Part shown: piece after piece, positions 1-64,000 of the stretch | Numbering within the stretch: position 1 is the stretch's first letter | Layout of the letters: every line of letters starts with the position of its first letter | DNA from: Bacteroidota bacterium | GTDB lineage: Bacteria; Bacteroidota; Ignavibacteria; Kapaibacteriales; NICIL-2 | Assembly: GCA_019695345.1 (NCBI GenBank) | Contig: JAIBAE010000012.1 | Span: forward strand, 3,732-67,731 | Length of the DNA: 64,000 nucleotides | Reading direction: 5' to 3' | Notes under the pieces: generated by a model | The model's input: the letters and a program-made list of their open reading frames with translations, nothing else | Told to the model about the DNA's origin: nothing | The model's database searches: none | Made by a program: the position numbers and the translations under genes

Positions 1-125
1 CCCATTGCCGCCAGCCCTGCATACGCCCTGTGCAGAAGTTCTGTTAGGTATTCGATATCATCGGTTGGTTGATAGGTGCGGATGGTTATATCCGCACCAT
101 GTATTTGTACTGTTGTAGATGCCAT
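1..125 (-). CDS. GNAT-like acetyltransferase, N-terminal ~41 codons only (gene runs off the window edge)
   Basis: Minus-strand ATG at 123-125. The translation MASTTVQIHGADITIRTYQPTDDIEYLTELLHRAYAGLAAMG resembles GNAT N-termini. It is too short for the ORF track. Confidence 0.3.
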   Translation of the reverse strand, partial: MASTTVQIHGADITIRTYQPTDDIEYLTELLHRAYAGLAAM

Positions 126-166
126 GATGGTTGTGTTTTATACAGTGGTGTACACAATATAACACA

Positions 167-1636
167 CTATTTATTTACCTTGGCAAGCAGAGAAATAAAA
201 TCACTGCGATAATTATTGGGGTCGAATGTTCTGGCGGCAGTTGCCCATTTTTGTACATCGGCTTTTGTTGCAGTGCCTTTGTATTTAGAGTCGCGGAGTA
301 TTAACCCAAGTGCCGCAACACTTGATGCAAAACGTGTATCCTCGCTTGCTGAAGCAAACGGAACGTTGTAATCGTGAATATCCAACGATAATGGAACGCT
401 TGTAGTAGAGTTTGGTTCTTTATAGCGGAAATCGATGGTAAATGTTGTTTCCACACTAAGATCGGTACGGTATGGAACTGTTTCAATTTCGTACAATGCT
501 GTTACCGTTTGCCCTGCACTTATATCACCGGCATCGGTACTATCGTCGGTAAATTGTTCTTTGCTTAGTATTCTGTTCTCATACCCAATTAAGCGGTATT
601 GTTTAACAATCTGTGGATTAAACACCACCTGTACTTTTACATCTTTGGCTACGGTGTAGTATTTACTGTATTCATCTGCAAACATTTTCTTTGCCTGATA
701 CATGTCATCCATGTATTCGTAGATGCCATTGCCGTGGTCGGCTATTTGTTCCATCATAGCATCGTTGTAATTCCCCGTTCCAACGCCAATGGTAGAAAGG
801 AAGATTCCTGTTTTACGTTTCTCTTCAATCAACTTTACAAGGTCATCGGTTGAGTTGATGCCGATATTGAAGTCACCATCGGTTAACAGGATAACACGGT
901 TATTACCGCCTTCAATAAAATTCTGGCGGGCAATATCATATGCCGATGTAATTCCCTTAGCACCTGCTGTACCGCCGCCCGCGCCTAAACCATTAATCGC
1001 ATTAATAATTGCTTGTTTGTTGCTTCCACTTGTAGAGCCAAGTGCAAGTTTATCGGCACCTGCGTAAGTAACAATGGCAAGTTTATCACGCTCACGCATT
1101 TGTGGTACAAAGTACGTGGTAAGTGCTTTTTTGATAAGCGGTAGTTTGTCGTCATCACTCATCGAGCCCGAAACATCAATCAACAATACAATGTTAGAAT
1201 TTGGCATTTGTTCACGCGCAATGCTCCGACCTTTTATTCCAATACGAATCAGTTTGTGTTCTGTATTCCACGGGCAAATACAAAGCTCGCCACTAACACC
1301 AACGGGCGCGCCAACTGGTTCCGGGTAATTGTATTGGAAGTAGTTTACAAGTTCTTCGGTACGGATAGCATTAGCAGGAACAGCCGAGCCACTATTTAAA
1401 AAGCGACGCATGTTACTGTACGAGCCACCATCGCAATCAATAGAAAACGTAGAGACTGGCTGCTCTCGCACATCAACAAAAGGATTCTCTACAATGGTAT
1501 CATATTTCTCGCCCGTAATGTTATCAGAGTATTCCGGGTTAACAGAGGTGCTATACATACTGCCATAATTATCGCACGATTGCAATATTAAAAGCATGCA
1601 ACAACAAACAACAACAGAAGCAAGGACTTTATTCAT
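167..1636 (-). CDS. von Willebrand factor type A domain lipoprotein (YfbK-like)
   Basis: vWA MIDAS motif LLIDVSGSMS. The N-terminal region STFSIDCDGGSYSNMRRFLNSG...TEELVNYF is typical of the YfbK family. I start at the internal ATG (1634-1636), which gives the lipoprotein signal MNKVLASVVVCCCMLLILQSC. Confidence 0.85.
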   Translation of the reverse strand: MNKVLASVVVCCCMLLILQSCDNYGSMYSTSVNPEYSDNITGEKYDTIVENPFVDVREQPVSTFSIDCDGGSYSNMRRFLNSGSAVPANAIRTEELVNYFQYNYPEPVGAPVGVSGELCICPWNTEHKLIRIGIKGRSIAREQMPNSNIVLLIDVSGSMSDDDKLPLIKKALTTYFVPQMRERDKLAIVTYAGADKLALGSTSGSNKQAIINAINGLGAGGGTAGAKGITSAYDIARQNFIEGGNNRVILLTDGDFNIGINSTDDLVKLIEEKRKTGIFLSTIGVGTGNYNDAMMEQIADHGNGIYEYMDDMYQAKKMFADEYSKYYTVAKDVKVQVVFNPQIVKQYRLIGYENRILSKEQFTDDSTDAGDISAGQTVTALYEIETVPYRTDLSVETTFTIDFRYKEPNSTTSVPLSLDIHDYNVPFASASEDTRFASSVAALGLILRDSKYKGTATKADVQKWATAARTFDPNNYRSDFISLLAKVNK

Positions 1637-1729
1637 GGTATTCCCCAAATAATAATATAGAATCAGTTGAACTACCGCTACTGACAATCATTTAATACTC
1701 TTGTTTCAGTTAGTCTGTTTTTTGTTTTT

Positions 1730-1915
1730 CTGCTCCGAACAACACACACCAACAAAACAATGCGTTGCATAGAAAGAACCGCATCTGTAGTACTCACGGT
1801 TACCGTGGATTTGAGTAATAATCAACCGAAGATGTTGTGAAAACGCTGGAGGTTCTCTTCGGCAATGCAAGGTTCTATGCGGCGCGCAGGTACGGTGCCG
1901 TCCGGCGATAGCAAA
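1730..1915 (+). repeat. Conserved intergenic element, copy A (~186 nt); candidate structured RNA or repeat
   Basis: Matches 19129-19292. The 5' ~82 nt has ~6 mismatches, the 3' 49 nt is identical, and the middle differs in length by 22 nt. It lies in the divergent promoter region between the vWA gene and the giant gene. Confidence 0.6.
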
Positions 1916-2053
1916 TAACAGAGTGCAAACCATTAACTCAACTAAAAACAGTTGTACCGTTAGTGTACCGTTTTTGTAGTGGTACAGAGTGTTTTAAATA
2001 CAGCAACTTCGTAGCGGTAATAAAAAACAAAATTATTCTACTTGGAGCTTACC

Positions 2054-5000
2054 ATGCAGCGTCTGTTTACATATACTGTTGTATTAATTTTTTGCTTACT
2101 ATGCACTACACAGGTAGTAGTATCGGGGATACCTAACACCCTTTCTTATCAGGGTGTGCTTACAAACAATCTCGATGAACCATACCCCGATGGCTCTTAT
2201 ACTATTACATTCTCGGTATATGATGCAAACACCGGTGGAACAGTGTTGTGGAGCGAAACGCAGTCTGTTCAGACCAAACTTGGTGTGTTTGATGCTATGC
2301 TTGGTGTTAAAACTCCAATAGATTTATTGTTTGATAAACCATACTGGCTTGGTATAACAGTTCAGGGACAACAAGAATTGAGTCCGCGACTTGCGTTGGT
2401 GTCATCGCCATATTCTTTTAACTCCGTTCGTGCTACTGTAGCTGATTCAGTATCGCCTACTGCCGGTGGAGTGGTGCGTCAGTTAAATGGTATGAGCGGT
2501 AACCTGACAATAGTTGGCGATGGAACTACTACCGTTACTCAAAGTGGCAATACCATTACTATAAAAACACTTCAGCTTGGCGTACAACGTATCGAGAGCG
2601 TAGACAACGCACTTGTTGTTACAAATCCCGATGGTCCAACCACAACACTCTCATTAAAAGACAGCGCAATAACAAGTAATAAAATAGCAGCTGGCGTTAT
2701 CCCAACAACACTTCCACCAAGTGGCACAGCAGGTGGCGATTTAACAGGAACCTATCCAAACCCAACTGTTGGTAATGGTGCAATAACCAATACCAAGCTT
2801 GCAACAAACGCCGTTGGCACAACGAACATTCAAGATGCATCGGTAACAACCCCAAAGCTTGCAGATGCATCGGTAACAAGCACAAAGTTAGCAGCAGGTG
2901 TTATTCCAATATCATTACCACCAAGCGGCGCGGCAGGCGGTGATTTAACCGGAACGTACCCAAACCCAACAGTTGCAGCGGGCGCAATTACAAACACAAA
3001 GCTTGCAAATGGTGCTGTTGATAATAGCAAACTTGCAGTTAATGCAGTTGGTACTACTAATATTCAAGATGCAAGTGTAACAGGAACAAAGATTGCGCAG
3101 GGTGGTGCAACAACAGGTCAAACGTTAGTATGGAACGGGACGGCGTGGGTTCCACAAACACCATCAATATCTGGCACAGCAGGCGGAGATTTAACAGGAA
3201 GTTATCCAAATCCAACAGTAGGAAACGGAGCAATAACAAATAGTAAACTGGGAACAAACGCCGTTGGTACAACGAACATTCAAGATGCAAGTGTAACAAA
3301 TGCAAAGTTAGCGGCAGGTGTTATTCCAACTTCACTTCCGCCCAGCGGCGCGGCAGGTGGTGATTTAACCGGAACGTACCCAAACCCAACAGTAGGAAAC
3401 GGAGCAATAACTAATACCAAACTTGCAGCAAATGCAGTTGGCACAACGAACATTCAGGATGCAAGTGTAACAAGTGCAAAGTTAGCGGCAGGTGTTATTC
3501 CAACTTCACTTCCACCAAGTGGCGCGGCAGGCGGTGACTTAACAGGAAGTTATCCAAATCCAACAGTAGGAAACGGAGCAATAACCAATAGCAAGCTTGC
3601 AACAAACGCCGTTGGCACAACAAACATTCAAGATGCAAGTGTAACAAGTACGAAGTTAGCAGCGGGTGTAATCCCAACTTCACTTCCACCAAGTGGTACA
3701 GCAGGAGGTGATTTAAGTGGTACATATCCTAATCCTACTGTTGCTAATGGTGCTATTACAAATGGAAAGATTGCTAGTAATGCAATAGGAACATCGAACA
3801 TTCAAGATGCAAGTGTAACAACTCCAAAGCTCGCAGATGCATCGGTAACAAGTACAAAGTTAGCGGCAGGTGTAATTCCTACAACACTTCCACCAAGTGG
3901 TACAGCAGGTGGTGATTTAACTGGTACATATCCAAACCCAACAGTTGGTAATGGTGCAATTACCAATACCAAGCTTGCAACAAACGCAGTTGGCACAACG
4001 AACATTCAGGATGCAAGTGTAACAAGTGCAAAGTTAGCGGCAGGTGTAATTCCAACTACACTTCCACCAAGTGGCACAGCAGGTGGAGATTTAACTGGTA
4101 CATATCCTGCGCCAACAGTTGCGGCAGGCGCAATAACCAATGCAAAGCTTGCAACAAACGCAGTTGGTACAACGAACATTCAAGATGCAAGTGTAACAAC
4201 TCCAAAGCTTGCAGATGCTAGTGTAACGAGTGCGAAGTTAGCGACTGGTGTTATTCCAACTACACTTCCACCAAGTGGTACAGCAGGCGGTGATTTAACA
4301 GGAACCTATCCAAACCCAACAGTTGGTAATGGTGCAATTACCAATACCAAGCTTGCAACAAACGCAGTTGGCACAACGAACATTCAAGATGCAAGTGTAA
4401 CAACTCCAAAGCTTGCGGATGCGAGTGTAACGAGTGCGAAGTTAGCGACTGGTGTTATTCCAACAACACTTCCACCAAGTGGCACGGCAGGTGGTGACTT
4501 AACAGGGACCTATCCAAATCCAACAGTAGGAAACGGAGCAATAACCAATAGCAAGCTTGCAACAAACGCCGTTGGCACAACAAACATTCAAGATGCAAGT
4601 GTAACAAGTACGAAGTTAGCAGCGGGTGTAATCCCAACTTCACTTCCACCAAGTGGTACAGCAGGAGGTGATTTAAGTGGTACATATCCTAATCCTACTG
4701 TTGCTAATGGTGCTATTACAAATGGAAAGATTGCTAGTAATGCAATAGGAACATCGAACATTCAAGATGCAAGTGTAACAACTCCAAAGCTCGCAGATGC
4801 ATCGGTAACAAGTACAAAGTTAGCGGCAGGTGTAATTCCTACAACACTTCCACCAAGTGGTACAGCAGGTGGTGATTTAACTGGTACATATCCAAACCCA
4901 ACAGTTGGTAATGGTGCAATTACCAATACCAAGCTTGCAACAAACGCAGTTGGCACAACGAACATTCAGGATGCAAGTGTAACAAGCACAAAGTTAGCAG

Positions 5001-8000
5001 CTGGTGTAATTCCAACTACACTTCCACCAAGCGGTGCAGCAGGAGGTGATTTAACAGGTACATATCCTAATCCTACTGTTGCAAATGGTGCTATTACAAA
5101 TGGGAAGATTGCTAGTAACGCAGTTGGTACAACGAACATTCAAGATGCTAGTGTAACAAGCACAAAGTTAGCGGCAGGTATAATTCCAACATCATTACCA
5201 CCAAGCGGCACAGCAGGTGGCGATTTAACAGGAACCTATCCAAACCCAACTGTTGGTAATGGTGCAATAACAAATACCAAGCTTGCTACAAACGCAGTAG
5301 GTACAACGAACATTCAGGATGCATCGGTAACAAGTACAAAGTTAGCGGCAGGTATAATTCCAACATCATTACCACCAAGCGGCACAGCAGGTGGCGATTT
5401 AACAGGAATATATCCTAATCCTAATGTTGCTAATGGTGCTATTACAAATACAAAGATTGCTAGTAACGCCGTTGGTACAACGAACATTCAAGATGCAAGT
5501 GTAACAAGCACAAAGTTAGCAGCGGGTGTAATTCCAACATCATTACCACCAAGTGGCGCGGCAGGCGGTGACTTAACAGGAAGTTATCCAAACCCAACTG
5601 TTGTTAATGGTGCAATAACCAATACCAAGCTTGCGACAAACGCAGTAGGTACAACCAACATTCAAGATGCAAGTGTAACAAGTGCAAAGTTAGCTGCGGG
5701 TGTAATCCCAACGACACTTCCCCCAAGTGGCATAGCAGGTGGTGACTTAACAGGAAGTTATCCAAATCCAACAGTAGGAAACGGAGCAATAACCAATAGC
5801 AAGCTTGCAACGAACGCAGTTGGTACAACAAACATTCAAGATGCAAGTGTAACAACTCCAAAGCTTGCAGATGCTAGTGTAACGAGTGCGAAGTTAGCGA
5901 CTGGTGTTATTCCAACTACACTTCCACCAAGTGGTACAGCAGGCGGTGATTTAACTGGTACATATCCTAATCCTACTGTTGCTAATGGTGCTATTACAAA
6001 TGGAAAGATTGCTAGTAATGCAATAGGAACATCGAACATTCAGGATGCAAGTGTAACAACTCCAAAGCTCGCAGATGCATCGGTAACGAGTGCGAAGTTA
6101 GCGACTGGTGTAATTCCAACTTCACTTCCACCAAGCGGTACAGCAGGAGGCGACTTAACTGGTACATATCCTAATCCTACTGTTGCTAATGGTGCTATTA
6201 CAAATACAAAGATTGCTAGTAATGCAATAGGAACATCGAACATTCAGGATGCAAGTGTAACCGCCTCTAAAATCGCACAAAACGGTGCTACAACCGGACA
6301 GGTTCTTAAATGGAATGGAACTGCATGGGTTGCAAGTAACGACAACGGCGATACCTACACCGCCGGAACTGGTATCAGTATTGTTGGCAACACTGTTTCT
6401 AACACGGGTGATACCGATGCCTCAAACGACATTACAAACACTACATCAGCAGGCGGTGATTTAACTGGTACATATCCAAATCCAACTGTTGCTACTGGGG
6501 CGATTACAAACACCAAGCTTTCAACAAACGCCGTTGGTACAACCAATATTCAAGATGCAAGTGTTACCGCTTCTAAAATCGCGCAAAACGGTGCTGCAAC
6601 TGGACAAGTGCTAAAGTGGAACGGAACTGTATGGGTTGCAAGCAATGATAATGGCGATACCTACACTGCCGGAGCTGGTATCAGCATTGTTGGAAACACT
6701 GTATCTAACACGGGTGATACCGATGCCTCAAACGACATCACAAACACTACATCAGCAGGTGGTGATTTAACAGGAACATATCCTAATCCAACGGTAGCAA
6801 GTGGAGCAATCACGAATGCAAAACTTGCAACTAACGCCGTTGGCACAACGAATATCCAAGATGCATCAGTAACTGCATCCAAACTCAATCAAATGGGCGC
6901 CACGAGTGGACAGGTGTTAGCATGGAATGGTACATCATGGGTACCAGCGGCAGCAGGCGGCACAGGAACGGTAACCTCGGTGAATGTTTCCGGGGGAACG
7001 ACGGGCTTAACAGCAAGCGGTGGACCGGTAACAGGTAGTGGTACGATAACTCTTGCAGGAACACTGGCTCTTGCCAATGGTGGAACAGGTTCGACCACGG
7101 CAGCAGGTGCACGCACTAATCTTGGGCTGGGTACGCTTGCTACGCTCAATACTGTTGGCTCTACAGAAATCACCGATGGCTCTATCACCGCCGCTGACCT
7201 CAATCAAATGTCTGCTACAACTGGACAAGTAATAAAATGGAATGGTTCGGCATGGGCACCAGCGGCTGACAATGGGCAAACCTACACTGCAGGCACGGGC
7301 ATTAGCATTGTCGCAGGCGTAGTAACAAACACAGGCGATACCGATGCCAGCAACGACATCACTAATACTACTAGCGCAGGCGGTGACTTATCTGGAACCT
7401 ATCCTAATCCTACCATTGCAGCAAATGCCGTAACAACAACCAAGATAGCTGATGGCTCAGTGACAGCAGCCAAACTCAATCAAATGTCTGCCACCTCAGG
7501 TCAGGTTCTTGCATGGAATGGCACAACATGGGCACCGGCAGCAGCAGGTGGTACAGGAACAGTAACAAGTGTAGATGTATCTGGCGGTACAACAGGACTC
7601 ACAACGAGCGGAGGTCCCGTCACGGGAAGCGGTAGTATAACCCTTGGCGGAACTCTCGCCGTAGCAAACGGTGGGACAGGTGCAACCACAGCATCGGCTG
7701 CGCGAAGCAACTTAGGGCTTGGTACATTATCAACTTTGAATACTGTAACATCGAGCGAGATAACAGATGGAACTATTGCGGCGGCTGACCTCAATCAAAT
7801 GTCAGCCACATCTGGACAAGTATTAAAATGGAATGGAACTGCGTGGGCACCAGCGGCGGATAATAGTGGTGGTTTAACCAACTTCACCGAAAACCGTAAC
7901 ACCACAGCACCCAATGCAACTGTTCCGGTTCATCAATTCATTGCAACGGGAACTGAAACCAATATAGATATCGCTCTCTCGCCCAAAGGTACAGGTGCGC

Positions 8001-11000
8001 TCACAGCTCACGTGGCAGATAACGCAATTACAGGTGGTAACAAACGTGGACAGTATGCAACGGATTTACAAAGAGATCGTTGGGCAAATACACAAGTGGC
8101 AAGTGGAGATAATTCAATAGTATCTGGCGGATATGCTAATACAGCGAGTGGTCTATACTCAACGGTATCAGGTGGAGCAAATAATACAGCTTCTAATGGC
8201 TACTCAACAGTTTGTAGTGGTTATTTAAATGTTACAAGCGGACAATACGGTGTAATTAGCGGTGGCGCGAAAAATAACATAAGTAATGTTTATTCAGCTA
8301 TAAGCGGCGGATATGGTTTGCGTTTATCAGGTTTAGGATCGTGGGGGTTCAATGGAGTGAATGGTTTTGCCGACTCAGCATTTATCAGCGCAGATAGAAC
8401 TGCATACTTTGGTAATGTGGATATGTGGCTTGGAAATACAGATGGCACCGCAAGGCAATTGCGTTTCTACGAGGCACAAACAGCAGATGGGGCTTTCCCT
8501 GCAACGGGTACAAACTTTACAGCATTTAAAGCTGCTGCGCAAACGGCAGATATAACCTACACATTACCAAGCACAGCTCCTACTGCCGGACAAATCCTCA
8601 GCTCCGACGCAAGCGGTAATATGAGCTGGACTACGGCAGGCGGTGGTCTAACCAACTTTACCGAATCAGTAAACACATCAGCACCTAATACAACAACTCC
8701 TGTTGTACGCTTGTTGGCAACCAATGCGGCTACCAATGTGGATGTTGCCCTTACGCCTAAAGGTACAGGCGCATTGACTGCACAAGTTGCTGATAACACC
8801 GCTACAGGTGGTAACAAACGCGGAACAAATGCGGTGGATTGGCAGGCTTATCGGACATCAGCAAATCAAGTGGCAAGTGGTCAGTACTCAACTATCTCCG
8901 GCGGAGGTGCTAGCCGTGCCTCTGGTGATTTTTCAACTGTATCTGGTGGATCGGGCAATATAGCAAGTGGTACTGGCTCAACAACATCCGGTGGATCTAC
9001 AAATACAGCAAGTGGTTCCTTCTCAACTGTTTCCGGCGGAAACTTCAATACAGCGAGTGCTTCAAACTCAGTAGTCTCGGGTGGATACACTAACACAGCG
9101 AGTGGTACGAGTTCAACGGTATCTGGTGGCTTTGGAAATACAGCGGCTGGTGAAAACTCAGCCATTCCGGGTGGTAAGGGATTGACATTGGGCGTAAATG
9201 CAAGTAACTCCTTCGGTTTCCTTGGAAACAGTTCTGGTAGTAATAATATGACCATCAGTAGTTCGAACACTGCAACATTTGGAAATGTAGATCTTTGGTT
9301 AGCAAACAACACAAGCACGGCAAGCCAGTTGCTTTTCTTCGAGCCAAACTCAACGGATAGTGGTGCATTCCCTCCGGCAGGCATCAACTTTACAGCATTC
9401 CAAGCTGGAGCGCAAACCACTAATATCACTTATACCTTGCCAACTACCGCCCCAACGGCCGGACAAGTTCTTAGCTCCGATGCAAGTGGAAATATGAGCT
9501 GGACGACGGCAGGCGGTGGCTTAACTAACTTTACTGAATCAGTGAATACCTCAGCACCTAATACAACCGTACCAGTTGTACGCTTACTTGCAACCAATGC
9601 GGCTACCAATGTGGATGTTGCCCTTAGCCCTAAAGGTACAGGTGCACTGACCGCACATGTGGCAGATAATACCGCAACAGGTGGGAATAAACGTGGTGCA
9701 GGTGCAGTGGACTGGCAAACGGTTCGTACCGGAAATACACAAGTTGCAAGTGGAACCAACTCCGTGATTGTTGGCGGTCAAAATAACACGGCATTTGGTG
9801 AGGTATCAACTGTAGGTGGTGGCTCAGGTAACAGGGCAAACGGTAATTATGCGACTGTTACCGGAGGAAATACTAACTATGCATCTTCAAACTATTCAAC
9901 CGTGGGTGGTGGTTCGCTTAACAACGTAACTGGTCAATATTCTACTATTTCTGGTGGAGTAAGCAATACAATAAGTAGCAATAATTCTGCAATTCCCGGT
10001 GGTATTGGACTGACCTTAGGTGCCAATAACTCGTTTGGCTTTCTTGCAACCGTAAGTGCTCTTGACCCTATGACCATCAACACCGCTAACACGGCAACCT
10101 TTGGCAATACCGACTTATGGTTAGCAAACAACGACAACTCAGCAAGCCAGTTACGTTTCTACGAGGCAAATACTACAACGGGTACATTCCCTCCGACTGG
10201 TATAAACTTTACGGCATTCAGAGCAGGAGTACAATCGGCGGACATCACCTACACACTTCCAACGACGGCTCCAACAGCTGGACAGGTTCTAAGCTCGGAT
10301 GCAAGTGGTAATATGAGCTGGACTACGGCAGGCGGTGGCTTAACCAATTTTACCGAATCAGTGAATACCTCGGCACCTAATACAACCGTACCTGTTGTAC
10401 GCTTACTTGCTACTAATGCAGCAACGAATGTGGATGTTGCCCTTAGCCCTAAAGGTACAGGTGCACTGACCGCACATGTGGCAGACAACACCGCTACAGG
10501 TGGTAATAAACGCGGAACAAATGCAGTGGACTGGCAGACAAATCGTGCGGCAAATACACATGTAGCAAGTGGGACGCATTCAGTGATATCCGGTGGAGAA
10601 TACAACGTAGCAAGTAACAGTGGAACTACCGTAGCTGGTGGACATCTAAACACTTCAAGTGGAATGTATTCAAATGTCTCAGGTGGTAACGGTAATACGG
10701 CAAGTGGTAGCTTTTCGGTTGTTTCGGGAGGAGCAGGTAATATTGCAAGTGGCAATTGGTCTGCCGTTCTTGGCGGGAATAGTAATACGGCAAATGGTAC
10801 TTACGCAACCGTATCTGGTGGGTATCAAAATACAGTAAGTGGTGATCATGCCACCGTGGCTGGCGGACGCGGGCTTTTTTTGGATGTAAGTGCAACTGGC
10901 TCCTTCGGTTTCCTTGGTGGCAATGCTGGCTCAAACAACATGACCATCAACACCGCTAACACGGCAACTTTTGGCAATACCGACTTATGGCTTGCAAACA

Positions 11001-13330
11001 ACGATAACTCAGCAAGTCAACTACGCTTTTACGAAGCAAACTCAACGGCAAGCGGTGTATTCCCTCCAAGTGCTATAAACTTCACTGCCTTCAGAGCAGG
11101 GGTGCAATCTGCAGATATCACCTACACATTGCCAACCACAGCACCAACAGCAGGACAGGTTCTAAGCTCCGATGCAAGTGGTAATATGAGCTGGACTACG
11201 GCAGGCGGTCTAACCAACTTCACCGAGTCTGTCAATACCTCTGCACCAAATACAACTGTTCCAGTTGTTCGATTGATAGCAACGAATGCGGCGACAGACG
11301 TTGACATAGCGCTTACGCCTAAAGGAGCAGGTGCGCTAACAGCACATGTGGCAGACACTACATCAACAGGTGGTAATAAACGTGGGCAATATGCAGTAGA
11401 TTGGCAATTGGGTCGGACTTCAGCAAGCCACGTGGCAAGCGGAATTTCCGGAACTATTTCTGGCGGTTTTGATAACACGGCTAGTGGTAATAACTCTACC
11501 GTATCTGGTGGCTATGCCAATACGGCTAGTGGTAATAACTCAACCGTATCCGGTGGCTATGCCAATACGGCTAGTGGCGTATACTCTATCGTACCTGGTG
11601 GGTATTTAAACACAGCAAGCGGTCAAAGTTCAACAGTATCTGGAGGCTTTTTTAATCTGGTAAACGGTGATAATGCTACTGTAGCTGGTGGTCGCGGGCT
11701 AACATTGGACGCAAATGCAGATGGCTCCTTCGGATTCCTCGGGAATAATTCGTTTGGTTCAAACAACATGACCATCAACACCGCTAACACGGCAACTTTT
11801 GGCAATACCGACGTATGGCTTGCAAACAACGACAACTCAGCAAGTCAACTACGTTTCTACGAGGCAAACTCAACGGCAAGCGGTGTATTCCCTCCAAGTG
11901 GTATAAACTTCACTGCCTTCAGAGCAGGAGTTCAATCTGCAGATATTACTTACACCTTGCCAACTACCGCCCCAACAGCAGGACAAGTTCTTAGCTCGGA
12001 TGCAAGTGGTAATATGAGCTGGACTACGGCAGGCGGTGGTTTAACCAACTTTACCGAATCAGTGAATACCTCGGCACCTAATACAACCGTACCAGTTGTA
12101 CGCTTACTTGCAACTAATTCGGCTACCAATATTGATATTGCTCTTTCACCAAAAGGTACTGGTGCATTAACAGCACAGGTTGCCGACGGCTCACATCCCG
12201 GTGGTAATAAACGCGGAGTAAATGCCGTGGATTGGCAGACAAGTCGTAATGCCCAGGTACAAGTAGCAAGTGGTGCTTACTCAACGATATCAGGAGGAAA
12301 CGCTAATACAGCAAGTGGTCTTCACTCAACGGTATCAGGAGGAAACATTAATACAGCAAGTGGCAATCAATCGGCTGTTTTGGGAGGAACCATTAATGTT
12401 GCAAGTGCTACTGGCTCGGCTGTTTTAGGTGGTTCTAATAATACAGCAAGTGGTACTAACTCAACTATACTAGGGGGCGTGGATAATACCGCCAACGGTT
12501 CTCTTAACCTTGTCTTTGGTAATTCTGTAGATCCAACAGTTACCGAGGATAGACGCGTTTATTTATTTGACTCTACCTATGCAGGGAAGATGGCATTTAA
12601 CCGTGAGTTTGTACCTTCAACTGATGTATGGACGGTGGGTATGGCAGGTGGAAACATGGGTAATGGTGCGCGCCTTACTACCGGTGGTACATGGACAAAC
12701 TCATCCTCCCGCACCTTAAAAGACCGCTTTACAAGTTTAGATTCAGCAAGTATATTAAGCAAGATACGCGCTATGGATTTACGCGGCTGGTATTACAAAG
12801 GATTAAACGAGTATCACATTGGTCCTTTTGCTGAAGATTTCCAAACGGCATTCGGAACCGGTACTTTGGATAATCCCGAAAACAACAAAACACTTGCTTC
12901 TTTAGATGTCTCCGGTGTGGCATTATATGCTACTCAACAACTTATCAAACAAAACGAAGCACAAGCGAACGAAATCAATGAGTTGAAAGAACGTTTAGCC
13001 CGTTTGGAAAGCAAAGAAGGTGTAGCACCTACAACTCAAGCGCAAGCAACAATAGTTGGCGAACAACTTGTACGTATCACTTCAATTGTTCCAGACCCGG
13101 CATCATCAAGTATAGTTGTAAAGTTCCATACCGAATTACGTGGTAACGTAACACTTCGCATTGCAAGTTCAACAGGCGAAACACATACAGTTGTATTAGA
13201 TAACGTACCAATGAACAAAGGTGATTACGAACTTGAAGTGAATGTTCAGGATTATACCAACGGATGGTACGTGGCAGATGTACGCGTTGAGAATACCTCG
13301 ACTACACGGTTGTTCAGGGTTATGCACTAA
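2054..13330 (+). CDS. Giant repeat-built, T9SS-sorted fibre/adhesin-like surface protein (~3,758 aa from ATG 2054)
   Basis: One uninterrupted ORF. It has the signal peptide MQRLFTYTVVLIFCLLC, three classes of tandem repeats, YadA-head-like SGGxxNTASG motifs, tail-fibre-like ANGGTGxTTAxxARxNLGLG motifs, an S74-like chaperone module and a C-terminal T9SS sorting domain. Confidence 0.92.
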   Translation: MQRLFTYTVVLIFCLLCTTQVVVSGIPNTLSYQGVLTNNLDEPYPDGSYTITFSVYDANTGGTVLWSETQSVQTKLGVFDAMLGVKTPIDLLFDKPYWLGITVQGQQELSPRLALVSSPYSFNSVRATVADSVSPTAGGVVRQLNGMSGNLTIVGDGTTTVTQSGNTITIKTLQLGVQRIESVDNALVVTNPDGPTTTLSLKDSAITSNKIAAGVIPTTLPPSGTAGGDLTGTYPNPTVGNGAITNTKLATNAVGTTNIQDASVTTPKLADASVTSTKLAAGVIPISLPPSGAAGGDLTGTYPNPTVAAGAITNTKLANGAVDNSKLAVNAVGTTNIQDASVTGTKIAQGGATTGQTLVWNGTAWVPQTPSISGTAGGDLTGSYPNPTVGNGAITNSKLGTNAVGTTNIQDASVTNAKLAAGVIPTSLPPSGAAGGDLTGTYPNPTVGNGAITNTKLAANAVGTTNIQDASVTSAKLAAGVIPTSLPPSGAAGGDLTGSYPNPTVGNGAITNSKLATNAVGTTNIQDASVTSTKLAAGVIPTSLPPSGTAGGDLSGTYPNPTVANGAITNGKIASNAIGTSNIQDASVTTPKLADASVTSTKLAAGVIPTTLPPSGTAGGDLTGTYPNPTVGNGAITNTKLATNAVGTTNIQDASVTSAKLAAGVIPTTLPPSGTAGGDLTGTYPAPTVAAGAITNAKLATNAVGTTNIQDASVTTPKLADASVTSAKLATGVIPTTLPPSGTAGGDLTGTYPNPTVGNGAITNTKLATNAVGTTNIQDASVTTPKLADASVTSAKLATGVIPTTLPPSGTAGGDLTGTYPNPTVGNGAITNSKLATNAVGTTNIQDASVTSTKLAAGVIPTSLPPSGTAGGDLSGTYPNPTVANGAITNGKIASNAIGTSNIQDASVTTPKLADASVTSTKLAAGVIPTTLPPSGTAGGDLTGTYPNPTVGNGAITNTKLATNAVGTTNIQDASVTSTKLAAGVIPTTLPPSGAAGGDLTGTYPNPTVANGAITNGKIASNAVGTTNIQDASVTSTKLAAGIIPTSLPPSGTAGGDLTGTYPNPTVGNGAITNTKLATNAVGTTNIQDASVTSTKLAAGIIPTSLPPSGTAGGDLTGIYPNPNVANGAITNTKIASNAVGTTNIQDASVTSTKLAAGVIPTSLPPSGAAGGDLTGSYPNPTVVNGAITNTKLATNAVGTTNIQDASVTSAKLAAGVIPTTLPPSGIAGGDLTGSYPNPTVGNGAITNSKLATNAVGTTNIQDASVTTPKLADASVTSAKLATGVIPTTLPPSGTAGGDLTGTYPNPTVANGAITNGKIASNAIGTSNIQDASVTTPKLADASVTSAKLATGVIPTSLPPSGTAGGDLTGTYPNPTVANGAITNTKIASNAIGTSNIQDASVTASKIAQNGATTGQVLKWNGTAWVASNDNGDTYTAGTGISIVGNTVSNTGDTDASNDITNTTSAGGDLTGTYPNPTVATGAITNTKLSTNAVGTTNIQDASVTASKIAQNGAATGQVLKWNGTVWVASNDNGDTYTAGAGISIVGNTVSNTGDTDASNDITNTTSAGGDLTGTYPNPTVASGAITNAKLATNAVGTTNIQDASVTASKLNQMGATSGQVLAWNGTSWVPAAAGGTGTVTSVNVSGGTTGLTASGGPVTGSGTITLAGTLALANGGTGSTTAAGARTNLGLGTLATLNTVGSTEITDGSITAADLNQMSATTGQVIKWNGSAWAPAADNGQTYTAGTGISIVAGVVTNTGDTDASNDITNTTSAGGDLSGTYPNPTIAANAVTTTKIADGSVTAAKLNQMSATSGQVLAWNGTTWAPAAAGGTGTVTSVDVSGGTTGLTTSGGPVTGSGSITLGGTLAVANGGTGATTASAARSNLGLGTLSTLNTVTSSEITDGTIAAADLNQMSATSGQVLKWNGTAWAPAADNSGGLTNFTENRNTTAPNATVPVHQFIATGTETNIDIALSPKGTGALTAHVADNAITGGNKRGQYATDLQRDRWANTQVASGDNSIVSGGYANTASGLYSTVSGGANNTASNGYSTVCSGYLNVTSGQYGVISGGAKNNISNVYSAISGGYGLRLSGLGSWGFNGVNGFADSAFISADRTAYFGNVDMWLGNTDGTARQLRFYEAQTADGAFPATGTNFTAFKAAAQTADITYTLPSTAPTAGQILSSDASGNMSWTTAGGGLTNFTESVNTSAPNTTTPVVRLLATNAATNVDVALTPKGTGALTAQVADNTATGGNKRGTNAVDWQAYRTSANQVASGQYSTISGGGASRASGDFSTVSGGSGNIASGTGSTTSGGSTNTASGSFSTVSGGNFNTASASNSVVSGGYTNTASGTSSTVSGGFGNTAAGENSAIPGGKGLTLGVNASNSFGFLGNSSGSNNMTISSSNTATFGNVDLWLANNTSTASQLLFFEPNSTDSGAFPPAGINFTAFQAGAQTTNITYTLPTTAPTAGQVLSSDASGNMSWTTAGGGLTNFTESVNTSAPNTTVPVVRLLATNAATNVDVALSPKGTGALTAHVADNTATGGNKRGAGAVDWQTVRTGNTQVASGTNSVIVGGQNNTAFGEVSTVGGGSGNRANGNYATVTGGNTNYASSNYSTVGGGSLNNVTGQYSTISGGVSNTISSNNSAIPGGIGLTLGANNSFGFLATVSALDPMTINTANTATFGNTDLWLANNDNSASQLRFYEANTTTGTFPPTGINFTAFRAGVQSADITYTLPTTAPTAGQVLSSDASGNMSWTTAGGGLTNFTESVNTSAPNTTVPVVRLLATNAATNVDVALSPKGTGALTAHVADNTATGGNKRGTNAVDWQTNRAANTHVASGTHSVISGGEYNVASNSGTTVAGGHLNTSSGMYSNVSGGNGNTASGSFSVVSGGAGNIASGNWSAVLGGNSNTANGTYATVSGGYQNTVSGDHATVAGGRGLFLDVSATGSFGFLGGNAGSNNMTINTANTATFGNTDLWLANNDNSASQLRFYEANSTASGVFPPSAINFTAFRAGVQSADITYTLPTTAPTAGQVLSSDASGNMSWTTAGGLTNFTESVNTSAPNTTVPVVRLIATNAATDVDIALTPKGAGALTAHVADTTSTGGNKRGQYAVDWQLGRTSASHVASGISGTISGGFDNTASGNNSTVSGGYANTASGNNSTVSGGYANTASGVYSIVPGGYLNTASGQSSTVSGGFFNLVNGDNATVAGGRGLTLDANADGSFGFLGNNSFGSNNMTINTANTATFGNTDVWLANNDNSASQLRFYEANSTASGVFPPSGINFTAFRAGVQSADITYTLPTTAPTAGQVLSSDASGNMSWTTAGGGLTNFTESVNTSAPNTTVPVVRLLATNSATNIDIALSPKGTGALTAQVADGSHPGGNKRGVNAVDWQTSRNAQVQVASGAYSTISGGNANTASGLHSTVSGGNINTASGNQSAVLGGTINVASATGSAVLGGSNNTASGTNSTILGGVDNTANGSLNLVFGNSVDPTVTEDRRVYLFDSTYAGKMAFNREFVPSTDVWTVGMAGGNMGNGARLTTGGTWTNSSSRTLKDRFTSLDSASILSKIRAMDLRGWYYKGLNEYHIGPFAEDFQTAFGTGTLDNPENNKTLASLDVSGVALYATQQLIKQNEAQANEINELKERLARLESKEGVAPTTQAQATIVGEQLVRITSIVPDPASSSIVVKFHTELRGNVTLRIASSTGETHTVVLDNVPMNKGDYELEVNVQDYTNGWYVADVRVENTSTTRLFRVMH
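2650..6250 (+). repeat. Coding tandem array 1: ~19 units of 58 or 68 aa (174/204 nt)
   Basis: Unit is GVIPT(T/S)LPPSG(T/A)AGGDLTGTYPNPTVGNGAITNTKLATNAVGTTNIQDASVT(TPKLADASVT)S(T/A)KLAA. Includes a 476-bp perfect duplication (3551-4026 = 4511-4986). Confidence 0.9.
6250..7865 (+). repeat. Coding tandem array 2: ~100-aa and ~190-aa modules
   Basis: Repeated blocks ASKIAQNGATTGQVLKWNGTAWV...GDTDASNDITNTTSAGGDLTGTYPNPTV and GGTGTVTSV(N/D)VSGGTTGLT...ANGGTG(S/A)TTA..AR(T/S)NLGLGTL. Confidence 0.85.
7865..12500 (+). repeat. Coding tandem array 3: six ~0.78-0.87-kb modules
   Basis: Each module starts GGLTNFTE(S/N)xNT(S/T)APN (near nt 7871, 8646, 9518, 10337, 11208, 12038). It contains ..KGTGALTA(H/Q)VAD..GGNKRG.., runs of SGGxxNTASGxxS, and ..TATFGN(T/V)DLWLANN..ASQLRFYEA..ITYTLP(T/S)TAPTAGQ(V/I)LSSDASGNMSWTTAGG. 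Confidence 0.85.
12701..13020 (+). other. Peptidase S74-like intramolecular chaperone / tail-fibre C-terminal module inside the giant protein
   Basis: SSSRTLKDRFTSLDSASILSKIRAMDLRGWYYK...HIGPFAEDFQTAFG...ATQQLIKQNEAQANEINELKERLARLE resembles the S(D)xRxK...coiled-coil signature of endosialidase-chaperone domains. Recognised from memory, no HMM run. Confidence 0.6.
13061..13327 (+). other. T9SS type A C-terminal sorting domain of the giant protein
   Basis: The last ~88 aa (VRITSIVPDPASSSIVVKFHTELRGNVTLRIASSTGETHTVVLDNVPMNKGDYELEVNVQDYTNGWYVADVRVENTSTTRLFRVMH) have the typical Por_Secre_tail beta-sandwich pattern. Confidence 0.7.
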
Positions 13331-13331
13331 T

Positions 13332-14324
13332 ATGAACAGGAACACAACCATGCAAAAGATTCCCCAATCCCCAAAACCATCATCCACTCCCCTTTTGCAC
13401 CTAAAGGGGAGATGGTGGTTGGTATATACTGCAGTTATTAGTTTGATGTTGTTCTGTTCAGCAACAAGTTACTCGCAAGCGGTAATACGCAGGCAAGTAA
13501 TAGCAAATGCAGGCGGTACTTCAACATCAGCGCAAACAACAATTCGTGGTACGGTAAGCCAAACTGCTATTGGCAGAATAGCACCATCAAACACACAACA
13601 CAATGCCGGATTTTGGTATGGCGTGCAAAGCTGGTTTAGCAACAACAACTTTGCCGCACTAATTGTTATCCCAAAAGTAACAGGAAGTATTGGCAATACG
13701 GTTTCGGTGCCGCTTATTCTGCAACAGTCCAAAAACCTGTTGCAAACATCAGCACGGAACTTCGAGGCAGTTGTGCGGTTTAATGCCACCATGCTGGAAC
13801 CCTCACAAACACAGGGTTACAAGCGTACAGGCGACATAGGCGAACTTACCGTTACCGGAGCAACCCAGGACTCTGCCGGTGTGCTTGCCACCATGAACTT
13901 TACTGCAAAGCTTGGCAATGCAGAAACAACGGCAATGGAAATAGTATCGTTCAGATGGTTGGAAACATCGCGCGTAAATATCAACACCGTTCATGGCGAG
14001 GTTGCACTGGATGGATATTGCCGCAATGGTGATACCGTGCGCCTTATTAAGCGTGGCATTACCGCAGGCATCATCAAAACATATCCCAACCCTGCACGTG
14101 AGTTCATAACGCTTTCGTGTTTGTTAAGCGAGCACGGCGAAACAGAAATCACGTTGGTTGATGTAACCGGTAAACTGCAACTACCGCTTACAACTATCAA
14201 CGCAGTTACCGGCGAGTACACACTTACGTTGGAGCTTCCCGAAACACTTGCAAACGGAGCGTATTTTTTGAATGTACGAACGCCATCGGAGTTGTTTAGC
14301 ACCAAGTGTGTGGTTAATCGCTAA
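13332..14324 (+). CDS. T9SS C-terminal-target-domain protein (secreted, function unknown)
   Basis: ATG at 13332 lies just after the giant-gene stop, so the ORF-track start at 13242 would overlap. The C-terminus YPNPAREFITLSCLLSEHGETEITLVDVTGK...GAYFLNVRTPSELFSTKCVV is a classic T9SS CTD. Confidence 0.8.
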   Translation: MNRNTTMQKIPQSPKPSSTPLLHLKGRWWLVYTAVISLMLFCSATSYSQAVIRRQVIANAGGTSTSAQTTIRGTVSQTAIGRIAPSNTQHNAGFWYGVQSWFSNNNFAALIVIPKVTGSIGNTVSVPLILQQSKNLLQTSARNFEAVVRFNATMLEPSQTQGYKRTGDIGELTVTGATQDSAGVLATMNFTAKLGNAETTAMEIVSFRWLETSRVNINTVHGEVALDGYCRNGDTVRLIKRGITAGIIKTYPNPAREFITLSCLLSEHGETEITLVDVTGKLQLPLTTINAVTGEYTLTLELPETLANGAYFLNVRTPSELFSTKCVVNR

Positions 14325-14462
14325 CACGCAAAGGCGCAGAGTAAGCAACGTTGCTAAGTCGTTCTGGTGTGTTAAAACGTGTTGACTGATGTGGAGTATG
14401 CAAAGGTGTAAAGTTCTTGTTAAGTACATCATTGTTGGGTAGAAGAAAGATGGTTGTGATTC

Positions 14463-14514
14463 GGTTGCGCGCCGAAGCAAGCCGTACAGCGCGCAAACCC
14501 GGTGCGAGCCGTGC
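14463..14514 (+). repeat. GC-rich intergenic element, forward copy (pair 1, left)
   Basis: GGTTGCGCGCCGAAGCAAGCCGTACAGCGCGCAAACCCGGTGCGAGCC. Same family as 38590, 50238 and 61333. Confidence 0.65.
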
Positions 14515-14528
14515 ATTTCTGCGGCGCA

Positions 14529-14591
14529 GGAACGGATTGTTCCCGCCCGTGTGACGGCGCAGTATGCGTTGCTGCGGCAGGTGTGGGTTCC
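14529..14591 (-). repeat. GC-rich intergenic element, reverse copy (pair 1, right)
   Basis: The reverse complement GGAACCCACACCTGCCGCAGCAACGCATACTGCGCCGTCACACGGGCGGGAAC aligns with the copy at 38590. It is separated from the left copy by ~15 nt. Confidence 0.65.
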
Positions 14592-14630
14592 ATATATAAT
14601 TTACTAATCGTACATTTACGATAGACACTC

Positions 14631-16670
14631 ATGAAGATTCTATTATATATAAGTTGTTTTGTTACATTCTTTAATGTTCTTGTTGCGCAAAACGGTGATT
14701 CGGCTGCGTGTTACCCCGAGGTGCGTTGGAAGGCAGGCGCAGAGGCAGGATATGTACGTGCCATGCACAATGTAGCGTTTTCGGCTTTGCCCGGTATGTT
14801 TAGTTGTAACCCCGGGTTTGAGGGTGGTAATGGTTCGGGTTTGCGTGCCGGTGGTTTTTACTCGATGATATTGGATTCGTATTGCAAACACCGTTGGTTG
14901 TTTACGCTTGGTGTGGATATTCAGCGTGTAAGTTCTGCATTCACCCGCACAGAAAACATTGTGATTGACAACGATGGACTTGCCGTTGCAACCGATGAAC
15001 ACCGCTTGAACACTACGTTGTTGCAAGTTGGTATTACACCCTCGGTGCAATGGTACCCTATTGATAATGTGTTTGTACGTGTTGGGATGAACGTTGCGCG
15101 CACATTGCAGAGTTCGTACACAACCAGCGAGGCATTGATTACGCCAAGTAACGTATTGTTTGAGAATAACCTACGCACGCGGAATGTTTCGGAAGGAAAT
15201 ATAGCATCGCTCTCGGCATTGTTTGCATCGGCACAGGTTACACTTGGGTACGAGTTCCCTCTCTCGGTGGATGGTGCCTATAGTATCACACCTTTGGTGA
15301 TGTATTCGTATGGCATAAATAATAACGTTGCTACTCCCGACCCATGGAAAACAAATGTTGTATCGGTTGGTTTGCAGTGGTCGTTTGCATCGTTGTATTA
15401 CCCGCCACCACCTCCACCACCGCCACTACCGGAGTTGAAGAATGTTCCTGTTGCGCCGGTTGTTGTCGTTACAAAACCAATTGAATTGAAAGCACCAAAG
15501 CGTGCATTAAACGTGGGTGTTACATCGAAAACGATTGACACGAGGGGCAACGAAGTACAAGCGGATAAGTTAGAGATTTATGAGATTGTGCAGGTTACTA
15601 CGCATCCGTTGTTGAACTATGTATTTTTTGATAGTACACAAAGTATGTTGCACCAACGCTATGTTGCACTGGATTCATCGCAAACACTATTGTTTGACTT
15701 TAAGCAGTTTAATAATGTTGGTACGATGGAAACATACAGCCAGATATTAAACATTATTGGTAAACGGTTGCGCGATACACCAAAAGCGAACATTACATTA
15801 ACAGGATGTAATGCGGATATTTATTCGGAGTTGAATGCTATGGAGTTATCCAAAGCACGGGCACAACGTATTGCAGAGTACTTACAGAATGTGTGGGGTA
15901 TTGCAAAAGAGCGAATTATAGTGCAAGCACGAGACTTGCCGGAGAAACCATCGCGTAATACCGTGCTTGATGGTGCCGATGAAGACCGACGTGTTGAGTT
16001 TAGTTCCAATATTGCGGACATAGTTAAACCAATTATTACCTACGATACAATTTATACAACAGCCAATGGTGTGCAGAGTATTGTAATACACCCCGATGTG
16101 AAATCGGAGGCGGGAGTGCTATCGTGGAGAGTGACGGTGAAACAGAAAGGCACTATAAAGAAAATCTATCAGGGCTCAGGCGAAATGCCAAGCAGCTTTG
16201 TGTATTTGTTAGACGAAGACAGTAAATTAGTGCCAAGAGTATCAGCTCCACTTGATATTGAAGTAGTGGTAACGGATAATGATGGAACTACAAGTATGGC
16301 TCGGAGTCAATCAATTCAGGTACAGATAACGAAAAGAACCGATCTTCAGCGCGAATTGTATAACTTAATATTGTTTGACTTTGGTCAGTCGAGTATTACC
16401 GGTATAAACCGCGCGACCGTTGATTTTATCAAGACACGTATTCAAGATAAGAACTCCGTAATGATAGAAGGATTAACCGACCGGGTAGGAGAAACCGACA
16501 TTAATAAACAGCTTGCGTTACGAAGAGCACAGTCTGTAGCAACGATATTAGGAATACCCGACCAAAACATAAAGGGAACAGGTGCGAGTGAGTTGTATAG
16601 CAATGATTTGCCTGAAGGCAGATTTTACTGCCGTACGGTAAAGATATTAATTGAACAAAAAGTAAAATAA
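14631..16670 (+). CDS. OmpA-family protein with N-terminal beta-barrel-like region, poly-Pro linker and two OmpA-like domains
   Basis: Signal peptide MKILLYISCFVTFFNVLVAQ and a PPPPPPPPLPE linker. OmpA-like segments LTGCNAD...LSKARAQRIAEYL...DRRVEF and IEGLTDRVGE...NKQLALRRAQSVATIL...GRFYCRTVKILI. Confidence 0.8.
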   Translation: MKILLYISCFVTFFNVLVAQNGDSAACYPEVRWKAGAEAGYVRAMHNVAFSALPGMFSCNPGFEGGNGSGLRAGGFYSMILDSYCKHRWLFTLGVDIQRVSSAFTRTENIVIDNDGLAVATDEHRLNTTLLQVGITPSVQWYPIDNVFVRVGMNVARTLQSSYTTSEALITPSNVLFENNLRTRNVSEGNIASLSALFASAQVTLGYEFPLSVDGAYSITPLVMYSYGINNNVATPDPWKTNVVSVGLQWSFASLYYPPPPPPPPLPELKNVPVAPVVVVTKPIELKAPKRALNVGVTSKTIDTRGNEVQADKLEIYEIVQVTTHPLLNYVFFDSTQSMLHQRYVALDSSQTLLFDFKQFNNVGTMETYSQILNIIGKRLRDTPKANITLTGCNADIYSELNAMELSKARAQRIAEYLQNVWGIAKERIIVQARDLPEKPSRNTVLDGADEDRRVEFSSNIADIVKPIITYDTIYTTANGVQSIVIHPDVKSEAGVLSWRVTVKQKGTIKKIYQGSGEMPSSFVYLLDEDSKLVPRVSAPLDIEVVVTDNDGTTSMARSQSIQVQITKRTDLQRELYNLILFDFGQSSITGINRATVDFIKTRIQDKNSVMIEGLTDRVGETDINKQLALRRAQSVATILGIPDQNIKGTGASELYSNDLPEGRFYCRTVKILIEQKVK

Positions 16671-16722
16671 GCAAACAAAAAACCACGTAGTAATAAACTG
16701 ATACTGAATACCGGAGAGTACA

Positions 16723-17568
16723 ATGAAGAAGAATGTAAAGAACAACGCAAAGAACAAGAACAACAAGCACCATAGTGAAATAACAGAAATGCAATCACTA
16801 TGTGAAGCGGCGGAGCATACCGTAACGCTAAAAAGTAAGCGAGGGCTACAGGTACTTCTGGAGAAGATTATAGAAATGGCAAAAAACAGTACGAACTTGA
16901 ATGTACAACTGCGTGGGTATAAATGTGCTATGGAAACATACGAGGCAATTGAAGATTATGAGAAAGCACTTGAGTATTGCAAACCATATTACGATGCAGA
17001 AGCACAATTGCAAAGGGAAGAAGCAGAAGTAAAGATAAAAGAGTTAGAAAAAGAATTAAACCTGACTGAGTTACAACACAATATGGAATTAGAGAAGTTA
17101 AAAACAGAAGAATTGCAGTTAGAACTGGAAAGTAAGAATAACGAGCTTTCTACACTTGCACTTGCCTTAGCACAGAAGAATGAGTTACTTGCACGTATGC
17201 AAACACAATTATTGGTAGCACAGGAAACAGTGCGCAGAAAGAGTGAGAAGGAAGCGTTGGAACAATTGAAAACACAAATCACCTCGTTTTTATCGTCGGA
17301 GAAATCGTGGTATATGTTCGACCAACAGTTTAAGACCATTCACCATGATTTTGTGCAGAAGCTATCGGCGAAATATCCGCAGCTATCCCCCATTGAGTTA
17401 CGTGTGTGTGCATTACTGAAGGTAAACTTAAACTCTAAGGAGATTGCAGATATTCTTTGTGTGGAAACAAAGTCGGTGGAGATGTATAGATTTAGAATAC
17501 GGAAGAAGATTGCGTTGAGTACAACGATAAATCTCAGTAATTTTCTAGGTACTATATTTCTTGATTAA
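16723..17568 (+). CDS. Coiled-coil LuxR-type HTH transcriptional regulator
   Basis: C-terminal LSPIELRVCALLKVNLNSKEIADILCVETKSVEMYRFRIRKKIAL is a LuxR/GerE-type HTH. The central part is a heptad-rich coiled coil. Confidence 0.75.
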   Translation: MKKNVKNNAKNKNNKHHSEITEMQSLCEAAEHTVTLKSKRGLQVLLEKIIEMAKNSTNLNVQLRGYKCAMETYEAIEDYEKALEYCKPYYDAEAQLQREEAEVKIKELEKELNLTELQHNMELEKLKTEELQLELESKNNELSTLALALAQKNELLARMQTQLLVAQETVRRKSEKEALEQLKTQITSFLSSEKSWYMFDQQFKTIHHDFVQKLSAKYPQLSPIELRVCALLKVNLNSKEIADILCVETKSVEMYRFRIRKKIALSTTINLSNFLGTIFLD

Positions 17569-17581
17569 CTTGTTCGTAAAA

Positions 17582-19117
17582 ATGGCAAACAAAAAAAAAT
17601 CTAATAAAGATGTTACAATCCAACGTATAGGAAAGTTCTTAGAAGAAGCGGTTACTTATGTGAATAGGGGCTTGATTGATGACGCACTAGTGAAATTTAC
17701 TATCTCATTGGAACTATCAACCAAAATAAAAAATCAGAGGTTGGTATTTCTAAGTTATGACGGGCTTGCAAGTACATATATTCATTCTGGAGACATTGAA
17801 AATTGTTTTAAGTATGCAATGTCTGCATTACTGATAGCACAAGAAGAAAAAGACGAAGAATTAATAGCTCGAAATAATATAGTGTTCTCTAAATTGTATT
17901 ATAGTATGTTTCGTTTTGATAAAGCAATTGAGTACACAACACGTTTTTACAACTATTTTCGAGAAAAAAATCATATTCGCGGCGTTATAACAGCTATGAT
18001 GCAAATTGCCGGCATCAATGCTATGCTAAATAATACAGATGAAGCCATAAAAATTGGAGAAGAAGCACTGCAAGTAATATTGGATAGTGGGGATACTATA
18101 CATTTAGAAAAGTCATTTATACAATTAGCGAGTTTCAACATCACTAAAATGAATTATCAGGCTGCAGAAGAATATCTTGATAGGGCATTATTATTAGCAC
18201 AGGAGAAATCATCTATAATGGGTAAACTTAGCGTTTATCAACTCAAAGCACAAATTAATGTTGACTCTAAACGTTACCAACAGAGCATCAACTATGCTAA
18301 GTTAGTGCTTGAACAGGAAAGTACGTCCCCACTATTTTTATCTAGGTGTAACGCTTTAGATATAATGTGCCAAAGTTATATTGGGTTGAATGACATCGCT
18401 AGCGGAATCCTAGTGGCGAAGCAATTAAACTACGAGCTAAAGCAACAGAATAATCCTGAGGGCTTATATAGATATTACCGATGTATGATGAAATTAGATG
18501 AGTTAAAAGGAGATTTTAAGTCTTCCCTGCATTTTGCTAAACTTTATCATACCACAGAAAAGGAGATACGAGGAATGCAAACTCAGAGGAAAGTAGATAG
18601 CTATACAACTACTTTTAAATTTCAACAAGCTGAGTTTATTATTCAACAAGAATATCTTATAGCTGAAAGTTTACGTCAAAGACTTCGTATAAAGAACAAA
18701 GAGCTCACAACACTGGCCTTAACCATTGCCCAAAAAAATGAGATGTTGTTAACATTGTTTGTGCAATTGCAAGAAACAATGAACATGATTAAGGGAAGTG
18801 AATCTCGCAATGCTCTTCAACAAATAATGAATGAACTATTATCTGAACTCGACACTGAAAAATCGTGGAGTGAGTTTAGCGAAAAGTTTACCTCACTACA
18901 TAAAACGTTCCTTGCAACACTTCAACAGCAATACCCAAACCTTAGCCAAACAGAACAACGTATGTGTGCGTTGCTAAAAATAAATCTTTCAACAAAAGAT
19001 ATTGCCAACATACTTGGTTTTGAAGAAAATACTATTGAGGTTTATCGCAAACGCATACGCAAAAAAATGGGATTGGATAAATCCGTCAATTTAGTTACGC
19101 ATATAGCTTCTTTATAG
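17582..19117 (+). CDS. TPR-like + coiled-coil + LuxR-type HTH regulator (paralogous C-terminus to the upstream gene)
   Basis: I prefer ATG 17582 (MANKKKS) over the TTG at 17561. C-terminal LSQTEQRMCALLKINLSTKDIANILGFEENTIEVYRKRIRKKMGL. The motifs NKELTTLALTIAQKNE and KSW..F are shared with the 16723 product. Confidence 0.75.
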   Translation: MANKKKSNKDVTIQRIGKFLEEAVTYVNRGLIDDALVKFTISLELSTKIKNQRLVFLSYDGLASTYIHSGDIENCFKYAMSALLIAQEEKDEELIARNNIVFSKLYYSMFRFDKAIEYTTRFYNYFREKNHIRGVITAMMQIAGINAMLNNTDEAIKIGEEALQVILDSGDTIHLEKSFIQLASFNITKMNYQAAEEYLDRALLLAQEKSSIMGKLSVYQLKAQINVDSKRYQQSINYAKLVLEQESTSPLFLSRCNALDIMCQSYIGLNDIASGILVAKQLNYELKQQNNPEGLYRYYRCMMKLDELKGDFKSSLHFAKLYHTTEKEIRGMQTQRKVDSYTTTFKFQQAEFIIQQEYLIAESLRQRLRIKNKELTTLALTIAQKNEMLLTLFVQLQETMNMIKGSESRNALQQIMNELLSELDTEKSWSEFSEKFTSLHKTFLATLQQQYPNLSQTEQRMCALLKINLSTKDIANILGFEENTIEVYRKRIRKKMGLDKSVNLVTHIASL

Positions 19118-19128
19118 GTATTGTTTCC

Positions 19129-19292
19129 CTGCTCCGAACAACACACATCAACCAAACAATGCGCTGCACAGAGAGAACCGCATCTGTAGTACTCACGGTT
19201 ATCGTGGATTGGTGTAATAAGTCCGAAGGCTCTGTCCGGCAAAGCAAGGTTCTATGCGGCGCGCAGGTACGGTGCCGTCCGGCGATAGCAAA
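19129..19292 (+). repeat. Conserved intergenic element, copy B (~164 nt)
   Basis: Direct-orientation match to 1730-1915. It lies between the second LuxR gene and the DUF2569-like gene. Confidence 0.6.
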
Positions 19293-19355
19293 GTAAGTAG
19301 TAAGAAAACAAAACTTCTTACGATATTTGTTATCATATATTAAAGCAGGTATTAT

Positions 19356-19853
19356 ATGGAAACAAATGATGTTATACCCGAAGTTGAATTTGAACAGCGG
19401 TATGCTTGGCAAATTGGTGGCTGGTTAATTTTAGTTGCAATTGGGTTAATTGGACGTCCGCTTATTTATTTGTATACGATTATCACATACATATCTGATA
19501 TTATTGAAAATGACTACTTGAAAATAATGTACGAACAAGCCAGAAACAATTCCAGTTTCGATTTGGCATTATTTATTTTATGGGAAACATTGGTAAACAT
19601 TGGATTCTTCGGTGTTTCGATATTCTTGTTGTATGCCTTTTTTACAAGAAGAAAATATTTCCCCATAGTATTTACTATTCTTTTGGTTGCATCGTTAGTG
19701 ATCCCAATTTTAGATGTTGTATTGGCTAATGCAATTTTTGGTTTAGAGCAAGAATATAGTACGAAAGATACCGGGAGAACGGTAATAGCAATTATGATAT
19801 GGGTACCATATATGTTTGTATCTGAGCGTGCTAAAAGAACCTTTGTTTTTTAA
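19356..19853 (+). CDS. DUF2569-like multi-pass membrane protein
   Basis: Four predicted TM helices. The GGWLILVAIGLIGRPL start and the IWVPYMFVSERAKRTFVF end resemble DUF2569 family members (from memory). Confidence 0.55.
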   Translation: METNDVIPEVEFEQRYAWQIGGWLILVAIGLIGRPLIYLYTIITYISDIIENDYLKIMYEQARNNSSFDLALFILWETLVNIGFFGVSIFLLYAFFTRRKYFPIVFTILLVASLVIPILDVVLANAIFGLEQEYSTKDTGRTVIAIMIWVPYMFVSERAKRTFVF

Positions 19854-19858
19854 TTGAT

Positions 19859-20407
19859 ATGCGAATAATCTCCGGAGAGTGGAAAGGAAAGAAGTTGCCT
19901 GCAGTGTTGCCGGCAGGTGTGCGCCCTACATTAGATGCTGCACGGGAAACCATTTTTAACATACTGAATAATCATGTTGAGTTTGAGGGGGCTTCAGTGT
20001 GTGATATTTGCGCAGGAAGCGGAGCTCTTGGGTTTGAGGCATTAAGTAGGGGCGCAGCGCACGTTACCTTTGTTGAAAAGAATAAAAGGGTTATTGCTGT
20101 GCTACAAGCTAATGCAAAAAGCTTAGGAGTAGAGTCCGACCGTTTTACTATTGTACATTCTGATGCTGTGCAGTTCGTGCAACAACATCGTGGTGTGTAT
20201 GGGGTAGTGTTTGCCGACCCGCCGTATGCCGAGCGGATATGCAACCAGATAATTCATGGACTTGATACTAATGCCATGATAGATGAAGGCGGGGTAATTG
20301 TTGCCGAACACGCTTCGTTCGAGACACTCTTACTTGCAGATGATTTAGAGTGTTTTTCCTCGCGTAATTTTGGAGATACGGTTGTTGATTTTGTAAAGAG
20401 AATGTAA
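19859..20407 (+). CDS. rsmD: 16S rRNA (guanine966-N2)-methyltransferase RsmD
   Basis: MRIISGEWKGKKL...RPTLDAARETIFNIL N-terminus, GSGALGFEALSRGA SAM motif, and FADPPY catalytic motif. Confidence 0.85.
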   Translation: MRIISGEWKGKKLPAVLPAGVRPTLDAARETIFNILNNHVEFEGASVCDICAGSGALGFEALSRGAAHVTFVEKNKRVIAVLQANAKSLGVESDRFTIVHSDAVQFVQQHRGVYGVVFADPPYAERICNQIIHGLDTNAMIDEGGVIVAEHASFETLLLADDLECFSSRNFGDTVVDFVKRM

Positions 20408-20417
20408 CGAGAATTTC

Positions 20418-21275
20418 TTACCGCCGTACACCAAGTACACCGCGTATCAACACTGCTATAATTACAATAGCGCCACCAATAAACGACATCGTTCCGGGAA
20501 GCTCGTTTAGCGCAAGTAATACCCACAACGGGCTAAGAATGGGTTCAAGCATAGTCATAAGCACGCCTTCTAACGCCGTGGCTTTTTTAAGAGCAATGGA
20601 ATACAAAATATAAGGCACACCAATTTGTACGGCACCAAGTATAGCTATGTAGAGCAGTCCGGTGGAATCGGGAACGGTGTTTGTAACCATAAACGGAATA
20701 CCGATACATGCAGTTAGCAGATTACCAAGCAGTAAAGATTCCAACGACGAGCCATCCTTTTGTTTACGCACAAACAAAGCCATCCAGCCCATGGTAAGCC
20801 CGGATAGTAATGCAACAATAATTCCAAGCAAGCTATCATTAGTTAGTTTATCTAAAAAGAACAATGCAATCCCGCCAAGCACCACAAGTGTTGTAAGTAT
20901 ATCAATAGTACGTAAACGCTCCTTAAGAAACCACGCACCAAATAATGCTACATATATTGGTGCTGTATATTGTAACACAATGGCATTTGCATTGGTGGTA
21001 AGTTTATTTGCTGTTACATATAATGTTACGGTAAGCATGTAACATAACGCGCCACCAATCTGGTTAAACGAGAACTTAAACTGTGGGGCACGTTTAAGTA
21101 TAACAGCAAAGTAAAGCCATATAACAGCCGATGCCACTATACTTCTGCCTCCGGCAATTGCAAGTGGGTGCCACGTTACCGACTTTATAAGTACACCACC
21201 CAGACTCCACAGCACTGCTGTAATAAGTAAAAGAAGTATAGCTGTTCTATGTTCTATATTGTTTTGTGTATTCAT
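20418..21275 (-). CDS. EamA/DMT-family transporter
   Basis: ~10 TM helices in two EamA-like halves. I start at the internal ATG, giving MNTQNNIEHRTAILLLL. Confidence 0.75.
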   Translation of the reverse strand: MNTQNNIEHRTAILLLLITAVLWSLGGVLIKSVTWHPLAIAGGRSIVASAVIWLYFAVILKRAPQFKFSFNQIGGALCYMLTVTLYVTANKLTTNANAIVLQYTAPIYVALFGAWFLKERLRTIDILTTLVVLGGIALFFLDKLTNDSLLGIIVALLSGLTMGWMALFVRKQKDGSSLESLLLGNLLTACIGIPFMVTNTVPDSTGLLYIAILGAVQIGVPYILYSIALKKATALEGVLMTMLEPILSPLWVLLALNELPGTMSFIGGAIVIIAVLIRGVLGVRR

Positions 21276-21344
21276 AGTGGTAAAAATACAAACGCCCAAT
21301 ACAGTATATTGTATCGGGCGTTTAAAGTTTAAGTACCTATACTA

Positions 21345-21746
21345 TTACTTAGCGTCTTTTGGTAAATAATTCTTTTTACCAGTAGCACTCAAAGTGTAGC
21401 GTCCGCCTTTAGGGCCTTCGTAGATGTCTTTTCCATCAGCAGTTTTGCCAACAACTTTGTCCTTTGCATCCTTCATATCTTTTTTAGCATCTTTCATGTC
21501 CTTTTTTGCTTCTTTAGCATCAGCTTTAGCTTCTTTCATTTCTTTTTTAGCTTCTTTTGCAGCAGCTTTATCGCCTTCTTTTTTAGCTTCTTTCATATCT
21601 TTTGCTGCATCCTTAGCTTCTTTCTTTGCATCTTTCATGTCCTTTTTAGCCTCTTTCATATCCTTGGCTGCTTCTTTCTTGCCTTGTGCATAGGAGAATG
21701 ATGTTGCTACAAACAAGCACATCAATACTGCGAGAAAACTTTTCAT
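21345..21746 (-). CDS. Secreted Lys/Ala/Glu/Asp-rich repeat protein with a PBCV-basic-adaptor-like C-terminus
   Basis: Signal peptide MKSFLAVLMCLFVATSFSYAQ (ATG at 21744-21746). Degenerate (D/E)(M/A)K(E/D)AKK repeats. The tail is GKTADGKDIYEGPKGGRYTLSATGKKNYLPK. Confidence 0.7.
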   Translation of the reverse strand: MKSFLAVLMCLFVATSFSYAQGKKEAAKDMKEAKKDMKDAKKEAKDAAKDMKEAKKEGDKAAAKEAKKEMKEAKADAKEAKKDMKDAKKDMKDAKDKVVGKTADGKDIYEGPKGGRYTLSATGKKNYLPKDAK

Positions 21747-21922
21747 TGTAAATCCTTTGTAGATAGAACAAATAATACGAATTGTTGATACGAACATAGC
21801 AATAGTAATGGCATCGGGCAAGTGAAATTATATTCACTTTTCTCTATAAAAAAACCTTTGCCCATCGGGTTGACCGCCGTATTTTTGCGTCCCCTTGAAA
21901 AATATCACATATAACACCTCAT

Positions 21923-22003
21923 GCGGAAGTGGCGAAATGGCAGACGCACCATCTTGAGGGGGTGGCGCCGAGAGGCGTGCGGGTTCAAGTCCCGCCTTCC
22001 GCA
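21923..22003 (+). tRNA. tRNA-Leu (anticodon GAG), type II with long variable arm, no encoded CCA
   Basis: Manual cloverleaf. Acceptor GCGGAAG/CTTCCGC; D stem GCG/CGC; anticodon stem CCATC/GGTGG with loop TTGAGGG; variable arm CGCC-GAGA-GGCG; T arm GCGGG-TTCAAGT-CCCGC; discriminator A. Confidence 0.9.
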
Positions 22004-22004
22004 C
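21982..22004 (+). repeat. attL-type core: 3' end of tRNA-Leu
   Basis: GGTTCAAGTCCCGCCTTCCGCAC. The last 13 nt are identical to 56856-56868, and 19/23 nt match 56846-56868. Confidence 0.75.
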
Positions 22005-22017
22005 TTTTCTTATCTTT

Positions 22018-22056
22018 AAGTCCTGTTAATTCATAGATTTACAGGACTTTTTAATT
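22018..22056 (+). terminator. Hairpin + T-tract downstream of tRNA-Leu
   Basis: AAGTCCTGT-N14-ACAGGACTT followed by TTTAATTT. The stem sequence is shared with the hairpin at 56871-56899. Confidence 0.5.
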
Positions 22057-22085
22057 TCTTACATACGCATTTCATACACATTGAT

Positions 22086-22700
22086 ATGGAATCTGAAAAC
22101 TTTTCCGGAACTACGCTTCCCAAACATACAGCACAGTTAATATTTAAGTATGCGCGGTTACGTGTTGCAACGTGGGAAAAACAGCTCACTGTTGAACTTG
22201 ATAAAAAGCATAGTGCTAACGCAGTACAGTACCTTCGTGCTGCAATCGAAAAATACTCTTTGGATAAGGACAAACTACCTACCGATTACGAAGTCACATC
22301 GTATCTGTTTGACGGTTCTAATTTTATGGTAATTGATGAGAACAATGTTCTTGAATTTGGCTTTGAATATATACCCGGCGATTTTCAAAAAGCAGTAGAA
22401 CTTGCCCACCAAAACATAGACAAAATACTGGCTACTCTACAACAAGAAATTAATAAACATCCCGAGCAGGCTCACAACCTGAAAACTGATAAGTACATTA
22501 ACAAACGCTCAACGCCAACTGCTACAGAATCAACAAAAAAACAAACTACTCTGCTACGAATCGAAGAAGTGATAAGCGAGTATTCCATATCCCGCACCAC
22601 ACTCTATCAATGGCGCAAGAGCGGTGCATTACCGTATAAACGAATTGGAAGAATGGTATATGTACACAGAGATGATATTGAAAAACTATTAAGTACATAA
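22086..22700 (+). CDS. Excisionase/MerR-type HTH (HTH_17-like) DNA-binding protein with unknown N-terminal domain
   Basis: C-terminal LLRIEEVISEYSISRTTLYQWRKSGALPYKRIGRMVYVHRDDIEKLL. Positioned next to attL. Confidence 0.65.
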   Translation: MESENFSGTTLPKHTAQLIFKYARLRVATWEKQLTVELDKKHSANAVQYLRAAIEKYSLDKDKLPTDYEVTSYLFDGSNFMVIDENNVLEFGFEYIPGDFQKAVELAHQNIDKILATLQQEINKHPEQAHNLKTDKYINKRSTPTATESTKKQTTLLRIEEVISEYSISRTTLYQWRKSGALPYKRIGRMVYVHRDDIEKLLST

Positions 22701-22992
22701 GTTGCTATCGCAAACCGCTCCAAACCGGTAGTGCAAGTAAAAAAAACATCTGTCTGCGGGAAAAATCCTTTGCGCTGCAAACAACCTTTATCGTGATATG
22801 TTGTGTATAACATGCAGGTGTTGTATGTTTGGAGCAGTATTAATTTCCTTGCACAGACCCGCCCCATTTCACACGGACTCCGTAAGGAAATCTAAATAAA
22901 AGATTAGCAGTCACTTAACAGAAGTACTTCCATTTGTTTATTCAGTTTAAGTGGTTATATCAATTGATTACATTCGACTTCATCTCAACAAT

Positions 22993-25092
22993 ATGCAAGG
23001 AAAACAACTACGCCAGTTAGAAGCAGAACTTTGGAGAGCGGCCGACCAACTTCGCGCTAACAGTAAGCTAACCGCATCGGAATACTCCATGCCGGTGTTA
23101 GGTCTTATATTTTTGCGCCATGCTTTTAACCGCTTTCAAAAAGCAAAAGTTGAAGTGGAAAAGGATTTACCTGTGCATCCGCAACGTGGCAGACGACCCA
23201 TTACAAAAAAAGATTTTGAAGAACGCAATGCAATGTTCCTTCCCGAGCAATCGCAATTTGATTATCTGGTTTCATTGCCCGAAAGTGCGGCGATAGGCGA
23301 AGCCATTGACAACGCAATGAAACTTATTGAAGATGAGTACGATAGCCTTAAAGGAGTTTTGCCAAAGAACTTCTCCATATTCAGCCAAGACTTATTGCGC
23401 GAACTGCTCCGCATTTTTAACAAAGAGGTTTTGCAAAAAGCAGAAGGCGATTTGTTCGGGAAAATCTACGAATACTTCCTGAACAAATTTGCCATGACCG
23501 GTGCACAGGAAGGCGGAGAGTTTTTTACGCCTATGAGTTTGGTGCAAACTATTGTAAACGTAATAGAACCCGACCACGGCATTGTGTTCGACCCCGCCTG
23601 CGGAAGTGCCGGTATGTTTGTGCAAACAGGATACTTTATAGAAAGCGAAGGATTAAAACCTGCCGAGAAAGTTACCTTTTACGGTCAGGAAAAAGCCGAG
23701 CTGAATACCAAACTTGCCAAGATGAACCTTGCGGTGCATGGGTTGGAAGGAAAGATACTTGAAGGCAATACATTTTACGAAGACAAACACGACCTTGTTG
23801 GCGGTGCCGATTTTGTAATGGCAAATCCACCCTTTAATGTAGATGGTGTGGACAAAGCCAAAGATGCCGTTAAACGCGACCCACGCCTTGTATTGGACGG
23901 CAACGTAAACCTGCCCAAAAACGACAACGCCAATTATTTGTGGATTCAGTATTTCTATAATTACCTGAAGCCTACAGGCAGAGCAGGTTTTGTAATGGCA
24001 TCATCTGCAAGCGATGCCGGACACAGCGAAAAAGATATACGCCAGAAGTTGGTGCAAACAGGCGCTGTTGATGTGATGATGGCGATTGGCAACAACTTTT
24101 TCTATACTCGTTCATTGCCTTGTACACTTTGGTTTTTCGACCGAGCCAAAGAGACCATTGCTCCATCTTCTTCGGAGATAGTTGGGGTAAGGTCAAGCAA
24201 TACTGTGCTCATGCTGGATGCACGAAAAATTTACCGCAAGGTAACGAGCAAGGTGAACGACTTTAGCCCCGAGCAATTACAAAATCTTATTTGTATTGTA
24301 AACCTGTATCGTGGCAACACCCAAAAGTTTGAAAGCACGGTGCAACACTATTTGCAAACCTCTGCTGATGTAGCCAAAGAAACAGCCGAAGCAACCGCCC
24401 AACTGCAAACGCATTTGCAGAAAATATTGAAAACGGTAAGTGACTTTGCTACTAACTATGCCAAAGAAAACAAAGAAGCCAAAGCATTGGTAAATGCTTT
24501 GAACATTGAAGAAACCACAAGCATTTATGAACAACAAAACGCCCTTGTACGTGCAAACCTGCGTGTTTGCCCCAGTATAGAAATACTCGAAGAATTTGCC
24601 CACTTGTGCAAAGCCCTCCGCAAGCCACAAGACAGACTCATAAAGCAATTGCTCGATGCCATAAGCACAGCCACCAAAGAATACCAACTAAGCAAAAACA
24701 AAGAGTGGAAAGAACTTGGAATAAAAGAACAACTCGACCAACTCAAAGTTCTGCAACAGCAACTAAGTGGCAACCCCAATGACGAAGAACCCGGCTTATT
24801 GCACGATACCGAATACTATTACAAACAAGCCCACTGGCTAACAAGCCGCTTCCCCAATGGGGTTTATACCGATGTGGAAGGACTGTGCAACGTAGTAACC
24901 CAACAAGAAATAGAAGCCAAGGATTGGAGCTTAAGCCCGGGCAGGTATGTAGGCGTGGACACCACCACCAATGATGATGTTGATTACGAAGAACGCCTGA
25001 ACGAACTACATATTGAGTTAGAGGGATTGAACGAAGAAGCCATTGCATTGGCAAAAAGTATTTCTGAAAACTATAAAGAGCTGGCGATATGA
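22993..25092 (+). CDS. hsdM: Type I restriction-modification system, DNA methyltransferase subunit M (long form, ~700 aa)
   Basis: HsdM N-terminal helix LWRAADQLRANSKLTASEYSMPVLGLIFLR; FFTP; SAM motif DPACGSAGMF; catalytic NPPFN; C-terminal DWSLSPGRYVGV. I prefer ATG 22993 over GTG 22951. Confidence 0.9.
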   Translation: MQGKQLRQLEAELWRAADQLRANSKLTASEYSMPVLGLIFLRHAFNRFQKAKVEVEKDLPVHPQRGRRPITKKDFEERNAMFLPEQSQFDYLVSLPESAAIGEAIDNAMKLIEDEYDSLKGVLPKNFSIFSQDLLRELLRIFNKEVLQKAEGDLFGKIYEYFLNKFAMTGAQEGGEFFTPMSLVQTIVNVIEPDHGIVFDPACGSAGMFVQTGYFIESEGLKPAEKVTFYGQEKAELNTKLAKMNLAVHGLEGKILEGNTFYEDKHDLVGGADFVMANPPFNVDGVDKAKDAVKRDPRLVLDGNVNLPKNDNANYLWIQYFYNYLKPTGRAGFVMASSASDAGHSEKDIRQKLVQTGAVDVMMAIGNNFFYTRSLPCTLWFFDRAKETIAPSSSEIVGVRSSNTVLMLDARKIYRKVTSKVNDFSPEQLQNLICIVNLYRGNTQKFESTVQHYLQTSADVAKETAEATAQLQTHLQKILKTVSDFATNYAKENKEAKALVNALNIEETTSIYEQQNALVRANLRVCPSIEILEEFAHLCKALRKPQDRLIKQLLDAISTATKEYQLSKNKEWKELGIKEQLDQLKVLQQQLSGNPNDEEPGLLHDTEYYYKQAHWLTSRFPNGVYTDVEGLCNVVTQQEIEAKDWSLSPGRYVGVDTTTNDDVDYEERLNELHIELEGLNEEAIALAKSISENYKELAI

Positions 25093-26324
25093 AATGGGAA
25101 AGAAAAACGATTAATGACTTGTGTGAAATAAAAGGAGGAAAGAGACTTCCTAAAAATCACGAATTAATCGAGGTTGAAACAAATCATCCTTACATAAGAG
25201 CCAGAGATATTGGAAATGGAATTATTGATTTCAGTAAACCAGTTTATTTGCAAGAAAACACATTCAATTTTATTTCAAGATATACTGTAAAGGCAGATGA
25301 TATAGTAATGACGATAGTTGGAGCAAACATTGGCGATGTTGGGATAATTCCAAAGCATTTAGATGGTGCTAATCTAACAGAGAATGCTGTCAAACTCACA
25401 TCATTTAATGAAAATTGCCATTTTAAATATCTACTTTATTACTTTTTATTGCCTGGCAAAAAGAAGCAATTAGAGCAAGTTGCAGCTGGTTCGGCACAAG
25501 GTAAGTTAGGGCTATACAAAATCAAGGATATTGAAGTTCCAATTCCCCCTCTCCCCACCCAACGCCGCATCGCATCCATTTTATCGGCGTATGATGATTT
25601 GATAGAGAATAATATAAAGCGCATAAAGTTACTGGAGGAGAAGGCGCAACTGCATTACAAAGAATTGATGCAGGAAATGAGTTACTCCAAAACCAAACGG
25701 GAAGAATACATTAAAGACTGCCTTGCCTTTTACATTGGTGGTGGTTGGGGCGAAGAAGATTACAAAGAAGGATTTACGCAACCTGCATTTGTCATTCGGG
25801 GCACAGATATTCCTGATGCAAAAAAAGGAGAAGTGAAAGGCGTTCCGTTTCGTTATCACAAAGAATCTAATTTGGCTTCACGCAGTATGCAAGCCGGTGA
25901 TATTGTATTTGAAGTTTCGGGAGGAAGTAAAGGTCAACCCGTTGGCAGAAGCATTTTGATAACTGAAAAAATGTTACAGCAATTCGGCAAACCAGTAATG
26001 TGTGCCAGCTTCTGTAAAATGCTTCGTCCAAACGAAAATGTTACACCTGAGTTTTTCTACTTGTATTTATTGGCAAGCCACGAAAACGGAGTAATTGCCC
26101 AATACGAAAAACACAGTGCCAGCAATATTGTCAATTATGGCTTTGAGGAATTTATCGGTGAACAAAAAATCACCATTCCAAAAGAATCCGAACTGAGGGC
26201 ATTTACTGAAAAGGTAAAACCCATTTTTACCTTAATCAGTACCCTTGGCGAACAGAACACCAAACTCCGCGAGGCACGGGATATATTATTACCGCGATTG
26301 ATGAATGGGGAGATAGAGGTATGA
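25089..26324 (+). CDS. hsdS: Type I R-M specificity subunit S
   Basis: Two TRD-like halves separated by the conserved spacer LPPLPTQRRIASILSAYDDLIENNIKRIKLLEE. The tail is REARDILLPRLMNGEIEV. There is a 4-nt overlap with hsdM. Confidence 0.9.
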   Translation: MKWERKTINDLCEIKGGKRLPKNHELIEVETNHPYIRARDIGNGIIDFSKPVYLQENTFNFISRYTVKADDIVMTIVGANIGDVGIIPKHLDGANLTENAVKLTSFNENCHFKYLLYYFLLPGKKKQLEQVAAGSAQGKLGLYKIKDIEVPIPPLPTQRRIASILSAYDDLIENNIKRIKLLEEKAQLHYKELMQEMSYSKTKREEYIKDCLAFYIGGGWGEEDYKEGFTQPAFVIRGTDIPDAKKGEVKGVPFRYHKESNLASRSMQAGDIVFEVSGGSKGQPVGRSILITEKMLQQFGKPVMCASFCKMLRPNENVTPEFFYLYLLASHENGVIAQYEKHSASNIVNYGFEEFIGEQKITIPKESELRAFTEKVKPIFTLISTLGEQNTKLREARDILLPRLMNGEIEV

Positions 26325-26923
26325 GAAATATAAAAAAAATGTATTGGTTCATTATACTAACTCTATTTATACTTACGGCAATCTGCATGTGTTATACAAG
26401 CGAAAATTGGGCAAGTATTCTTTTAAGTGGGGTTGCCCTTGTTGTTGCTGGTGTAGCGTTGGGATTATCAGATAAGAAAGTCCCTGAGTTTAAGGGAACT
26501 GTTGAGTTATGGACTAAAAATAAGATAAATACTGATGATGACGAGCAACGATGCACGCTTGTATTACAAATAATCAATCAAAGTTCTGAACCAGTTAACG
26601 ACTTTATGTATAGAGTACGTATGCCCAAAACCTTGAGTGATAGTTATCAAGTTAACTCGGGTGGGCACACTCAATTCACACATGGAGATTCACTAATTAT
26701 AATTGATGAGAGCTACGGCTTTCTTTCTGCAAGTGAAAGTGGGGATGGTTACGCACGTTTAGACCTAGGTATAAAAGTAAAGGATATTAAGCGTGGGAAT
26801 CTATATGTTACAATATCTGGCTCAAACATCAAGACAGCAACATTTTTAGTCCATAATGAAAATATGTTAGAAGTGTTTAATTCTTCAAGTAACAATAAAT
26901 ACCAAGCTGAAAGAAAGCATTAA
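26321..26923 (+). CDS. Unknown 2-TM membrane protein embedded in the type I R-M operon
   Basis: ATGA overlap with the hsdS stop. Two N-terminal TM helices (YWFIILTLFILTAICMCY, ILLSGVALVVAGVALGL), then a ~140-aa beta-rich soluble domain with no motif I recognise. Confidence 0.6.
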   Translation: MRNIKKMYWFIILTLFILTAICMCYTSENWASILLSGVALVVAGVALGLSDKKVPEFKGTVELWTKNKINTDDDEQRCTLVLQIINQSSEPVNDFMYRVRMPKTLSDSYQVNSGGHTQFTHGDSLIIIDESYGFLSASESGDGYARLDLGIKVKDIKRGNLYVTISGSNIKTATFLVHNENMLEVFNSSSNNKYQAERKH

Positions 26924-26989
26924 CATGTGTACCCAGGTAGGGGGATATTTTTATTACCTAAACTGATGAACGGACAGATAGAAGTATGA
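26924..26989 (+). pseudogene. Relic of a second hsdS 3' end
   Basis: Translates to ...GRGIFLLPKLMNGQIEV*, compared with ...RDILLPRLMNGEIEV* for the intact hsdS (26286-26324). The differences are mostly synonymous or conservative. Its stop overlaps the ATG at 26986, exactly like the hsdS/next-gene junction. Confidence 0.6.
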
Positions 26990-27276
26990 GCGAAATAGTT
27001 ATATACCAGACCCCCGACAATCAAACGCAGGTAGAAGTGCAGTTTGAAGGGGAAACTTTTTGGCTAAATCGCTATCAACTGGCTTTGTTGTTTGATAGAG
27101 ACATCAAAACTATCGGCAAACACATTAATAATGTGTTTTCGGAAGGCGAATTACAACAAAGTTCAGTTGTCGCAAAATTTGCGACAACTGCCGATGACGG
27201 TAAAGTTTATCAGGTAGAACATTACAATCTTGATGTTATTTTCTCTGTTGGTTATCGAGTTAAGACCAAGCATTAA
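26986..27276 (+). pseudogene. Truncated RhuM-family N-terminal fragment (duplicate of the start of the next gene)
   Basis: MSEIVIYQTPDNQTQVEVQFEGETFWLNRYQLALLF...HYNLDVIFSVGYRVKTKH* parallels MSEIVIYQTPDNKTELEVKFDGETVWLTQYQLAELF...HYNLDVIISVGYRINSKRGTQFRQW of 27294, then stops. Confidence 0.65.
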
Positions 27277-27293
27277 AAACCTTATCGCATAAA

Positions 27294-28262
27294 ATGAGCG
27301 AAATAGTTATATATCAAACCCCCGACAATAAAACCGAACTTGAAGTTAAGTTTGATGGAGAAACTGTTTGGTTAACTCAATATCAATTAGCCGAGCTATT
27401 TCAGGGAAGTAGAACAAACATTGTAGAGCATATAAAGAATATTTACAAAACGTCTGAACTTGATGAAAATTCAACTTGTCGGAAATTCCGACAAGTTCAA
27501 AAAGAGGGTAAAAGAACTGTTGAAAGGAAAATTGATCATTACAACTTAGATGTCATAATTTCGGTAGGTTATCGAATTAACTCCAAGCGTGGCACCCAAT
27601 TCCGCCAATGGGCTACCCAACGGCTAAAGGATTACTTGGTGCAGGGCTACGCCATTAACGAAAAACGTCTTGCAGAAAAACAGCAGGAAGTAGAATACCT
27701 GAAATCCGGTATTCGTATTCTCAATCGTGCTATTACACAACAAGCATCTGTTCAGGAAAGCGAGATTCTGCGCACCTTTGCTATGGGATTAGCATTGCTT
27801 GATGACTATGACCACGAGCAATTGGACGAACACGGCAGTACAATTCGGCAAGCAGTATATCCCACGGTTGAGGATTATCTTTCCCTTATTGCCTCCATGC
27901 AATCAAACTTTGCCTCCGGTGTATTTGCCAAACCCAAAGACGGCAGCTTTGAAAGTTCAGTACGGCAAATTGAACAGAGTTTTGGTGATGCAGACCTCTA
28001 TCCCACTATCGAGGAAAAAGCTGCAACGCTTTTATACCTTATTGTAAAAAACCACTCGTTTGTAGATGGTAATAAGCGCATAGGTGCTGCGTGTTTTCTG
28101 TACTTCTTAGAGAAGAATAGTAAGCTAAACACAGAGCCACAAAATAAAAACTTAAGCAATCAGGCGTTAGCGGCACTTACACTGTTTGTGGCTACAAGTA
28201 AGCCCGAAGAAATGAACATTGTAAAGCAATTTATCATTAGTATTCTTAATCGAAATACATGA
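27294..28262 (+). CDS. RhuM-family / Fic-DOC-family protein
   Basis: RhuM-like N-terminal half. The C-terminal half carries a Fic/Doc core motif HSFVDGNKRIGAA (HxFx(D/E)GN(G/K)R). Confidence 0.8.
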   Translation: MSEIVIYQTPDNKTELEVKFDGETVWLTQYQLAELFQGSRTNIVEHIKNIYKTSELDENSTCRKFRQVQKEGKRTVERKIDHYNLDVIISVGYRINSKRGTQFRQWATQRLKDYLVQGYAINEKRLAEKQQEVEYLKSGIRILNRAITQQASVQESEILRTFAMGLALLDDYDHEQLDEHGSTIRQAVYPTVEDYLSLIASMQSNFASGVFAKPKDGSFESSVRQIEQSFGDADLYPTIEEKAATLLYLIVKNHSFVDGNKRIGAACFLYFLEKNSKLNTEPQNKNLSNQALAALTLFVATSKPEEMNIVKQFIISILNRNT

Positions 28263-31200
28263 GTTACGAATATTCGGAAGATAATCTCATTGAGCGAACA
28301 GCCATGGAGTTGTTTTACAAACAACTTGGCTGGGATATACAATATGCCTACAACACCGAGAGCTTTGGCGAAGGTAGTACCTTGGGCAGACTGAACAAAA
28401 AAGAAGTTGTGCTCAAAAAGATATTCTTTGATAAGCTGAAACAGTTCAATCCCAACTTGCCTGAACAGGCATACACTCAGGCATACGAAAAACTCATTGA
28501 AGAAAGCATAACAAAGTCATTAGCAGAAATCAATTACGAAAAACACCAACTACTCCGCAATGGTATTCCTGTTGACTTTATCAACGAAAAAGGCGAGCAG
28601 GTAAAAAACAAAACACTCAGGGTTTTTGATTTTGATAATGCTGACAACAACAACTTTTTAGCTGTACAGCAATTGTGGATTCAGGGAAAAAGCAACCGCG
28701 AACGCAGACCAGACATTATCGGTTTTGTAAATGGTATTCCCCTTCTGTTTATTGAACTAAAAGCTGCTCACCGAAAATTAGAAAACGCCTACAACGATAA
28801 TTTCACCGACTACAAAGATGTTATTCCAAAACTATTTTATTACAATGCCTTTGTAGTATTGAGCAACGGCATCGAAAGCCGTATTGGAAGCATTACAGGT
28901 AAGTATCAGCATTTCCACGAATGGAAACGTATAACAGAAGAAGACGAAGGCATTGTTGCGTTAGATAGAATTATTGTAGGTGTTTGCCAGAAGAAACGCT
29001 TTTTGGATTTGTTTGAGAACTTTATTCTGTTTGATAACTCATTAGGCAAAGTGGTAAAGCTGATTGCCCGTAACCATCAGTTTATTGGTGTAAACAAGGC
29101 ATTAGAAAACATTCAACATAAAGAGCAACTCTATAAACTGGGAAAAATCAGTTTGGAAGAAAAACAAAAACTCGGTGTGTTCTGGCATACACAAGGAAGC
29201 GGAAAATCGTACTCAATGGTTTTCTTCTGCCAAAAGATTCACCACAAGTTTACAGGTAGTTATACCTTTTTAATTGTAACCGACCGTAACGAATTAGACA
29301 CACAGATTTACGGCACATTTAGCGGAGTAGGTGCAGTACCACAAGTAAAAGCAGGTGCAAAAGATTCACTAAAAGCGAATAGTGGTAAACATCTTAAAGA
29401 ACTACTGGGTTCAGAACATCGCTATCTGTTTACGCTTATTCATAAATTCAACTTTGAGGAAGAAATAACCAAGCGAGATAATATCATTGTTATTTCAGAC
29501 GAAGCACACCGAACCCAAGGTGGTAACTTAGCAATGAATCTGCGTAATGCTTTACCCAATGCTTCATTTATTGGTTTTACCGGAACACCACTTTTTAAGG
29601 ACGATGAAATTACCAAGCGGATTTTTGGTGATTATGTTTCACGTTACGATTTCAAACGTAGTGTAGATGATGGTGCAACTGTTCCGTTGTATTACGAGAA
29701 CAGAGGTGAGTATCTAAAATTGAACAATCCCAAAATCAATGAACATATCAGGACTCTTTTAGAAAGGGAAGAGCTAGAAAGCGACGAACGTAGCAAAGTT
29801 GAAAAATTAATTGCAAAGGAGTATCCAATCCTAACAGCAAAGAAAAGATTGAACGATATTGCTAAAGATGCTGTGTGGCATTTTTGTAACCGTGGCTACA
29901 AAGGAAAAGGAATGTTTATCGCGTTGGATAAACTTACAGCTGTAAGAATGTATGACCTGATTACAGAGCACTGGAAAAAGTATGTAGAGCAATTGGAGAA
30001 GGAAGTTTCCAAAGGAAAATATGGCGACCAGGAATTGTTGGAGAAAAGCCGAGAGCTGATATGGATTAAGGAAACCGAGATTTGTGTGGTTGTAAGTTCA
30101 GAGCAAAACGAAATTCAGAAGTTTAAGAAATGGGATTTGGATATTGAACCACATAGAGAGAAGATGAACACACAAGACCTAGAAACAAGGTTTAAAGATG
30201 AGAATGACCATTTCCGTTTTGTGATAGTTTGTGCTATGTGGATTACAGGTTTTGATGTTCCTACACTTTCTACGTTATATTTAGATAAGCCGTTAAAGTC
30301 GCATACTCTCATGCAAGCAATTGCACGTGCTAATAGAATCAGCGAAGGTAAAAACAATGGTTTGATTGTGGATTATATTGAAACGTACACAGCGTTGTTG
30401 GATGCTTTAGCAATTTATGGTTCTGGCGGTGAAGATAACGGCGGAGGAGAAAAGCCCGAAGCACCTGTAAAGCCTAAAGAAGAACTCATTAATCTGTTGG
30501 AAGAAGCATTAGAAGCTACAGAAACCTTTCTGAAGGATGAAGTGAACTTCAATTTACAGGAACTCATCAATGCAGACGGTTTGCACAAATTGGCTGCAAT
30601 GGAAAAAGCCGTGAATGCCGTTTACACCAATGACGAAACCAAACGTAAGTATCAGGTTTTGGCAAGAGAAGTATTTAAGAAGTATAAAGCCCTGCAACCC
30701 GACAAAATGTTGAATACTTATGCAACAAGGAAAAATGCGATTGATGTAATCTACACCGCCATTGAAGACAATATTGAAAGTGCAGATGTAGCCGATATAA
30801 TGCGAAAAATTCAAAATGTGGTTGATGAATCCATAGAAAATATGATAGCAGAACCCGGACGCAACGAAGAAAAAATCATTGATCTTAGCGGACTTGATTT
30901 TAATTTGTTGGAGCAATACTTCTTAAAGACTAAAAATAAAAATACAGCAGTTCAATCGCTCAAAGACAAAGTTGAAAAACAATTGAAACAAATGGTAGAA
31001 CGCAACCCACTGACGATTGACTATTACAAACGCTATCAGGAAATCATTGAAGAATATAACAGAGGAAAAGATGAGGTGGTAATCAAAGAAACCTTCAGAA
31101 AACTCATCGAACTTGTAAACTCATATTCCGAAGAAGAAGCCACCACAAAACGAGAAGGACTTACAGACGAGCAAAAAGCTATATTCGACATTCTCAGACA

Positions 31201-31477
31201 CGGTAAAAAGTTAGAAGAAAAAGAGAAAAATGAAATCAAGAAAATATCTATCGAACTGTTAGAAGAGCTTAAGCGAGATAAATTAAAAATTGAACAGTGG
31301 TATGATAAATCCGTTACCGCCGCCGCGGTATTTAATACAATCAGCAAGACATTATTTGAAACACTACCGTATCCGGCATTCCAAAATGATGAAATTGATT
31401 TAAAGACAAATCTTGTATACGAACATTTGCGCCAACAATATTACGGTGGTGGTCTAAGCATATATGGCTCCTATTAA
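28259..31477 (+). CDS. hsdR: Type I restriction endonuclease subunit R
   Basis: 1072 aa. Helicase motif I HTQGSGKS, DEAH box ISDEAHRTQ, FTGTP, QAIARANR. There is a 4-nt overlap with the upstream gene. Confidence 0.92.
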   Translation: MSYEYSEDNLIERTAMELFYKQLGWDIQYAYNTESFGEGSTLGRLNKKEVVLKKIFFDKLKQFNPNLPEQAYTQAYEKLIEESITKSLAEINYEKHQLLRNGIPVDFINEKGEQVKNKTLRVFDFDNADNNNFLAVQQLWIQGKSNRERRPDIIGFVNGIPLLFIELKAAHRKLENAYNDNFTDYKDVIPKLFYYNAFVVLSNGIESRIGSITGKYQHFHEWKRITEEDEGIVALDRIIVGVCQKKRFLDLFENFILFDNSLGKVVKLIARNHQFIGVNKALENIQHKEQLYKLGKISLEEKQKLGVFWHTQGSGKSYSMVFFCQKIHHKFTGSYTFLIVTDRNELDTQIYGTFSGVGAVPQVKAGAKDSLKANSGKHLKELLGSEHRYLFTLIHKFNFEEEITKRDNIIVISDEAHRTQGGNLAMNLRNALPNASFIGFTGTPLFKDDEITKRIFGDYVSRYDFKRSVDDGATVPLYYENRGEYLKLNNPKINEHIRTLLEREELESDERSKVEKLIAKEYPILTAKKRLNDIAKDAVWHFCNRGYKGKGMFIALDKLTAVRMYDLITEHWKKYVEQLEKEVSKGKYGDQELLEKSRELIWIKETEICVVVSSEQNEIQKFKKWDLDIEPHREKMNTQDLETRFKDENDHFRFVIVCAMWITGFDVPTLSTLYLDKPLKSHTLMQAIARANRISEGKNNGLIVDYIETYTALLDALAIYGSGGEDNGGGEKPEAPVKPKEELINLLEEALEATETFLKDEVNFNLQELINADGLHKLAAMEKAVNAVYTNDETKRKYQVLAREVFKKYKALQPDKMLNTYATRKNAIDVIYTAIEDNIESADVADIMRKIQNVVDESIENMIAEPGRNEEKIIDLSGLDFNLLEQYFLKTKNKNTAVQSLKDKVEKQLKQMVERNPLTIDYYKRYQEIIEEYNRGKDEVVIKETFRKLIELVNSYSEEEATTKREGLTDEQKAIFDILRHGKKLEEKEKNEIKKISIELLEELKRDKLKIEQWYDKSVTAAAVFNTISKTLFETLPYPAFQNDEIDLKTNLVYEHLRQQYYGGGLSIYGSY

Positions 31478-32038
31478 AGGTGTGCTGTAGTATTTCCGTA
31501 GAACTGTAGTAATTTCACTTGGCTTCTCTCCGGCATAGAGCTGTTGTAGTTTGCTATACCGCTTGGTGCCGTCCCGCGTAAGCAAAAAACTATTTATCAG
31601 ATAGATAATGTACTGCAAAGCGGGTGTTTGTGCGATAGTTTTCGTCATTTTGTATTTTTTTTGCGTTTTATTGCCTTTTATTGCCTTTTTTTCGCAACTA
31701 AAACGAGTTCAAATGTTGACTTTTATTGTGAAAACGTGGCTTTTTAGGAAGATTACGGTAGTGTTTGAACCGCAAAAATGTATATACAAGATGATACATT
31801 GAGATAAACATAATAGACAGCGGTATAAGTAATAAAAATTTGAAGAAATTTTTAGGATATCATCCTATACTAATCGTTTTGTATCATAAAGTGTAATAGT
31901 AGGTGAACATTATTATGTGCTATCGCAAGACGGCACCGAATAACAAGCAAATCAAACCATTACCTTGCCGGAGAGTACACCATTTGACATTAATTTTTGA
32001 CACATTTAAGATACTTCCCTACGATGTAAAACCCAATT

Positions 32039-33280
32039 CTACTTCTGTACTTCAGTTAGCGAATTGAAAATGCGGTATGAGATACCAAAGAAAAGTTCAG
32101 ATGACATTACTTTAGGGATTATGTCCTTAGTATTTGATACTTTAGTTGTGCTAAGAGATACTTCGGTGGTGGCAAACTCAGAGAAGAATGTGTAGCCACC
32201 TATTAAATCGATACTCTTGGTTAGTGGAAAACCAACCGCCACAAAAAACTGTTGAAAAGGATTAGTACTTAACTCAACCCCACCCATAATTGATACTTCT
32301 TTTACAAAATAATACCAAGGTATATTGGTATATGGTGAGTTGTCGGGGATTTTCCCAAATGGAGAGTAGGCAATTAAAAGAGATAATGGGATTTTCTCGG
32401 ATGTTGTACTTTGTATTGTTGTATCCGAAACTAACAGTGCATCTCGTATAGTAATATTTCTGAATGAAACTCCTATGCATAAGTCAAGTTCCTTTGGCTC
32501 TACATTATTGATTTTTAATAATGTTGGTAGCTCTACGGTTTTTTCATAATCTTGATATAATAACGCATCAGTATTTGCTAATTTCACTCTATTCGTAACC
32601 AATAGTTGATATGGATAATTATTGCCTATGTAACTTCCTATATCCTCTATATAACAGGTTATGTGGATAATGTTTTTAGTATCTACAGAATCACTTCCTG
32701 CAAGTCCTAATCCAAATATCTTGGGAAGTTTTGAGAGTAAATGTTGAGGTGACAACAGACTATACATAGAAGTTACCGCTAACTCATTACTCTGCTTCTG
32801 CTCAATGTTCTTATACTTTACCATGTAGGGTTTTTTACGTGCTGATGCAGAGTCTAATAATGAATTATGTAAATATAAACAATACAGCACTTCACCTTTA
32901 ACTAGTTGTTGTACCGGAGGGGTGTTACTCAAAACATCATCAATATTATATACCAGCGAATATCCTGTTCCTTCATTTATAAAAGCCACATAACCTTTTT
33001 TGTTACTGTTGCGGTTCATTGTTTGAATTGTATGTAGTACCTCCCGAACAGAAGAATCAGTTCTAAGTATTTCAAATAGTTTATGTGTAGATGATTTTGG
33101 TTCACCAGATAGGTGGTGATGAATCAAGTCATTTATAGCATCAATATCACTGTTATTATTGGATGCTAATTGTTCTGTAGATATAGTAAGCACTTTGGAC
33201 AAAGTATTGTTTGTTCCTGAAATTACAGTTGAATACAAACAACAGTTAAATACAATAAACAGACATAGTAAGTAATTCAT
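32039..33280 (-). CDS. Hypothetical exported protein (the only minus-strand cargo gene in the island)
   Basis: The internal ATG (33278-33280) gives the signal peptide MNYLLCLFIVFNCCLYSTVISG. The C-terminal third has alternating-hydrophobic beta-strand character. No recognisable motif. Confidence 0.55.
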   Translation of the reverse strand: MNYLLCLFIVFNCCLYSTVISGTNNTLSKVLTISTEQLASNNNSDIDAINDLIHHHLSGEPKSSTHKLFEILRTDSSVREVLHTIQTMNRNSNKKGYVAFINEGTGYSLVYNIDDVLSNTPPVQQLVKGEVLYCLYLHNSLLDSASARKKPYMVKYKNIEQKQSNELAVTSMYSLLSPQHLLSKLPKIFGLGLAGSDSVDTKNIIHITCYIEDIGSYIGNNYPYQLLVTNRVKLANTDALLYQDYEKTVELPTLLKINNVEPKELDLCIGVSFRNITIRDALLVSDTTIQSTTSEKIPLSLLIAYSPFGKIPDNSPYTNIPWYYFVKEVSIMGGVELSTNPFQQFFVAVGFPLTKSIDLIGGYTFFSEFATTEVSLSTTKVSNTKDIIPKVMSSELFFGISYRIFNSLTEVQK

Positions 33281-33371
33281 AAAGAATCCATCAAATTGAT
33301 GAGTACATAGAGGTGTATGTAAATCTAAGTTATATTCTGTTGTCAGTATAACAATAGAATATTTTATTCTT

Positions 33372-33401
33372 TTGTCAACCAACCATAAACTTTTCTATTC
33401 A
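33372..33401 (+). promoter_or_regulatory. Bipartite motif TTGTCAACCA-N13-CTATTCA (candidate ECF-type promoter), site 1
   Basis: Same boxes and exactly the same spacing as 37301-37330 and 50617-50646. It lies 191 nt upstream of ATG 33592. Confidence 0.5.
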
Positions 33402-33591
33402 TTACTGTAGAGTCGTTGGTTAAATACAGGGTAAGAATGGTTCGGACAGCACAGCCAAAATGCATACATAAAATCCTCTGAGAGGTGTGCAACAAGAACC
33501 ATTCTTTCTTTTTCTAACTGAGAAAGGTACCAAATCAGGCAGGATAAAAACCAACAATAAAAATGAATAATCAATTTATTAAGGTGTTTTT

Positions 33592-34524
33592 ATGAAAACT
33601 ATCGGAACAGTACAGATGCTGTGCTTTACGATACTTATAACTGTACAATGTTCATCGCAACTACAGTGTAAAAGTACGGAGCAGTGTACTTATACCGCAA
33701 CAAAGTCAATTCGTGTATTAGTAGTTGCCCAAAGCGCATATAAACGTGAACAAGTGCTAAGGAAAGTATATAGTATTATAGGGGATAGAGTGTTATCTCA
33801 AGCCAATGAGATTATCATTGATTCCTGTGCATCGGTTTCAGGCTCTGTTGAATTGGTACAGTATCAAGGAAAAAGCGAAGCATTGTCATTGTTAAATAGG
33901 AGGTTTTTAATGGACGTACAACCATCTGTCATTCTCATTAACGAGAAAAATGAAGTAAAAGCTATATTGAAAGGCAATGATGTATCAAATGAGCTTCAGA
34001 ATGCTTTAGAGTTTTCAGTTAAGAACGGGAATATTGCCTCAACGTACAGAGAATTCATCTTACGAAACATTGTTTCACGAAACCCCGAAAATGCAGACGC
34101 ATGGGGCGATTTAGGTTCTGAGATAAACTCTCCCACCCGATATACAGAAGCAATATCATGTTGGCAAAAATCACTTCAGTTAGGTTTATACAGTAGCAAC
34201 GATTCATTGTGTGTTATGAACAACATAGGAGATGCATATATGCAGAATACTAACAATTATTTTGAAGCAATTAGAATGTATTCCTTAGCCGATGAAGTTG
34301 CAGCAAGTTTGTGGGAGAAAGCTAGGCTTGCCATCAGAAAAGCTATAGCGTATTCGTTGGCTCATAAAGAAGCGGAATCAAAATCGGAGTTAAACAAATA
34401 CAAACAATATACTACAGTAATGCAGTTAACCCCTGAATCAACAAATGTACTTCTTGAGGATATTCCCTCGGTTGATGTCGTAAAAAGTATGGTAAGTACG
34501 GTGAATGGAAAAATCGGGTTGTAA
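33592..34524 (+). CDS. Hypothetical exported protein, Trx-fold-like N-terminal region (no CxxC) + TPR-like C-terminus
   Basis: Signal peptide. PSVILINEKNEVKAILKG resembles the thioredoxin-fold beta-strand region. NPENADAWGDLGSEI...YTEAISCWQKSLQL is TPR-like. Weak assignment. Confidence 0.55.
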   Translation: MKTIGTVQMLCFTILITVQCSSQLQCKSTEQCTYTATKSIRVLVVAQSAYKREQVLRKVYSIIGDRVLSQANEIIIDSCASVSGSVELVQYQGKSEALSLLNRRFLMDVQPSVILINEKNEVKAILKGNDVSNELQNALEFSVKNGNIASTYREFILRNIVSRNPENADAWGDLGSEINSPTRYTEAISCWQKSLQLGLYSSNDSLCVMNNIGDAYMQNTNNYFEAIRMYSLADEVAASLWEKARLAIRKAIAYSLAHKEAESKSELNKYKQYTTVMQLTPESTNVLLEDIPSVDVVKSMVSTVNGKIGL

Positions 34525-34541
34525 TGTGTTTTCTGTACTCG

Positions 34542-34586
34542 GCTACCTATAAAGCATCATCTGTTTTGTAGGTAGCTTTGTTTTCT
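34542..34586 (+). terminator. Hairpin + T-rich tract between 33592 gene and the ECF sigma gene
   Basis: GCTACCTA-N19-TAGGTAGC followed by TTTGTTTTCTT. Confidence 0.4.
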
Positions 34587-34637
34587 TGGCATTGTGTGGT
34601 ATTTTATGGTGGGTTCCACCTTCTAAAGTTGTTGAGT

Positions 34638-35234
34638 ATGTTTAATGAAGAAGTAGCATTACAGTATATAGCTCTCTATTGTAAAGAGGGCGATGTGTCG
34701 GGGTTCGATAAATTCTATAACCACTGTAGCAAATATGTGTTACGCTGTGCTAAGCGCATTACCCGCGAAGATGATGTTGCCGATGATTTATTTCAGGAAG
34801 TCTGGATTCGTATTTACCGATATGTATGCAGTTTCCGGGGGGAAGCTAAACTGAAAACATGGATGTACAAAATCATCCTGCAAACCTTTACTGTGAGTAA
34901 GCGGAAGTTAATTGCCGGGGTTACACAAACTTCGGATGTTCTGTATGACGAAGGCGATGAAAGTGCCGAATCAAAGATAGAAGACGATAGCCCATCGCCT
35001 GATTTAGTATTGCAAGGCAAAGAAATTGAAATGTTGGTCAGGGATGCACTGCAATTCCTTACTGATTCTGAACGCACGGTATTTGTTATGCGTCAAGACG
35101 GAGAATTATCAATTAAAGAAATTGCTGAGCAACTTGGTGTAACAGACGGAACGATTAAGACCCTGCACTTCAGAGCCGTAAGGAAATTACAAAAGCAGTT
35201 AAAACATTACATTGCAGGGGAGGAGAAGATATGA
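34638..35234 (+). CDS. ECF-type RNA polymerase sigma-70 family factor
   Basis: Region 2 is DDLFQEVWIRIYRY. Region 4 is SERTVFVMRQDGELSIKEIAEQLGVTDGTIKTLHFRAVRKLQKQL. I prefer ATG 34638 because the ORF-track TTG lies inside the upstream terminator tail. Confidence 0.85.
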   Translation: MFNEEVALQYIALYCKEGDVSGFDKFYNHCSKYVLRCAKRITREDDVADDLFQEVWIRIYRYVCSFRGEAKLKTWMYKIILQTFTVSKRKLIAGVTQTSDVLYDEGDESAESKIEDDSPSPDLVLQGKEIEMLVRDALQFLTDSERTVFVMRQDGELSIKEIAEQLGVTDGTIKTLHFRAVRKLQKQLKHYIAGEEKI

Positions 35235-36154
35235 GAGAACTTGACACATACCGTTTATTATTCTCGGAGTATTATACTAACGAACTATCCAATGATTCCC
35301 GTAAAGAATTAGAAGAGATATTTAAACAGCATCCTGATTTGCATCAAGAATACATTGAGTTCGCCGCAACATTGAACTTTATTAATAAAGGTGAAATAGC
35401 CGAGAACGAATATGATTTTGCAAGTATGCTTTCTGCCATTAAACAGGAAGCACAACAACAACAGCAAGCTACTCCATTGCAAAATCTTGTTCAGCAAAAA
35501 GCACAAACATCGCGTTGGCAAAAAATAAAAAATGTTATTGTATTACATCCCTATCAAATTATTGGATATGCTGTTGCAGTATGTTTAGCTGTTGTTGTTT
35601 ATGTAAATAGCATTAAACCGCCACAACTTATTACCAAGCACAACGGGAAAGACTCCACTGGAAAAGACACAACTATTAAACAACAACAAGTTCCCGATAG
35701 AAACCTGACTAACATTGATACAACAACAAATACACTTCCCAAAAAGCAACATAACAATATGCCGCAAGGGGAAAGCTACTATGCACTGGCATCCAATGGT
35801 AATATGTCCCACATTGAGGACGAAACACGTTTATTACGAAATCAATCTTCGGGAGTATTCGGTTTTGCAACAGAGAAACCATTAACAATTACTCGTATGG
35901 AAATGCGATGGCTACAAAATTCACAGGCAAGAGCGTGGGTCCGTATTGATTCCTTGCCGCAGTTGTTTGGTAAACAACATTCTTCAATTCAATCGCAGTT
36001 AATGGTATTACCTTCGGGCAGAGTTCAACGTGTTACAGTACAAACAGAAACAGACTCATTAAATGCAGTAACATTGCGCCGGATACTTGGCATGTGGCAC
36101 TTTGCGCCAGAAAAGAAAAACTCTTATGTGGAAATTAAGTTTTTTGTGCAATAA
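35231..36154 (+). CDS. Putative anti-sigma factor (single-pass membrane protein with extracytoplasmic domain)
   Basis: ATGA overlap with the sigma gene. The N-terminal ~60 aa are helical, there is a central TM (IIGYAVAVCLAVVVYV), and a ~170-aa C-terminal domain. The arrangement is typical of ECF partners. Confidence 0.65.
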   Translation: MRELDTYRLLFSEYYTNELSNDSRKELEEIFKQHPDLHQEYIEFAATLNFINKGEIAENEYDFASMLSAIKQEAQQQQQATPLQNLVQQKAQTSRWQKIKNVIVLHPYQIIGYAVAVCLAVVVYVNSIKPPQLITKHNGKDSTGKDTTIKQQQVPDRNLTNIDTTTNTLPKKQHNNMPQGESYYALASNGNMSHIEDETRLLRNQSSGVFGFATEKPLTITRMEMRWLQNSQARAWVRIDSLPQLFGKQHSSIQSQLMVLPSGRVQRVTVQTETDSLNAVTLRRILGMWHFAPEKKNSYVEIKFFVQ

Positions 36155-36489
36155 GCCTTGAAAGGTTCGTATGAAATATATCGTATGCTTGTGTTTACTG
36201 ATGTGCCAATGCTGTATACTCATAACAAGTTCGAATGCTTATGCTACACGTGTTTATTAAAACCGCATGTTAATGAAGTATATCAGTATAGTATAGGTTG
36301 ACAATGGTGCATTCTTAGGGTTTGACAATACAGGAAGTTAAGTATTATTTACAAAGTAACATACGGTACATTGTAAATAGAATATGTTTCTTTAATACTG
36401 TTCTTTCCGGCTAGGAGGCGTTAGTTGGTTGTATAAGGTTCGGTGCCATCGGGCGATAGCAAAATACGTAATAACAAATTCATTTTTTT

Positions 36490-37239
36490 ATGAAAAAGAG
36501 ATTGATACTGGCAGGTTGTTTTGTAGCTGTAACTCTTTGTGCGTGGTTCTGGTTTGTAAGCCACGAGCAGGTTCATACGGCACTGACCATCGCAGATATT
36601 AAGCAGTATGAATGGAATTTGAATTCGTGTTTTCGTGTTGAACTAGATTCTACGCTTACGCTGAATATGCGTGCCATAAAAAACGATTGCTTTGCCGCAG
36701 CAGTGATTCAGGATATTATTGAACGTGCGGCGTTAGCAAGGTTTTCCGATTATGATTATTCTCACGCCGAGCAGTTATATACACTATTGTATCAACCGCC
36801 GTTTTCTCCTAGGTTATCAATTAGAAATTATAGAATTTCATGCTTGTTGAATTTGAAACAATACAACAATGCGTATGCACTTGCGGCATTATATAATGAT
36901 GACGCAGAACGACAACGCTACGAAATTGGGAAACTGCAATCGTATTATTATCCATCGCGCTCGTTTGCCGAGTCGCAGGATGCAGTTGCATTGCAAGAGC
37001 ATATTAACGATGTTTGCAAGGAGAAAGATTACTGCTATATTTTGTATGGTGTGAGTGCATTACTTGCTGGTAAAGAATTGGTAAAGGATACAACAACTAT
37101 ATACTACCAACAAAAAAGTATGCTGAATGATTCGGGTTATACTGCGTTAGTGCAACAGGATGTAACTACTACGTTGGAGTACTACAATGTGCGTGTTGAT
37201 TCGGCACAGAAGAAACAGCTATATAGATTAATAGAGTGA
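36490..37239 (+). CDS. Hypothetical membrane-anchored/exported protein
   Basis: N-terminal anchor MKKRLILAGCFVAVTLCAWFWFV. No recognisable motif. Confidence 0.55.
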   Translation: MKKRLILAGCFVAVTLCAWFWFVSHEQVHTALTIADIKQYEWNLNSCFRVELDSTLTLNMRAIKNDCFAAAVIQDIIERAALARFSDYDYSHAEQLYTLLYQPPFSPRLSIRNYRISCLLNLKQYNNAYALAALYNDDAERQRYEIGKLQSYYYPSRSFAESQDAVALQEHINDVCKEKDYCYILYGVSALLAGKELVKDTTTIYYQQKSMLNDSGYTALVQQDVTTTLEYYNVRVDSAQKKQLYRLIE

Positions 37240-37300
37240 TACTTCATAAGAAACCTCCGTTGGTATTGTAACCTTCATCCTCACAAACAAATAAAAATAT

Positions 37301-37330
37301 TTGTCAACCACATATAAAGTTGGCTATTCC
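37301..37330 (+). promoter_or_regulatory. Bipartite motif TTGTCAACCA-N13-CTATTCC, site 2
   Basis: Lies 92 nt upstream of ATG 37422. Confidence 0.5.
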
Positions 37331-37421
37331 TTTTAAATACAGGAAGTGCTGATAAGCGGTTCTAGTGCTTGTTAGAGTTAGACGCTTCTTCTACAGTTTT
37401 ACGCAACAATATCGGATTGTT

Positions 37422-37874
37422 ATGATTATTCTTCGTATTGCAGTTATCGGCTCTGTACTGTTATGGTGTGGAAGCATTGTGGTTTGTTTTGCACTCATGA
37501 TAGCACGGTATAACAGATGCAGTATTCGTAAATGGCTGCAAACAATTATTCCGATACAAAAGTTGGAGCAATTAGTTATTAGTAGCATTGTGTTAGTTCC
37601 GGCAGTATCATGGTTGCTGTTTCAGTGGGCAAAAGTAACTGTCACTATAACTCCGGTGCATTGGGACGAATACTACTTTGATATTGTATTGATATGTGGA
37701 ATGATGTGGACAGTACTAACATTTTTTACTACTATCGGTTTCTTGATAGGGTTAGTTCGTCCGGCCTATCTGCTGTTCCGAGGATATAAAGAACTAATAA
37801 CTTCGTATATACTTTGTACGTTTTATACAGTCGGCATGTTACTGCTTGTACATACAGTTCTGACGTTATTCTAA
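37422..37874 (+). CDS. 4-TM membrane protein, paralog A
   Basis: MIILRIAVIGSVLLWCG... The C-terminal VRPAYLLFRGYKELITSYILCTFYTVGMLLLV resembles IKPSLFKFRSRWGLLLSYTLFHVYCVAMMLVF of the 39422 product. Confidence 0.6.
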   Translation: MIILRIAVIGSVLLWCGSIVVCFALMIARYNRCSIRKWLQTIIPIQKLEQLVISSIVLVPAVSWLLFQWAKVTVTITPVHWDEYYFDIVLICGMMWTVLTFFTTIGFLIGLVRPAYLLFRGYKELITSYILCTFYTVGMLLLVHTVLTLF

Positions 37875-37898
37875 GTTCTCTTACCAGAGGATATACTA

Positions 37899-38564
37899 AT
37901 GAAATCACGAGCGTTATATGGACTTCTTGCAGGCGTCGCTACAATAGTAATTGCTGTGGTAAGTATGGTTTGTACAAAAGATACCACCACCACTACAGTA
38001 ACAACCAAACAACCACAACAAGCACAGGCACTACTTCAACAACAACGCAACGAGGATTCCATTCTCAACATAAAATCTCAGGAGGTTATGCAGTATACTG
38101 CCCAAAAACATTTACACATATCTCCGGTAATACTGCTCATTGATATGTCTGTCCCCTCGGGTAAATATAGGTTCTTTATCTATAATACAACTACACGCAC
38201 CATACTTAGCCAAGGTTTAACTACGCATGGTGTTGGTAGCGGACATAACACCGAACACTATATCGAATTCAGTAATGCCGAGAACTCTAACTGTACGCCG
38301 TTGGGTAAATACATTATTGGTAACAGTTATTACGGTCAGGGTGGTTTGCGGTATTCGCTTATTGGACTCGATACTTCAAACTCCAAGGCACAGAAGCGAC
38401 ATATTATTATTCACACAAGCAGTTTTATACCCAACGAAGAACAAGATGAACCACTAATGCAAAGTCAGGGATGTCCAATAGTATCGGAGAAATTTTTTGC
38501 AGAGTTGCATCAGTTCATTGAAAGTCAGAAAGGTAAAAAAGTAATGCTGTATATTTTTCGTTAA
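37899..38564 (+). CDS. L,D-transpeptidase catalytic-domain family protein (YkuD_2-like), membrane anchored
   Basis: LLIDMSVPSGKYRFFIYN...THGVGSG...FSNAENSNCTPLGKYIIG..YYGQGGLRYSLIGLD..NSKAQKRHIIIHTSSFIP...SQGCPIVS matches the YkuD_2 pattern, including the GC(P) active-site Cys. Confidence 0.7.
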   Translation: MKSRALYGLLAGVATIVIAVVSMVCTKDTTTTTVTTKQPQQAQALLQQQRNEDSILNIKSQEVMQYTAQKHLHISPVILLIDMSVPSGKYRFFIYNTTTRTILSQGLTTHGVGSGHNTEHYIEFSNAENSNCTPLGKYIIGNSYYGQGGLRYSLIGLDTSNSKAQKRHIIIHTSSFIPNEEQDEPLMQSQGCPIVSEKFFAELHQFIESQKGKKVMLYIFR

Positions 38565-38589
38565 TCAGAAACGCAAGCACATAGATAGT

Positions 38590-38661
38590 GGTTCCCTCCT
38601 CTGCCGAAGCAAACCTCGTACGCCGGCACACGGGCGGGACACAACGGTACAGCAACGCAGG
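38590..38661 (+). repeat. GC-rich intergenic element, forward copy (pair 2, left)
   Basis: GGTTCCCTCCTCTGCCGAAGCAAACCTCGTACGCCGGCACACGGGCGGGACACAACGG... Confidence 0.65.
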
Positions 38662-38732
38662 TTACAATAACTTCATAAAATATTAACTATGTAATCCTGA
38701 ATGTTATTATATCAGTAATAATAAGGTAGAAA

Positions 38733-39053
38733 ATGAAAATGTACATTGTTGTAAAAAATGAGATCCCGGATGAACTTATCCCCGTAATTGCAGCTCATGC
38801 TTCATTGGCGTGTTATCTACAATTTAAAGATGATGAGAGGATGATAAGATGGATAAATGGTGTTTTTAGAAAAGTAGTATGTTCAGCAAGTAATGATGTT
38901 TTTGAAAAGCTCAAAAATGAGGGTGATTTTATATGCCTAACTGAATCTGTACTAGATAATATTGAAGTGTCCTTAGCATTTTGTCCAAGAGATGAGTACC
39001 CCAAGATATTCAAGTACCTAAGTAAGTGGAAGCCTAGTGGTCAAAAAAAGTGA
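38733..39053 (+). CDS. PTH2-superfamily-like small protein (peptidyl-tRNA hydrolase 2 fold candidate)
   Basis: KMYIVVKNEIPDELIPVIAAHASLACYLQF...W.NGVFRKVVCSASNDVFEKLKNEG.FICLTES...VSLAFCP aligns by eye with the Pth2 pattern KxVxVVRxDLxMxxGKxxAQxxHAA...W...GxxKVVL...L..L...DAG.T...VLAIGP. Confidence 0.45.
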   Translation: MKMYIVVKNEIPDELIPVIAAHASLACYLQFKDDERMIRWINGVFRKVVCSASNDVFEKLKNEGDFICLTESVLDNIEVSLAFCPRDEYPKIFKYLSKWKPSGQKK

Positions 39054-39217
39054 TTGATAAGATTGTAACATAGTGTATCGTGAAACCTGTTGCGCTTTAT
39101 CTCTTTTGTATCTATGGCGGTGCACGTAGTTATTGATAGGCAGAATACAAGTATAACATATACGATAGACAAGGTGCATTATGTGGTAAAAGAATATCAA
39201 CAGGGCGACACAGTTAA

Positions 39218-39276
39218 GGTTGGCTCCGCCTGTGTGTCGGCGCACTACGGGTCGCTTCGGCAGACGGGCGGAGACC
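39218..39276 (-). repeat. GC-rich intergenic element, reverse copy (pair 2, right)
   Basis: The reverse complement GGTCTCCGCCCGTCTGCCGAAGCGACCCGTAGTGCGCCGACACACAGGCGGAGCC aligns with 38590-38640. Confidence 0.65.
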
Positions 39277-39286
39277 AAAAAAGAAT

Positions 39287-39316
39287 TTAAAATAGAGTAA
39301 CAATAGAGTAACGGAT
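39287..39316 (+). promoter_or_regulatory. Tandem 11-nt direct repeat TTAAAATAGAGTAACAATAGAGTAACGGATG, site 1
   Basis: ATAGAGTAACA/ATAGAGTAACG with an 11-nt period. 28/30 identical to 39996-40025. It lies 105 nt upstream of ATG 39422. Confidence 0.45.
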
Positions 39317-39421
39317 GTGGTGAAAATCACTTTATTTTTACTATGTACTTGTTCGGATAATGTACAATCTGCTTTGAATCAATAATCAATAGATACGTAC
39401 ACGTTAACACGAAGAGATATT

Positions 39422-39943
39422 ATGATACTGATAGGAACTTTACTTTGGTTAGTATGCGTGGCTGTTGCCATACTTACGATAATGCGTTTCATGACAACCG
39501 TTAATGCAGCCAAATCACTCACCTCATCTTTTAGTGCAACTATGATGATAGTTACATTGGTTGTATTCACGCTGTTTATGCCTGCAATTAGCGCAGGACT
39601 TTTTTACTGGTATCATCGTTCCGATGAACCCGCAATACCCAGAGTTGAATCTTACAATGAATATAACATGCCCTCAACGGGACAGATGGCTCTATCGGCT
39701 TTTGTAAAAGAGGGTGGGTTTCTTACTACGCTTGTATTGTTATGGTTGACAATGCTTTTTACAAGTTCAATTTTTCTTATCTACAATTTTATCAAACCAT
39801 CGCTGTTTAAGTTTCGGAGTCGTTGGGGACTATTATTATCTTATACGCTTTTTCATGTTTATTGTGTTGCAATGATGTTGGTATTTATTACAACGCAGTT
39901 CTTTTTTGAACGCGGCGTGTATAAGGAGTGGTTTTTACCGTAA
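39422..39943 (+). CDS. 4-TM membrane protein, paralog B
   Basis: See 37422. Same topology and a shared C-terminal motif. Confidence 0.6.
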   Translation: MILIGTLLWLVCVAVAILTIMRFMTTVNAAKSLTSSFSATMMIVTLVVFTLFMPAISAGLFYWYHRSDEPAIPRVESYNEYNMPSTGQMALSAFVKEGGFLTTLVLLWLTMLFTSSIFLIYNFIKPSLFKFRSRWGLLLSYTLFHVYCVAMMLVFITTQFFFERGVYKEWFLP

Positions 39944-39995
39944 CGATTGATAGCAGGATGTTGTTGTTAATAGTTCGAAATCGAGAAACCTTCTT

Positions 39996-40025
39996 TAAAA
40001 TAGAGTAGAAATAGAGTAACGGATG
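39996..40025 (+). promoter_or_regulatory. Tandem 11-nt direct repeat, site 2
   Basis: TTAAAATAGAGTAGAAATAGAGTAACGGATG, 163 nt upstream of ATG 40189. Confidence 0.45.
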
Positions 40026-40188
40026 ACATGTTTCTGTGTATAAATTCGTAGTGTTATTTCTTGAATAGTTTTTCAGTGTGTACTAAATGGCTGCATTAGC
40101 GGCAGTTAGCATTATTTTCGTAGCAAACTTAATTGGACTAAATTATCTAATTTGGTCATGCTTTTTCAATTATACTAAGGGGTATAAC

Positions 40189-41055
40189 ATGAAGTATTTT
40201 TGGTTTACCGTTGTTTACGTACTTGCCATAAGCATACAAACAACAACTATGCAGGCACAGGCAACGTTTGCATCTACGATTGATGAGACGCGGTTTGATG
40301 ATTCAGTTAAGGTATTGGGAATAGGCGGTGTAGATACAGATGTAAAAAGAAAAGGGTGGATATCCAATACATACTCACTAGCTAACAATAATCATTTCCA
40401 ATTGATTAACAATGCTTCTGCCAGCATACCAGCTTTCGACAGTTTGTCAGCCACGGGGGGGTATGTTGAGATTCTTGGAATAAATACAAAATCACCATTC
40501 CGTTTTAGTGTCGGCGCACAAGGAGCCATTAAAAACGATTCATTGCCAAATGAATTTACAGCAAAACTGTTAGCATTAAAAAAAATGTTAAATGGCGGTG
40601 GAAACATAGTCCTGAATATCTCTTTATATCCTGCAACATATTTCAATAAAGATCGCTCTTTAATTCCAATGTTTTATTGGGGCATTAATCTGTCTGGTTT
40701 TACAGATGTAAAGGTACTTAACTCGAAAGAATCAAGACCGGCAAGAGGGCTACAAGGAAGTATAGAAACAGATCTACGATTATTATCTGTAGAAGCTCAG
40801 GATTTTAATGGTAAAAAAACTAATGTGAGTATTGGTATAAGGGGAAAAGCATTATGGAATGTTGCAAACAATCAATTCATTGATAAATACTCAACCAACT
40901 ATAATTTTGATAACATAAAAATGGCTACTTTATCCGTGCTCATTAAATACTATAAAATTGACCTTCAATATACTCACACTTGGGCTCCAGATACAATAAT
41001 ACCAATAGGTTCAGGAGATATGTTTACAATTTCTGTATCTCCAGATAATTTTTAG
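40189..41055 (+). CDS. Putative outer-membrane beta-barrel protein
   Basis: I use ATG 40189, giving the signal MKYFWFTVVYVLAISIQTTTMQAQA. It has alternating-hydrophobic strands and a C-terminal ...FTISVSPDNF with terminal Phe. Confidence 0.55.
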   Translation: MKYFWFTVVYVLAISIQTTTMQAQATFASTIDETRFDDSVKVLGIGGVDTDVKRKGWISNTYSLANNNHFQLINNASASIPAFDSLSATGGYVEILGINTKSPFRFSVGAQGAIKNDSLPNEFTAKLLALKKMLNGGGNIVLNISLYPATYFNKDRSLIPMFYWGINLSGFTDVKVLNSKESRPARGLQGSIETDLRLLSVEAQDFNGKKTNVSIGIRGKALWNVANNQFIDKYSTNYNFDNIKMATLSVLIKYYKIDLQYTHTWAPDTIIPIGSGDMFTISVSPDNF

Positions 41056-41113
41056 GAATGTTTTACCATTCTAAAAATCGGAAACAATTTATAATAACTA
41101 TCTAAGGACTTTT

Positions 41114-42637
41114 ATGAAGTATTTTCAAACAACTCTTCTCTTAGTACTATTATGTACAGGAACAGTATTTTCCCAACAAGATGCAAGCGATATGATTGAA
41201 CGTGTATTGCCAAGCACGGTAACGGTAACAGTTAAAGAGCGTGTAAATGCTTCAATACCATTTGGTTTTGCAGGTGTAGGTGAGAGCGATAACCCCGAAA
41301 CCGTCGAGCGCACCAAGTTGTACGAAGCCGCTTATACATTGGGGTATAAGTTCGATGTGATTGGTAGTGGCTTTGCCGTAGAAATTAATGGCAAGAAATA
41401 TATTATAACCAATGCTCACGTTGCCGAAGCAATCCTTGATAAGGAAATAGAATGTATTGGGGCCGATAACACAACATATAAAATGAAACTGCTTGGTGCA
41501 GATAGATTTTATGATATAGCAGTATTAGAGTTTCTTGATAACACCGCAATCAAACCTCTTACTTTCAGAACAAAACCATTACGTATAGGACAAACAGTAT
41601 TTGCAATTGGGGCTCCTTCTGGGTATTCTAATACGGTAACACAAGGTACTGTTAGTGGTTTAAATCGCCTTACAACAAATTCAGTAGCTACCGATAGAGG
41701 GATGGGCGGTTATGGTTTTGTTCAGCATACAGCAGGTATATACCATGGTAACAGTGGGGGTGCTTTGCTCGATGCACAAGGCAACATCTGTGGTATAAAT
41801 TCTCAAGGTCATTACGACGGACGTGATGGAGTTATAGCATCAATCAATTTTGCAATCAATACCGATGTTGTTCAAAAAGTTGTGAACGATATTGTTATTA
41901 GCCCCGACCACAGGTATCAACGAATGTATTCCGGTATTGCTGTCTCAGCAATAAGCGATGTATATTCCGATTCCCGGTTTGTTGTGATAACAGGAGTTCA
42001 CAACAATTCACCTGCAGGTGAATATAAGGAACGACTAAAGAATACACTGCTCTTATCAATCAACTCTTCCGATGTCCATAATCTTTTAGAATGTACAATT
42101 GCATTTGAGAAAGTAGCTCCCGGGAAACCCATAACATTAGTAGTTATTAATTCAAACCGTAAAAGAGATACAGTTACTATTACAACAACAACGTTAACCG
42201 AAACGGCATTAGAGCAAGTAGCGGATTTAGCATTAGCCAATGATACAACAGTAGCCATAAAGAAGAATCAGGATATACTTACAATGGTTGTTAACGAAAT
42301 GGAAGAAGGTAAATCGTTATACACTACAGCAGGTTCCGGCAAAAAGAATAAAACCGAACAACCAAAAAAATCAGTAGCGACTAAAGTTGAATACACAGTA
42401 AAGGGTATGGGGTATTATGATAGTTACGACGGCGATATAGTTGGTACGCCGTACATAGTGAAAAACAAAGCTGATATTGGAAAAGCATTCAGGATTATGG
42501 CAAATGTTTGGAATCAAGATAGATATGGTAGAGACGTACCAGTGTATATGGGATTCTTTAAACCAAAAAGCATTGCATCGTACGATAGCCCCGTGTTCTA
42601 CACATACAAAATCAACTTCCCAACAATTTACTATTAA
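41114..42637 (+). CDS. Exported HtrA/DegP-like S1C serine protease with PDZ-like region and unknown C-terminal domain
   Basis: Signal peptide. Catalytic triad contexts ITNAHVAEA (His), RFYDIAVLEF (Asp), GNSGGALLD (Ser). Confidence 0.85.
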   Translation: MKYFQTTLLLVLLCTGTVFSQQDASDMIERVLPSTVTVTVKERVNASIPFGFAGVGESDNPETVERTKLYEAAYTLGYKFDVIGSGFAVEINGKKYIITNAHVAEAILDKEIECIGADNTTYKMKLLGADRFYDIAVLEFLDNTAIKPLTFRTKPLRIGQTVFAIGAPSGYSNTVTQGTVSGLNRLTTNSVATDRGMGGYGFVQHTAGIYHGNSGGALLDAQGNICGINSQGHYDGRDGVIASINFAINTDVVQKVVNDIVISPDHRYQRMYSGIAVSAISDVYSDSRFVVITGVHNNSPAGEYKERLKNTLLLSINSSDVHNLLECTIAFEKVAPGKPITLVVINSNRKRDTVTITTTTLTETALEQVADLALANDTTVAIKKNQDILTMVVNEMEEGKSLYTTAGSGKKNKTEQPKKSVATKVEYTVKGMGYYDSYDGDIVGTPYIVKNKADIGKAFRIMANVWNQDRYGRDVPVYMGFFKPKSIASYDSPVFYTYKINFPTIYY

Positions 42638-42789
42638 CGTATACCCTTGGTTGTGGTCTTGCGATTGTCCCTAACTGCTATCGCAAGACCGCACCGATTG
42701 TATATGTATAATAGTTTCTTACTGTGTGGGAGAGAAAGTTGATATTGTTGAAATTTATATATCAATAACCATTACATTTTGAGGGACGT

Positions 42790-44529
42790 ATGAAACCATA
42801 TAAGCTCGCACTTCTGATTGTTTGCTTGCATATACTTAGTATGGGGGCGTGTTGCCAATGCCCTACAACACTATTATCCGAATCGAGTACCAAAAACAAG
42901 AAGGAAATAGAGGAACTGTTACGAACAATACATTACTATTCGGGCTATGGTGATGTTCCTTTGCCTACATTTTGTTTCAGACCAGAACCAGATAAATATT
43001 CAGATAGGAATGGTAAAGAAGTACCTGGCGCATACTACGATGGCGATAGATCTATTGTGATTTATGAAAAATTATACAACGAAGTAAAACAAAAATTTGG
43101 TACAACTGCTAGAGATGCTTTTGCCTATGTTATAGCTCACGAGTTAGCACACTACTTCCATAATCACAACACAAGCAAGTGGATAAACGGCAAACTGACC
43201 CTAAAACTATCATTTGGTTTTGCAACTGCACATTTGACTGATATGCAAGGAGTGGCAGTCAATGATACAAACAACAGCAGGTTGATTGTTGCTGAACACG
43301 ATGCTGATGCAACTGCCGCAATGTGGTGTTACCGTGCGGGGTTTAACCTTAAAAAAGTAAGTAACGAGATGGAATACATTTACAGTACGTATAATTTGCC
43401 AGACAATGATTTGGTTAAATATGGATACCTTCCGTTACGTATTCGGAAAAAAGGATTTAGCGAGGATATTCTGAAAATGGCTCAACAAGCTGCGCATTTG
43501 TTATCGTTTATTGAGTACGCAGTTGCTGTGCAAGATTGGAGTACAGCACAAATGCTATTCAAGTATCTTGATAAATATGAACAAGCATGGTTGCGTACCC
43601 CCGAAATAGAAAATATGTGGGGTGTAATGTTGGCACAGTGGGCATTAACAGAGATGAGTAAAAATGGATTTGCATCGCATCTTCATTATGCATATTGCTT
43701 CCCGTTTACAATGCAACAACCATCTTTATCTACCAGTAAAGGTTCTGCGGAAGAAATCACAGCATTGTTAGACTCAGCTGAGCATCATTGTTCTACGGCT
43801 ATAAAAAATTCAGATTCAACTTACACTGCCGCTTATATCAATATGGGGTTAATTGCCGTATTGCAGAATAACCTACAAAAGGCAAAGCGTTGGTTACAGG
43901 ATGTACACCTTGCTTCCATACCCGATGAACAACTTGCCGCACTGCATATTGCCCGTGGCATTTACGCATTACAGGTTAACAAAACCGATATTGAAACTGC
44001 ATTGAATTTGTTCAAGCAAGCAAAATTTACGTTACCTGTTGTTGCTGAAAACAACGTCAGGTTATTAACTACTACATCAATTCCACACACTGCTCTTTCT
44101 AACAAAAAAGTACCAACGCAAACATTTCTCAACTGGGATAAACCGGATACCATAAAAATTTTCCTTGATACTAACATCCATACTGTAAGGAATAAGATGG
44201 ATACATTGCTCATACGTTCATATCTGCTTTCCGGCAACAAAGATGTTCGATGTACCTATTGCACAATACATAGTCCTAAACCAAAAGTATTTGAAACAAT
44301 GAAATATAAACCGAGTATGGTTGAAGGGCTACAACCTAATAGTAATGGCGATTATGAGTATGCCGAATTTCGAAAAAAGTTTGGTGATAGCGATATGGCA
44401 ACAATTACTAACGGAAGAACAATGATTGCTTATACATTGCCAAATAACGAACACCATAATACACTAATAGTTGTTGTGAATAATGATAATCAATGTATCG
44501 AAGAAGTTTGCCAATGGCGCAACTGGTAA
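42790..44529 (+). CDS. Lipoprotein with M48-like HExxH zinc-metallopeptidase motif and TPR-like region (BepA-like architecture)
   Basis: Lipobox-like LSMGAC. VIAHELAHYFHNH, then AEHDADATAAMWCYRAGF (downstream E/D ligand region). TPR-like AAYINMGLIAVLQNNLQKAKRWLQ. Confidence 0.65.
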   Translation: MKPYKLALLIVCLHILSMGACCQCPTTLLSESSTKNKKEIEELLRTIHYYSGYGDVPLPTFCFRPEPDKYSDRNGKEVPGAYYDGDRSIVIYEKLYNEVKQKFGTTARDAFAYVIAHELAHYFHNHNTSKWINGKLTLKLSFGFATAHLTDMQGVAVNDTNNSRLIVAEHDADATAAMWCYRAGFNLKKVSNEMEYIYSTYNLPDNDLVKYGYLPLRIRKKGFSEDILKMAQQAAHLLSFIEYAVAVQDWSTAQMLFKYLDKYEQAWLRTPEIENMWGVMLAQWALTEMSKNGFASHLHYAYCFPFTMQQPSLSTSKGSAEEITALLDSAEHHCSTAIKNSDSTYTAAYINMGLIAVLQNNLQKAKRWLQDVHLASIPDEQLAALHIARGIYALQVNKTDIETALNLFKQAKFTLPVVAENNVRLLTTTSIPHTALSNKKVPTQTFLNWDKPDTIKIFLDTNIHTVRNKMDTLLIRSYLLSGNKDVRCTYCTIHSPKPKVFETMKYKPSMVEGLQPNSNGDYEYAEFRKKFGDSDMATITNGRTMIAYTLPNNEHHNTLIVVVNNDNQCIEEVCQWRNW

Positions 44530-44573
44530 ATAAGTAAGTACAAAAAGATTGATATACATTTGGTTACAATGAT

Positions 44574-47500
44574 ATGAAAACTCAACTTCACATACTGTTT
44601 ATTTGTTGTGTTATATTCACACTATGTAATACTTATACAAGTAAAGCGCAACCTGATCAACCACAAACTCCACCATCCACCCCAAAAGGTGAGAAGTATG
44701 CGATAGTGATGGCTACAAATAGATATATTGCTTTTCGTACTTTAAACTATGCAGAAGAAGATGCCAGATTAATAAAAAAAATAATAGAAGACGACAGCAT
44801 AATAGGAATAGGTGAGACGAAAAGCGATACTTACAATAAACACTGTTACTTTTATTTGGACACGAATGTTACACCAAGCAATTTTTCGACAGCGTTAAAA
44901 CAAATTGGGAACCAAATTGCGCAAAATCCAAATAAACTAAATCACCCACCCGACACTTTATTTTTTTACTTTTCAGGTCATGGTTTTTTCGATGAAGAAA
45001 ACGATTTGTATTACTTGTGTGGTTACAACGCAGAAAAAACTGGAACAACGGCAGTTTGGGAATTAAAAACTCTTTGGGGCAGGTTAAATAAATTTGCAAA
45101 AAGTTGTAATACTGTAGTGAATGTAGTGATTGATGCATGCCATTCAGGTGGCGTACATAAAGCATCTATTAATGGCGAAGATAAGAAACCACAATGTACT
45201 TTTATTATTTCCACAAAAGACACTTCATCGTCTTTCGAAGATAAATGTTGGGGAGGTGGACACGGTGTTTTCACATACTATCTTGCCCGAGGAATTGTAG
45301 GAGAGGCAGACGAAGATAAAAACGGAGTAATTCAATTATCAGAATTAAAAAAATACTTAAACAACTCATTCAAATCAGATAAATGTTTAAATCAAATTGG
45401 TAATGGTAAGATTCAAAAGCCAAGTATCCTTACAAATAATACAGAAGATGGTGATGAACTAGTAATAAGTAAAAGCCCCGTAAAGAGTTTGGTAAAAGAT
45501 TTTGTTCTGAATCTTGGGAAAGAAAATAATCCTTCAATTGTTGTTATCAATAAAGGCGATAACGATGATAAAAATTTGAAAAAATCTGTTGATTCTGTTC
45601 TTACGTTACTAGAATCAGATAATAAAATATTGTCTGCCTCACAGGTGAGGTATGATTATGTTTTAGAACACGCAAGTAGTGAATATCAAAAGCTCAGTGC
45701 AAGAAATTTTTTACAAAACCAATACCAACGCTATGCTGAAAATTCAATCAATGCCTTCTTCCACGGTGATATAACCCGAGATTACGGTACTGAATTTAAA
45801 CAAGGTAGTGCATACCTTGACTCTGCTATGAAACTTCTTCCCGAAACAACAGAAGATTTAATTGACCTTCGTGATTTTATGTATGGCTATGCAATTGTAT
45901 ATAACTCTGATAGCAGGTTATACTATAAATCAGATTCACTATTTAAAGAGTGTGTAAAGCGTAAACCGCAGTTCACCTACCCATATTACGGTTTAGCCGT
46001 GTTAAATGAGGAACGTTGCCTATATGATACCGCAGAGAAGTTATTTAGAAAATGTATAGCATTATCACCCGAGTGGATGAGACCGTATAATAGCTTGGCA
46101 CAAATGTATAGAGACAGGCACTACTTTAAGCAAGGCCTTGCATTGGCAGACACGGCAATAAAAAGAGACTCTGTAAACCCGAACCCATACATAACCAAAG
46201 CAAACTGTTTATTGGATCTGGGGCATTACAAGCAAGCAGAAGAAGCATACAACAAAGCCCTACAACTCAATAACAACCGTAATAACAATATAACGGCGCG
46301 AATTAAGCGCAATCTGGGAATTTGTTATCGTGAACGTGAAGCAAACACAACATACCGCAAATACCTCAAAGAATCATTTGAGGCAGATTCAACTTACATT
46401 TTTACATTACAGAATTTAGCTGAGTTAAGCAGTCAGGATACAAGTGTTTATCATGGCATTCATACATGGAATACGTACTACAAAAAGATATTGAGTTTAC
46501 CGGAAACTGCTGAAAAGTATTATGTGCTTGGGAGTTTTAATCAATGGTGTGCAGGTAAAATTCCGAATGATAAAGGAGATAGCATAAAACGTTATATGCT
46601 CCTTGACACCGCTAAACGCTATCTGGTGCAAAGTATTGACCTTGACACCTTTAATGTTGATGCATATAAAAAACTATTTTGGACTTATTGGGATTACTCA
46701 TATTACGCATACTATCTAAACGATAAAAGGTTTATCAATAAGAATGATGCAGACGCATTTCAGGTGATTTCAAAAATTGATACCCTTTCAAAAAACCATG
46801 TATCTGAGATACAATATGCAATTGGTTACTACTACTTTTGGAAGAAAGCTGACACTACAAAAGCAATTGAATACTACAAGAAAGCACTACAACTTGAGCC
46901 AGGATACTATTCACCAATAAGAAAACTTGAAGAAATTTATAGCAAGTATGACTCAGCAATACTACAAATGTATTATATGGCAGATAGTACTAATTGTTCA
47001 CCAGTTACAAGCCATGAACTTGCTATGTATTATGAAAGAATTGGTAAACAAGATTCAGCCATGCGAAACTATAAAAATTGTATTGTCTTAGACTCATCAT
47101 ACTTTAAGGTATATCCAAATTTAGCCATACTATCTATGGCAAATGATGTAGAAAAAACCTTAGAATACTGCAAAACGTACATGAAACATAAATCTGATGT
47201 GTTTACACCGTCCAATAATCAAAGGGAATCATTAAATGTTGCAAAAAATGAAATTGAGAATAACAGAAATGTAGAAAGATCTTTATCTGATTTATTATTG
47301 GCAGAATCAGTGAGGTCATGGCGTTTAAAACGATTTGGAGAATGTTTGAGATATGCAGAGGTTTCGTTCGAATTAAATCAAAATAACACAAATGCGATAT
47401 TGCAACTGGCAAAATTATATTACATGATGAATGATAGGCATAAATTGTATGAAATAATCACTTCAATAAAAATAAATAATGAGAATATTTTTGATGCGGA

Positions 47501-47930
47501 TCAGAAGATTATGTATAGTAAACTACAATTACTCGTTGCTATTCAAAATAACGACACTTTAAAAGTAAGGAAGTGTTTAAACTATCTAAATTCAAAGGAT
47601 GGTGATGATAGATTTGATGAAATACCTTGGTTACAACACATAAAAAGATTGTTAGATATAGCTTCATTAACAACTGGAAATACAAAACAACAATTCAAAC
47701 ACATTGCAAATAATGGAATAGTACTCAGTAGCGAAATGAATGTTGATATGAAAACAGGACAATCACTTTCTCAAAATAACTTTTTTTCGATTGTTAAGAT
47801 AAAATCAAAAAATATTCAAGCCATAAAAGGTGAATTTGAACAATCCTTACTTGAAGATGGCTTCCTGTTGAATAATAACACGCGAAGAATACTCTTTGAG
47901 AATGACGAGCAATATCATTTAAACGAATAA
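44574..47930 (+). CDS. Exported caspase-family (peptidase C14) protease fused to a long TPR array
   Basis: Signal peptide. KYAIVMATNRY; His site LFFYFSGHGF; Cys site VVIDACHSGG; EF-hand-like loop DEDKNGVIQLSEL after the catalytic domain; ~700 aa of TPR-like repeats. Confidence 0.85.
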   Translation: MKTQLHILFICCVIFTLCNTYTSKAQPDQPQTPPSTPKGEKYAIVMATNRYIAFRTLNYAEEDARLIKKIIEDDSIIGIGETKSDTYNKHCYFYLDTNVTPSNFSTALKQIGNQIAQNPNKLNHPPDTLFFYFSGHGFFDEENDLYYLCGYNAEKTGTTAVWELKTLWGRLNKFAKSCNTVVNVVIDACHSGGVHKASINGEDKKPQCTFIISTKDTSSSFEDKCWGGGHGVFTYYLARGIVGEADEDKNGVIQLSELKKYLNNSFKSDKCLNQIGNGKIQKPSILTNNTEDGDELVISKSPVKSLVKDFVLNLGKENNPSIVVINKGDNDDKNLKKSVDSVLTLLESDNKILSASQVRYDYVLEHASSEYQKLSARNFLQNQYQRYAENSINAFFHGDITRDYGTEFKQGSAYLDSAMKLLPETTEDLIDLRDFMYGYAIVYNSDSRLYYKSDSLFKECVKRKPQFTYPYYGLAVLNEERCLYDTAEKLFRKCIALSPEWMRPYNSLAQMYRDRHYFKQGLALADTAIKRDSVNPNPYITKANCLLDLGHYKQAEEAYNKALQLNNNRNNNITARIKRNLGICYREREANTTYRKYLKESFEADSTYIFTLQNLAELSSQDTSVYHGIHTWNTYYKKILSLPETAEKYYVLGSFNQWCAGKIPNDKGDSIKRYMLLDTAKRYLVQSIDLDTFNVDAYKKLFWTYWDYSYYAYYLNDKRFINKNDADAFQVISKIDTLSKNHVSEIQYAIGYYYFWKKADTTKAIEYYKKALQLEPGYYSPIRKLEEIYSKYDSAILQMYYMADSTNCSPVTSHELAMYYERIGKQDSAMRNYKNCIVLDSSYFKVYPNLAILSMANDVEKTLEYCKTYMKHKSDVFTPSNNQRESLNVAKNEIENNRNVERSLSDLLLAESVRSWRLKRFGECLRYAEVSFELNQNNTNAILQLAKLYYMMNDRHKLYEIITSIKINNENIFDADQKIMYSKLQLLVAIQNNDTLKVRKCLNYLNSKDGDDRFDEIPWLQHIKRLLDIASLTTGNTKQQFKHIANNGIVLSSEMNVDMKTGQSLSQNNFFSIVKIKSKNIQAIKGEFEQSLLEDGFLLNNNTRRILFENDEQYHLNE

Positions 47931-47957
47931 GTTATTTTTAAAAAAAGGTTAAAAACT

Positions 47958-49652
47958 ATGATAAAAATACTCCAGTACATCTCCACTTTTATACTGTGCG
48001 TGGCGATATTACATTCCAATGTAAATGTTAAAAACGGCAACTTTTTTATAGGATATGTTGACGTATATTTTAACGATAACTTTAAAATTGAGCGTGTGTA
48101 TAATTCTAAAACTGATTTTAAAGGAATGTTTGGTAGGGGTTGGGGATGCGAATACGAAATGTATCTGACTACACTTCCCGATGGTACTATTATGCTGCAC
48201 GAATACGGAGGTGGAGCAGAAAATATCTTCAAACCACGTGGTTACTCGCCTATTTCAGTTACAAATGCAGTCAACAACATAGTTGAACTTGAAATACAAT
48301 ATGGTATCACGCAACCCGAACAACGACTTAATAGAATGAGTAGCTTACAGGATAATTCAAACAGGCGAACCGATGCGTGGAAAGCACTACTCAAAAAGGG
48401 TGTTAAATGGTTCGAAATAGCAACGGGTACAGTATTAACATCGTATGATTTTTCAGCCCAAAAAATTTTAGTAACAGATACATCCTATAACAGAATAAAT
48501 GGAGACATTACTGAAGTGTTTAATAAAAAAGGTCAGTTTGTAAAGCGTATTGTAAAGGATGGCTCCTATATCGTATTAGAGTACGATGCAAATGGTCGTA
48601 TATCCCGTATGAGCAATGATAAAATGAATACCTTAAAATTTCATTATAACAGTATCGGACTGGTATCAAAGATTATTAGTAATAGTACTACTAAATCGGG
48701 AGCATTCAAACAATCCTCATATACGTATGATACTTTACAGTACGAGTTGATTGAATCAAATGATGCTGGTAATAATATATTCAAATACTCATATTCAAAA
48801 GATGGGTATCATAATCTTGTTCAAATTTTGTATCAAGATAATACCACAATGCAAATAGGATATTGGGGTGCCGAAAAGTTTGTAAATGTAAAATCAGCCA
48901 AAGAACGTGATGGAAGATACTACGAATATGATTATATACTACGTAAGAAAGTTGATGAAATCAACCAAAACTATACCGTAACAGTAAGTGTTTATTTGGA
49001 TACTACAAAAACAAATGAAATTTCCAATAGTACATATCTATATATTTACAGAACTTCAAGCTCAGGCAGAGAATGGACTTACTCCCTGAAATCAATTATT
49101 GATGGTGATACTACCGAAACCCGTTACCACGAGAAAACAGGGCTACCTGTGTTTATTGCGAAGCATGGCGATACAACAAAATTCGATTATACACCCAAGG
49201 GGGATGTAACATATAAAGAAACCTCTTATTCAATAAAGTGGATTGATTATTCTTCGTGTAATAAAGTAAGCCGAGTTAAGGAAACAGAAAAGTATAGCAG
49301 AAAACCCGATACAACATGGAGTACATTTGAATACGATTCACTCTGCAACCTAACTATGGCAAAAAATTCAGATGGAAAATTACTGTCATTAAAATATGAT
49401 AACAAGGGGCACATTACTACCCTGTTAGATGAGGAAAACAATCAAACAATTACATTCGAATACAACCAAATCAATAAACCGATATCAATCACTGTTATTG
49501 GTGTTGGTACTATAAAAGTAATCTATAATACCGACAACGAAATTGAAAAGGTTGATAGCGATGGTGGGCGTACTGTTGCAACAAAAGTTACAAGGATATT
49601 TCAAAACCTGCTGGATGTTATACGTCCTGCAGGTGTGTCATTAAATTTTTAG
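47958..49652 (+). CDS. Short RHS/YD-repeat protein without a recognisable C-terminal toxin tip
   Basis: The N-terminus NVNVKNGNFFIGYVDVYF...RVYNSK...GMFGRGWGCEYE is like Rhs N-terminal modules. YD repeats include YDANGRISRMSND, YDNKGHITTLLDEENNQTITFEYN and YTPKGDVTYKE. Confidence 0.7.
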   Translation: MIKILQYISTFILCVAILHSNVNVKNGNFFIGYVDVYFNDNFKIERVYNSKTDFKGMFGRGWGCEYEMYLTTLPDGTIMLHEYGGGAENIFKPRGYSPISVTNAVNNIVELEIQYGITQPEQRLNRMSSLQDNSNRRTDAWKALLKKGVKWFEIATGTVLTSYDFSAQKILVTDTSYNRINGDITEVFNKKGQFVKRIVKDGSYIVLEYDANGRISRMSNDKMNTLKFHYNSIGLVSKIISNSTTKSGAFKQSSYTYDTLQYELIESNDAGNNIFKYSYSKDGYHNLVQILYQDNTTMQIGYWGAEKFVNVKSAKERDGRYYEYDYILRKKVDEINQNYTVTVSVYLDTTKTNEISNSTYLYIYRTSSSGREWTYSLKSIIDGDTTETRYHEKTGLPVFIAKHGDTTKFDYTPKGDVTYKETSYSIKWIDYSSCNKVSRVKETEKYSRKPDTTWSTFEYDSLCNLTMAKNSDGKLLSLKYDNKGHITTLLDEENNQTITFEYNQINKPISITVIGVGTIKVIYNTDNEIEKVDSDGGRTVATKVTRIFQNLLDVIRPAGVSLNF

Positions 49653-49701
49653 TATAAGTTCAATCAACTAACATCCTTCTCACAACATAATAGGAATTCT
49701 G

Positions 49702-50178
49702 ATGCTTCCATCAAAAGTACATTGCTATAACTGCAACAACGAGTTAGAACTTGATTTCAACGAGCGTAAGAATCATTCGTATGTATGTCCGGTATGTAAA
49801 AGCGGTTGGCTTGACCCCAAGCAAAACACTACGTTGGAAGAACAAGTATCCTGCGGCAAATGCAACAGCATGATAGAACTCTCCGAACAAGAAAGAAACA
49901 ACGTATCATTTACATGCCCGGTATGTTCAACCCCATGGGCAACAAACAAACAAAATGCAATGCCAATAGTAAGTAATGCTCAAACTGTAAATACTCAAGA
50001 GGAAGCAAACAGTATGATAACAAAAGGGTTACTGTTTCTTGTTGGGGGGATACTTATAACAGGTATCACATATGCATCTGCATCTGAAGGCGGAGGAACC
50101 TACTTTGTTATGTACGGACCTATTATTTATGGTGTTATCACTTTAGTTCGCGGGCTTTCCATGAAATCAAACTCATAA
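49702..50178 (+). CDS. Double zinc-ribbon protein with C-terminal membrane anchor
   Basis: Two copies of Cx2C-N17-18-Cx2C (CYNCNNELELDFNERKNHSYVCPVCKSGW / CGKCNSMIELSEQERNNVSFTCPVCSTPW), then two TM helices. Confidence 0.65.
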   Translation: MLPSKVHCYNCNNELELDFNERKNHSYVCPVCKSGWLDPKQNTTLEEQVSCGKCNSMIELSEQERNNVSFTCPVCSTPWATNKQNAMPIVSNAQTVNTQEEANSMITKGLLFLVGGILITGITYASASEGGGTYFVMYGPIIYGVITLVRGLSMKSNS

Positions 50179-50237
50179 TGCACGATTCTGTATAAGCGTA
50201 TTCAAAACATAGTATTTTCGATAAAAGAATATTGCTT

Positions 50238-50302
50238 AACCACCTCAGCCGAAGCAAACGTTCAGCACGCCAACCATGTGCGAACCGTTCCTCCTGCTTC
50301 GC
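50238..50302 (+). repeat. GC-rich intergenic element, forward copy (pair 3, left)
   Basis: AACCACCTCAGCCGAAGCAAACGTTCAGCACGCCAACCATGTGCGAACCGTTCCTCC. Confidence 0.6.
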
Positions 50303-50482
50303 TATCTTTGATAAGAATTGAATTAGAATTACCAATTACCAATTACCTTATCTGTGAGTACCAATCAAAATTTTGCTTTCATACAAACACATATTCAGGC
50401 ACTTGATTTCTTGCTGTCGATACTCATTGAAACACCACAATCTGATGAATGTCTAAAAGAATGTACGTTAATAAAGATGTAA

Positions 50483-50547
50483 TGCTGAACGCTTGGCTCG
50501 CACAGGGTTTGCGTGCTTGAGTTTTCGTTTAGGCAGAGGCGGTAACC
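50483..50547 (-). repeat. GC-rich intergenic element, reverse copy (pair 3, right)
   Basis: Reverse complement is GGTTACCGCCTCTGCCTAAACGAAAACTCAAGCACGCAAACCCTGTGCGAGCCAAGCG... Confidence 0.6.
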
Positions 50548-50616
50548 ATAAATTTCTCACCTAAAAGTTTCTACAATTACCATATCGGAAAATTATTTTT
50601 TCTGCCTGTAAAATAG

Positions 50617-50646
50617 TTGTCAACCATGTTCTGTGTAGAGTATTCC
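50617..50646 (+). promoter_or_regulatory. Bipartite motif TTGTCAACCA-N13-GTATTCC, site 3
   Basis: Lies 59 nt upstream of ATG 50705. Confidence 0.5.
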
Positions 50647-50704
50647 GTTCTGTTGTAACCGGTACAACAAAAAACACTTACAAACTCAATTTTTAGGAAT
50701 ACTT

Positions 50705-51664
50705 ATGAAAACTATATTTAATGTACTCGCAGTTTTTGTTTTTATCTTTTATACAGTAAGTTCATTTGCTTACGAAAAAGGTCCTTCAGTTTCTTGGTTT
50801 AATGCTAAAGACGGTCTTAAAGAAATGGCAACACAGCACCGTCCGGCTATTATTGATGTAGGTGCTTCGTGGTGTGTATGGTGCAAACGTATGGATACAT
50901 ACACCTATACCGATAGCGCAATAATAGGTAAGATTGAATCCCGCTTGATTCCTATCAGAATAACAACCGATGAAGACGATATGAAAACGGTTATTCGGTA
51001 TAAAGGACAAGATATAACCATTGAAGAGTTTGTTGAAAAGTTTAAGATTGAGGGATACCCTTCAACAATTTTTCTAAACGAGGATGGAGAGGTTCTTGGA
51101 GTAAACGACGGATATATGAATGTAGAAAAACTGAACAATTATCTGGTCTATTTTGAATTACCCGTGCGTCCTGATATGAAAATTGATGAATACGTATTAC
51201 GTGAACAGTTGAAGTTAAACCCAAATGATATCAACCTGAATTATAGTCTGGCAAAACTGTTAAGCAACAAACAACATTTCGAGGAAGCAATTCAGCTGTT
51301 TGATAAGGTTTTACTAAGCGATGAACTTGAGCAATCGGACATTTTACAAATTCAATTCAGAAAAGGCGTGTTGTTATTACAATACAAAAAAGATTATCAG
51401 AAAGCATATACATGCTTTGATAAAATGGGCACTCAATCGGATACTAAATTAGTAAAAGCAGTATCATCGTTTTTTAAGGCTGTTGCATTAGTAAAACAGA
51501 GTAAAACTGAGTTTGCTAAAGCACAATTAAAGATATATGGTAAAAACATGAAAGCTTTGAACAAAACAACAGTTGAGTTTATCGAACTGATTGAACCTTA
51601 CTATAATGTTCAGCAAGAGGCACAAGAAATAGAAACTCTGATTCAATCAATGAAAATTGCATAA
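50705..51664 (+). CDS. Exported thioredoxin-fold (CxxC) protein fused to TPR-like repeats
   Basis: Signal peptide. AIIDVGASWCVWCKRMD (CVWC redox motif) ... EGYPSTIFLNEDGEVLG. TPR-like C-terminal half. Confidence 0.75.
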   Translation: MKTIFNVLAVFVFIFYTVSSFAYEKGPSVSWFNAKDGLKEMATQHRPAIIDVGASWCVWCKRMDTYTYTDSAIIGKIESRLIPIRITTDEDDMKTVIRYKGQDITIEEFVEKFKIEGYPSTIFLNEDGEVLGVNDGYMNVEKLNNYLVYFELPVRPDMKIDEYVLREQLKLNPNDINLNYSLAKLLSNKQHFEEAIQLFDKVLLSDELEQSDILQIQFRKGVLLLQYKKDYQKAYTCFDKMGTQSDTKLVKAVSSFFKAVALVKQSKTEFAKAQLKIYGKNMKALNKTTVEFIELIEPYYNVQQEAQEIETLIQSMKIA

Positions 51665-51751
51665 TAAACTACCGTTAAGCCCGGTGCTGGATATTCTCTG
51701 TGCCGGGTTTTTGTTTAACACATCATTTACTTATTATAATAACTACATACT

Positions 51752-52666
51752 ATGAAAACGATATTTATACTTTTGATAATTCTTATTCTCAACTCTGCAA
51801 GTTATGCACAATGCTTTATTAGCGGAACTGGTTCAATGGGGCAGTTATACAAAACAACTGGTAATTATGTGATGGATTGTAAATTTAACTACTCCAAAAC
51901 GGAGCTCGAGCAAACATTTGGAGTGTTAGTTGATTTGTATGTTTATAATGACAGTTATTCGCCAAATGCACTTGCTTCATATCCTATGCAATACAATTAC
52001 GATGGTACTGTTGCCTTTGGATATACGTTATTAACCGGAACACTATGGAATGCAAACAAAGGAGAATATGCAGTAGCAGGAGTAATGGCGCACGAATTTG
52101 CCCATATATTACAGATAAAGAAACATTGTACCCTAACACAAACACAAAAAGAATTACAGGCAGATTACTTGGCAGGATATTACTTCGGAACAAAATCATA
52201 TCTTTCGTACGGTTTGCGAAATTTTGCAACGTCATTATACGAATTGGGAGATTACAATTTTTGGGATCCTAATCATCACGGCACCCCTACTGAACGCGTT
52301 AATGCAATGATGGCAGGATACAAAATGGCTGGTAAAAGTATTGATGTGGCTTATCGAGAAGGTGTGAAATATGTTTCAGGTATAAATAACAACGATGATG
52401 AGAATGAAGATGCCGAGGAAGAAGATGACGATGAATACTCGTTTAACAAAACAGATTATGGCGTTGATATGTGTTGTCTGAGTGTAAAAAAAAGTTCCAT
52501 ACTAACAGGACATGATAATAAACCTTCATGCTATTATCCGGTGAAAGATTATTACTTTATCGCACTAAGAAATTCTGATTTACATAAAGTGATGGCTTTT
52601 ATCTATGTTTGCGATGAAAAATATCACAAATTATCCAATCAACCATTAATCAGTACACTGACATGA
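51752..52666 (+). CDS. Exported YpfJ-like neutral zinc metallopeptidase with acidic linker
   Basis: VMAHEFAHILQ...ELQADYLAGYYFG...HHGTPTERVNAMMAGY matches the PF04228-type pattern (from memory). Acidic run NNNDDENEDAEEEDDDEY. Confidence 0.7.
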   Translation: MKTIFILLIILILNSASYAQCFISGTGSMGQLYKTTGNYVMDCKFNYSKTELEQTFGVLVDLYVYNDSYSPNALASYPMQYNYDGTVAFGYTLLTGTLWNANKGEYAVAGVMAHEFAHILQIKKHCTLTQTQKELQADYLAGYYFGTKSYLSYGLRNFATSLYELGDYNFWDPNHHGTPTERVNAMMAGYKMAGKSIDVAYREGVKYVSGINNNDDENEDAEEEDDDEYSFNKTDYGVDMCCLSVKKSSILTGHDNKPSCYYPVKDYYFIALRNSDLHKVMAFIYVCDEKYHKLSNQPLISTLT

Positions 52667-53385
52667 AATCAATATCAATCTTAGCGTTAGCATTTACAAT
52701 GTTATTATTAACAAGCTGCAACTTTAGGACTGAATATGGTAATAACAGTATCCCTAAGTTTACAAGGACGGTAGTTAAAGTGCCGGAGATACCGATTCCA
52801 CCAGTACAATCGCTATACACTACTATTTTGGATGAAAAGTTTCCTGTTATATGTGGCCACAGGGAATTATTTGGTACTGCTAAATCACGATTAGAAAAGT
52901 TAGGATGGAAAGAGTATAATCCAATTCAGGTTGATATGAAAATCGGACAAGTGGGCTTTAGCATGAAAAAAGTACTTGATGTGAACCGAGGAATTGAAGC
53001 GTTGGCACAGGTAACATATATCGAAACCACTGTAATGCAAACCACATTAAGAAGGGATTCGGCGTTACTTGTTTTGAAATTAAATAATGCTCCGGCAATT
53101 CTTTCATATACAGATAATACGATTACCTTAACAAGAGATACTTTAGTTTCAATATGTCCCCAAAGAGAAATTGCACAAGGGTTTGGTTTTGCATCTACTG
53201 ATGATTTAACATCAGATGAAAAGTTAATCGTGAATAAGTTCGGTAGTAATTCTTTTAGGGCGCTTCAACTGATTGATGGTAAAAACACGCTAGAACAAAT
53301 TGCAAGTAAAAGTGGAATGAGTATCGTAGAGATAAGAGACATAATGCAGTTTATGAAAGAGAAGGGCTTTATTGAAATTATGTAG
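52663..53385 (+). CDS. Hypothetical lipoprotein with wHTH-like C-terminal segment
   Basis: Lipobox LLLTSC with a 4-nt overlap with the upstream gene. The C-terminus LIDGKNTLEQIASKSGMSIVEIRDIMQFMKEKGFIEI looks winged-helix-like. Confidence 0.55.
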   Translation: MKSISILALAFTMLLLTSCNFRTEYGNNSIPKFTRTVVKVPEIPIPPVQSLYTTILDEKFPVICGHRELFGTAKSRLEKLGWKEYNPIQVDMKIGQVGFSMKKVLDVNRGIEALAQVTYIETTVMQTTLRRDSALLVLKLNNAPAILSYTDNTITLTRDTLVSICPQREIAQGFGFASTDDLTSDEKLIVNKFGSNSFRALQLIDGKNTLEQIASKSGMSIVEIRDIMQFMKEKGFIEIM

Positions 53386-53397
53386 AACGTTGGTGAG

Positions 53398-54732
53398 TTG
53401 TTAAGTTCTAATATTCAAATGTTCCTGCTCGTTATTTGTAAGTATATTGATTTCTTTGTGCATAAACTTAAGTTCATACTCCTTGTATTTATAACTTTCA
53501 TTTGTTGTGTACTGATTAGCTGCACTACGGTTCTGTATCCATCTCGTGTACCTGTTTCCGACCAACAATACAACAAGTTACACCGCGGTGTTACCTTTCA
53601 TAATTTGTTTGCAACAACTAATAATACGCCAATCGAAAACACAGCAACAAGACGTTTACGAATGGAGGTTTTGGATTCTTTAGTTACAAGATTTCAGCCG
53701 CTGGGTTTAACATGTATCCGTTTTACAATAGATCCTTATCTGTTATTTAACATACACAATTACCAGGATTTAGACTCCATCCCCGAAGTACAATCAGAGT
53801 CCGAGCAGTTTAAAATCTTAAATAAAAGCGTATTAGATGATATACTTCGATCCATACAAATTTGCAAATCAAGAAAGGTGTGTGTTGTTGTTACCATGTA
53901 CACAGAGAATACTCATGGTGCATTAGGCAACAATGTTAAATATCAATTATACCATAATGCCCGGTTTGCTCATACACTTGGTAAAATGTGGACGCTTATA
54001 GCCGGACAAATTTCGAGTATATATTCTCCGGACGACGTAATGTTCGAAATAATTAACGAACCCAACTATCGGGGTTCATTCTACAACGAGTATGTGAATA
54101 AAGATACCAACAAGGTTATGAGAGGTGTCAATTGGTGGGACGTTGCACAACAGCCAACAGCCAGAATGTGGTTATTCACACAGGAAGTTGTGATAAGCTA
54201 TATTAGAGGTGCAGCACCGAACCACACAATAATTGCATCCTTCGATGATAACTCTCACCTCGATGCATTACCATATAGCGATATCAGTCTGGATAAAAAT
54301 GTTATTTACGCAGTACATTATTATGAACCCGATGTTTTTACACATCAAGGTGCATTGTTCCATCCGTTTGCAAAGTACATTAGTACACTACAATACCCAT
54401 ACGACTCAGTTAACGTTGCCTCCGTACAAAAAAGTATTCCTGATAGCTTACGCTGGATATTGAATAACTACCGTGATTTTAATAAATCTACAATTCTAAC
54501 CTCATTGATGAATGCAAAAAAATGGGCAGATAAACATAATGTAAAGATTTGGATTGGTGAATTTGGTTTGTATTCTAAAAACTCGCCAACTGAATCTTTA
54601 AAGCGATATTATCAGGATTTCATCGACGCCGCAAATATGAATAATTTGGGAATTGCTGTTTGGGATTATGATGACTCATTATTCTGCAACAAATTTACAC
54701 AGCCGGGACTGGACCAATTTTGGAAAAAATAA
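53398..54732 (+). CDS. Glycoside hydrolase family 5 (cellulase-type) enzyme
   Basis: Acid/base FEIINEPN and nucleophile IWIGEFG contexts. N-terminal hydrophobic anchor. The true start may be ATG 53419. Confidence 0.8.
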   Translation: MLSSNIQMFLLVICKYIDFFVHKLKFILLVFITFICCVLISCTTVLYPSRVPVSDQQYNKLHRGVTFHNLFATTNNTPIENTATRRLRMEVLDSLVTRFQPLGLTCIRFTIDPYLLFNIHNYQDLDSIPEVQSESEQFKILNKSVLDDILRSIQICKSRKVCVVVTMYTENTHGALGNNVKYQLYHNARFAHTLGKMWTLIAGQISSIYSPDDVMFEIINEPNYRGSFYNEYVNKDTNKVMRGVNWWDVAQQPTARMWLFTQEVVISYIRGAAPNHTIIASFDDNSHLDALPYSDISLDKNVIYAVHYYEPDVFTHQGALFHPFAKYISTLQYPYDSVNVASVQKSIPDSLRWILNNYRDFNKSTILTSLMNAKKWADKHNVKIWIGEFGLYSKNSPTESLKRYYQDFIDAANMNNLGIAVWDYDDSLFCNKFTQPGLDQFWKK

Positions 54733-54823
54733 GTGATTAAGTTTAGTATTTATACTGATGGTTCAATAATACGATACATACATACATCATAATTAGCTAC
54801 GCCATTACTCACGAAGCCGTAAT

Positions 54824-55360
54824 ATGAATTTTGAACTTCAGAAACGTATCGAGCAACACAAACGTAAACTTGAAATAGAGCAAGCTCTTTCTCAAACTTC
54901 TTCAATACGTAATTTGTTGGATACCCGTAAAGTACAATATCAAATCCATTACATAGAGTTTCCTGAACTCAATGTACATTCTGCTACATATAATCCTATA
55001 GATGTGTTCATAACCAAGAATACAGAAAATGGAAGAATCGTTCTCTCAGCGGCAGGCGAAATTGTTTGGAGCGTGACTAAACATCACGAGCACAATCTCG
55101 GAGATAATAATTTTTCAAATGAAAATTCACTTCATGTGTTTATAAAAGTTGCTACGAAGCACGTTACCTCACCAAAAACTATTTGTTTATACGATAGTGT
55201 CAATAATCAGTATGTAGTGATGCTCTCATACGAGACTTTTATAGCAATATATAGTGAGCTAATGGAATTCTATTACAAACCTTGGATACTTATTGATTCT
55301 TCATTAATGATTCAACTTGATGGTTCATTTGTTAGGGTTCTAAATGATAGTACCATATAA
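54824..55360 (+). CDS. Hypothetical cytoplasmic protein
   Basis: Intact 178-aa ORF with no signal peptide and no recognisable motif. Confidence 0.5.
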   Translation: MNFELQKRIEQHKRKLEIEQALSQTSSIRNLLDTRKVQYQIHYIEFPELNVHSATYNPIDVFITKNTENGRIVLSAAGEIVWSVTKHHEHNLGDNNFSNENSLHVFIKVATKHVTSPKTICLYDSVNNQYVVMLSYETFIAIYSELMEFYYKPWILIDSSLMIQLDGSFVRVLNDSTI

Positions 55361-55443
55361 AGTTTGAATCCAATGTTATAAATTGGGAATTTCACTTTCA
55401 AAGAGTATTATACTTAAATTGAGGTATTTTCTATACTATAACT

Positions 55444-56658
55444 CTACTCCCACACCCTGCGCATGTCTTGTTCAGTTACCTTGTCAGTAAGTTTGATGTA
55501 TTTTTTGAATGTCTTATAATCTTTGTGCCCGGTAATGCGCATAATGGTATCTACTCTCATTCCCTTTTCTAAAGATAGCGTAACAAAGGTTCGGCGTGCT
55601 GTGTGAGTAGAGATAAACTTATACTTTGGTTCTTTGCTTGTTATTCGTTCGTTACCTCTGTACCGTGTGATTTCTTCCGGTGAATCTATACCTGCTTGTT
55701 GTGCGGCTTCTTTGATGTACGTATTCATCTTTTGGCTGCTGATAACTGGAAGTTTTTGCAACCCTGTATATTTATCAAGAATACTCTGTGCATTTTTAGT
55801 GATTGGTATTTTTAAGACATCTTTGGTTTTTGTTGTACGTAAGTGCCAGTTACTATCTTTAATATTATCAGTATGTAACTGGCATATGTCGCTATAACGC
55901 TGTCCTGTAAGACACTGGAAACAGAATATATCTCTCGCTCTGTCAAGTTTGGGATTATCAGAAAAATCGTATTGTAGTAATCGTAGTAACTCGTCTTCAG
56001 TCAGATAGACAATATCAACTTGCTCATCCATCGGTTTGAATTTCTTGTAACCATTGTTACCATGAAAACCATGTTCTTTTGCCCAGTGCATAAATGTTTT
56101 TAATGCAGTAATGTATTTACTCAGCGTATTGTTTGTTACTCCTTTATCTACCAACATATAGGTAGTAAATATCTCATAGAAGTTGTTATCAATGGTATCA
56201 AATGAAAGTTTATATTTCTTTGCAATAGAAAAATTGGTTAGATGTTGAATTACCGTTAGGTGTTTGTTACTACTATTTCGTGCATAGTGTACAGACTTTC
56301 TTTCCACAAACATTTTGTATGCTGATAGAAACTCCGCTTTCTTTTCTGCTACTTTAGGATTCTTAAATGCCATGATAGCACTCTGTATAGTTGCATAGTC
56401 TGCATCCGGATGTTCTCGTAAACAGTTTCGGTAGGTAGAAAGAATACCATTCTTTAAAGCATCTAACCTTCCGTTTAACTCCATCGAGTTCGCAAGCGAC
56501 CGCTTAGCTTTTTGCTTGTCGGAATCCCAATGCTTTTCTGCAATATATTCACCTGTTTTAAACACCATTGTATTGCCTCTAACAATCCCCCTGATGTATA
56601 TATAAAGACCACGCTCCTCACGTTTCGATTTTCTATCTAAATAGATGTTAATAGTCAT
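55444..56658 (-). CDS. Tyrosine site-specific integrase (Bacteroidetes type with N-terminal Arm-DNA-binding domain)
   Basis: N-terminus MTINIYLDRKSKREERGLYIYIRG... Catalytic contexts CLTGQRYSD (Arg), HTARRTF (His-x-x-Arg), GHKDYKTFKKYIK (His...Tyr). Confidence 0.9.
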   Translation of the reverse strand: MTINIYLDRKSKREERGLYIYIRGIVRGNTMVFKTGEYIAEKHWDSDKQKAKRSLANSMELNGRLDALKNGILSTYRNCLREHPDADYATIQSAIMAFKNPKVAEKKAEFLSAYKMFVERKSVHYARNSSNKHLTVIQHLTNFSIAKKYKLSFDTIDNNFYEIFTTYMLVDKGVTNNTLSKYITALKTFMHWAKEHGFHGNNGYKKFKPMDEQVDIVYLTEDELLRLLQYDFSDNPKLDRARDIFCFQCLTGQRYSDICQLHTDNIKDSNWHLRTTKTKDVLKIPITKNAQSILDKYTGLQKLPVISSQKMNTYIKEAAQQAGIDSPEEITRYRGNERITSKEPKYKFISTHTARRTFVTLSLEKGMRVDTIMRITGHKDYKTFKKYIKLTDKVTEQDMRRVWE

Positions 56659-56845
56659 CTCTTCTTAACTATATGTGAAACCAAATTCTGAACTGTGATT
56701 GTAGAAACGTGTATGAAGTTTACATACACATTTCATACACTTTTTACGATTATCTATGAACATAGACGAACATCAAAAAGTTAAAATGTTTGAAATTTGA
56801 TAAATTTTCAACTTCGCAAACATAGGCAAACGTAGAAAAACATAA

Positions 56846-56868
56846 GGTTCGTTTTCCGCCTTCCGCAC
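56846..56868 (+). repeat. attR-type core: degenerate copy of the tRNA-Leu 3' end
   Basis: GGTTCGTTTTCCGCCTTCCGCAC. It cannot form the T-arm, so it is a remnant rather than a gene. Confidence 0.75.
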
Positions 56869-56870
56869 AA

Positions 56871-56906
56871 AAAAGTCCTGTTGTATAAACAGGACTTTTC
56901 TTTTTG
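56871..56906 (+). terminator. Strong hairpin + T-tract, probably the native tRNA-Leu terminator displaced by the island
   Basis: AAAAGTCCTGT-TGTATAA-ACAGGACTTTT (11-bp stem), then CTTTTTG. Confidence 0.65.
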
Positions 56907-57167
56907 CTGGCGCAGGACGGCTTCCGGTGTTGCTTTTTATCAGTGCCTCATGTTGCCGTAGAGAACACGCCAATCTGCGATAACCGTTGTTCGCAGATGA
57001 AGGTACTTTCCCGCCAAGATTTTTTGAGTTTATGTAGCGTTTTGGTGCGGTCGGGCGATAGCAAAAAATTTTACGTATTGTGTACGATTTAACACCTTTT
57101 AGGCAACGGCGTTTGCGTATGTTTGCGGGACTTTTTTTGATATTCACCACATTAGAATAGGACGGTA

Positions 57168-58247
57168 ATGGCAGATTCGAAGGCGAAGCGGTTGTTTCGC
57201 AGTTATATTTATGTTGGTTCCTTGGTAATTATTCCCGCATTGGCTACAGGATACGCATTGTATCAGGCATATATTGGTAATGTTGGCGTTTGGGATATTG
57301 TGCAATGTGCAGTTGGCGTTGTACTTATTATGTTAGGCGCAACCGTTGGTTACCACCGCATGTTGGTTCACCGTAGTTTTGAGGCACACCCCGTTGTACG
57401 CGCATTCTTTTTGATGCTTGGCTCTATGGCTATGCAGGGTCCGGCAATTACATGGGCATCTATTCACCGGAAACACCATGCTTTCAGCGATGACGAAGGC
57501 GACCCACACAGTCCTAATATTGATACGTTTGTTCATTCCCACTTTGAGTGGATGATGGAAATGAGTTTTGATGATGTATATGCTATCCGCGATAAATACG
57601 GAAAACCGTTTGAGAAAGATAGCATGGCGGTATTCTTTGATAAAACATTTTACTTGTGGGTTGCTGTTGGGCTGTTGATTCCGTTTGCACTTGGTGGTTG
57701 GAACGGATTGTTATGGGGTGGTTTGGTACGTACATTTTTAACCAGCCATATTACCTGGAGTGTTAACTCGTGGTGCCACGTTGCGGGGAACAGAATGTTT
57801 AATACAAAAGACCAAAGCCGTAACAACTGGATTGTAGCCATACTTGCCATGGGAGAAGGATGGCACAATAACCACCACGCTTTCCCAAGCAGTGCATTTC
57901 ATGGCATGAAATGGTGGCAAGTTGACTTGAGTGCATATATTATCCGTGGTTTAGAGAAGGTGCGTTTAGCACATAATGTTGTTCGCATTCCACAAGAGAG
58001 AATTGAACAACAATTATCGCGAACTTCCGCAACGCTAAAGCATGTACAAGAAAATGTTCAGCATAAGGTACAAGAAGCAACCCAAGCAGCGCACGATGCC
58101 GCCGAAGTTTTTAAAGCACGTATAGAAGAACAAAAAGAGAAACTCTCGGAGCAAGCAGTTCATGTAAAAGAAACTGCCCTGCGCGAAGCCGATGAACTTG
58201 CGGCAAAAGTTGAGTCTGCTATTTCTCCCAAAGAGAAACTCGCGTAA
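57168..58247 (+). CDS. Acyl-CoA/acyl-lipid (delta-9-type) fatty acid desaturase
   Basis: Three His boxes: HRMLVHRS, HRKHHAFSD, HNNHHAF. N-terminal TM pairs. Confidence 0.85.
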   Translation: MADSKAKRLFRSYIYVGSLVIIPALATGYALYQAYIGNVGVWDIVQCAVGVVLIMLGATVGYHRMLVHRSFEAHPVVRAFFLMLGSMAMQGPAITWASIHRKHHAFSDDEGDPHSPNIDTFVHSHFEWMMEMSFDDVYAIRDKYGKPFEKDSMAVFFDKTFYLWVAVGLLIPFALGGWNGLLWGGLVRTFLTSHITWSVNSWCHVAGNRMFNTKDQSRNNWIVAILAMGEGWHNNHHAFPSSAFHGMKWWQVDLSAYIIRGLEKVRLAHNVVRIPQERIEQQLSRTSATLKHVQENVQHKVQEATQAAHDAAEVFKARIEEQKEKLSEQAVHVKETALREADELAAKVESAISPKEKLA

Positions 58248-58364
58248 CACTTTTTTACAGTTTTTTTGTTGATTGAGTTATGAATAATGAGAATCAAGTG
58301 GTATTCTTGTTGTTCATAACTCTTTTTATGTTTGGGATAAGTGTAGTACGTAGGTGTTTGTTGT

Positions 58365-59099
58365 ATGTCGTTTGGAATAGATACCCTTTTTATATCCATA
58401 TTACTGGTTGCATTAACTATAGCACCGGGAATTGGTATTGGTATGTATATCCATTGGCGCGATAGATTCGACCGCGAACCCCGTGCGTTGTTGCTGAAGT
58501 CGTTTTTCTTGGGAATGCTGGCAATAATCCCGCCTGTTATTGTGCAACTGCTTGCCGAAATGCTTGGCTTTAACCGCCACGAGAACATTGCCACCACCGC
58601 CTTCTATGCTTTTATTATTGTTGCCCTATCCGAAGAACTTTCTAAGTACGCCGTGTTGCGTTTGTATGCGTATCCTAAAAAAGAATTCAACGAACCGTTT
58701 GATGGCATTACCTATTCCGTAATGATAGCCATGGGGTTCGCTACGTTAGAAAACATCTTTTATGTATTTGATGGCGATGTTGAGCGCGGTGTTGAAGTTG
58801 CTTTGCTACGCATGATAACCGCTGTGCCTGCACACGCTGCCGATGCAGTTTTAATGGGATACTTTGCCGGACTTGCCAAGTTCCGTCACGATGGGCAATC
58901 GCTTTTATTTACAGCAATTATGGTTGCGGTAATTGCACACGGCATGTACGATTTCTTTTTGTTTATAGAGCATTTAGGGTTAGTTGCTTTTGGTGCGTTT
59001 GTAGTTCTTGCGGCGGCATTGGTGTTATCGATGCGGGCAATTAAACTACACAATATCCGCTCGCCGTTTCATTCAAACAACCATACGTATCACTCATAA
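58365..59099 (+). CDS. PrsW-family intramembrane metalloprotease
   Basis: Multi-TM protein with EELSKY, FATLENI and HA..D/HGMYD motifs typical of PrsW. Confidence 0.8.
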   Translation: MSFGIDTLFISILLVALTIAPGIGIGMYIHWRDRFDREPRALLLKSFFLGMLAIIPPVIVQLLAEMLGFNRHENIATTAFYAFIIVALSEELSKYAVLRLYAYPKKEFNEPFDGITYSVMIAMGFATLENIFYVFDGDVERGVEVALLRMITAVPAHAADAVLMGYFAGLAKFRHDGQSLLFTAIMVAVIAHGMYDFFLFIEHLGLVAFGAFVVLAAALVLSMRAIKLHNIRSPFHSNNHTYHS

Positions 59100-59280
59100 A
59101 AAAAGGACTTCCTAAACAGGAAGCCCTTTCACAAATTATCATTTTTCGGCTTTGCGATGTTGGGGAATTCAAAGTATAGATGTTCAGTTTAGTACAAATG
59201 CTCAATAGAATTCCAATGCTCAAATTTAGCACATCAGCCTCATCAGGCTCAATATCGCAAACCGATGTTACCTGTCGTTT

Positions 59281-59973
59281 TTATTGTTGCACAAAGCCAA
59301 ACTTGTAAGACTTATTTGTCTGCTTTTTTATTAAAGTCAATGTGTCGCCAAATTGAGATTTAATAACCATATCGCCAATTGCAGCTACGTCCGTAAACTG
59401 TTTGCTATCGCTATTTTTATTTGGAATCGATGTAAATGAAAATTCATTGTCAATGTTGTTTAAAACAAAGTATTCAGATGAGTCAACCTTAACAACGTGT
59501 GTTATTTCACCCTTAAAAGTTGCGTCATTAAATATTTTGTATGCCTTTTGTTCGTCTGTATAAACTTTAATGAAAATTCCTTGGTCACCCATTTTATCAA
59601 ACTCAATTAGTGTGTCGCCTTTTAATTTATAGTCAAACCGAAATTTGTCTGTAGAAATCCAAATTGCATTTTTGTCCGAATAGCCCATAATGGCTTTTGA
59701 TTTATAATACCAAAATCGGTCGGATTTGATATTGTCAAAATCTGCTTGTCGGTCTGAAACCTGATAATATAAAACGTTTGAAGTGTCTTTTATTTCAATT
59801 AAGGTAAAGCCGTATTTGTTTTGTCTAAACCAAGTGCCGTGCAAACCTTTGAATATTGTCGTGTCCTGTCCAATTGGTTTATTCTTGCTAATAACTTTAT
59901 TCTTTGTCGGCTGATTGTTACAGCTACAAGCAAGAATTGTCAAACAGAAAAAAGCAATGAAATGTTTTGTCAT
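59281..59973 (-). CDS. Hypothetical lipoprotein
   Basis: MTKHFIAFFCLTILACSC lipobox. No recognisable domain. Confidence 0.6.
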   Translation of the reverse strand: MTKHFIAFFCLTILACSCNNQPTKNKVISKNKPIGQDTTIFKGLHGTWFRQNKYGFTLIEIKDTSNVLYYQVSDRQADFDNIKSDRFWYYKSKAIMGYSDKNAIWISTDKFRFDYKLKGDTLIEFDKMGDQGIFIKVYTDEQKAYKIFNDATFKGEITHVVKVDSSEYFVLNNIDNEFSFTSIPNKNSDSKQFTDVAAIGDMVIKSQFGDTLTLIKKQTNKSYKFGFVQQ

Positions 59974-60036
59974 TTAATATTTGTCAATGTTTATGGTTTG
60001 TCTATAATATGGCAGGTAACTGATTGCTAACAACGA

Positions 60037-61209
60037 TTACATCATTTCAACAATCATTGCACTTGCCTCGCCGCCACCAATACACAATGTTGCCAAACCA
60101 TATTTCTTACCTTGGTTTTTAAGTGCATGTAACAACGTAGTAAGCACACGTGCTCCGCTTGCGCCAATAGGATGCCCCAATGCAACAGCACCACCGTTTA
60201 CATTCATCTTCTCAGCCGGGATACCCAGTGTTCCCTGTGCCGCCAACGCTGTTACCGAGAAAGCTTCGTTTACTTCAAACAAATCAATCTGGTCAATGGT
60301 TAATCCTGCTTTTGCAAGAACCTTATTAATTGCATGGATTGGTGCTGTGTTAAAATCTTTTGGTGCATGGGCAAAGCTTGCCTGTGCAAGAATCTTAGCC
60401 ATTGGTGTAAGCCCAAGCTCTTGCACTTTTGCTTCGCTTGCAAGAACAACAGCCGCTGCGCCATCATCAATAGAACTTGCATTAGCGGCAGTAATAGTTC
60501 CATCTTTTTTAAACACCGGTTTTAGTTCGGGGATTTTATCAAACTTCACTTTACCCGGCTCTTCATCTTTATCAATTACAATGTCGCCTTTTCTGTCTTT
60601 AACAACAACCGGAGCTATCTCGTTAGCAAATGCGCCGTTCTTTTGTGCATCAAGTGCGCGGTTATAACTTTGGATAGTAAAAGTGTCCTGCATATCGCGA
60701 TTAATGCTACACTCGGTTGCGCAGGTTTCTGCAAAGTCGCCCATTGGTGCTTTTGCATACGCATCGGTTAAACCATCGTATTGCATCGAGTCCACAATTT
60801 CGCCGTTACCATATTTATAACCGCCACGAGCTTTGGGTAATAAGTATGGGCCGTTGGTCATCGATTCCTGACCGCCCGCAACAACAATCTCTGCATCGCC
60901 GCAACGGATTGCCTGATCGGCAAGCATAACAGCTTTTAATCCGCTACCACAAACTTTATTAATGGTCATACACGGAACAGAATCGGGCAAACCAGCGCCC
61001 AATGCTGCCTGGCGTGCCGGTGCCTGACCAACACCAGCTGTTAATACATTACCCATAATAACTTCACTTACATCGGCAGGGTTAACACCTGCACGTTCAA
61101 CAGCGGCTTTAATAGCAACCGCGCCAAGTTGTGGTGCACTAAATCCCGATAAACTTCCCATAAATGCGCCAATTGGTGTACGCGCTGCCGAAATAATAAA
61201 CGATGCCAT
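60037..61209 (-). CDS. Acetyl-CoA C-acetyltransferase (thiolase II)
   Basis: I start at MASFIISAARTPIGAFMGS (ATG at 61207-61209). Active-site contexts NKVCGSGLKA, NGGAVALGHPIGASG, CIGGGEA. Confidence 0.92.
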   Translation of the reverse strand: MASFIISAARTPIGAFMGSLSGFSAPQLGAVAIKAAVERAGVNPADVSEVIMGNVLTAGVGQAPARQAALGAGLPDSVPCMTINKVCGSGLKAVMLADQAIRCGDAEIVVAGGQESMTNGPYLLPKARGGYKYGNGEIVDSMQYDGLTDAYAKAPMGDFAETCATECSINRDMQDTFTIQSYNRALDAQKNGAFANEIAPVVVKDRKGDIVIDKDEEPGKVKFDKIPELKPVFKKDGTITAANASSIDDGAAAVVLASEAKVQELGLTPMAKILAQASFAHAPKDFNTAPIHAINKVLAKAGLTIDQIDLFEVNEAFSVTALAAQGTLGIPAEKMNVNGGAVALGHPIGASGARVLTTLLHALKNQGKKYGLATLCIGGGEASAMIVEMM

Positions 61210-61332
61210 GAATCTCTCCGTTAATTGGTGATGAATGTTTATTGTTAAAATCAAGTCTGCAAAAATAACCAAACCCACCGATGTAAATAGTGGCGGGATA
61301 TAAATCGTTTATATCACGCTAATTTTGGGTTT

Positions 61333-61395
61333 CGGCAGTTGCCGCAGCAACCCGCAAGCGCGCCAACCCGGTGCGAGCCCACCGTTAAGCGACGC
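61333..61395 (+). repeat. GC-rich intergenic element, forward copy (pair 4, left)
   Basis: CGGCAGTTGCCGCAGCAACCCGCAAGCGCGCCAACCCGGTGCGAGCCC... Confidence 0.6.
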
Positions 61396-61683
61396 ATTTT
61401 TTACAGATTACCTTGTCAATTCCATGCAGTATATTCAATTGCCATAACTGAAAATGCGATGAGCATATATCGGAATGATAAGCGTAACAGGTTCCTCCAG
61501 AGATTTCCTTGTTACGTGTAATGGATACCCGATTTCTCGGGTATGACAGTTCCTAAATAATTCTTATACAGTTTACAAGATTGTCATTCCCGAAAATGCG
61601 GTGAGCATTTATCGGGAACCCAGTTATCGTAATGATTCCTCCAAACAACCATTGCCGTGTTCTCATTCAGCATATCTGCGTTC

Positions 61684-62766
61684 TTACTTCCACTTCGCAA
61701 TCCACTTTTTTTCGGACTCGGTAAGCTGGTCGGTGTTTGGTTTATAGGTTGGGTTTGGCATGTACCAATCTATGTGTTCGTAGTACTTTTTTAGGTCGGG
61801 GTTTGTAAAAACATACCCGCGCCGCGCAAACGGTAGATTCTTTAGTATTCTGCGTTCCTGTTCGTTTTTAGGTTCGGGAATGTTTTCTTGTTGGTACACA
61901 GAAAACGGAAGGTACTGTATATCTTCGGCAGCAAATAAACGCTGTGCATACAGTTGTAATTCACCTTTTGGTTTAAAGTTCATCTTGCGGAATACAAGCA
62001 TACCTTTTTGAATATGGAACTTGACTTCACCAACCTCATTAGAGCCATTCCATTTTGTATCGTACTTACCTACACCTTGTATTTGCCACTCGGTTGCGTT
62101 GCTAAAAAAGCTCTTGGCAATAGCAAACGTTTGGAACTCATCCATATCAAGATTCAAGGTGAAATCGTTAATCTGTTTGTTGCCCCAACGGTTGGCAGCA
62201 GTAAGAATGTAATCAAAACTATACTCAAGGTCAACACCGGAAGAGACATCGTACGTGTACGTGTGTTCTATAATGTTCGTGCCTTCTTTAAACGTTGCAT
62301 TGAAGTGATACACGTAGTAAAAATTTACCTCGTTTACGTTTTCAATACTTGCTTTTATATCTTTTAGTTTTTTGCTTACCACAATCCCATTCTTTGCATA
62401 CAACGAGTCTTCTACATACGCAATGGTATATGGTTGCTGTTTGCTATTAAGCATAACCGTAAAGTTCCTGATGTACGGATGCTGTCCGTTTTTGGGCGTT
62501 CCGTCTACATCGCCCGTTGGCGAGAATGCTTCAAAGCCAACGGTTAGTTTTTTCTCTTTGCCCGGGTTAAAAAACTCGTAGTACACGGTTACTTCTATGT
62601 ACTTGTTGGCGGTCTTTTTTATGGTAAGTATTTCTTTCTGTACGGTAATATCCGTTTCGGAAATTGGTATAAGCTGGTTACCCTTTGTATAAAACGCACC
62701 ATCGTTTGCCAATGCCGCATAAGCACTACCAAGTAAAAGCAATACAAGAAGTGTGAAGTGTTTCAT
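61684..62766 (-). CDS. YARHG-domain protein with N-terminal exported domain
   Basis: I use the ATG at 62764-62766, giving the signal MKHFTLLVLLLLGSAYAALA. The longer ORF-track start reads through the GC-rich repeat. C-terminal LPFARRGYVFTNPDLKKYYEHIDWYMPNP is the YARHG motif. Confidence 0.75.
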   Translation of the reverse strand: MKHFTLLVLLLLGSAYAALANDGAFYTKGNQLIPISETDITVQKEILTIKKTANKYIEVTVYYEFFNPGKEKKLTVGFEAFSPTGDVDGTPKNGQHPYIRNFTVMLNSKQQPYTIAYVEDSLYAKNGIVVSKKLKDIKASIENVNEVNFYYVYHFNATFKEGTNIIEHTYTYDVSSGVDLEYSFDYILTAANRWGNKQINDFTLNLDMDEFQTFAIAKSFFSNATEWQIQGVGKYDTKWNGSNEVGEVKFHIQKGMLVFRKMNFKPKGELQLYAQRLFAAEDIQYLPFSVYQQENIPEPKNEQERRILKNLPFARRGYVFTNPDLKKYYEHIDWYMPNPTYKPNTDQLTESEKKWIAKWK

Positions 62767-62833
62767 GGAGAATAAAGTAAATGTAGTTTCTGACTTCTGC
62801 TTACGCGGTATAATTATTCTACAACACTCCCAC

Positions 62834-62904
62834 GCGCCGCTGTACCGCTTGGGGCGGACAGAGTTGCCGCGCACACCGGCGCGCTTCGGCAATGGCGGGT
62901 TACC
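62834..62904 (-). repeat. GC-rich intergenic element, reverse copy (pair 4, right)
   Basis: Reverse complement is GGTAACCCGCCATTGCCGAAGCGCGCCGGTGTGCGCGGCAACTCTGTCCGCCCC... Confidence 0.6.
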
Positions 62905-62936
62905 ACTATGCTGTTACAGATTTGGTTGTAGATACT

Positions 62937-63950
62937 TTATAACTGGCGTAACATGCGTACATCGTTTTCGTAGAGCATGCGGGCATCGTCTATGCCGTGT
63001 AGTAACATGGCAACGCGCTCTATACCAAACCCAAATGCGTAGCCGCTGTATTCTTCGGGGTCTATGCCGCACTCGGTAAGTACGTTGGGGTGAACCATGC
63101 CGCAACCAACTACTTCCAGCCAACCGCTGTATTTGCATACGCGGCAACCTTTGCCTTTACATAAAAAGCAGGTGATGTCCATTTCGGCACTTGGCTCGGT
63201 AAAGGGGAAGTACGATGCGCGGAAACGGTAGTTTATGTCGTGACCGTACATTTGTTGTGCAAAGGCAATTACTGTTCCTTTTAGTTCGGCAAAGCTTACG
63301 TTTTTGTTAATGTACAACCCTTCCATCTGGTGGAACTCTGCAAGGGCGCGCGCGGTGATAGATTCGTTACGGTACACTCTGCCCGGCATAACCGCACGGA
63401 TTGGCGGCTTCATGGATTTCATTAGCCGAACCTGCACGGGGCTTGTGTGTGTGCGCAGAAGTACTTTATCCTTATGTTCAATAAAAAAGGTGTCCTGCAT
63501 ATCGCGTGCAGGATGGTCGGGCGCAAAGTTCAGTGCCTCGAAGTTGTGGTAATCATCTTCAATATCGGGACCTTCGGCAACTTCAAAGCCCATGCGGATA
63601 AATATATCCGTCATGCGGTCAATGGTCTGGCGGATAGGATGCAACGAGCCCTTAGGCAAGGTGCGTCCGGGTAGAGTTAAATCTAAGGCGTTGCGTTCTT
63701 CTTTGGCGGTTTCGTACACTTCGCGCAGTTTGTGGTATTCTGCTTCTACAAATTGGCGAAGCTCGTTGAGTTGTTTTCCAACATGTGGTTTTTCTTCTTT
63801 GGGAACCTCGCGCAGACGGTCGGTTAGGGCGCGCAGAGTTCCTTTTTGTACAAGATGTTTCAAGCGGAACTGCTCTAACTCAATTGCATCTTTAACAGAA
63901 TGAAGCGAGTTTTCAATTTCGCTGCGAAGATTTTTAATATCGTTAATCAT
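62937..63950 (-). CDS. pheS: Phenylalanine--tRNA ligase alpha subunit
   Basis: I start at MINDIKNLRSEIE (ATG at 63948-63950). HPARDMQDTFF, LLRTHTSPVQ, and class II motif 3 GFGIERVAML. Confidence 0.93.
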   Translation of the reverse strand: MINDIKNLRSEIENSLHSVKDAIELEQFRLKHLVQKGTLRALTDRLREVPKEEKPHVGKQLNELRQFVEAEYHKLREVYETAKEERNALDLTLPGRTLPKGSLHPIRQTIDRMTDIFIRMGFEVAEGPDIEDDYHNFEALNFAPDHPARDMQDTFFIEHKDKVLLRTHTSPVQVRLMKSMKPPIRAVMPGRVYRNESITARALAEFHQMEGLYINKNVSFAELKGTVIAFAQQMYGHDINYRFRASYFPFTEPSAEMDITCFLCKGKGCRVCKYSGWLEVVGCGMVHPNVLTECGIDPEEYSGYAFGFGIERVAMLLHGIDDARMLYENDVRMLRQL

Positions 63951-64000
63951 AGGGTGCGTTTTATGGTATAATGTGGTGCAATATAGCAACCACGCGGGTA

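Follow-up and report, generated by a model that had tools for sequence, protein, structure and literature searches.

The window analysed here, the whole 64,000-nt stretch under study, belongs to an uncultured Candidatus Kapaibacterium sp. from activated sludge. Across 48 kb of it, eight arms of a GC-rich repeat family, F1, follow one another in the order + - + - + - + -, forming four facing pairs that are spaced 11–24 kb from one another (Table 1). Pair A is tight, with a gap of ~5 nt and an overall span of ~130 bp. The arms of the other three pairs lie 176–1438 nt apart, and their interiors are unrelated. Arm B1 is located 26 nt past a YkuD_2 gene and ~74 nt ahead of the start codon of the PTH2-like gene. 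The sole transposase or recombinase of the window is an island integrase (55444–56658) with an Arm-DNA-bind_5/Phage_int_SAM_5/Phage_integrase architecture.

Table 1 F1 arms and the segments that they bound in the 64-kb window.
Feature	Position	Strand	Remarks
F1 arm A1	14463..14515	+	Type I mini-stem, CGC/GCG; without its own inner GCGNCGC box
F1 arm A2	14521..14591	-	Type II mini-stem, CCG/CGG; complete arm
F1 arm B1	38590..38658	+	Type II
PTH2-like gene, cargo of pair B	38733..39053	+	106 aa; Pfam PTH2, E 9e-5
F1 arm B2	39205..39276	-	Type II
F1 arm C1	50236..50302	+	Type I; degenerate outer end TTAACC
Interior of pair C	50303..50478		~176 nt, AT-rich, without ORF, AATTACC x3
F1 arm C2	50479..50547	-	Type I
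F1 arm D1	61327..61395	+	Type I
YARHG-domain gene, cargo of pair D	61684..62766	-	360 aa; Pfam YARHG, E 2e-13
Strain-variable junction inside pair D	62771..62833		63 nt; 5150 nt instead in strain L169
F1 arm D2	62834..62904	-	Third mini-stem variant, CGG/CCG

The refined arm is 53–72 nt long, with (T)GGTT..CC as its outer terminus and a ..GCGNCGC box at its inner end. Its conserved blocks are the outer terminus, a GCCGAAGCAA box, a covarying stem and the inner GGTACAGCGGCGC box. Arm edges are sharp and the flanks AT-rich; in the consensus of the many genomic copies, AT-rich sequence extends to TGGTTTCCC on the outer side and resumes after ..GCGNCGC on the inner side. As a previous sequence-only reading had described, the copies are intergenic (8/8) and GC-rich, at 55–72% GC versus 39.9% for the whole window. 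The central mini-stem comprises 3 bp that covary around a 9-nt loop and occurs in three variants, which mix within pairs A and D; pairs B and C are unmixed.

This 3-bp stem is the only fold feature common to the F1 arms, seven of the eight folding as single hairpins no better than shuffles (z -1.6 to +0.6). Pair A had been taken for essentially one long imperfect palindrome, a description that we abandon: its arms differ in subtype, and the fold of the 166-nt region is no stronger than that of shuffled sequence (z -0.9 as DNA, +0.1 as RNA). In the fold of pair C, C1 base-pairs with C2 (z -2.5). A GTAG/CGTC tag occurs in some copies, at no fixed position on inspection of the eight arms. With no significant single-arm hairpins and no consistent tag, the REP-like interpretation put forward earlier fails. 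No Rfam covariance model matched any arm at E <= 5, and the tRNA-Leu was the sole match at the gathering threshold.

Inspection of the window found all eight copies within a few bases of where they had first been placed. Likeness by eye is weak, with a mean column identity of 58% in a MAFFT alignment of the eight arms and pairwise identities of ~60–75%. For a non-circular test, an HMM was built from three pairs and used to search the 64-kb window for the held-out fourth. Every arm was recovered: A1 and A2 at E 4e-10 and 3e-9, B1 and B2 at 2e-6 and 7e-7, C1 and C2 at 5e-4 and 3e-5, and D1 and D2 at 1e-9 and 4e-6. The leave-out HMMs found no ninth copy, all other places in the 64 kb scoring E >= 0.1, and the window therefore holds exactly eight. 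The family is thus real, and its likeness, which the sequence-only reading had warned might collapse under proper statistics, holds. Arms of one unit are ~60–77% alike; partners are no more alike than arms from different pairs and are not each other's closest relatives.

Under random placement, four close pairs arose in 5e-4 of trials, the observed orientation pattern in 4e-3, and the two jointly in ~3e-6. These values bear out the forward-then-reverse arrangement noted for all four pairs. The stronger statement that the element occurs only as convergent pairs is true of the window (8/8) and is supported by metagenome contigs, and we limit it to those data.

Elsewhere, 66 contigs of metagenome run X6 match D1 at >=80%, with a summed depth of ~1577 against a host depth of 14; those listed have depths of 13–16, like the host. 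These host-depth contigs imply an F1 copy number of the order of 100 per genome. Several genomic copies are >=95% identical to D1, which suggests a recent spread of the family, and the B1 core (38621–38659) is also present on other contigs at >=90%. F1 was absent from 55 kb of sequence from relatives with PheS identities of 74–82%, which share no synteny with the window, and from 880 kb of more distantly related Bacteroidota. On the inner side, most genomic copies run into AT-rich DNA, and they may or may not have partners. Forward-then-reverse arm joints were found at other loci in four metagenomes. They include one tight pair with a 5-nt spacer and joints of an A1-like arm followed by an A2-like arm, which number at least five in X6 and at least five in X12, with no reversed order among those listed. 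On some contigs F1 pieces are joined otherwise, and also to blocks of another repeat family, F2, in several arrangements. F2 blocks look similar to F1 and usually lie 27–245 nt upstream of start codons; F2 also precedes the 5′ end of a transcript at ~57142. The host genome contains several other small repeat families as well.

The nearest non-self homologues of both enclosed proteins are from Bacteroidia, at 56–69% identity for the PTH2-like protein and 55–70% for the YARHG protein; in contrast, PheS finds Kapabacteria at 65–82%. By these comparisons both cargo genes look foreign. No F1 arms were present at the fetched homologue loci.

The sequence-only reading had asked whether cargo differs between strains, and pair D does. 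In strain L169, its inner junction is replaced by DNA carrying four extra genes, one GH19 gene and three of unknown function, and homology stops precisely where D2 ends on its inner side (...GGTACAGCGGCGC). Identity to the window is 99.8% over pheS and D2 and only 94% in the cargo gene, and the two differences within D2 both fall in its inner half. Smaller changes are seen at other pairs: one 7-nt unit of the pair C interior is absent in other strains, and outside B2, in run X6, 131 nt (39283–39413) are swapped for 122 unrelated nt. All four pairs are kept in every strain examined (0–4% apart), none of which lacks a whole pair, and the arms diverge between strains at about the rate of the adjoining intergenic DNA. 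Strand-switch joints, as expected of an invertible segment (inverton), were absent at the orthologous loci from assembled contigs, where minority forms drop out. One RNA contig spans B1 and reads straight through it, and thioredoxin-gene transcripts begin outside pair C. No target-site duplication (TSD) of 2–9 nt was found at any consistent offset (+/-4, four pairs), in keeping with the earlier remark that none was obvious. Scanning the window ORFs against Pfam revealed no transposase or recombinase inside or near any pair and no RAYT (Y1 HUH) gene.

What we observe directly is that F1 exists as a high-copy family with defined boundaries, that its arms are paired in the window, that the cargo looks foreign and that a strain-level cargo change stops at an arm edge. 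To account for them we favour, tentatively and at somewhat short of an even chance, the reading that F1 arms are the ends of non-autonomous cassettes resembling miniature inverted-repeat elements (MITEs) and mobile insertion cassettes (MICs). F1 would then supply lineage-specific, high-copy, GC-rich end modules of ~70 bp, two facing ones of which would bound a segment that is near-empty (A), non-coding (C) or loaded with one to five genes (B, D, and D in L169). Such cassettes would be MITE-like when empty and MIC-like when loaded. The conserved blocks may be bound and cut by an enzyme whose gene lies elsewhere in the genome and which would move the pair as one unit. The idea of MITE-like or cassette ends had been raised before; sharp edges, high copy number, lineage restriction, foreign cargo and strain cargo change strengthen it, and the lack of a TSD, a transposase or a unit-less strain counts against it. 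The same is true of partner arms that are no more alike than any two, of subtypes mixed within pairs, of arms that diverge as fast as adjoining intergenic DNA, of the AT-rich inner side of most genomic copies and of the contigs on which arm pieces are joined in other ways.

We regard it as rather unlikely that F1 and F2 are modular extragenic units of a BIME-like host mosaic, spread singly or in small alternating clusters, with a function in structure or regulation (for example, binding proteins or organising domains). Genes would have come to lie between arms by foreign insertion in or near the repeats, or by homologous recombination at portable homology. E. coli BIMEs are mosaics with Y and Z units, and the three F1 stem variants combine freely in inverted pairs in a comparable way. 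The several ways in which F1 pieces and F2 blocks are joined at other loci, the further small repeat families, and the lack of TSDs and of whole-unit polymorphism all agree with this picture. However, seven of eight single arms are not significant hairpins, the GTAG or CGTC tag is inconsistent, and two small foreign-looking genes each between facing arms are unlikely at the observed density. BIMEs, moreover, form tight clusters with conserved linkers and are not known to enclose genes. Of the earlier BIME-like proposal, the mosaic may yet hold, and the insulation of single genes found no support.

It is unlikely that the arms are recombination sites at which a site-specific recombinase swaps segments between inverse sites, across replicons or strains, as in the pdif-flanked dif modules of Acinetobacter plasmids. 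Strict alternation of orientation is what dif modules require, and cargo exchange between strains with an identity shift at the arm, together with the confinement of both D2 differences to the inner half, fits such a scheme; the central stem, 3 bp each side of 9 nt, could form part of a core site. Yet no 11-6-11 Xer-like core is recognisable by eye, arms of this length and divergence make common crossover spacers doubtful, the breakpoint between strains falls at the arm edge rather than within a core, the pairs have no linked recombinase, and the locus is chromosomal, not on a plasmid.

Immobile protein-binding sites, whose facing arms loop or insulate an enclosed promoter or gene, are improbable. 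Two arms, B1 and D2, do sit in sense orientation ~70 nt ahead of the gene that their pair encloses, and the look-alike F2 shares this kind of position, but the remaining six do not point at the start of any gene, and one RNA contig runs through B1. A decaying repeat fits ~100 diverged, lineage-bound copies with no excess conservation better than a regulon does. Chance likeness of GC-rich intergenic patches, suggested by the low identity and by simple shuffles that sometimes reach 70% under permissive alignment, is dismissed by the leave-out HMMs, which picked up every held-out arm (E <= 5e-4) and no other site in the window, by the many D1-like contigs in X6 and dozens more copies in independent metagenomes, and by a degenerate F1 pattern that gave 6 matches versus 0 expected.

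The arms might conceivably act as chromosomal 'cargo bays', inverse ~70-bp lineage-specific sites that take up single foreign genes and let strains swap them without a TSD, by site-specific recombination or by arm-homology exchange; we give this only a small chance. If true, this would amount to a chromosomal counterpart of dif modules or integron cassettes that works without Xer, in an uncultured lineage of Bacteroidota. Entry of single foreign genes without obvious mobile machinery is poorly understood beyond integrons and Acinetobacter dif modules. Here two Bacteroidia-like genes of a Kapabacterium lie between copies of a host-specific repeat, and at pair D a gene gain or loss between strains ends exactly at a repeat edge, which makes the locus a concrete one for testing gene capture and exchange by short inverted repeats. 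On the practical side, many assemblies break inside arm D1; F1 breaks short-read assemblies of an abundant wastewater lineage and is worth modelling when binning or annotating. Should it be an ordinary decaying MITE family, its value would be mainly descriptive.

Among known systems, MITEs and MICs are transposase-less IS derivatives in ISfinder usage (PMC3129680), with one MIC carrying qnrS2 (PMC5444012). F1 shares with them inverted terminal modules, sharp ends, many copies per genome, and interiors that contain no transposase and range from empty to passenger genes unrelated to transposition, with passenger content varying while the ends stay. It differs in having no TSD and no known cognate IS, in its very long arms, whose partners are as alike as any two, in the mixing of subtypes within units, and in the absence of an empty site or moved copy among the strains examined.

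REP, BIME and REPIN elements are associated with RAYT (TnpA-REP) transposases (PMC3733652, PMC6006769), and in REPs one end has a conserved tag, GTAG or CGTC (PMC3733652). Like them, F1 is extragenic, high-copy and lineage-specific, forms inverted doublets and combines more than one unit type in alternating orientation. Unlike REPs and REPINs, its arms are not 20–40-bp palindromes and have neither a significant fold nor a consistent tag; its pairs can also lie 0.2–6.6 kb apart and enclose genes, and the window has no RAYT gene, which REP repeats often flank.

In dif modules, the bounding sites are inversely oriented and have to alternate (PMC13141974). F1 resembles them in its gene modules between inverse sites alternating along the replicon, in module content that is shuffled between relatives, and in that a TSD is not expected. 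The arms have no 28-bp Xer site (XerC-6 bp-XerD), the substrate of XerCD, recognisable by eye, are longer and far more diverged, and form widely separated chromosomal pairs rather than contiguous arrays. As for integrons, we identified no IntI-type integrase or attI, the window integrase having the Arm-DNA-bind_5/Phage_int_SAM_5 architecture. Single, promoter-poor foreign genes between imperfectly palindromic GC-rich sites nonetheless recall integron cassettes, and tight pair A, at roughly 130 bp, is about the size of an attC. Whereas attC sites are complete palindromes that follow each cassette in one orientation, F1 places a half-element on each side, inverted.

All eight copies of the ~70-bp GC-rich repeat picked out by the sequence-only reading (family F1; single copies are termed arms) are present where it had placed them, in four facing pairs, A to D. 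Because mean column identity across the copies is only 58% in a MAFFT alignment, we used a non-circular leave-one-pair-out test, in which HMMs built from three pairs scanned the full window, every filter disabled, and the tested copy was never in training. Every held-out pair was recovered (pair A at E 4e-10 and 3e-9, B at 7e-7 and 2e-6, C at 3e-5 and 5e-4, D at 1e-9 and 4e-6) and the same searches returned no further copy in the window at E < 0.1, which sets the count at exactly eight. The similarity, about which doubt had been raised, therefore survives proper statistics (E <= 5e-4), and chance is excluded as its source. As first described, the arms run forward then reverse in 4/4 cases (+ - + - + - + - along the window), lie between genes in 8/8, and are GC-rich (55-72%, against 39.9% for the window). 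Of two million random placements, a fraction of 5e-4 had four close pairs and 4e-3 had the orientation pattern; the two coincided in about 3e-6.

Four parts of the arm are conserved: at its outer end the terminus (T)GGTT(N)CC and, going inwards, a box (T)GCCGAAGCAA, a 3-bp stem with a 9-nt loop and lastly an inner box CGGTACAGCGGCGC. The consensus of D1-like copies in metagenome run X6 is AT-rich outside up to ..TTTTGGTTTCCCGCCTC and again inside after ..GCGNCGC, so the edges are sharp. The 3-bp stem is the sole structure common to the arms; a covariation signal, suggested earlier as a check, is seen in that each of the eight copies retains the pairing although the stem takes three forms. This pairing was reached by 0/500 shuffles and falls to 12-67% when the 3' partner is slid by 1-3 columns. 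Stable folding of single arms is absent in 7/8 relative to dinucleotide shuffles. Pair A, taken initially for one long imperfect palindrome, is not a stable one (z -0.9 as DNA, +0.1 as RNA), because the stem form of A1 is not that of A2; in pair C, whose two arms are alike, the arms do pair (z -2.5). The best matches of the arms are not their own pair partners. Since single arms and pair A lack significant fold stability, we reject a reading of the arms as plain hairpins, terminators or REPs. No terminator that would explain the arms emerged from a terminator-pattern scan; the single match that it gave within them concerns B1 alone, with 1.1 expected by chance. A coding reading is likewise rejected: copies differ by single-base indels, and F1 therefore encodes no peptide. 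Rfam gave no match to the arms at either the gathering or the E-value threshold.

Coordinates of repeat arms, pair interiors and other features (window positions unless a strain or contig is named)
Feature	Position	Strand	Remark
A1	14463..14515	+	stem CGC/GCG
A2	14521..14591	-	stem CCG/CGG
B1	38590..38658	+	stem CCG/CGG
B2	39205..39276	-	stem CCG/CGG
C1	50236..50302	+	stem CGC/GCG
C2	50479..50547	-	stem CGC/GCG
D1	61327..61395	+	stem CGC/GCG
D2	62834..62904	-	stem CGG/CCG
Pair A interior			about 5 nt
Pair B interior			PTH2-like gene, 106 aa
Pair C interior			about 176 nt, AT-rich, AATTACC x3
Pair D interior			YARHG gene, 360 aa, and small hairpin repeats
Terminator-pattern match	38632-38617	-	within B1
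AATTACC x3 tandem	50327-50351		
AT-rich hairpin repeat	61447-61520		inside pair D
AT-rich hairpin repeat	61582-61650		inside pair D
YARHG deletion in L001	62032-62115		84 nt, in frame
Insert in pair D of L169	1523-6670		
F2 copy	1847-1919	+	
F2 copy	19224-19296	+	
F2 copy	31519-31591	+	
F2 copy	31911-31983	-	
F2 copy	36394-36468	+	
F2 copy	42670-42742	-	
F2 copy	56900-56972	-	
F2 copy	56997-57069	+	
F2 weak copy	22699-22763	-	
F2 copy in L154	9858-9932		
F2 copy in L154	1281-1351		
F2 copy in L154	1924-1999		
~200-nt conserved block	1700-1925		F2 copy at its end
~200-nt conserved block	19120-19300		F2 copy at its end
ORF	2042-13330		3762 aa
ORF	13242-14324		overlaps end of 3762-aa ORF
Genomic island	21923-56658		tRNA-Leu(GAG) to tyrosine integrase
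Tyrosine integrase	55444-56658		
Strain-variable module	42638-49660		
Gene of unknown function	59137-60019		230 aa
Repeated stretch	59143-59239		adjoins 230-aa gene

A MAG named Candidatus Kapaibacterium sp. has a PheS identical to that of the window (3.28-Mb contig of GCA_046329015.1), and the window DNA is found in activated-sludge and bioreactor metagenomes. When assembled contigs of those runs were aligned to single arms, D1 was matched at >=80% by 66 contigs of run X6 (3 at >=99%, 7 at 95-99%, 21 at 90-95%). Summed depth of the D1-like contigs is about 1577 versus 14 for unique flanking DNA, which points to D1-like copies numbering on the order of 100 per genome; the D1-like contigs among those listed have a host-like depth of 13-16, and many short-read contigs break off within D1. 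Elsewhere the family is absent from 55 kb around pheS of relatives (74-82% PheS identity), which show no synteny with the window there, and from 880 kb at 80 more distant loci, also non-syntenic, from a metagenome PheS search (best 66% identity). None was found in plasmid, phage and viral collections (BLAST of arms for plasmid and phage), and two pattern searches and one integrase search of viral contigs gave chance or distant matches only. A degenerate pattern, GCCGMAGCN{9,10}RCRCSSNNACNCNGKSSGVVMM, hits at least 56 loci of GC-rich genomes among genome contigs, with 0 family-HMM matches among the loci listed, and a stricter type-II core pattern has 0 matches in metagenome contigs.

Contig joints lend indirect support to pairing outside the window. 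With pair A as reference, an A1-like arm precedes an A2-like arm in facing order in at least five contigs of run X6, at least five of X12, four of X1 and one of X2, and the joints listed include none in reversed order. Another locus, in three runs, has a D1-like arm, 5 nt and a D2-like arm. Reverse-then-forward joints also occur at other loci in metagenome contigs, as expected from neighbouring pairs, and some joints connect F1 arm pieces to blocks of F2, a second repeat family of the same host.

The nearest non-self homologues of both enclosed genes come from Bacteroidia at 55-70% identity (YARHG: Pedobacter, Chryseobacterium, Epilithonimonas, Agriterribacter; PTH2-like: Cyclobacterium, Flavobacterium, Chryseobacterium). 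Beyond the species' own cluster, no Kapabacteria appear among the taxon-named homologues, most matches carrying no taxon name; PheS, by comparison, matches Kapabacteria and Ignavibacteria at 65-82%. The homologue loci of other organisms contain no arms, and we therefore reject travel of arms with cargo between phyla. Because of these Bacteroidia-like homologues and arm-free loci, the cargo genes look acquired, whereas the arms belong to the host. The AATTACC triplet reported inside pair C is present; one 7-nt unit is lost in L002 and in runs X6 and X12. The AT-rich hairpin repeat GAAAATGCGRTGAGCATWTATCGG... inside pair D is multi-copy in metagenomes, with another copy near pheS in L003, L157 and L169, and the YARHG deletion in GCA_044230155.1 (L001) leaves 332 aa.

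Pairs A-D are kept in every strain seen at 96-100% identity, and the arms change between strains at about the rate of adjacent intergenic DNA. Cargo variation between strains, raised as a possibility by the sequence-only reading, does occur at pair D. In L169, 5150 nt of 30-39% GC take the place of the 63 nt that separate D2 from the YARHG start; this insert encodes a GH19 glycoside hydrolase (185 aa) and three proteins of unknown function without family match (249, 336 and 635 aa). Homology to the window ends precisely where D2 ends on its inner side (...GGTACAGCGGCGC); identity is 99.8% over pheS plus D2 and 94% in the YARHG gene. In run X6, 131 nt directly outside B2 are also exchanged. Metatranscriptome contigs over the pairs are sparse: one RNA contig spans B1 plus both flanks, PTH2-like transcripts end just short of B2, the A and D arms have zero coverage, and thioredoxin-like gene transcripts start about 120-155 nt outside C2. 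These data neither support nor exclude an insulating role.

Other strain-variable features lie nearby. The 230-aa gene, between PrsW-like protease and thiolase genes, is missing as a clean 883-nt indel in L002, L004-L007, L009, L010 and L154, and the stretch adjoining it is also a high-depth repeat in metagenomes. The variable module carries M48 peptidase, caspase-TPR and DUF6531 genes in the window and caspase (Peptidase_C14), TPR and CHAT genes in GCA_046329015.1 (L147); L002-type strains apparently resemble L147, judged from a CHAT gene at the contig end. The island holds an HTH_17 gene, type I restriction-modification (hsdM, hsdS, hsdR), RhuM/Fic genes and an ECF sigma factor, and its integrase has Arm-DNA-bind_5 and Phage_int_SAM_5 domains; content past the integrase differs in L001.

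F2 measures about 72 nt, with 25-30 variable nt separating GTTCTCTCCGGCAA from the CGGTGCCGTCCGGCGATAGCAAA that comes after it. In essence it is a direct duplication of a TCCGGCRAWAGCAA box, and it occurs at this species' loci only. Usually it sits in sense orientation, 27-245 nt ahead of a start codon. RNA contigs of the desaturase gene start at about 57142, 73 nt past a copy, and in L169 an F2-like element precedes the YARHG gene by about 85 nt. By eye, F2 boxes look like the outer half of F1. The CTGCTCCGAACAACACAC...GGTGCCGTCCGGCGATAGCAAA block precedes the 3762-aa ORF and a DUF2569 gene and may represent a leader or promoter region common to the two; the ORF overlapping the end of the 3762-aa ORF encodes a T9SS C-terminal sorting domain.

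The best-fitting reading is that the arms are ends of non-autonomous transposon-like cassettes, a MITE when empty and a mobile insertion cassette (MIC) when loaded (terms as in PMC3129680). It is favoured by sharp arm ends, a high copy number, confinement to a single lineage, some near-identical copies and facing pairs, and by foreign-looking single genes and a cargo change ending at an arm edge; interiors of facing pairs range from 5 nt to 6.6 kb. We advance it tentatively, because three expected features are missing and stem forms mix freely within pairs, which is unusual for two ends of one element: target-site duplications are absent at any offset in the four pairs, as already remarked, no transposase was found in or near any pair in the window, and no strain seen lacks an F1 unit. 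Of the readings first offered, the MITE-like or cassette one is thus preferred, REP falls away, and a BIME-like one is kept as a rival. A BIME-like host mosaic repeat would explain why unit types mix and why some joints involve F2 blocks, yet not why genes are enclosed on both sides, and we think it rather unlikely. More doubtful still are recombination-site modules, by analogy with dif modules (PMC13141974); these would account for the strict + - alternation, for target-site duplications being absent and for the shift in identity at D2, but no core site was recognised by eye and no recombinase is linked to the pairs. Purely regulatory sites, a reading based on B1 and D2 preceding the enclosed genes by about 70 nt, are the least probable.

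Targeted literature searches, Rfam and databases gave no match to F1, and we regard the family as undescribed. The interest of F1 would lie in gene capture or exchange. What sets it apart from textbook MITEs and REPs is the length of its arms, the missing target-site duplications and the mixed arm types; in kind, it stands alongside known interspersed inverted-repeat elements.

Follow-up and report, generated by a model that had tools for sequence, protein, structure and literature searches.

A three-copy bipartite motif with ECF-promoter-like geometry on a tRNA-inserted island of Candidatus Kapaibacterium

The locus analyzed here raises the question of whether three copies of a bipartite DNA motif, spread over a genomic island that encodes an ECF sigma factor, are promoters and, if so, which sigma factor reads them. 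The motif was sought throughout the 64-kb stretch of DNA under analysis (hereafter, the window), in related islands and in public sequence collections. The host is an uncultured Candidatus Kapaibacterium (Bacteroidota), not a Bacteroides-type organism. The island and its landmarks are as follows.

21923 to 56868, no strand: genomic island of about 35 kb, bounded by tRNA-Leu and a repeat of the tRNA 3' end; contains all three motif copies
21923 to 22004: tRNA-Leu
55444 to 56658, minus strand: integrase gene
56846 to 56868: repeat of the tRNA 3' end

The motif and its conservation

Exact search of the window for TTGTCAACCA-N13-STATTCM returned three matches, each of them in intergenic DNA and co-oriented with the gene that follows.

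33372 to 33401, plus strand: motif copy 1, exact match, TTGTCAACCA-N13-CTATTCA, 191 nt upstream of the start at 33592
37301 to 37330, plus strand: motif copy 2, exact match, TTGTCAACCA-N13-CTATTCC, 92 nt upstream of the start at 37422
50617 to 50646, plus strand: motif copy 3, exact match, TTGTCAACCA-N13-GTATTCC, 59 nt upstream of the start at 50705

None of these copies is expected by chance; 100 dinucleotide-preserving shuffles yielded 0 matches. Compared in register, the copies are identical in the upstream box (10/10) and nearly so in the downstream box (5-6/7), whereas similarity in the spacer (1-7/13) and in the 60-nt flanks (23-35%) is at the background level, so that the copies resemble one another only in two boxes, which are unequal, non-palindromic and set at a fixed spacing. 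The initial annotation had reported the same positions, strand, 13-nt spacing, upstream box identity, intergenic placement and gene distances, and no other intact copy in the window, all of which our search reproduced; for the downstream box it had given 6/7. The starts at 33592, 37422 and 50705 match the gene calls on other contigs.

The window contains no sites of intermediate quality: the next-best ones, with at least 3 mismatches, are about as frequent as in shuffled sequence (21 found versus 22.6 expected). The approximately 29 kb of flanking chromosome in the window lacks the motif altogether. In public sequences, the extended pattern gave 72 matches among genomes totaling 596 Gb and 82 in a metagenome collection, all scattered singles in unrelated phyla, and none of these adjoins a homolog of an island protein, except for one fragment of the same island.

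Two half-sites were found on the opposite strand, of which the initial annotation had correctly noted the first (near 36297, without a second box) and missed the second, a fourth exact copy of the 10-mer.

36295 to 36304, minus strand: half-site of box 1, 9/10, without box 2; probably not functional
39743 to 39752, minus strand: exact box 1 10-mer without box 2, within the ORF 39422-39943 on the opposite strand; probably chance

A degenerate second box, TTGTCAAACC, lies at 36318-36327, 24 nt from the first half-site. The DNA of this half-site is absent from the diverged third island variant (variant C), where homology stops at 36199, and the other 10-mer is not conserved there; because neither was found in this variant, both look like chance occurrences.

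The fate of the three intact copies in related islands, which the initial annotation had singled out as a check, is different. The recovered island copies all belong to closely related strains, with 88.9-100% identity across the segments they share. Variant C is homologous to the sigma module (98.2%) from 33371 onward, a single nucleotide ahead of copy 1, and the DNA upstream of that point is not recognisably related; this coincidence of the module boundary with copy 1 implies that the motif and the sigma gene were inherited together. Both boxes of copy 1 are identical in variant C, with 2 of the 13 spacer positions substituted, compared with some 4 differences over the following 190 nt. Copy 2 is intact in the same variant, where the leader and the DNA immediately before the motif carry substitutions; two loci of variant B, L181 and L182, retain copy 3 intact. 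The cargo of variant C offers a sole candidate for a new site, in front of RtcB; with 2 mismatched positions in box 1 and an altered spacing, it is no better than noise hits.

The sigma module and the genes downstream

The genes next to the motif copies, together with two hairpins that bear on the reach of transcription, are these.

33592 to 34524, plus strand: predicted lipoprotein with a TPR region, 310 aa, no CxxC; weak Pfam TPR hits
34541 to 34577, plus strand: terminator-like hairpin, 16-bp stem followed by the T-tail TTTGTTTTCTT, between 33592 and the sigma gene
34638 to 35234, plus strand: ECF (group 4) sigma factor, 198 aa, Sigma70_r2 and r4 domains
35231 to 36154, plus strand: putative single-pass anti-sigma factor, 307 aa, weak model hits; its start overlaps the sigma stop codon
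37422 to 37874, plus strand: polytopic membrane protein (from the translation), 150 aa; first gene after copy 2
37899 to 38564, plus strand: YkuD_2 L,D-transpeptidase (PF13645, E 5.4e-34)
50705 to 51664, plus strand: secreted thioredoxin-like and TPR protein with a WCVWC motif; Thioredox_DsbH, Thioredoxin_2 and TPR hits
51677 to 51716, plus strand: intrinsic-terminator-like hairpin, GC-rich stem followed by TTTTTGTTT, between the Trx-TPR and Zn-peptidase genes

The ECF assignment of the sigma factor, already made in the initial annotation, is firm: the protein scores 103.9 bits against TIGR02937 (cutoff 42.9), contains both the sigma-2 and sigma-4 domains and has AlgU, SigW and RpoE as its closest solved relatives. 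No close relatives were found, the best non-identical homologs being at most 35% identical. By its coordinates, the next gene overlaps the sigma gene by 4 nt. Its putative anti-sigma product shows a weak match to the anti-sigma model NF052375 (E 0.0012, below cutoff) and another to TonB_C; a helical N-terminus and a hydrophobic helix at residues 107-126 are predicted by a low-confidence model only, and the search for homologs found none of full length anywhere, with one 88-aa fragment matching.

The first gene of the sigma module, 33592, encodes a protein with a signal/lipobox-like N-terminus, as read from the translation. The 33592 and 50705 products were both previously described as Trx-fold-like plus TPR. 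They are indeed distant paralogs (BLASTP, 22% identity over 183 aa, E 8e-8), but the former has neither CxxC nor a Pfam thioredoxin hit and might be called Trx-like solely through its alignment to the latter. Given the identical boxes, the background-level flanks and only 22% identity of these paralogs, the boxes owe their retention, or recruitment, to selection and not to recent duplication. The membrane protein encoded after copy 2 has no family hit; its gene is called identically on other contigs. The transpeptidase gene, which begins 24 nt after it, is probably transcribed together with it. The products downstream of all three copies carry signal, lipoprotein or transmembrane features. Envelope-type products of this kind are usual in ECF regulons.

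What reads the motif

ECF promoters have an AAC-containing -35 element and a short -10 element about 16 nt apart. AAC-N16-TATTC, with AAC within the upstream box, fits this geometry, in agreement with the earlier description of the motif as a directional, bipartite, intergenic element of ECF-like layout in an island that encodes an ECF sigma. We consider it reasonably likely that the three sites are ECF-type promoters, with the island sigma (34638-35234) as the most likely reader. Under this reading, TGTCAACC with its AAC core would serve as the -35 element and TATTC, 15 nt further on, as the -10 element, and transcription would start some 6-10 nt after TATTC, that is, near 33407-33411, 37336-37340 and 50652-50656. 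The membrane anti-sigma (35231-36154) would keep the sigma inactive until an envelope signal frees it. The three predicted transcripts would then encode the CxxC-less Trx-like/TPR lipoprotein (33592), the small membrane protein with the YkuD-type L,D-transpeptidase (37422-38564) and the secreted CxxC thioredoxin-TPR protein (50705). In favor of ECF reading is the presence, on the same island, of an ECF sigma gene overlapping a membrane-protein gene. Against it, TATTC is not of the common CGT/GTC type of ECF -10 boxes; three copies at 10/10 with no degenerate relatives make a tighter set than most sigma regulons; and the 34541-34577 hairpin leaves a layout that is not clearly the classic autoregulatory one.

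An unlikely alternative regards the sites as weak promoters of the housekeeping (sigma-A) type, with GTCAACCA being an operator that overlaps the -33 region and the spacer and is bound by, for example, the island wHTH protein (52663-53385) or HTH_17 protein (22086-22700). The island does encode HTH proteins, and TTTG is present at the 5' edge in 2 of the 3 copies as well as in the variant C copy, with the TA of TATTC 21 nt past TTTG, within the 19-21 nt spacing of the -33 and -7 boxes (PMC7366714). However, copy 3 has GTTG instead, and the putative -7 box agrees with TAnnTTTG at no more than 2-3 of the 6 specified positions, with all three copies lacking the TTTG part and carrying C in place of the strongly conserved T at position 5. 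The host uses Bacteroidetes-type housekeeping promoters, and those in the window reproduce the octamer without a mismatch: tRNA-Leu has a perfect TTTG-N19-TATTTTTG, and exact TAnnTTTG boxes lie 31-51 nt in front of the desaturase, PrsW and thiolase genes. The earlier statement that the motif differs from this consensus thus stands. Furthermore, the element is asymmetric, without dyad or direct-repeat symmetry, which is unusual for the site of an HTH dimer.

Reading by a chromosomal sigma factor of the host instead of the island one is quite improbable. This possibility shares the structural evidence of the favored one, and Bacteroidota typically encode many ECF sigmas (PMC12596196); moreover, with a hairpin separating copy 1 from the sigma gene, autoregulation is a weaker argument for linking motif and sigma. 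What speaks against it is that all three copies in the 64 kb are inside the island, and that the sigma module in variant C begins at copy 1.

There is very little chance that the motif is no transcription signal at all but a cassette-junction or recombination site, a small repeat remnant or a random recurrence: although the island is visibly modular, with cassettes exchanged between strains, and copy 1 sits at a variant breakpoint, neither copy 2 nor copy 3 is at a junction, the other breakpoints (31977, 36199, 42743 and 49661) fall away from the motif and in two cases next to a different, REP-like element, the copies are not a repeat family because nothing beyond the boxes is similar, nor integrase arm sites because they lie 6-15 kb from the island ends, and chance is excluded by the shuffles and the rarity of the pattern in public genomes.

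If the island sigma is the reader, the hairpins limit the reach of the circuit. The segment 34525-34600 folds at -26.4 kcal/mol (z-score -5.9; 0 of 200 shuffles as stable), so expression of the sigma and anti-sigma genes from copy 1 needs read-through, and any positive feedback is likely attenuated; the proposed autoregulation of the sigma is accordingly less straightforward than it first seemed. The second hairpin (local fold of -18.4 kcal/mol in the 60 nt that hold it) follows 50705, so that the Zn-peptidase, wHTH and GH5 genes also need read-through from copy 3. The 'Trx-TPR/Zn-peptidase block' of the initial annotation assumes just such read-through of the intrinsic terminator at 51677-51710. 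Its proposal that the island cargo is tied into one circuit goes too far, since the trypsin, M48, caspase-TPR and DUF6531 genes of the island in the window have no motif copy. The regulon was overstated: the motif covers only 3 predicted promoters and, for certain, about 4 genes, a smaller circuit of an ordinary regulatory kind.

Comparison with known systems

Most copies of the motif resemble the Bacteroidetes housekeeping promoter (-33 TTTG, -7 TAnnTTTG) in having a TTTG-like 5' edge with a TA 21 nt downstream; the -7 box differs in that its TTTG half is absent from all three copies.

In Bacteroides thetaiotaomicron, bipartite -30/-10 non-canonical promoters (PM2), with TGTT near -10, were derived from mapped transcription starts and attributed to the ECF sigmas SigW-1 and SigH-1 (PMC7366714, PMC12596196). 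PM2, compared here by description only, belongs to the same phylum and resembles the island motif in being bipartite (-30/-10), distinct from TTTG/TAnnTTTG and tied to stress-type genes and ECF sigmas. In contrast, the island -10 element is TATTC and is predicted from sequence, and the island sigma shows no family-level relationship.

The RpoE/AlgU/SigW-type systems share with the island motif a bipartite, directional layout in which an upstream box with an AAC core and a short downstream one stand at fixed spacing; the island motif likewise precedes envelope-protein genes, and the sigma stop codon overlaps a membrane-protein gene. The differences are that the island -10 is TATTC rather than of the CGT, GTC or TCTGA types, that identity in the -35 spans 10 bp, that a strong hairpin parts the promoter-proximal gene from the sigma gene, that no other sequence is more than 35% identical to the sigma and its anti-sigma has no full-length relative, and that the present module resides on a tRNA-inserted island.

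Distribution of the motif within the island

An exact search of the window for TTGTCAACCA-N13-STATTCM, that is, a 10-nt putative -35 element (box 1), a 13-nt spacer and a putative -10 element containing TATTC (box 2), yields three copies, all on the plus strand. All copies reside within an island of about 35 kb with ends at approximately 22004 and 56846. The host is Candidatus Kapaibacterium (Bacteroidota), the name borne in GCA_046329015.1 by near-identical PrsW and integrase proteins that belong to the same 90%-identity clusters as those of the window.

Island features, in order
21923-22004: tRNA-Leu, island boundary
HTH_17 gene, then a type I restriction-modification system with a RhuM/Fic gene
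32039-33280, minus strand: gene without known identity
33372-33401, plus strand: motif copy 1
33592: TPR lipoprotein gene
34638-35234: ECF sigma gene
35231-36154: overlapping gene for a 307-aa membrane protein (putative anti-sigma)
Several genes of unknown type
37301-37330, plus strand: motif copy 2
37422-38564: membrane protein and YkuD_2 L,D-transpeptidase
Genes for a trypsin-like peptidase, an M48-like peptidase, a caspase-TPR protein and a DUF6531 protein
50617-50646, plus strand: motif copy 3
50705: CxxC thioredoxin-TPR gene, then Zn-peptidase-like, wHTH lipoprotein and GH5 enzyme genes
55444-56658, minus strand: tyrosine integrase, adjoining the repeat of the tRNA 3' end
56846-56868: repeat of the tRNA 3' end, the other island boundary

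The motif ends 191, 92 and 59 nt upstream of the ATG codons at 33592, 37422 and 50705, respectively, and these starts are consistent with independent gene calls on other contigs. With up to 3 mismatches tolerated, 21 extra sites are found vs 22.6 expected, that is, background, and a spacing-tolerant scan leaves a clear gap between the three perfect sites and the noise. The initial annotation had described the three copies, their distances to genes and the lack of any other intact copy in the window, all of which stands. It had also mentioned a half-site in the opposite orientation at ~36297, which is indeed present (36295-36304, minus strand, 9/10 match to box 1, with a second, degenerate box 24 nt off), but missed a fourth exact box 1 10-mer (39743-39752, minus strand) that is located inside ORF 39422-39943 and lacks a second box. 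Because none of these minus-strand sites is retained in variant C, a diverged version of the island, they are treated as chance.

When the copies are compared in register, box 1 is identical (10/10) and box 2 agrees at 5-6 of 7 positions; the spacer agrees at 1-7 of 13 positions and the 60-nt flanks are 23-35% identical, the background level for AT-rich DNA here. A MAFFT alignment of the copies reveals no conserved columns beyond the boxes. This lack of similarity in the spacer and flanks excludes a repeat family (REP or MITE) or a duplicated segment, and integrase att or arm sites are excluded by position, with the copies lying 6-15 kb inside the island ends. A 9-mer, AAATACAGG, follows copies 1 and 2 (33418-33426 and 37335-37343; offsets of +17 and +5 nt relative to where the motif ends) and is missing from copy 3, so that its sharing may be a coincidence.

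In public sequence, the extended pattern has 72 genomic matches (596 Gb searched) and a further 82 in a metagenome collection, all scattered singles in unrelated phyla. None of these is homologous to the window, except for one island fragment, and none lies near a homolog of an island protein, save for one match with a generic ECF sigma at a distance of about 5 kb. Chance recurrence is excluded by the shuffles (no match in 100 dinucleotide-preserving replicates) and by the occurrence of the extended pattern only as scattered singles in public genomes. Six Desulfamplus MAGs (loci L066, L095, L218, L232, L234 and L237) have one exact extended match each, probably a single conserved orthologous site of that genus without relation to the island.

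An Rfam scan of the island interior (31400-57200) gives no match, and PADLOC, applied to the cargo proteins, gives domain-level protease matches only and recognises no known defence system. Several other features of the window can be recorded. A giant ORF (2042-13330, 3762 aa) contains internal repeats, with many 10-mers present 10-21 times, which dominate the repeat content of the window. A 147-nt direct repeat with 71% identity (26986-27132 vs 27294-27440) has its copies immediately before the RhuM/Fic gene and at the beginning of that gene. A very stable hairpin without a U-tail (39219-39278, -38 kcal/mol in 60 nt) occupies the 368-nt gap between the genes at 38733-39053 and 39422, and part of it recurs at 40499-40519. 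A second regulatory-looking motif, a tandem of two AATAGAGTAR units with an 11-nt period (39291-39311 and 39999-40019), sits within a 32-nt repeat, whose two copies share 94% identity, upstream of the genes at 39422 and 40087; a single AATAGAGTAR precedes the gene for the 741-aa trypsin-TPR protein of variant C (L189, 18358-18367). Direct repeats with an 11-nt period are typical of winged-helix regulators.

The sigma module and the island variants

On its domain content, the 198-aa product of 34638-35234 is a member of the ECF (group 4) branch of the sigma-70 family: it contains sigma-2 and sigma-4 only (Sigma70_r2, E 2.9e-10; Sigma70_r4/r4_2, E about 1e-13) and scores 103.9 bits against the ECF superfamily model TIGR02937 (cutoff 42.9). 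Among proteins of solved structure, AlgU, SigW and RpoE are the nearest to it. Identical copies are present on five contigs of the same island, and a search of 5.8 billion protein clusters and 185,579 species genomes detected no close relative, the best non-identical match having <=35% identity. Footprinting via these homologs gave no usable comparison at such identity, the two neighbourhoods inspected both being unrelated.

The gene at 35231-36154 starts within the sigma gene, overlapping its stop codon by 4 nt. The sole model match of its product is NF052375, which is weak and below the cutoff (E 0.0012), and the helical N-terminus and the helix 107-126 are features of a single-sequence AlphaFold model, which at pLDDT 36 is uninformative. 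We infer a putative anti-sigma role from the gene overlap, the weak sub-cutoff match and the topology in this poor structural model; the label is kept at this level because an exhaustive HMMER search retrieves no full-length homolog, its single find being a fragment of 88 aa on a contig of 519 nt. A word-index search detects no homolog.

The comparative material consists of island variants only, all from closely related strains.

Island variants and REP-like elements
Variant B (GCA_046329015.1 and several Logan contigs): 42743-49661 replaced by caspase, TPR and CHAT genes
Variant C: the variant B cassette and about 6 kb extra after the putative anti-sigma gene
Variant C insertion: a 607-aa protein, two trypsin-TPR proteins, a short RtcB and a C70/C39 peptidase
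REP-like element in the window: 31562-31587, 31918-31977, 36439-36464, 42676-42743, 57041-57066
REP-like element in L189 (variant C): 9170-9232, 9565-9625, 14405-14470, 16475-16540, 17675-17735

Variant C lacks the minus-strand gene 32039-33280. Its high homology to the window (98.2%) sets in at 33371, a single nucleotide ahead of copy 1, and extends through 36199, with no recognisable relation between the two in the DNA upstream of 33371; in this very small sample, the motif thus appears to travel as the first element of the sigma module. Both boxes of copy 1 are unchanged in variant C, vs 2 of the 13 spacer bases that differ, suggesting, again from a very small sample, that the boxes are more constrained than the spacer; the 190-nt leader that follows shows about four differences. 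Conservation of the motif in homologous islands holds for the variants checked, all from closely related strains, with copy 2 intact in variants B and C and copy 3 in variant B. A possible extra site in variant C, 94 nt upstream of the RtcB gene (L189, 16620; TTGTCAACGG, 12 nt, then GTGTTC), is no better than the noise matches.

The protease cassettes vary among strains (window 42743-49661 vs L181 1632-8957 of variant B; L189 12582-20933 and L329 1-8500), that of the window comprising M48-like, caspase-TPR and DUF6531 genes. In the left half of the island, the type I restriction specificity gene hsdS (25099-26320 vs L172 and L189) is the most diverged stretch between strains, being 81-97% identical or unalignable vs 98-99.6% for its neighbours, which suggests target specificities that differ between strains. 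A REP-like intergenic element of ~60-65 nt (core TGCTATCGCAAGACGGCACCGA...AAACC.TTAC.TTGC.GG) follows many island genes in both orientations. The variant breakpoints 31977 and 42743 coincide with ends of such elements, which may be hot spots for cassette exchange.

Candidate promoter readings

ECF promoters typically have an AAC-containing -35 element, followed ~16 (±1) nt after the AAC, at constant spacing, by a short -10 element. The motif is directional, asymmetric and bipartite, with the -35-type box TGTCAACC, including AAC, in each of the three copies as well as in that of variant C, and with AAC-N16-TATTC spacing identical in the three copies. Within the 64 kb examined, it is limited to the island that carries the ECF sigma gene, and one copy is inherited with that sigma. 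The genes at 33592 and 50705 are paralogs with 22% identity, and their upstream regions have only the boxes in common, which therefore points to selection on the boxes. The best-supported interpretation, which we consider probable, is that the three sites are ECF promoters, most likely read by the island sigma. That they are read by a different alternative, chromosomal sigma rather than by the island one seems, on the 64 kb of host genome covered, quite improbable.

The host promoters are, to judge from their boxes, of the Bacteroidetes type: tRNA-Leu has a perfect TTTG-N19-TATTTTTG in front of it, exact TAnnTTTG boxes occur 31-51 nt upstream of the desaturase, PrsW and thiolase genes, and this octamer is ~2x denser in intergenic vs coding DNA. 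A weak sigma-A promoter combined with an operator is a minor rival for the three sites, which have a TTTG-like 5' edge and a 21-nt distance to TA (19-21 nt in Bacteroidetes sigma-A promoters); however, the -7 candidates (TATTCATT, TATTCCTT and TATTCCGT) agree with TAnnTTTG at no more than 2-3 of its 6 specified positions, and each has C in place of a conserved T. Given these matches and the lack of an exact TAnnTTTG within 390 nt upstream of 33592, 37422 or 50705, the housekeeping reading appears poor, in agreement with the initial annotation, which had found the motif to be unlike the Bacteroidetes consensus.

It is unlikely that the motif is a cassette-junction or recombination site, given that the other breakpoints (31977, 36199, 42743 and 49661) do not lie at motif copies and two of them abut the different, REP-like element. 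A sigma-70-type reading of the reverse complement (TTGACA) is rejected, since copies 2 and 3 have no minus-strand gene that it could drive, and the motif persists in variant C, from which the minus-strand gene at copy 1 is missing.

Extent of the proposed regulon and comparison with known systems

A terminator-like 16-bp hairpin followed by the T-tail TTTGTTTTCTT (34541-34577) separates gene 33592 from the sigma gene, the folded stretch 34525-34600 having -26.4 kcal/mol (z -5.9), and a classic GC-rich hairpin with a U-tract (51677-51710) lies between the Trx-TPR gene 50705 and the Zn-peptidase gene. Owing to these hairpins, the motif-driven units look like promoter-gene-terminator cassettes. 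The initial annotation envisaged a sigma that drives its own upstream gene, a transpeptidase block and a Trx-TPR/Zn-peptidase block, thereby tying the cargo into one circuit. Copies 1 and 3 do precede 33592 and 50705, but autoregulation of the sigma from copy 1, as well as expression of the 'Zn-peptidase block' from copy 3, would need read-through of the respective hairpins. The single circuit is not borne out, in that the protease cargo has no motif copy; the putative regulon is more limited, and its autoregulation less clear, than first proposed. The products encoded downstream of the copies are secreted, lipoprotein or membrane proteins, which also speaks for the ECF reading. Of the two supposed Trx-fold-like TPR proteins, which are indeed paralogs, that of 33592 has no CxxC and no thioredoxin model match.

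TTTG-N20-TATTTTAT (34577-34608), right after the hairpin and in the 60 nt that follow it, is a candidate for a weak promoter of housekeeping type that would serve the sigma gene itself; an exact TAGCTTTG octamer at 34573 coincides in part with the hairpin's 3' arm and tail.

A broader scenario, speculative and rather unlikely, is that the island is a self-contained mobile envelope-response module, in which an orphan ECF sigma/anti-sigma pair with an undescribed specificity (TGTCAACC-N15-TATTC) would travel with its own promoter-gene-terminator cassettes (the two Trx/TPR paralogs and the L,D-transpeptidase unit), next to strain-variable protease cassettes (caspase-TPR, CHAT, trypsin-TPR and C70/C39). 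Such a circuit would prepare the envelope for what these polymorphic proteases do, or protect it from them, making this a new kind of conflict or defence island under ECF control.

If the ECF promoter interpretation is confirmed, it would show which promoter sequence is recognised by an orphan ECF sigma of Kapaibacterium, a little-studied lineage, and the island would be a clean case of a sigma/anti-sigma pair that moves horizontally together with its own small regulon. Synthetic biology might use the pair as an orthogonal sigma-promoter part. For Bacteroidota, in which, to our knowledge, few ECF promoters have been defined, one more data point would be gained.

Bipartite -30/-10 non-canonical promoters have been attributed to ECF sigmas in Bacteroides thetaiotaomicron (PMC7366714, PMC12596196); a literature search for ECF -35 boxes of the GTCAAC type found nothing relevant. 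The -10 box of the three copies, (C/G)TATTC(A/C), differs from the common CGT/GTC-type ECF consensus, which lowers the resemblance to that consensus; since ECF groups vary in their -10 sequences, the mechanism is still compatible with it. An island-borne orphan ECF sigma with putative promoters is a known kind of system, and the case of this island leaves the general understanding of ECF regulation unchanged.

What the first reader, a model, noticed from the sequence alone, without database searches (positions are those of the whole stretch)
40189..52666. Co-directional cluster of exported peptidases from four catalytic classes with barrel, RHS-like, Zn-ribbon and Trx-TPR partners: candidate undescribed extracytoplasmic proteolytic system
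Seen in sequence: a tightly spaced plus-strand run with gaps of 28-153 nt up to 50178. It encodes an OM-barrel-like protein, an HtrA-like S1C protease (intact H/D/S), an M48-like HExxH lipoprotein with TPR, a caspase-family C14 protease fused to ~700 aa of TPR, a toxin-less RHS/YD protein and a membrane-anchored double zinc ribbon. After a 527-nt spacer come a CxxC thioredoxin-TPR protein and a YpfJ-like Zn-peptidase. All except the Zn-ribbon protein start with signal peptides or lipoboxes. Established knowledge: caspase/CHAT plus TPR plus trypsin-like protease combinations have been predicted by comparative genomics to form bacterial conflict or cell-suicide systems, but those are usually cytoplasmic and coupled to STAND/NTPase sensors. 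Here I see no NTPase and everything looks exported. Inference: this is either a periplasmic or surface protease cascade (activation, maturation or defence) or a secreted degradative arsenal, carried on a mobile island with its own ECF sigma.
Basis: partly seen in the sequence, partly recalled or inferred. Interest (0 to 1): 0.8.

Follow-up and report, generated by a model that had tools for sequence, protein, structure and literature searches.

The report
Strain-variable exported caspase–metalloprotease cassette
On a mobile island of a Kapabacteria genome, a BepA-like zinc protease and a caspase-like protease, both exported, form a gene pair that recurs from Bacteroidota to Geobacter, often beside sigma/anti-sigma genes, and here sits in a 7-kb cassette that differs completely between strains of one species.

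Summary
The barrel call is untested and the YpfJ-like call is weak.

The eight-gene "system" is not conserved as a unit, but a smaller core is.
- The M48-like/TPR protein belongs to an unnamed family of about 550 aa. In 44 loci from at least seven phyla, 25 carry a caspase-fold protease nearby: 13 adjacent, 3 fused.
- At least 11 of these loci place the family directly after a sigma-like gene and a zf-HC2 anti-sigma gene.
- HtrA-like S1C joins the group in three loci.

In conspecific genomes the 35-kb tRNA-Leu island is 99–100% identical. The exception is window 42639–49660. There M48L + C14-TPR + mini-RHS is replaced by C14 + M48L + TPR-CHAT.

The RHS-like protein is a Bd0109-type protein, which in Bdellovibrionota ends Tad-pilus operons. 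It is not a conserved partner.

Best reading: an exported proteolytic module, probably wired to ECF sigma signalling and polymorphic between strains. Its biological role is unproven.

The parts
21923..22004 (+). tRNA-Leu(GAG). Its 3' end is the left attachment repeat of the island.
   Evidence: ARAGORN, Rfam, direct repeat D4.
34578..35234 (+). ECF sigma factor of the island.
   Evidence: Sigma70_r2, r4 and r4_2.
35231..36154 (+). Probable anti-sigma factor. It overlaps the sigma gene by 4 nt, has one TM segment and a weak TonB_C-like C-terminus.
   Evidence: The anti-sigma role is inferred from position and topology only.
40189..41055 (+). Exported 288-aa protein of unknown fold. It belongs to the conserved frame left of the cassette.
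   Evidence: No Pfam or NCBIfam hit. Signal-peptide-like N-terminus. Present in both island variants.
41114..42637 (+). HtrA/DegS-like S1C serine protease with one PDZ and a unique C-terminal region of about 130 aa. It is the conserved left flank of the cassette.
   Evidence: 98-99.8% identical across strains.
42639..49660 (+). Variable 7.0-kb cassette, allele A. Other strains of the same species carry an unrelated 7.4-kb allele B here.
   Evidence: blastn breakpoints, gene content, mismatch map.
42676..42697 (+). Core of a repeated intergenic element of about 70 nt, found at the left edge of both cassette alleles.
42790..44529 (+). M48-like (HExxH) lipoprotein with a TPR domain and a C-terminal beta domain. 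Its architecture resembles BepA. It belongs to an unnamed family of about 550 aa.
44574..47930 (+). Exported C14 caspase-like protease (His136/Cys189) with about 780 aa of TPR/helical repeats.
47958..49652 (+). Toxin-less mini-RHS/YD protein (DUF6531 plus a half-size YD shell) of the Bd0109 type.
49702..50178 (+). Double zinc-ribbon protein with a C-terminal two-TM hairpin. It is the conserved right flank, but 2.6% diverged between alleles, so it travels with the exchanged tract.
50705..51664 (+). Exported DsbH/DsbD-gamma-like thioredoxin (WCVWC) with TPR.
51752..52666 (+). Exported small zincin (HEFAH ... ELQAD) distantly related to the catalytic core of the M48-like family.
52663..53385 (+). 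Lipoprotein (LTSC lipobox) of unknown function, in the conserved frame.
53398..54732 (+). GH5 cellulase-family glycoside hydrolase with an N-terminal membrane or signal segment.
55444..56658 (-). Tyrosine integrase of the island (Arm-DNA-bind_5, SAM_5, Phage_integrase).
56846..56868 (+). Right attachment repeat. 19 of 23 nt match the tRNA-Leu 3' end, with a 13-nt exact core.

Best explanation
The locus is an exported proteolytic module on a 35-kb tRNA-Leu integrative island of Candidatus Kapaibacterium.

Core: a cognate pair made of a BepA-like M48/TPR lipoprotein ('M48L') and a large caspase-fold (clan CD) cysteine protease carrying a repeat array.

Shown:
- All parts carry export signals (heuristic check only).
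- The catalytic residues are intact.
- The M48L + clan-CD pair is conserved across phyla and fused in three lineages.
- The pair lies in a 7-kb cassette with two unrelated alleles in one species, between a conserved HtrA/DegS-like S1C-PDZ protease and a membrane Zn-ribbon protein.
- M48L genes elsewhere often follow a sigma-like gene and a zf-HC2 anti-sigma gene.

Inferred mechanism:
1. After Sec export, M48L docks through its TPR domain on the repeat-bearing protease. It processes that protease, either activating it or keeping it in check, as BepA both matures and degrades its client.
2. The TPR array of the caspase-like enzyme selects the ligand or substrate.
3. The S1C-PDZ protease adds a DegS-like cleavage step.
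4. The DsbH-like thioredoxin keeps the catalytic cysteine reduced in the periplasm.
5. The output is coupled to the ECF sigma/anti-sigma pair upstream, by regulated proteolysis or as its regulon.
6. The allele swap changes specificity. This fits an envelope-level sensing or conflict role better than housekeeping.
For: Conserved pair:
- The M48L family has 238 representatives at E<=1e-3, mostly about 450-600 aa, with the motif SLNALAxxLGHELxHYYxxHxW.
- 135 of 149 members have an N-terminal hydrophobic segment.
- In 44 genome loci with an M48L gene, 25 carry C14 or CHAT: 20 within two genes, 13 adjacent, 3 fused.
- Pfam confirms the partners: WD40-C14, C14-TPR, TPR-CHAT, C25, and M48L-TPR-C14-PEGA-FGE fusions.
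- Partner caspases carry signal peptides.
- One reverse case: L070 has C14-TPR, then C1-MORN, then M48L (HMM E 1e-84).

Trio with S1C: L033 (TPR-CHAT + S1C-PDZ + M48L), L035 (C25 + S1C + M48L) and L049.

Sigma link:
- A zf-HC2 motif occurs in 11 of 231 ORFs within 3 genes of M48L, against 1 of 274 farther away.
- A sigma-like gene lies one gene upstream of it in nine of them, and farther upstream in L043.
- In L027 and L031 Pfam shows the anti-sigma fused to an M6 protease; L028 has the same N-terminus and length.

Cassette:
- Flanks are 99.95% (left) and 98.8% (right) identical, while the middle shares no DNA similarity.
- Both alleles contain M48L (22% identity, E 3e-9) and C14 (24% identity, H and C aligned).
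- Mismatches pile up in the last 150 bp of S1C and in the Zn-ribbon gene.

BepA is the top Foldseek hit, though weak: E 2.6e-3, probability 0.97. The same island carries a type I R-M system.
Against: - There are no expression, localisation or activity data.
- Three of four sampled neighbourhoods of caspase-TPR homologues lack M48L, so the pair is not obligatory for such caspases.
- Some M48L genes sit beside M6 metalloproteases, or beside no protease at all.
- The sigma-like proteins of the other loci are not close relatives of the window's ECF sigma. The window's sigma lies 6.6 kb upstream, separated by six unrelated genes.
- The 44 loci are not phylogenetically independent.
- PADLOC finds no known defence system.
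- The BepA structural match is weak (TM about 0.2).
- Only two alleles were seen.
- The Zn-ribbon, thioredoxin, small zincin and 40189 have no support from other genomes.
Confidence: 0.5

Rival explanations
1. Secreted degradative arsenal. The proteases and the GH5 hydrolase are nutritional or predatory exoenzymes that happen to be carried together on an island. M48L is simply one more exoprotease.
For: Everything is exported. A GH5 cellulase-family gene is in the same run. Many M48L-positive genomes are gliding or predatory Bacteroidota such as Saprospira, Aureispira, Microscilla and Lewinella.
Against: Degradative enzymes do not need huge TPR or WD40 arrays, or fusion of two proteases into one chain. 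They also do not need a sigma/anti-sigma gene directly upstream. No T9SS C-terminal sorting domain was found in the window proteins. Whole-cassette replacement that keeps the same enzyme types points to specificity rather than bulk digestion.
Confidence: 0.15
2. Surface-protein sorting or envelope-assembly machine. The clan-CD enzyme acts as a transpeptidase or processing enzyme for surface proteins, and M48L acts as its BepA-like quality-control partner.
For: The Geobacteraceae operons add an SLH lipoprotein, a FlgT_N-like protein and a transglutaminase. One partner is C25 gingipain-like. From general knowledge, not tested here: clan-CD enzymes such as PorU and the GPI8 transamidase act as sorting transpeptidases. 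The mini-RHS relatives are linked to pili.
Against: No candidate substrates with a common sorting signal were identified. The location on a recently mobile island, and allelic replacement within a species, are unusual for core envelope assembly. No SLH or transglutaminase gene is in the window.
Confidence: 0.15
3. Chance collection of unrelated exported island cargo with no functional link between the genes.
For: Five of the eight genes (mini-RHS, Zn-ribbon, Trx-TPR, 304-aa zincin, 40189) were never found with the pair in 44 other loci. The caspase-TPR protein has no relative above 43% local identity (21-28% over longer alignments).
Against: M48L/clan-CD adjacency occurs in 20 of 44 loci, with three fusions across phyla. 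Both cassette alleles independently carry M48L plus C14. From PMC3501461, the richest genome has about 4 caspase genes per 1000 proteins. That gives an expectation of well under 0.1 per 16-gene locus.
Confidence: 0.1
4. Cytoplasmic caspase/trypsin/TPR abortive-infection conflict system of the STAND/NTPase-coupled type.
For: The caspase domain scores best, though below cutoff, against the NCBIfam 'caspase, EACC1-associated type' model. The island carries a restriction-modification system.
Against: No NTPase lies between 33592 and 55360. All proteases have signal peptides or lipoboxes. PADLOC gives only generic caspase and trypsin hits.
Confidence: 0.03

Closest known systems
DdvA/DdvS of Myxococcus xanthus: an anti-sigma factor with a periplasmic TPR-CHAT domain that controls a CBASS/CRISPR defence island (PMC11506125)
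   Same: Both have an extracytoplasmic TPR plus caspase-fold domain associated with an ECF sigma and sit on or next to defence genes. Proteolysis in the periplasm is proposed to release the sigma factor. Allele B of the cassette carries a TPR-CHAT protein.
   Different: Here the caspase-fold proteins are separate exported proteins, not fused to an anti-sigma domain and TM segment. Their His-Cys dyads are intact, whereas DdvA's site is incomplete. They come with an M48-like partner that the abstract of the DdvA paper does not mention.
E. coli BepA: periplasmic M48 metalloprotease with a C-terminal TPR domain (PMC7950410, PMC8423444)
   Same: Both have an N-terminal HExxH protease followed by TPR, and both are exported. 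BepA is the best Foldseek hit in the PDB. BepA's dual role, promoting or degrading one client, is the model for the proposed partner relationship.
   Different: Sequence similarity is marginal (Pfam M48 at 30 bits; 12% identity in the structural alignment). This family has an extra C-terminal beta domain and a distinct motif. It neighbours proteases and anti-sigma genes. No link to BAM or LptD is known.
DegS-RseA-RseP sigma-E pathway, and HtrA/DegP quality control
   Same: The S1C protease has an intact triad and one PDZ. It scores against the DegS, DegP and AlgW models and structures. An ECF sigma/anti-sigma pair lies upstream.
   Different: All equivalog cutoffs are missed by a wide margin. 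There is an extra C-terminal region of about 130 aa. No evidence shows that it cleaves the local anti-sigma.
NTPase-coupled caspase/TPR/trypsin conflict systems (Kaur et al. 2020, PMC7159879; 2021, PMC8195603)
   Same: The domain vocabulary is the same (caspase, TPR, trypsin-like). Both are located among defence genes and both show rapid diversification.
   Different: There is no STAND or other NTPase, no effector-associated adaptor domains were detected, and all parts are predicted to be exported.
Bd0109 of the Bdellovibrio hit locus: a periplasmic YD-repeat protein co-transcribed with tad genes and the small Bd0108 (PMC3818213)
   Same: The mini-RHS is 38-42% identical over its full length to a family of about 560 aa. 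In Bdellovibrionota that family is the last gene of Tad/Flp operons and is followed by a small ORF. This matches the published Bd0109/Bd0108 arrangement and size (65 kDa).
   Different: In the window there are no Tad genes and no Bd0108-like small ORF. Identity with Bd0109 itself was inferred from synteny and description, not from its sequence.
Survey of prokaryotic caspase homologues and their operons (PMC3501461)
   Same: It reports exported or membrane metacaspases, TPR, WD40 and FGE-sulfatase architectures, and 23 operons with other proteolysis domains, sigma factors or OmpA.
   Different: No specific M48/TPR partner family, fusion or allelic cassette turned up in my keyword searches of that paper.

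Membership tests
HtrA/DegP/DegS (peptidase S1C) | His-Asp-Ser triad in a trypsin fold | tested here: met
   Trypsin_2 at E 2e-27. NAHV, DIAV and GNSGG align with a DegP-like structure.
HtrA/DegP/DegS (peptidase S1C) | At least one C-terminal PDZ domain | tested here: met
   The PDB alignment runs through PDZ1 (query 262-357). Pfam PDZ models were not hit at E 0.01.
HtrA/DegP/DegS (peptidase S1C) | Reaches an NCBIfam equivalog cutoff (DegS, DegP, DegQ) | tested here: not met
   Best scores are 155.7 bits against 416 (Do family) and 122 against 423 (DegS).
Peptidase M48 / BepA-like | HExxH zinc site plus a downstream acidic ligand | tested here: met
   H117, E118, H121 and D173 are invariant and E169 is at least 90% conserved in 46 members.
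Peptidase M48 / BepA-like | Pfam PF01435 gathering score | tested here: met
   30.2 bits against 20.3 for the window protein. Only 21 of 46 family members hit it at E<=1e-3.
Peptidase M48 / BepA-like | Protease domain followed by a TPR domain, with overall fold like BepA | tested here: inconclusive
   TPR is confirmed. BepA 6ait is the top Foldseek hit, but at E 2.6e-3 and TM 0.16-0.22.
Peptidase M48 / BepA-like | Works at the BAM complex on outer-membrane protein clients | not testable with these tools
   No data.
Caspase family C14 (orthocaspase/metacaspase) | p20-like domain with a His-Cys dyad | tested here: met
   PF00656 at 39.6 bits against 21.4. H136 and C189 sit in columns that are H and C in 95 of 96 sequences.
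NTPase-coupled caspase conflict systems (Kaur et al. 2020) | STAND or other NTPase sensor in the same gene or operon | tested here: not met
   No NTPase domain in any ORF between 33592 and 55360.
NTPase-coupled caspase conflict systems (Kaur et al. 2020) | Cytoplasmic components | tested here: not met
   N-terminal signal or lipoprotein segments on all proteases (heuristic only).
RHS/YD polymorphic toxins | YD-repeat beta shell | tested here: met
   The AF2 model (pLDDT 89) matches Rhs cores at probability 1.0. YD_repeat_2x hit.
RHS/YD polymorphic toxins | C-terminal DPxGL aspartyl-protease motif and a variable toxin domain, usually with an immunity gene | tested here: not met
   The sequence ends in a conserved helix, with no DPxGL and no extra domain. 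At 564 aa it covers about half of a full cocoon.
Bd0109-type hit-locus protein | Exported DUF6531-YD protein of about 560 aa | tested here: met
   38-42% identity over 96-100% of its length to more than 100 family members.
Bd0109-type hit-locus protein | Last gene of a Tad/Flp pilus operon, followed by a small Bd0108-like ORF | tested here: not met
   This holds in L001-L004. It does not hold in the window, where the neighbours are the caspase-TPR and Zn-ribbon genes.
DdvA-type anti-sigma with periplasmic TPR-CHAT | N-terminal anti-sigma domain and TM fused to the TPR-caspase-fold domain | tested here: not met
   The window C14-TPR and the allele-B TPR-CHAT start with signal peptides only.
DdvA-type anti-sigma with periplasmic TPR-CHAT | Cognate ECF sigma encoded alongside | tested here: inconclusive
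   An ECF sigma/anti-sigma pair is present at 34578-36154, but 6.6 kb upstream of M48L.
tRNA-targeting integrative island | tRNA gene, tyrosine integrase, flanking direct repeats, atypical composition | tested here: met
YpfJ / PF04228 neutral zinc metallopeptidase (for 51752) | Significant match to PF04228 or NF050010 | tested here: not met
   No hit for 51752. It has only HEFAH and a distant profile match to the M48-like family.

The most novel reading that the evidence does not exclude
M48L plus an exported caspase-fold protease, often preceded by a sigma/anti-sigma pair, defines a widespread and so far undescribed class of envelope-level proteolytic sensing or defence modules. It would be an extracytoplasmic counterpart of the cytoplasmic caspase conflict systems. 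In it the repeat-bearing caspase recognises an external or periplasmic cue (phage, competitor or damage), M48L gates its activity, and the signal is passed to a sigma factor. Whole-cassette alleles within a species would then provide alternative recognition specificities.
Probability: 0.3. Interest if true: 0.85.

Novelty: new variant of a known kind. Interest (0 to 1): 0.68.

Why it matters
Bacterial caspase-like proteases are mostly discussed as cytoplasmic suicide or immunity effectors. Their exported forms, with TPR or WD40 arrays, are common but unexplained.

This analysis yields three testable leads:
- a dedicated partner: a BepA-like M48/TPR family with no Pfam or NCBIfam family of its own;
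- a recurrent link to sigma/anti-sigma pairs;
- a natural two-allele system in one species for probing specificity.

If the link to sigma signalling holds, it extends the DdvA precedent (periplasmic TPR-CHAT controlling a defence island) to many phyla.

It also places the Bdellovibrio hit-locus protein Bd0109 in a large Tad-linked family that has a stray member here.

Tried and rejected
- The exact-sequence lookup of the caspase-TPR protein found nothing. A homologue search showed it is an orphan, with no relative above 43% local identity and 21-28% over longer alignments.
- A word-indexed search with the two M48L alleles found only the query itself. The exhaustive HMMER search was needed.
- A 46-sequence alignment was too diverse for the locus finder, so a 12-sequence subset was used.
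- A metagenome scan with the S1C protein found nothing.
- An ECF sigma lookup returned only a 1.2-kb contig.
- Promoter and terminator scans gave no more than chance.
- Rfam found only the tRNA.
- PADLOC gave no defence-system assignment.
- The L005 508-aa TPR neighbour of a caspase is not an M48L.
- The repeated intergenic element shows no convincing RNA structure.
- No shared promoter motif was seen upstream of the sigma gene and of the cluster.
- Paralogy of the two 4-TM proteins (37365 and 39422) is weak, E 0.003.
- Literature searches found no description of an M48/caspase pair or of ECF-M48L contexts. Absence from this library is not proof of novelty.

Full report
**What is there**

The window carries a low-GC island (34-38% against 42-48% in the flanks). 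It runs from tRNA-Leu (21923-22004) to a tyrosine integrase (55444-56658, minus strand). The tRNA 3' end is repeated at 56846-56868 with a 13-nt exact core.

The island holds:
- a type I restriction-modification system with a RhuM-Fic gene;
- an ECF sigma (34578-35234) and an overlapping, probable anti-sigma gene;
- a co-directional run of exported proteins from 33592 to 55360.

90%-identity clusters of the flanking RsmD and OmpA proteins name the organism as Candidatus Kapaibacterium (Kapabacteria, Bacteroidota).

**Check of the observation**

The ORFs and spacings are as stated. The domain calls were tested as follows.

| Gene | Result |
|---|---|
| 41114 | HtrA/DegS-like S1C with intact triad and one PDZ |
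| 42790 | M48-like HExxH protein with TPR |
| 44574 | C14 caspase with TPR; His136/Cys189 at columns that are H and C in 95 of 96 homologues |
| 47958 | DUF6531-YD protein; confident model (pLDDT 89) matches Rhs cores but covers only about half a cocoon; no toxin |
| 49702 | Four CxxC pairs and a two-TM hairpin |
| 50705 | DsbH-like CxxC thioredoxin with TPR |
| 51752 | Has HEFAH but reaches significance only in a profile comparison with the M48-like family |
| 40189 | Matches nothing |

Export was checked only heuristically.

**Same island, different middle**

The exact Trx-TPR and YkuD proteins occur on other assemblies of the same species, including a 3.28-Mb contig of GCA_046329015.1. Against that genome:
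- window 27899-42638 is 99.95% identical;
- window 49661-59135 is 98.8% identical;
- window 42639-49660 has no DNA match.

The three genes in the window are M48-like 579 aa, C14-TPR 1118 aa and mini-RHS 564 aa. In the other genome they are replaced by a 668-aa C14 protein, a 553-aa M48-like/TPR lipoprotein and a 1157-aa helical-repeat CHAT protein.

The two M48-like proteins are 22% identical (E 3e-9). The two caspase domains are 24% identical, with the catalytic H and C aligned.

Five of the six neighbourhoods shown carry allele B. The sixth (L010) carries the window's allele A.

Mismatches between the genomes are concentrated in two places: the last 150 bp of the S1C gene, and the 500 bp to the right of the cassette, which hold the Zn-ribbon gene (2.6%). 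They then fall to about zero for roughly 5 kb. The exchanged tract is therefore about 42485-50160. The donor locus evidently had the same S1C ... Zn-ribbon frame.

**Is the grouping conserved elsewhere?**

The caspase-TPR protein has no relative above 43% local identity, and 21-28% over longer alignments. Three of four sampled neighbourhoods of its homologues show no partner genes.

The M48-like protein was more informative. An exhaustive HMMER search found 238 cluster representatives of mostly about 450-600 aa. They share the motif SLNALAxxLGHELxHYYxxHxW and have invariant zinc-site residues. Pfam covers them only weakly, through Peptidase_M48 and TPR.

A genome scan returned 50 loci from Bacteroidota, Desulfobacterota (Geobacteraceae), Latescibacterota, Gemmatimonadota, Acidobacteriota, Nitrospirota, Planctomycetota and Alphaproteobacteria. 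Of the 44 with a clear M48-like gene:
- 25 carry a C14 or CHAT protein;
- 20 have it within two genes;
- 13 have it adjacent;
- 3 have it fused.

Pfam confirmed the partner types:
- WD40-C14, C14-TPR and TPR-CHAT;
- a C25 gingipain-like protein;
- M48L-TPR-C14-PEGA-FGE_sulfatase fusions;
- M6 metalloproteases in a minority of loci.

The partners carry signal peptides. HtrA-like S1C lies beside M48L in L033 (with TPR-CHAT), L035 (with C25) and L049.

One caspase-TPR homologue context also contains an M48L: L070 has C14-TPR, then C1-MORN, then M48L (HMM E 1e-84).

None of the 44 loci contains a relative of the mini-RHS, Zn-ribbon, Trx-TPR, 304-aa zincin or 40189.

**Link to sigma factors**

In at least 11 loci the M48-like gene is preceded by a protein with an N-terminal zf-HC2 anti-sigma motif. 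In nine of them a sigma-like gene lies one gene upstream of that protein; in L043 it lies farther upstream. These loci come from seven Geobacteraceae, two Latescibacterota and two Gemmatimonadota.

The motif occurs in 11 of 231 ORFs within three genes of M48L, against 1 of 274 farther away. Pfam supports zf-HC2 and Sigma70_r4.

In L027 and L031 Pfam shows the anti-sigma fused to a periplasmic M6 protease. L028 has the same N-terminus and length. This is analogous to DdvA of Myxococcus, an anti-sigma with a periplasmic TPR-CHAT domain that controls a defence island (PMC11506125).

The window has its own ECF sigma/anti-sigma pair. However, it lies 6.6 kb upstream and is not closely related to those sigma-like proteins, so this link is by analogy only.

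**The RHS-like gene**

Its relatives are more than 240 clusters, 38-42% identical over their full length. They are almost all from Bdellovibrionota. In L001-L004 the relative is the last gene of a Tad/Flp pilus operon and is followed by a small ORF.

That is the published arrangement of Bd0109 and Bd0108 in the Bdellovibrio hit locus. Bd0109 is a 65-kDa periplasmic YD-repeat protein co-transcribed with tad genes (PMC3818213).

The window copy therefore belongs to that family but sits in a foreign context. I inferred the identity with Bd0109 from synteny and the published description, not from its sequence.

**Interpretation**

The firm result has two parts. First, there is a conserved, exported pair: a BepA-like M48/TPR protein with a repeat-bearing caspase-fold protease. 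Second, that pair is embedded here in a polymorphic cassette between conserved frame genes.

BepA is the best structural match, though weakly. It is known to both mature and degrade a single client (PMC8423444, PMC7950410). That motivates the proposal that M48L gates its partner protease.

The following remain inferences:
- a DegS-like role for the S1C protease;
- a cysteine-reducing role for the thioredoxin;
- coupling to the ECF sigma;
- a sensing or conflict function.

A degradative arsenal, a surface-sorting machine and chance cargo are the rivals. Chance is excluded for the core pair but not for the five frame genes.

Literature searches found no description of this pair. A general survey notes proteolysis domains and sigma factors in metacaspase operons (PMC3501461).

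Noticed in passing
window 1892-1913(-), 19269-19290(-), 31918-31939(+), 36440-36461(-), 42676-42697(+), 57042-57063(-); L007 1565-1586(+): A repeated intergenic element of about 70 nt (TGCTATCGC..GCACCG..~30 nt..GCCGGAGAG) occurs inside and outside the island. One copy lies about 40 nt after the S1C stop codon in both cassette alleles. It has no Rfam match and only a weak consensus fold.
   Followed up: partly
window 39286-39317 and 39994-40025: A 32-nt motif containing tandem AATAGAGTAAC lies upstream of the 4-TM gene 39422 and of 40189. It may be a shared regulatory site.
   Followed up: partly
window 38595-38640, 39225-39275, 50240-50300: GC-rich repeats (CCTCnGCCGAAGCAAAC and its inverse) lie in AT-rich intergenic spacers, including the 526-nt gap after the Zn-ribbon gene.
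   Followed up: no
window 59136-60019: An 885-bp segment is absent from the otherwise collinear genome GCA_046329015.1. It carries a singleton 230-aa ORF (59281-59973, minus strand).
   Followed up: no
window 56161-57160: The integrase N-terminus and the attR side are 7-10% diverged between the two genomes, while adjacent DNA is about 0-0.6% diverged. This is a second recombination patch.
   Followed up: no
window 2042-13330: A 3762-aa ORF lies just outside the island. It is followed by an OmpA-family gene (14631-16670). I did not analyse it.
   Followed up: no
window 26986-27132 / 27294-27440 and 27294-28262: A RhuM-Fic gene sits between hsdS and hsdR of the type I R-M system. A 147-nt direct repeat (71% identity) lies at its start.
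   Followed up: no
L001-L004 (Bdellovibrionota), genes at 10001-11690: A DUF6531-YD protein of about 560 aa is the conserved last gene of Tad/Flp pilus operons and is followed by a small ORF. This matches the Bd0109/Bd0108 hit locus. The family has more than 240 clusters.
   Followed up: partly
L034, L040, L043, L045, L047, L048 (Geobacteraceae): A conserved operon encodes, in order: a sigma-like protein, a zf-HC2 anti-sigma, M48L, an SLH lipoprotein, an unknown protein of about 310-350 aa, a FlgT_N-like protein, a transglutaminase and a WD40-Big-C14 caspase. All appear to be exported.
   Followed up: partly
L030 7299-9983: An nSTAND2-TPR NTPase lies directly upstream of an M48L gene, with an M6 protease downstream, in a Latescibacterota genome. 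This is the only NTPase seen next to the family.
   Followed up: no
L007 1774-3780: The allele-B 668-aa caspase has an N-terminal domain duplicated in tandem, about 180 aa each with a DxDxDG-like motif. It has no Pfam match.
   Followed up: no
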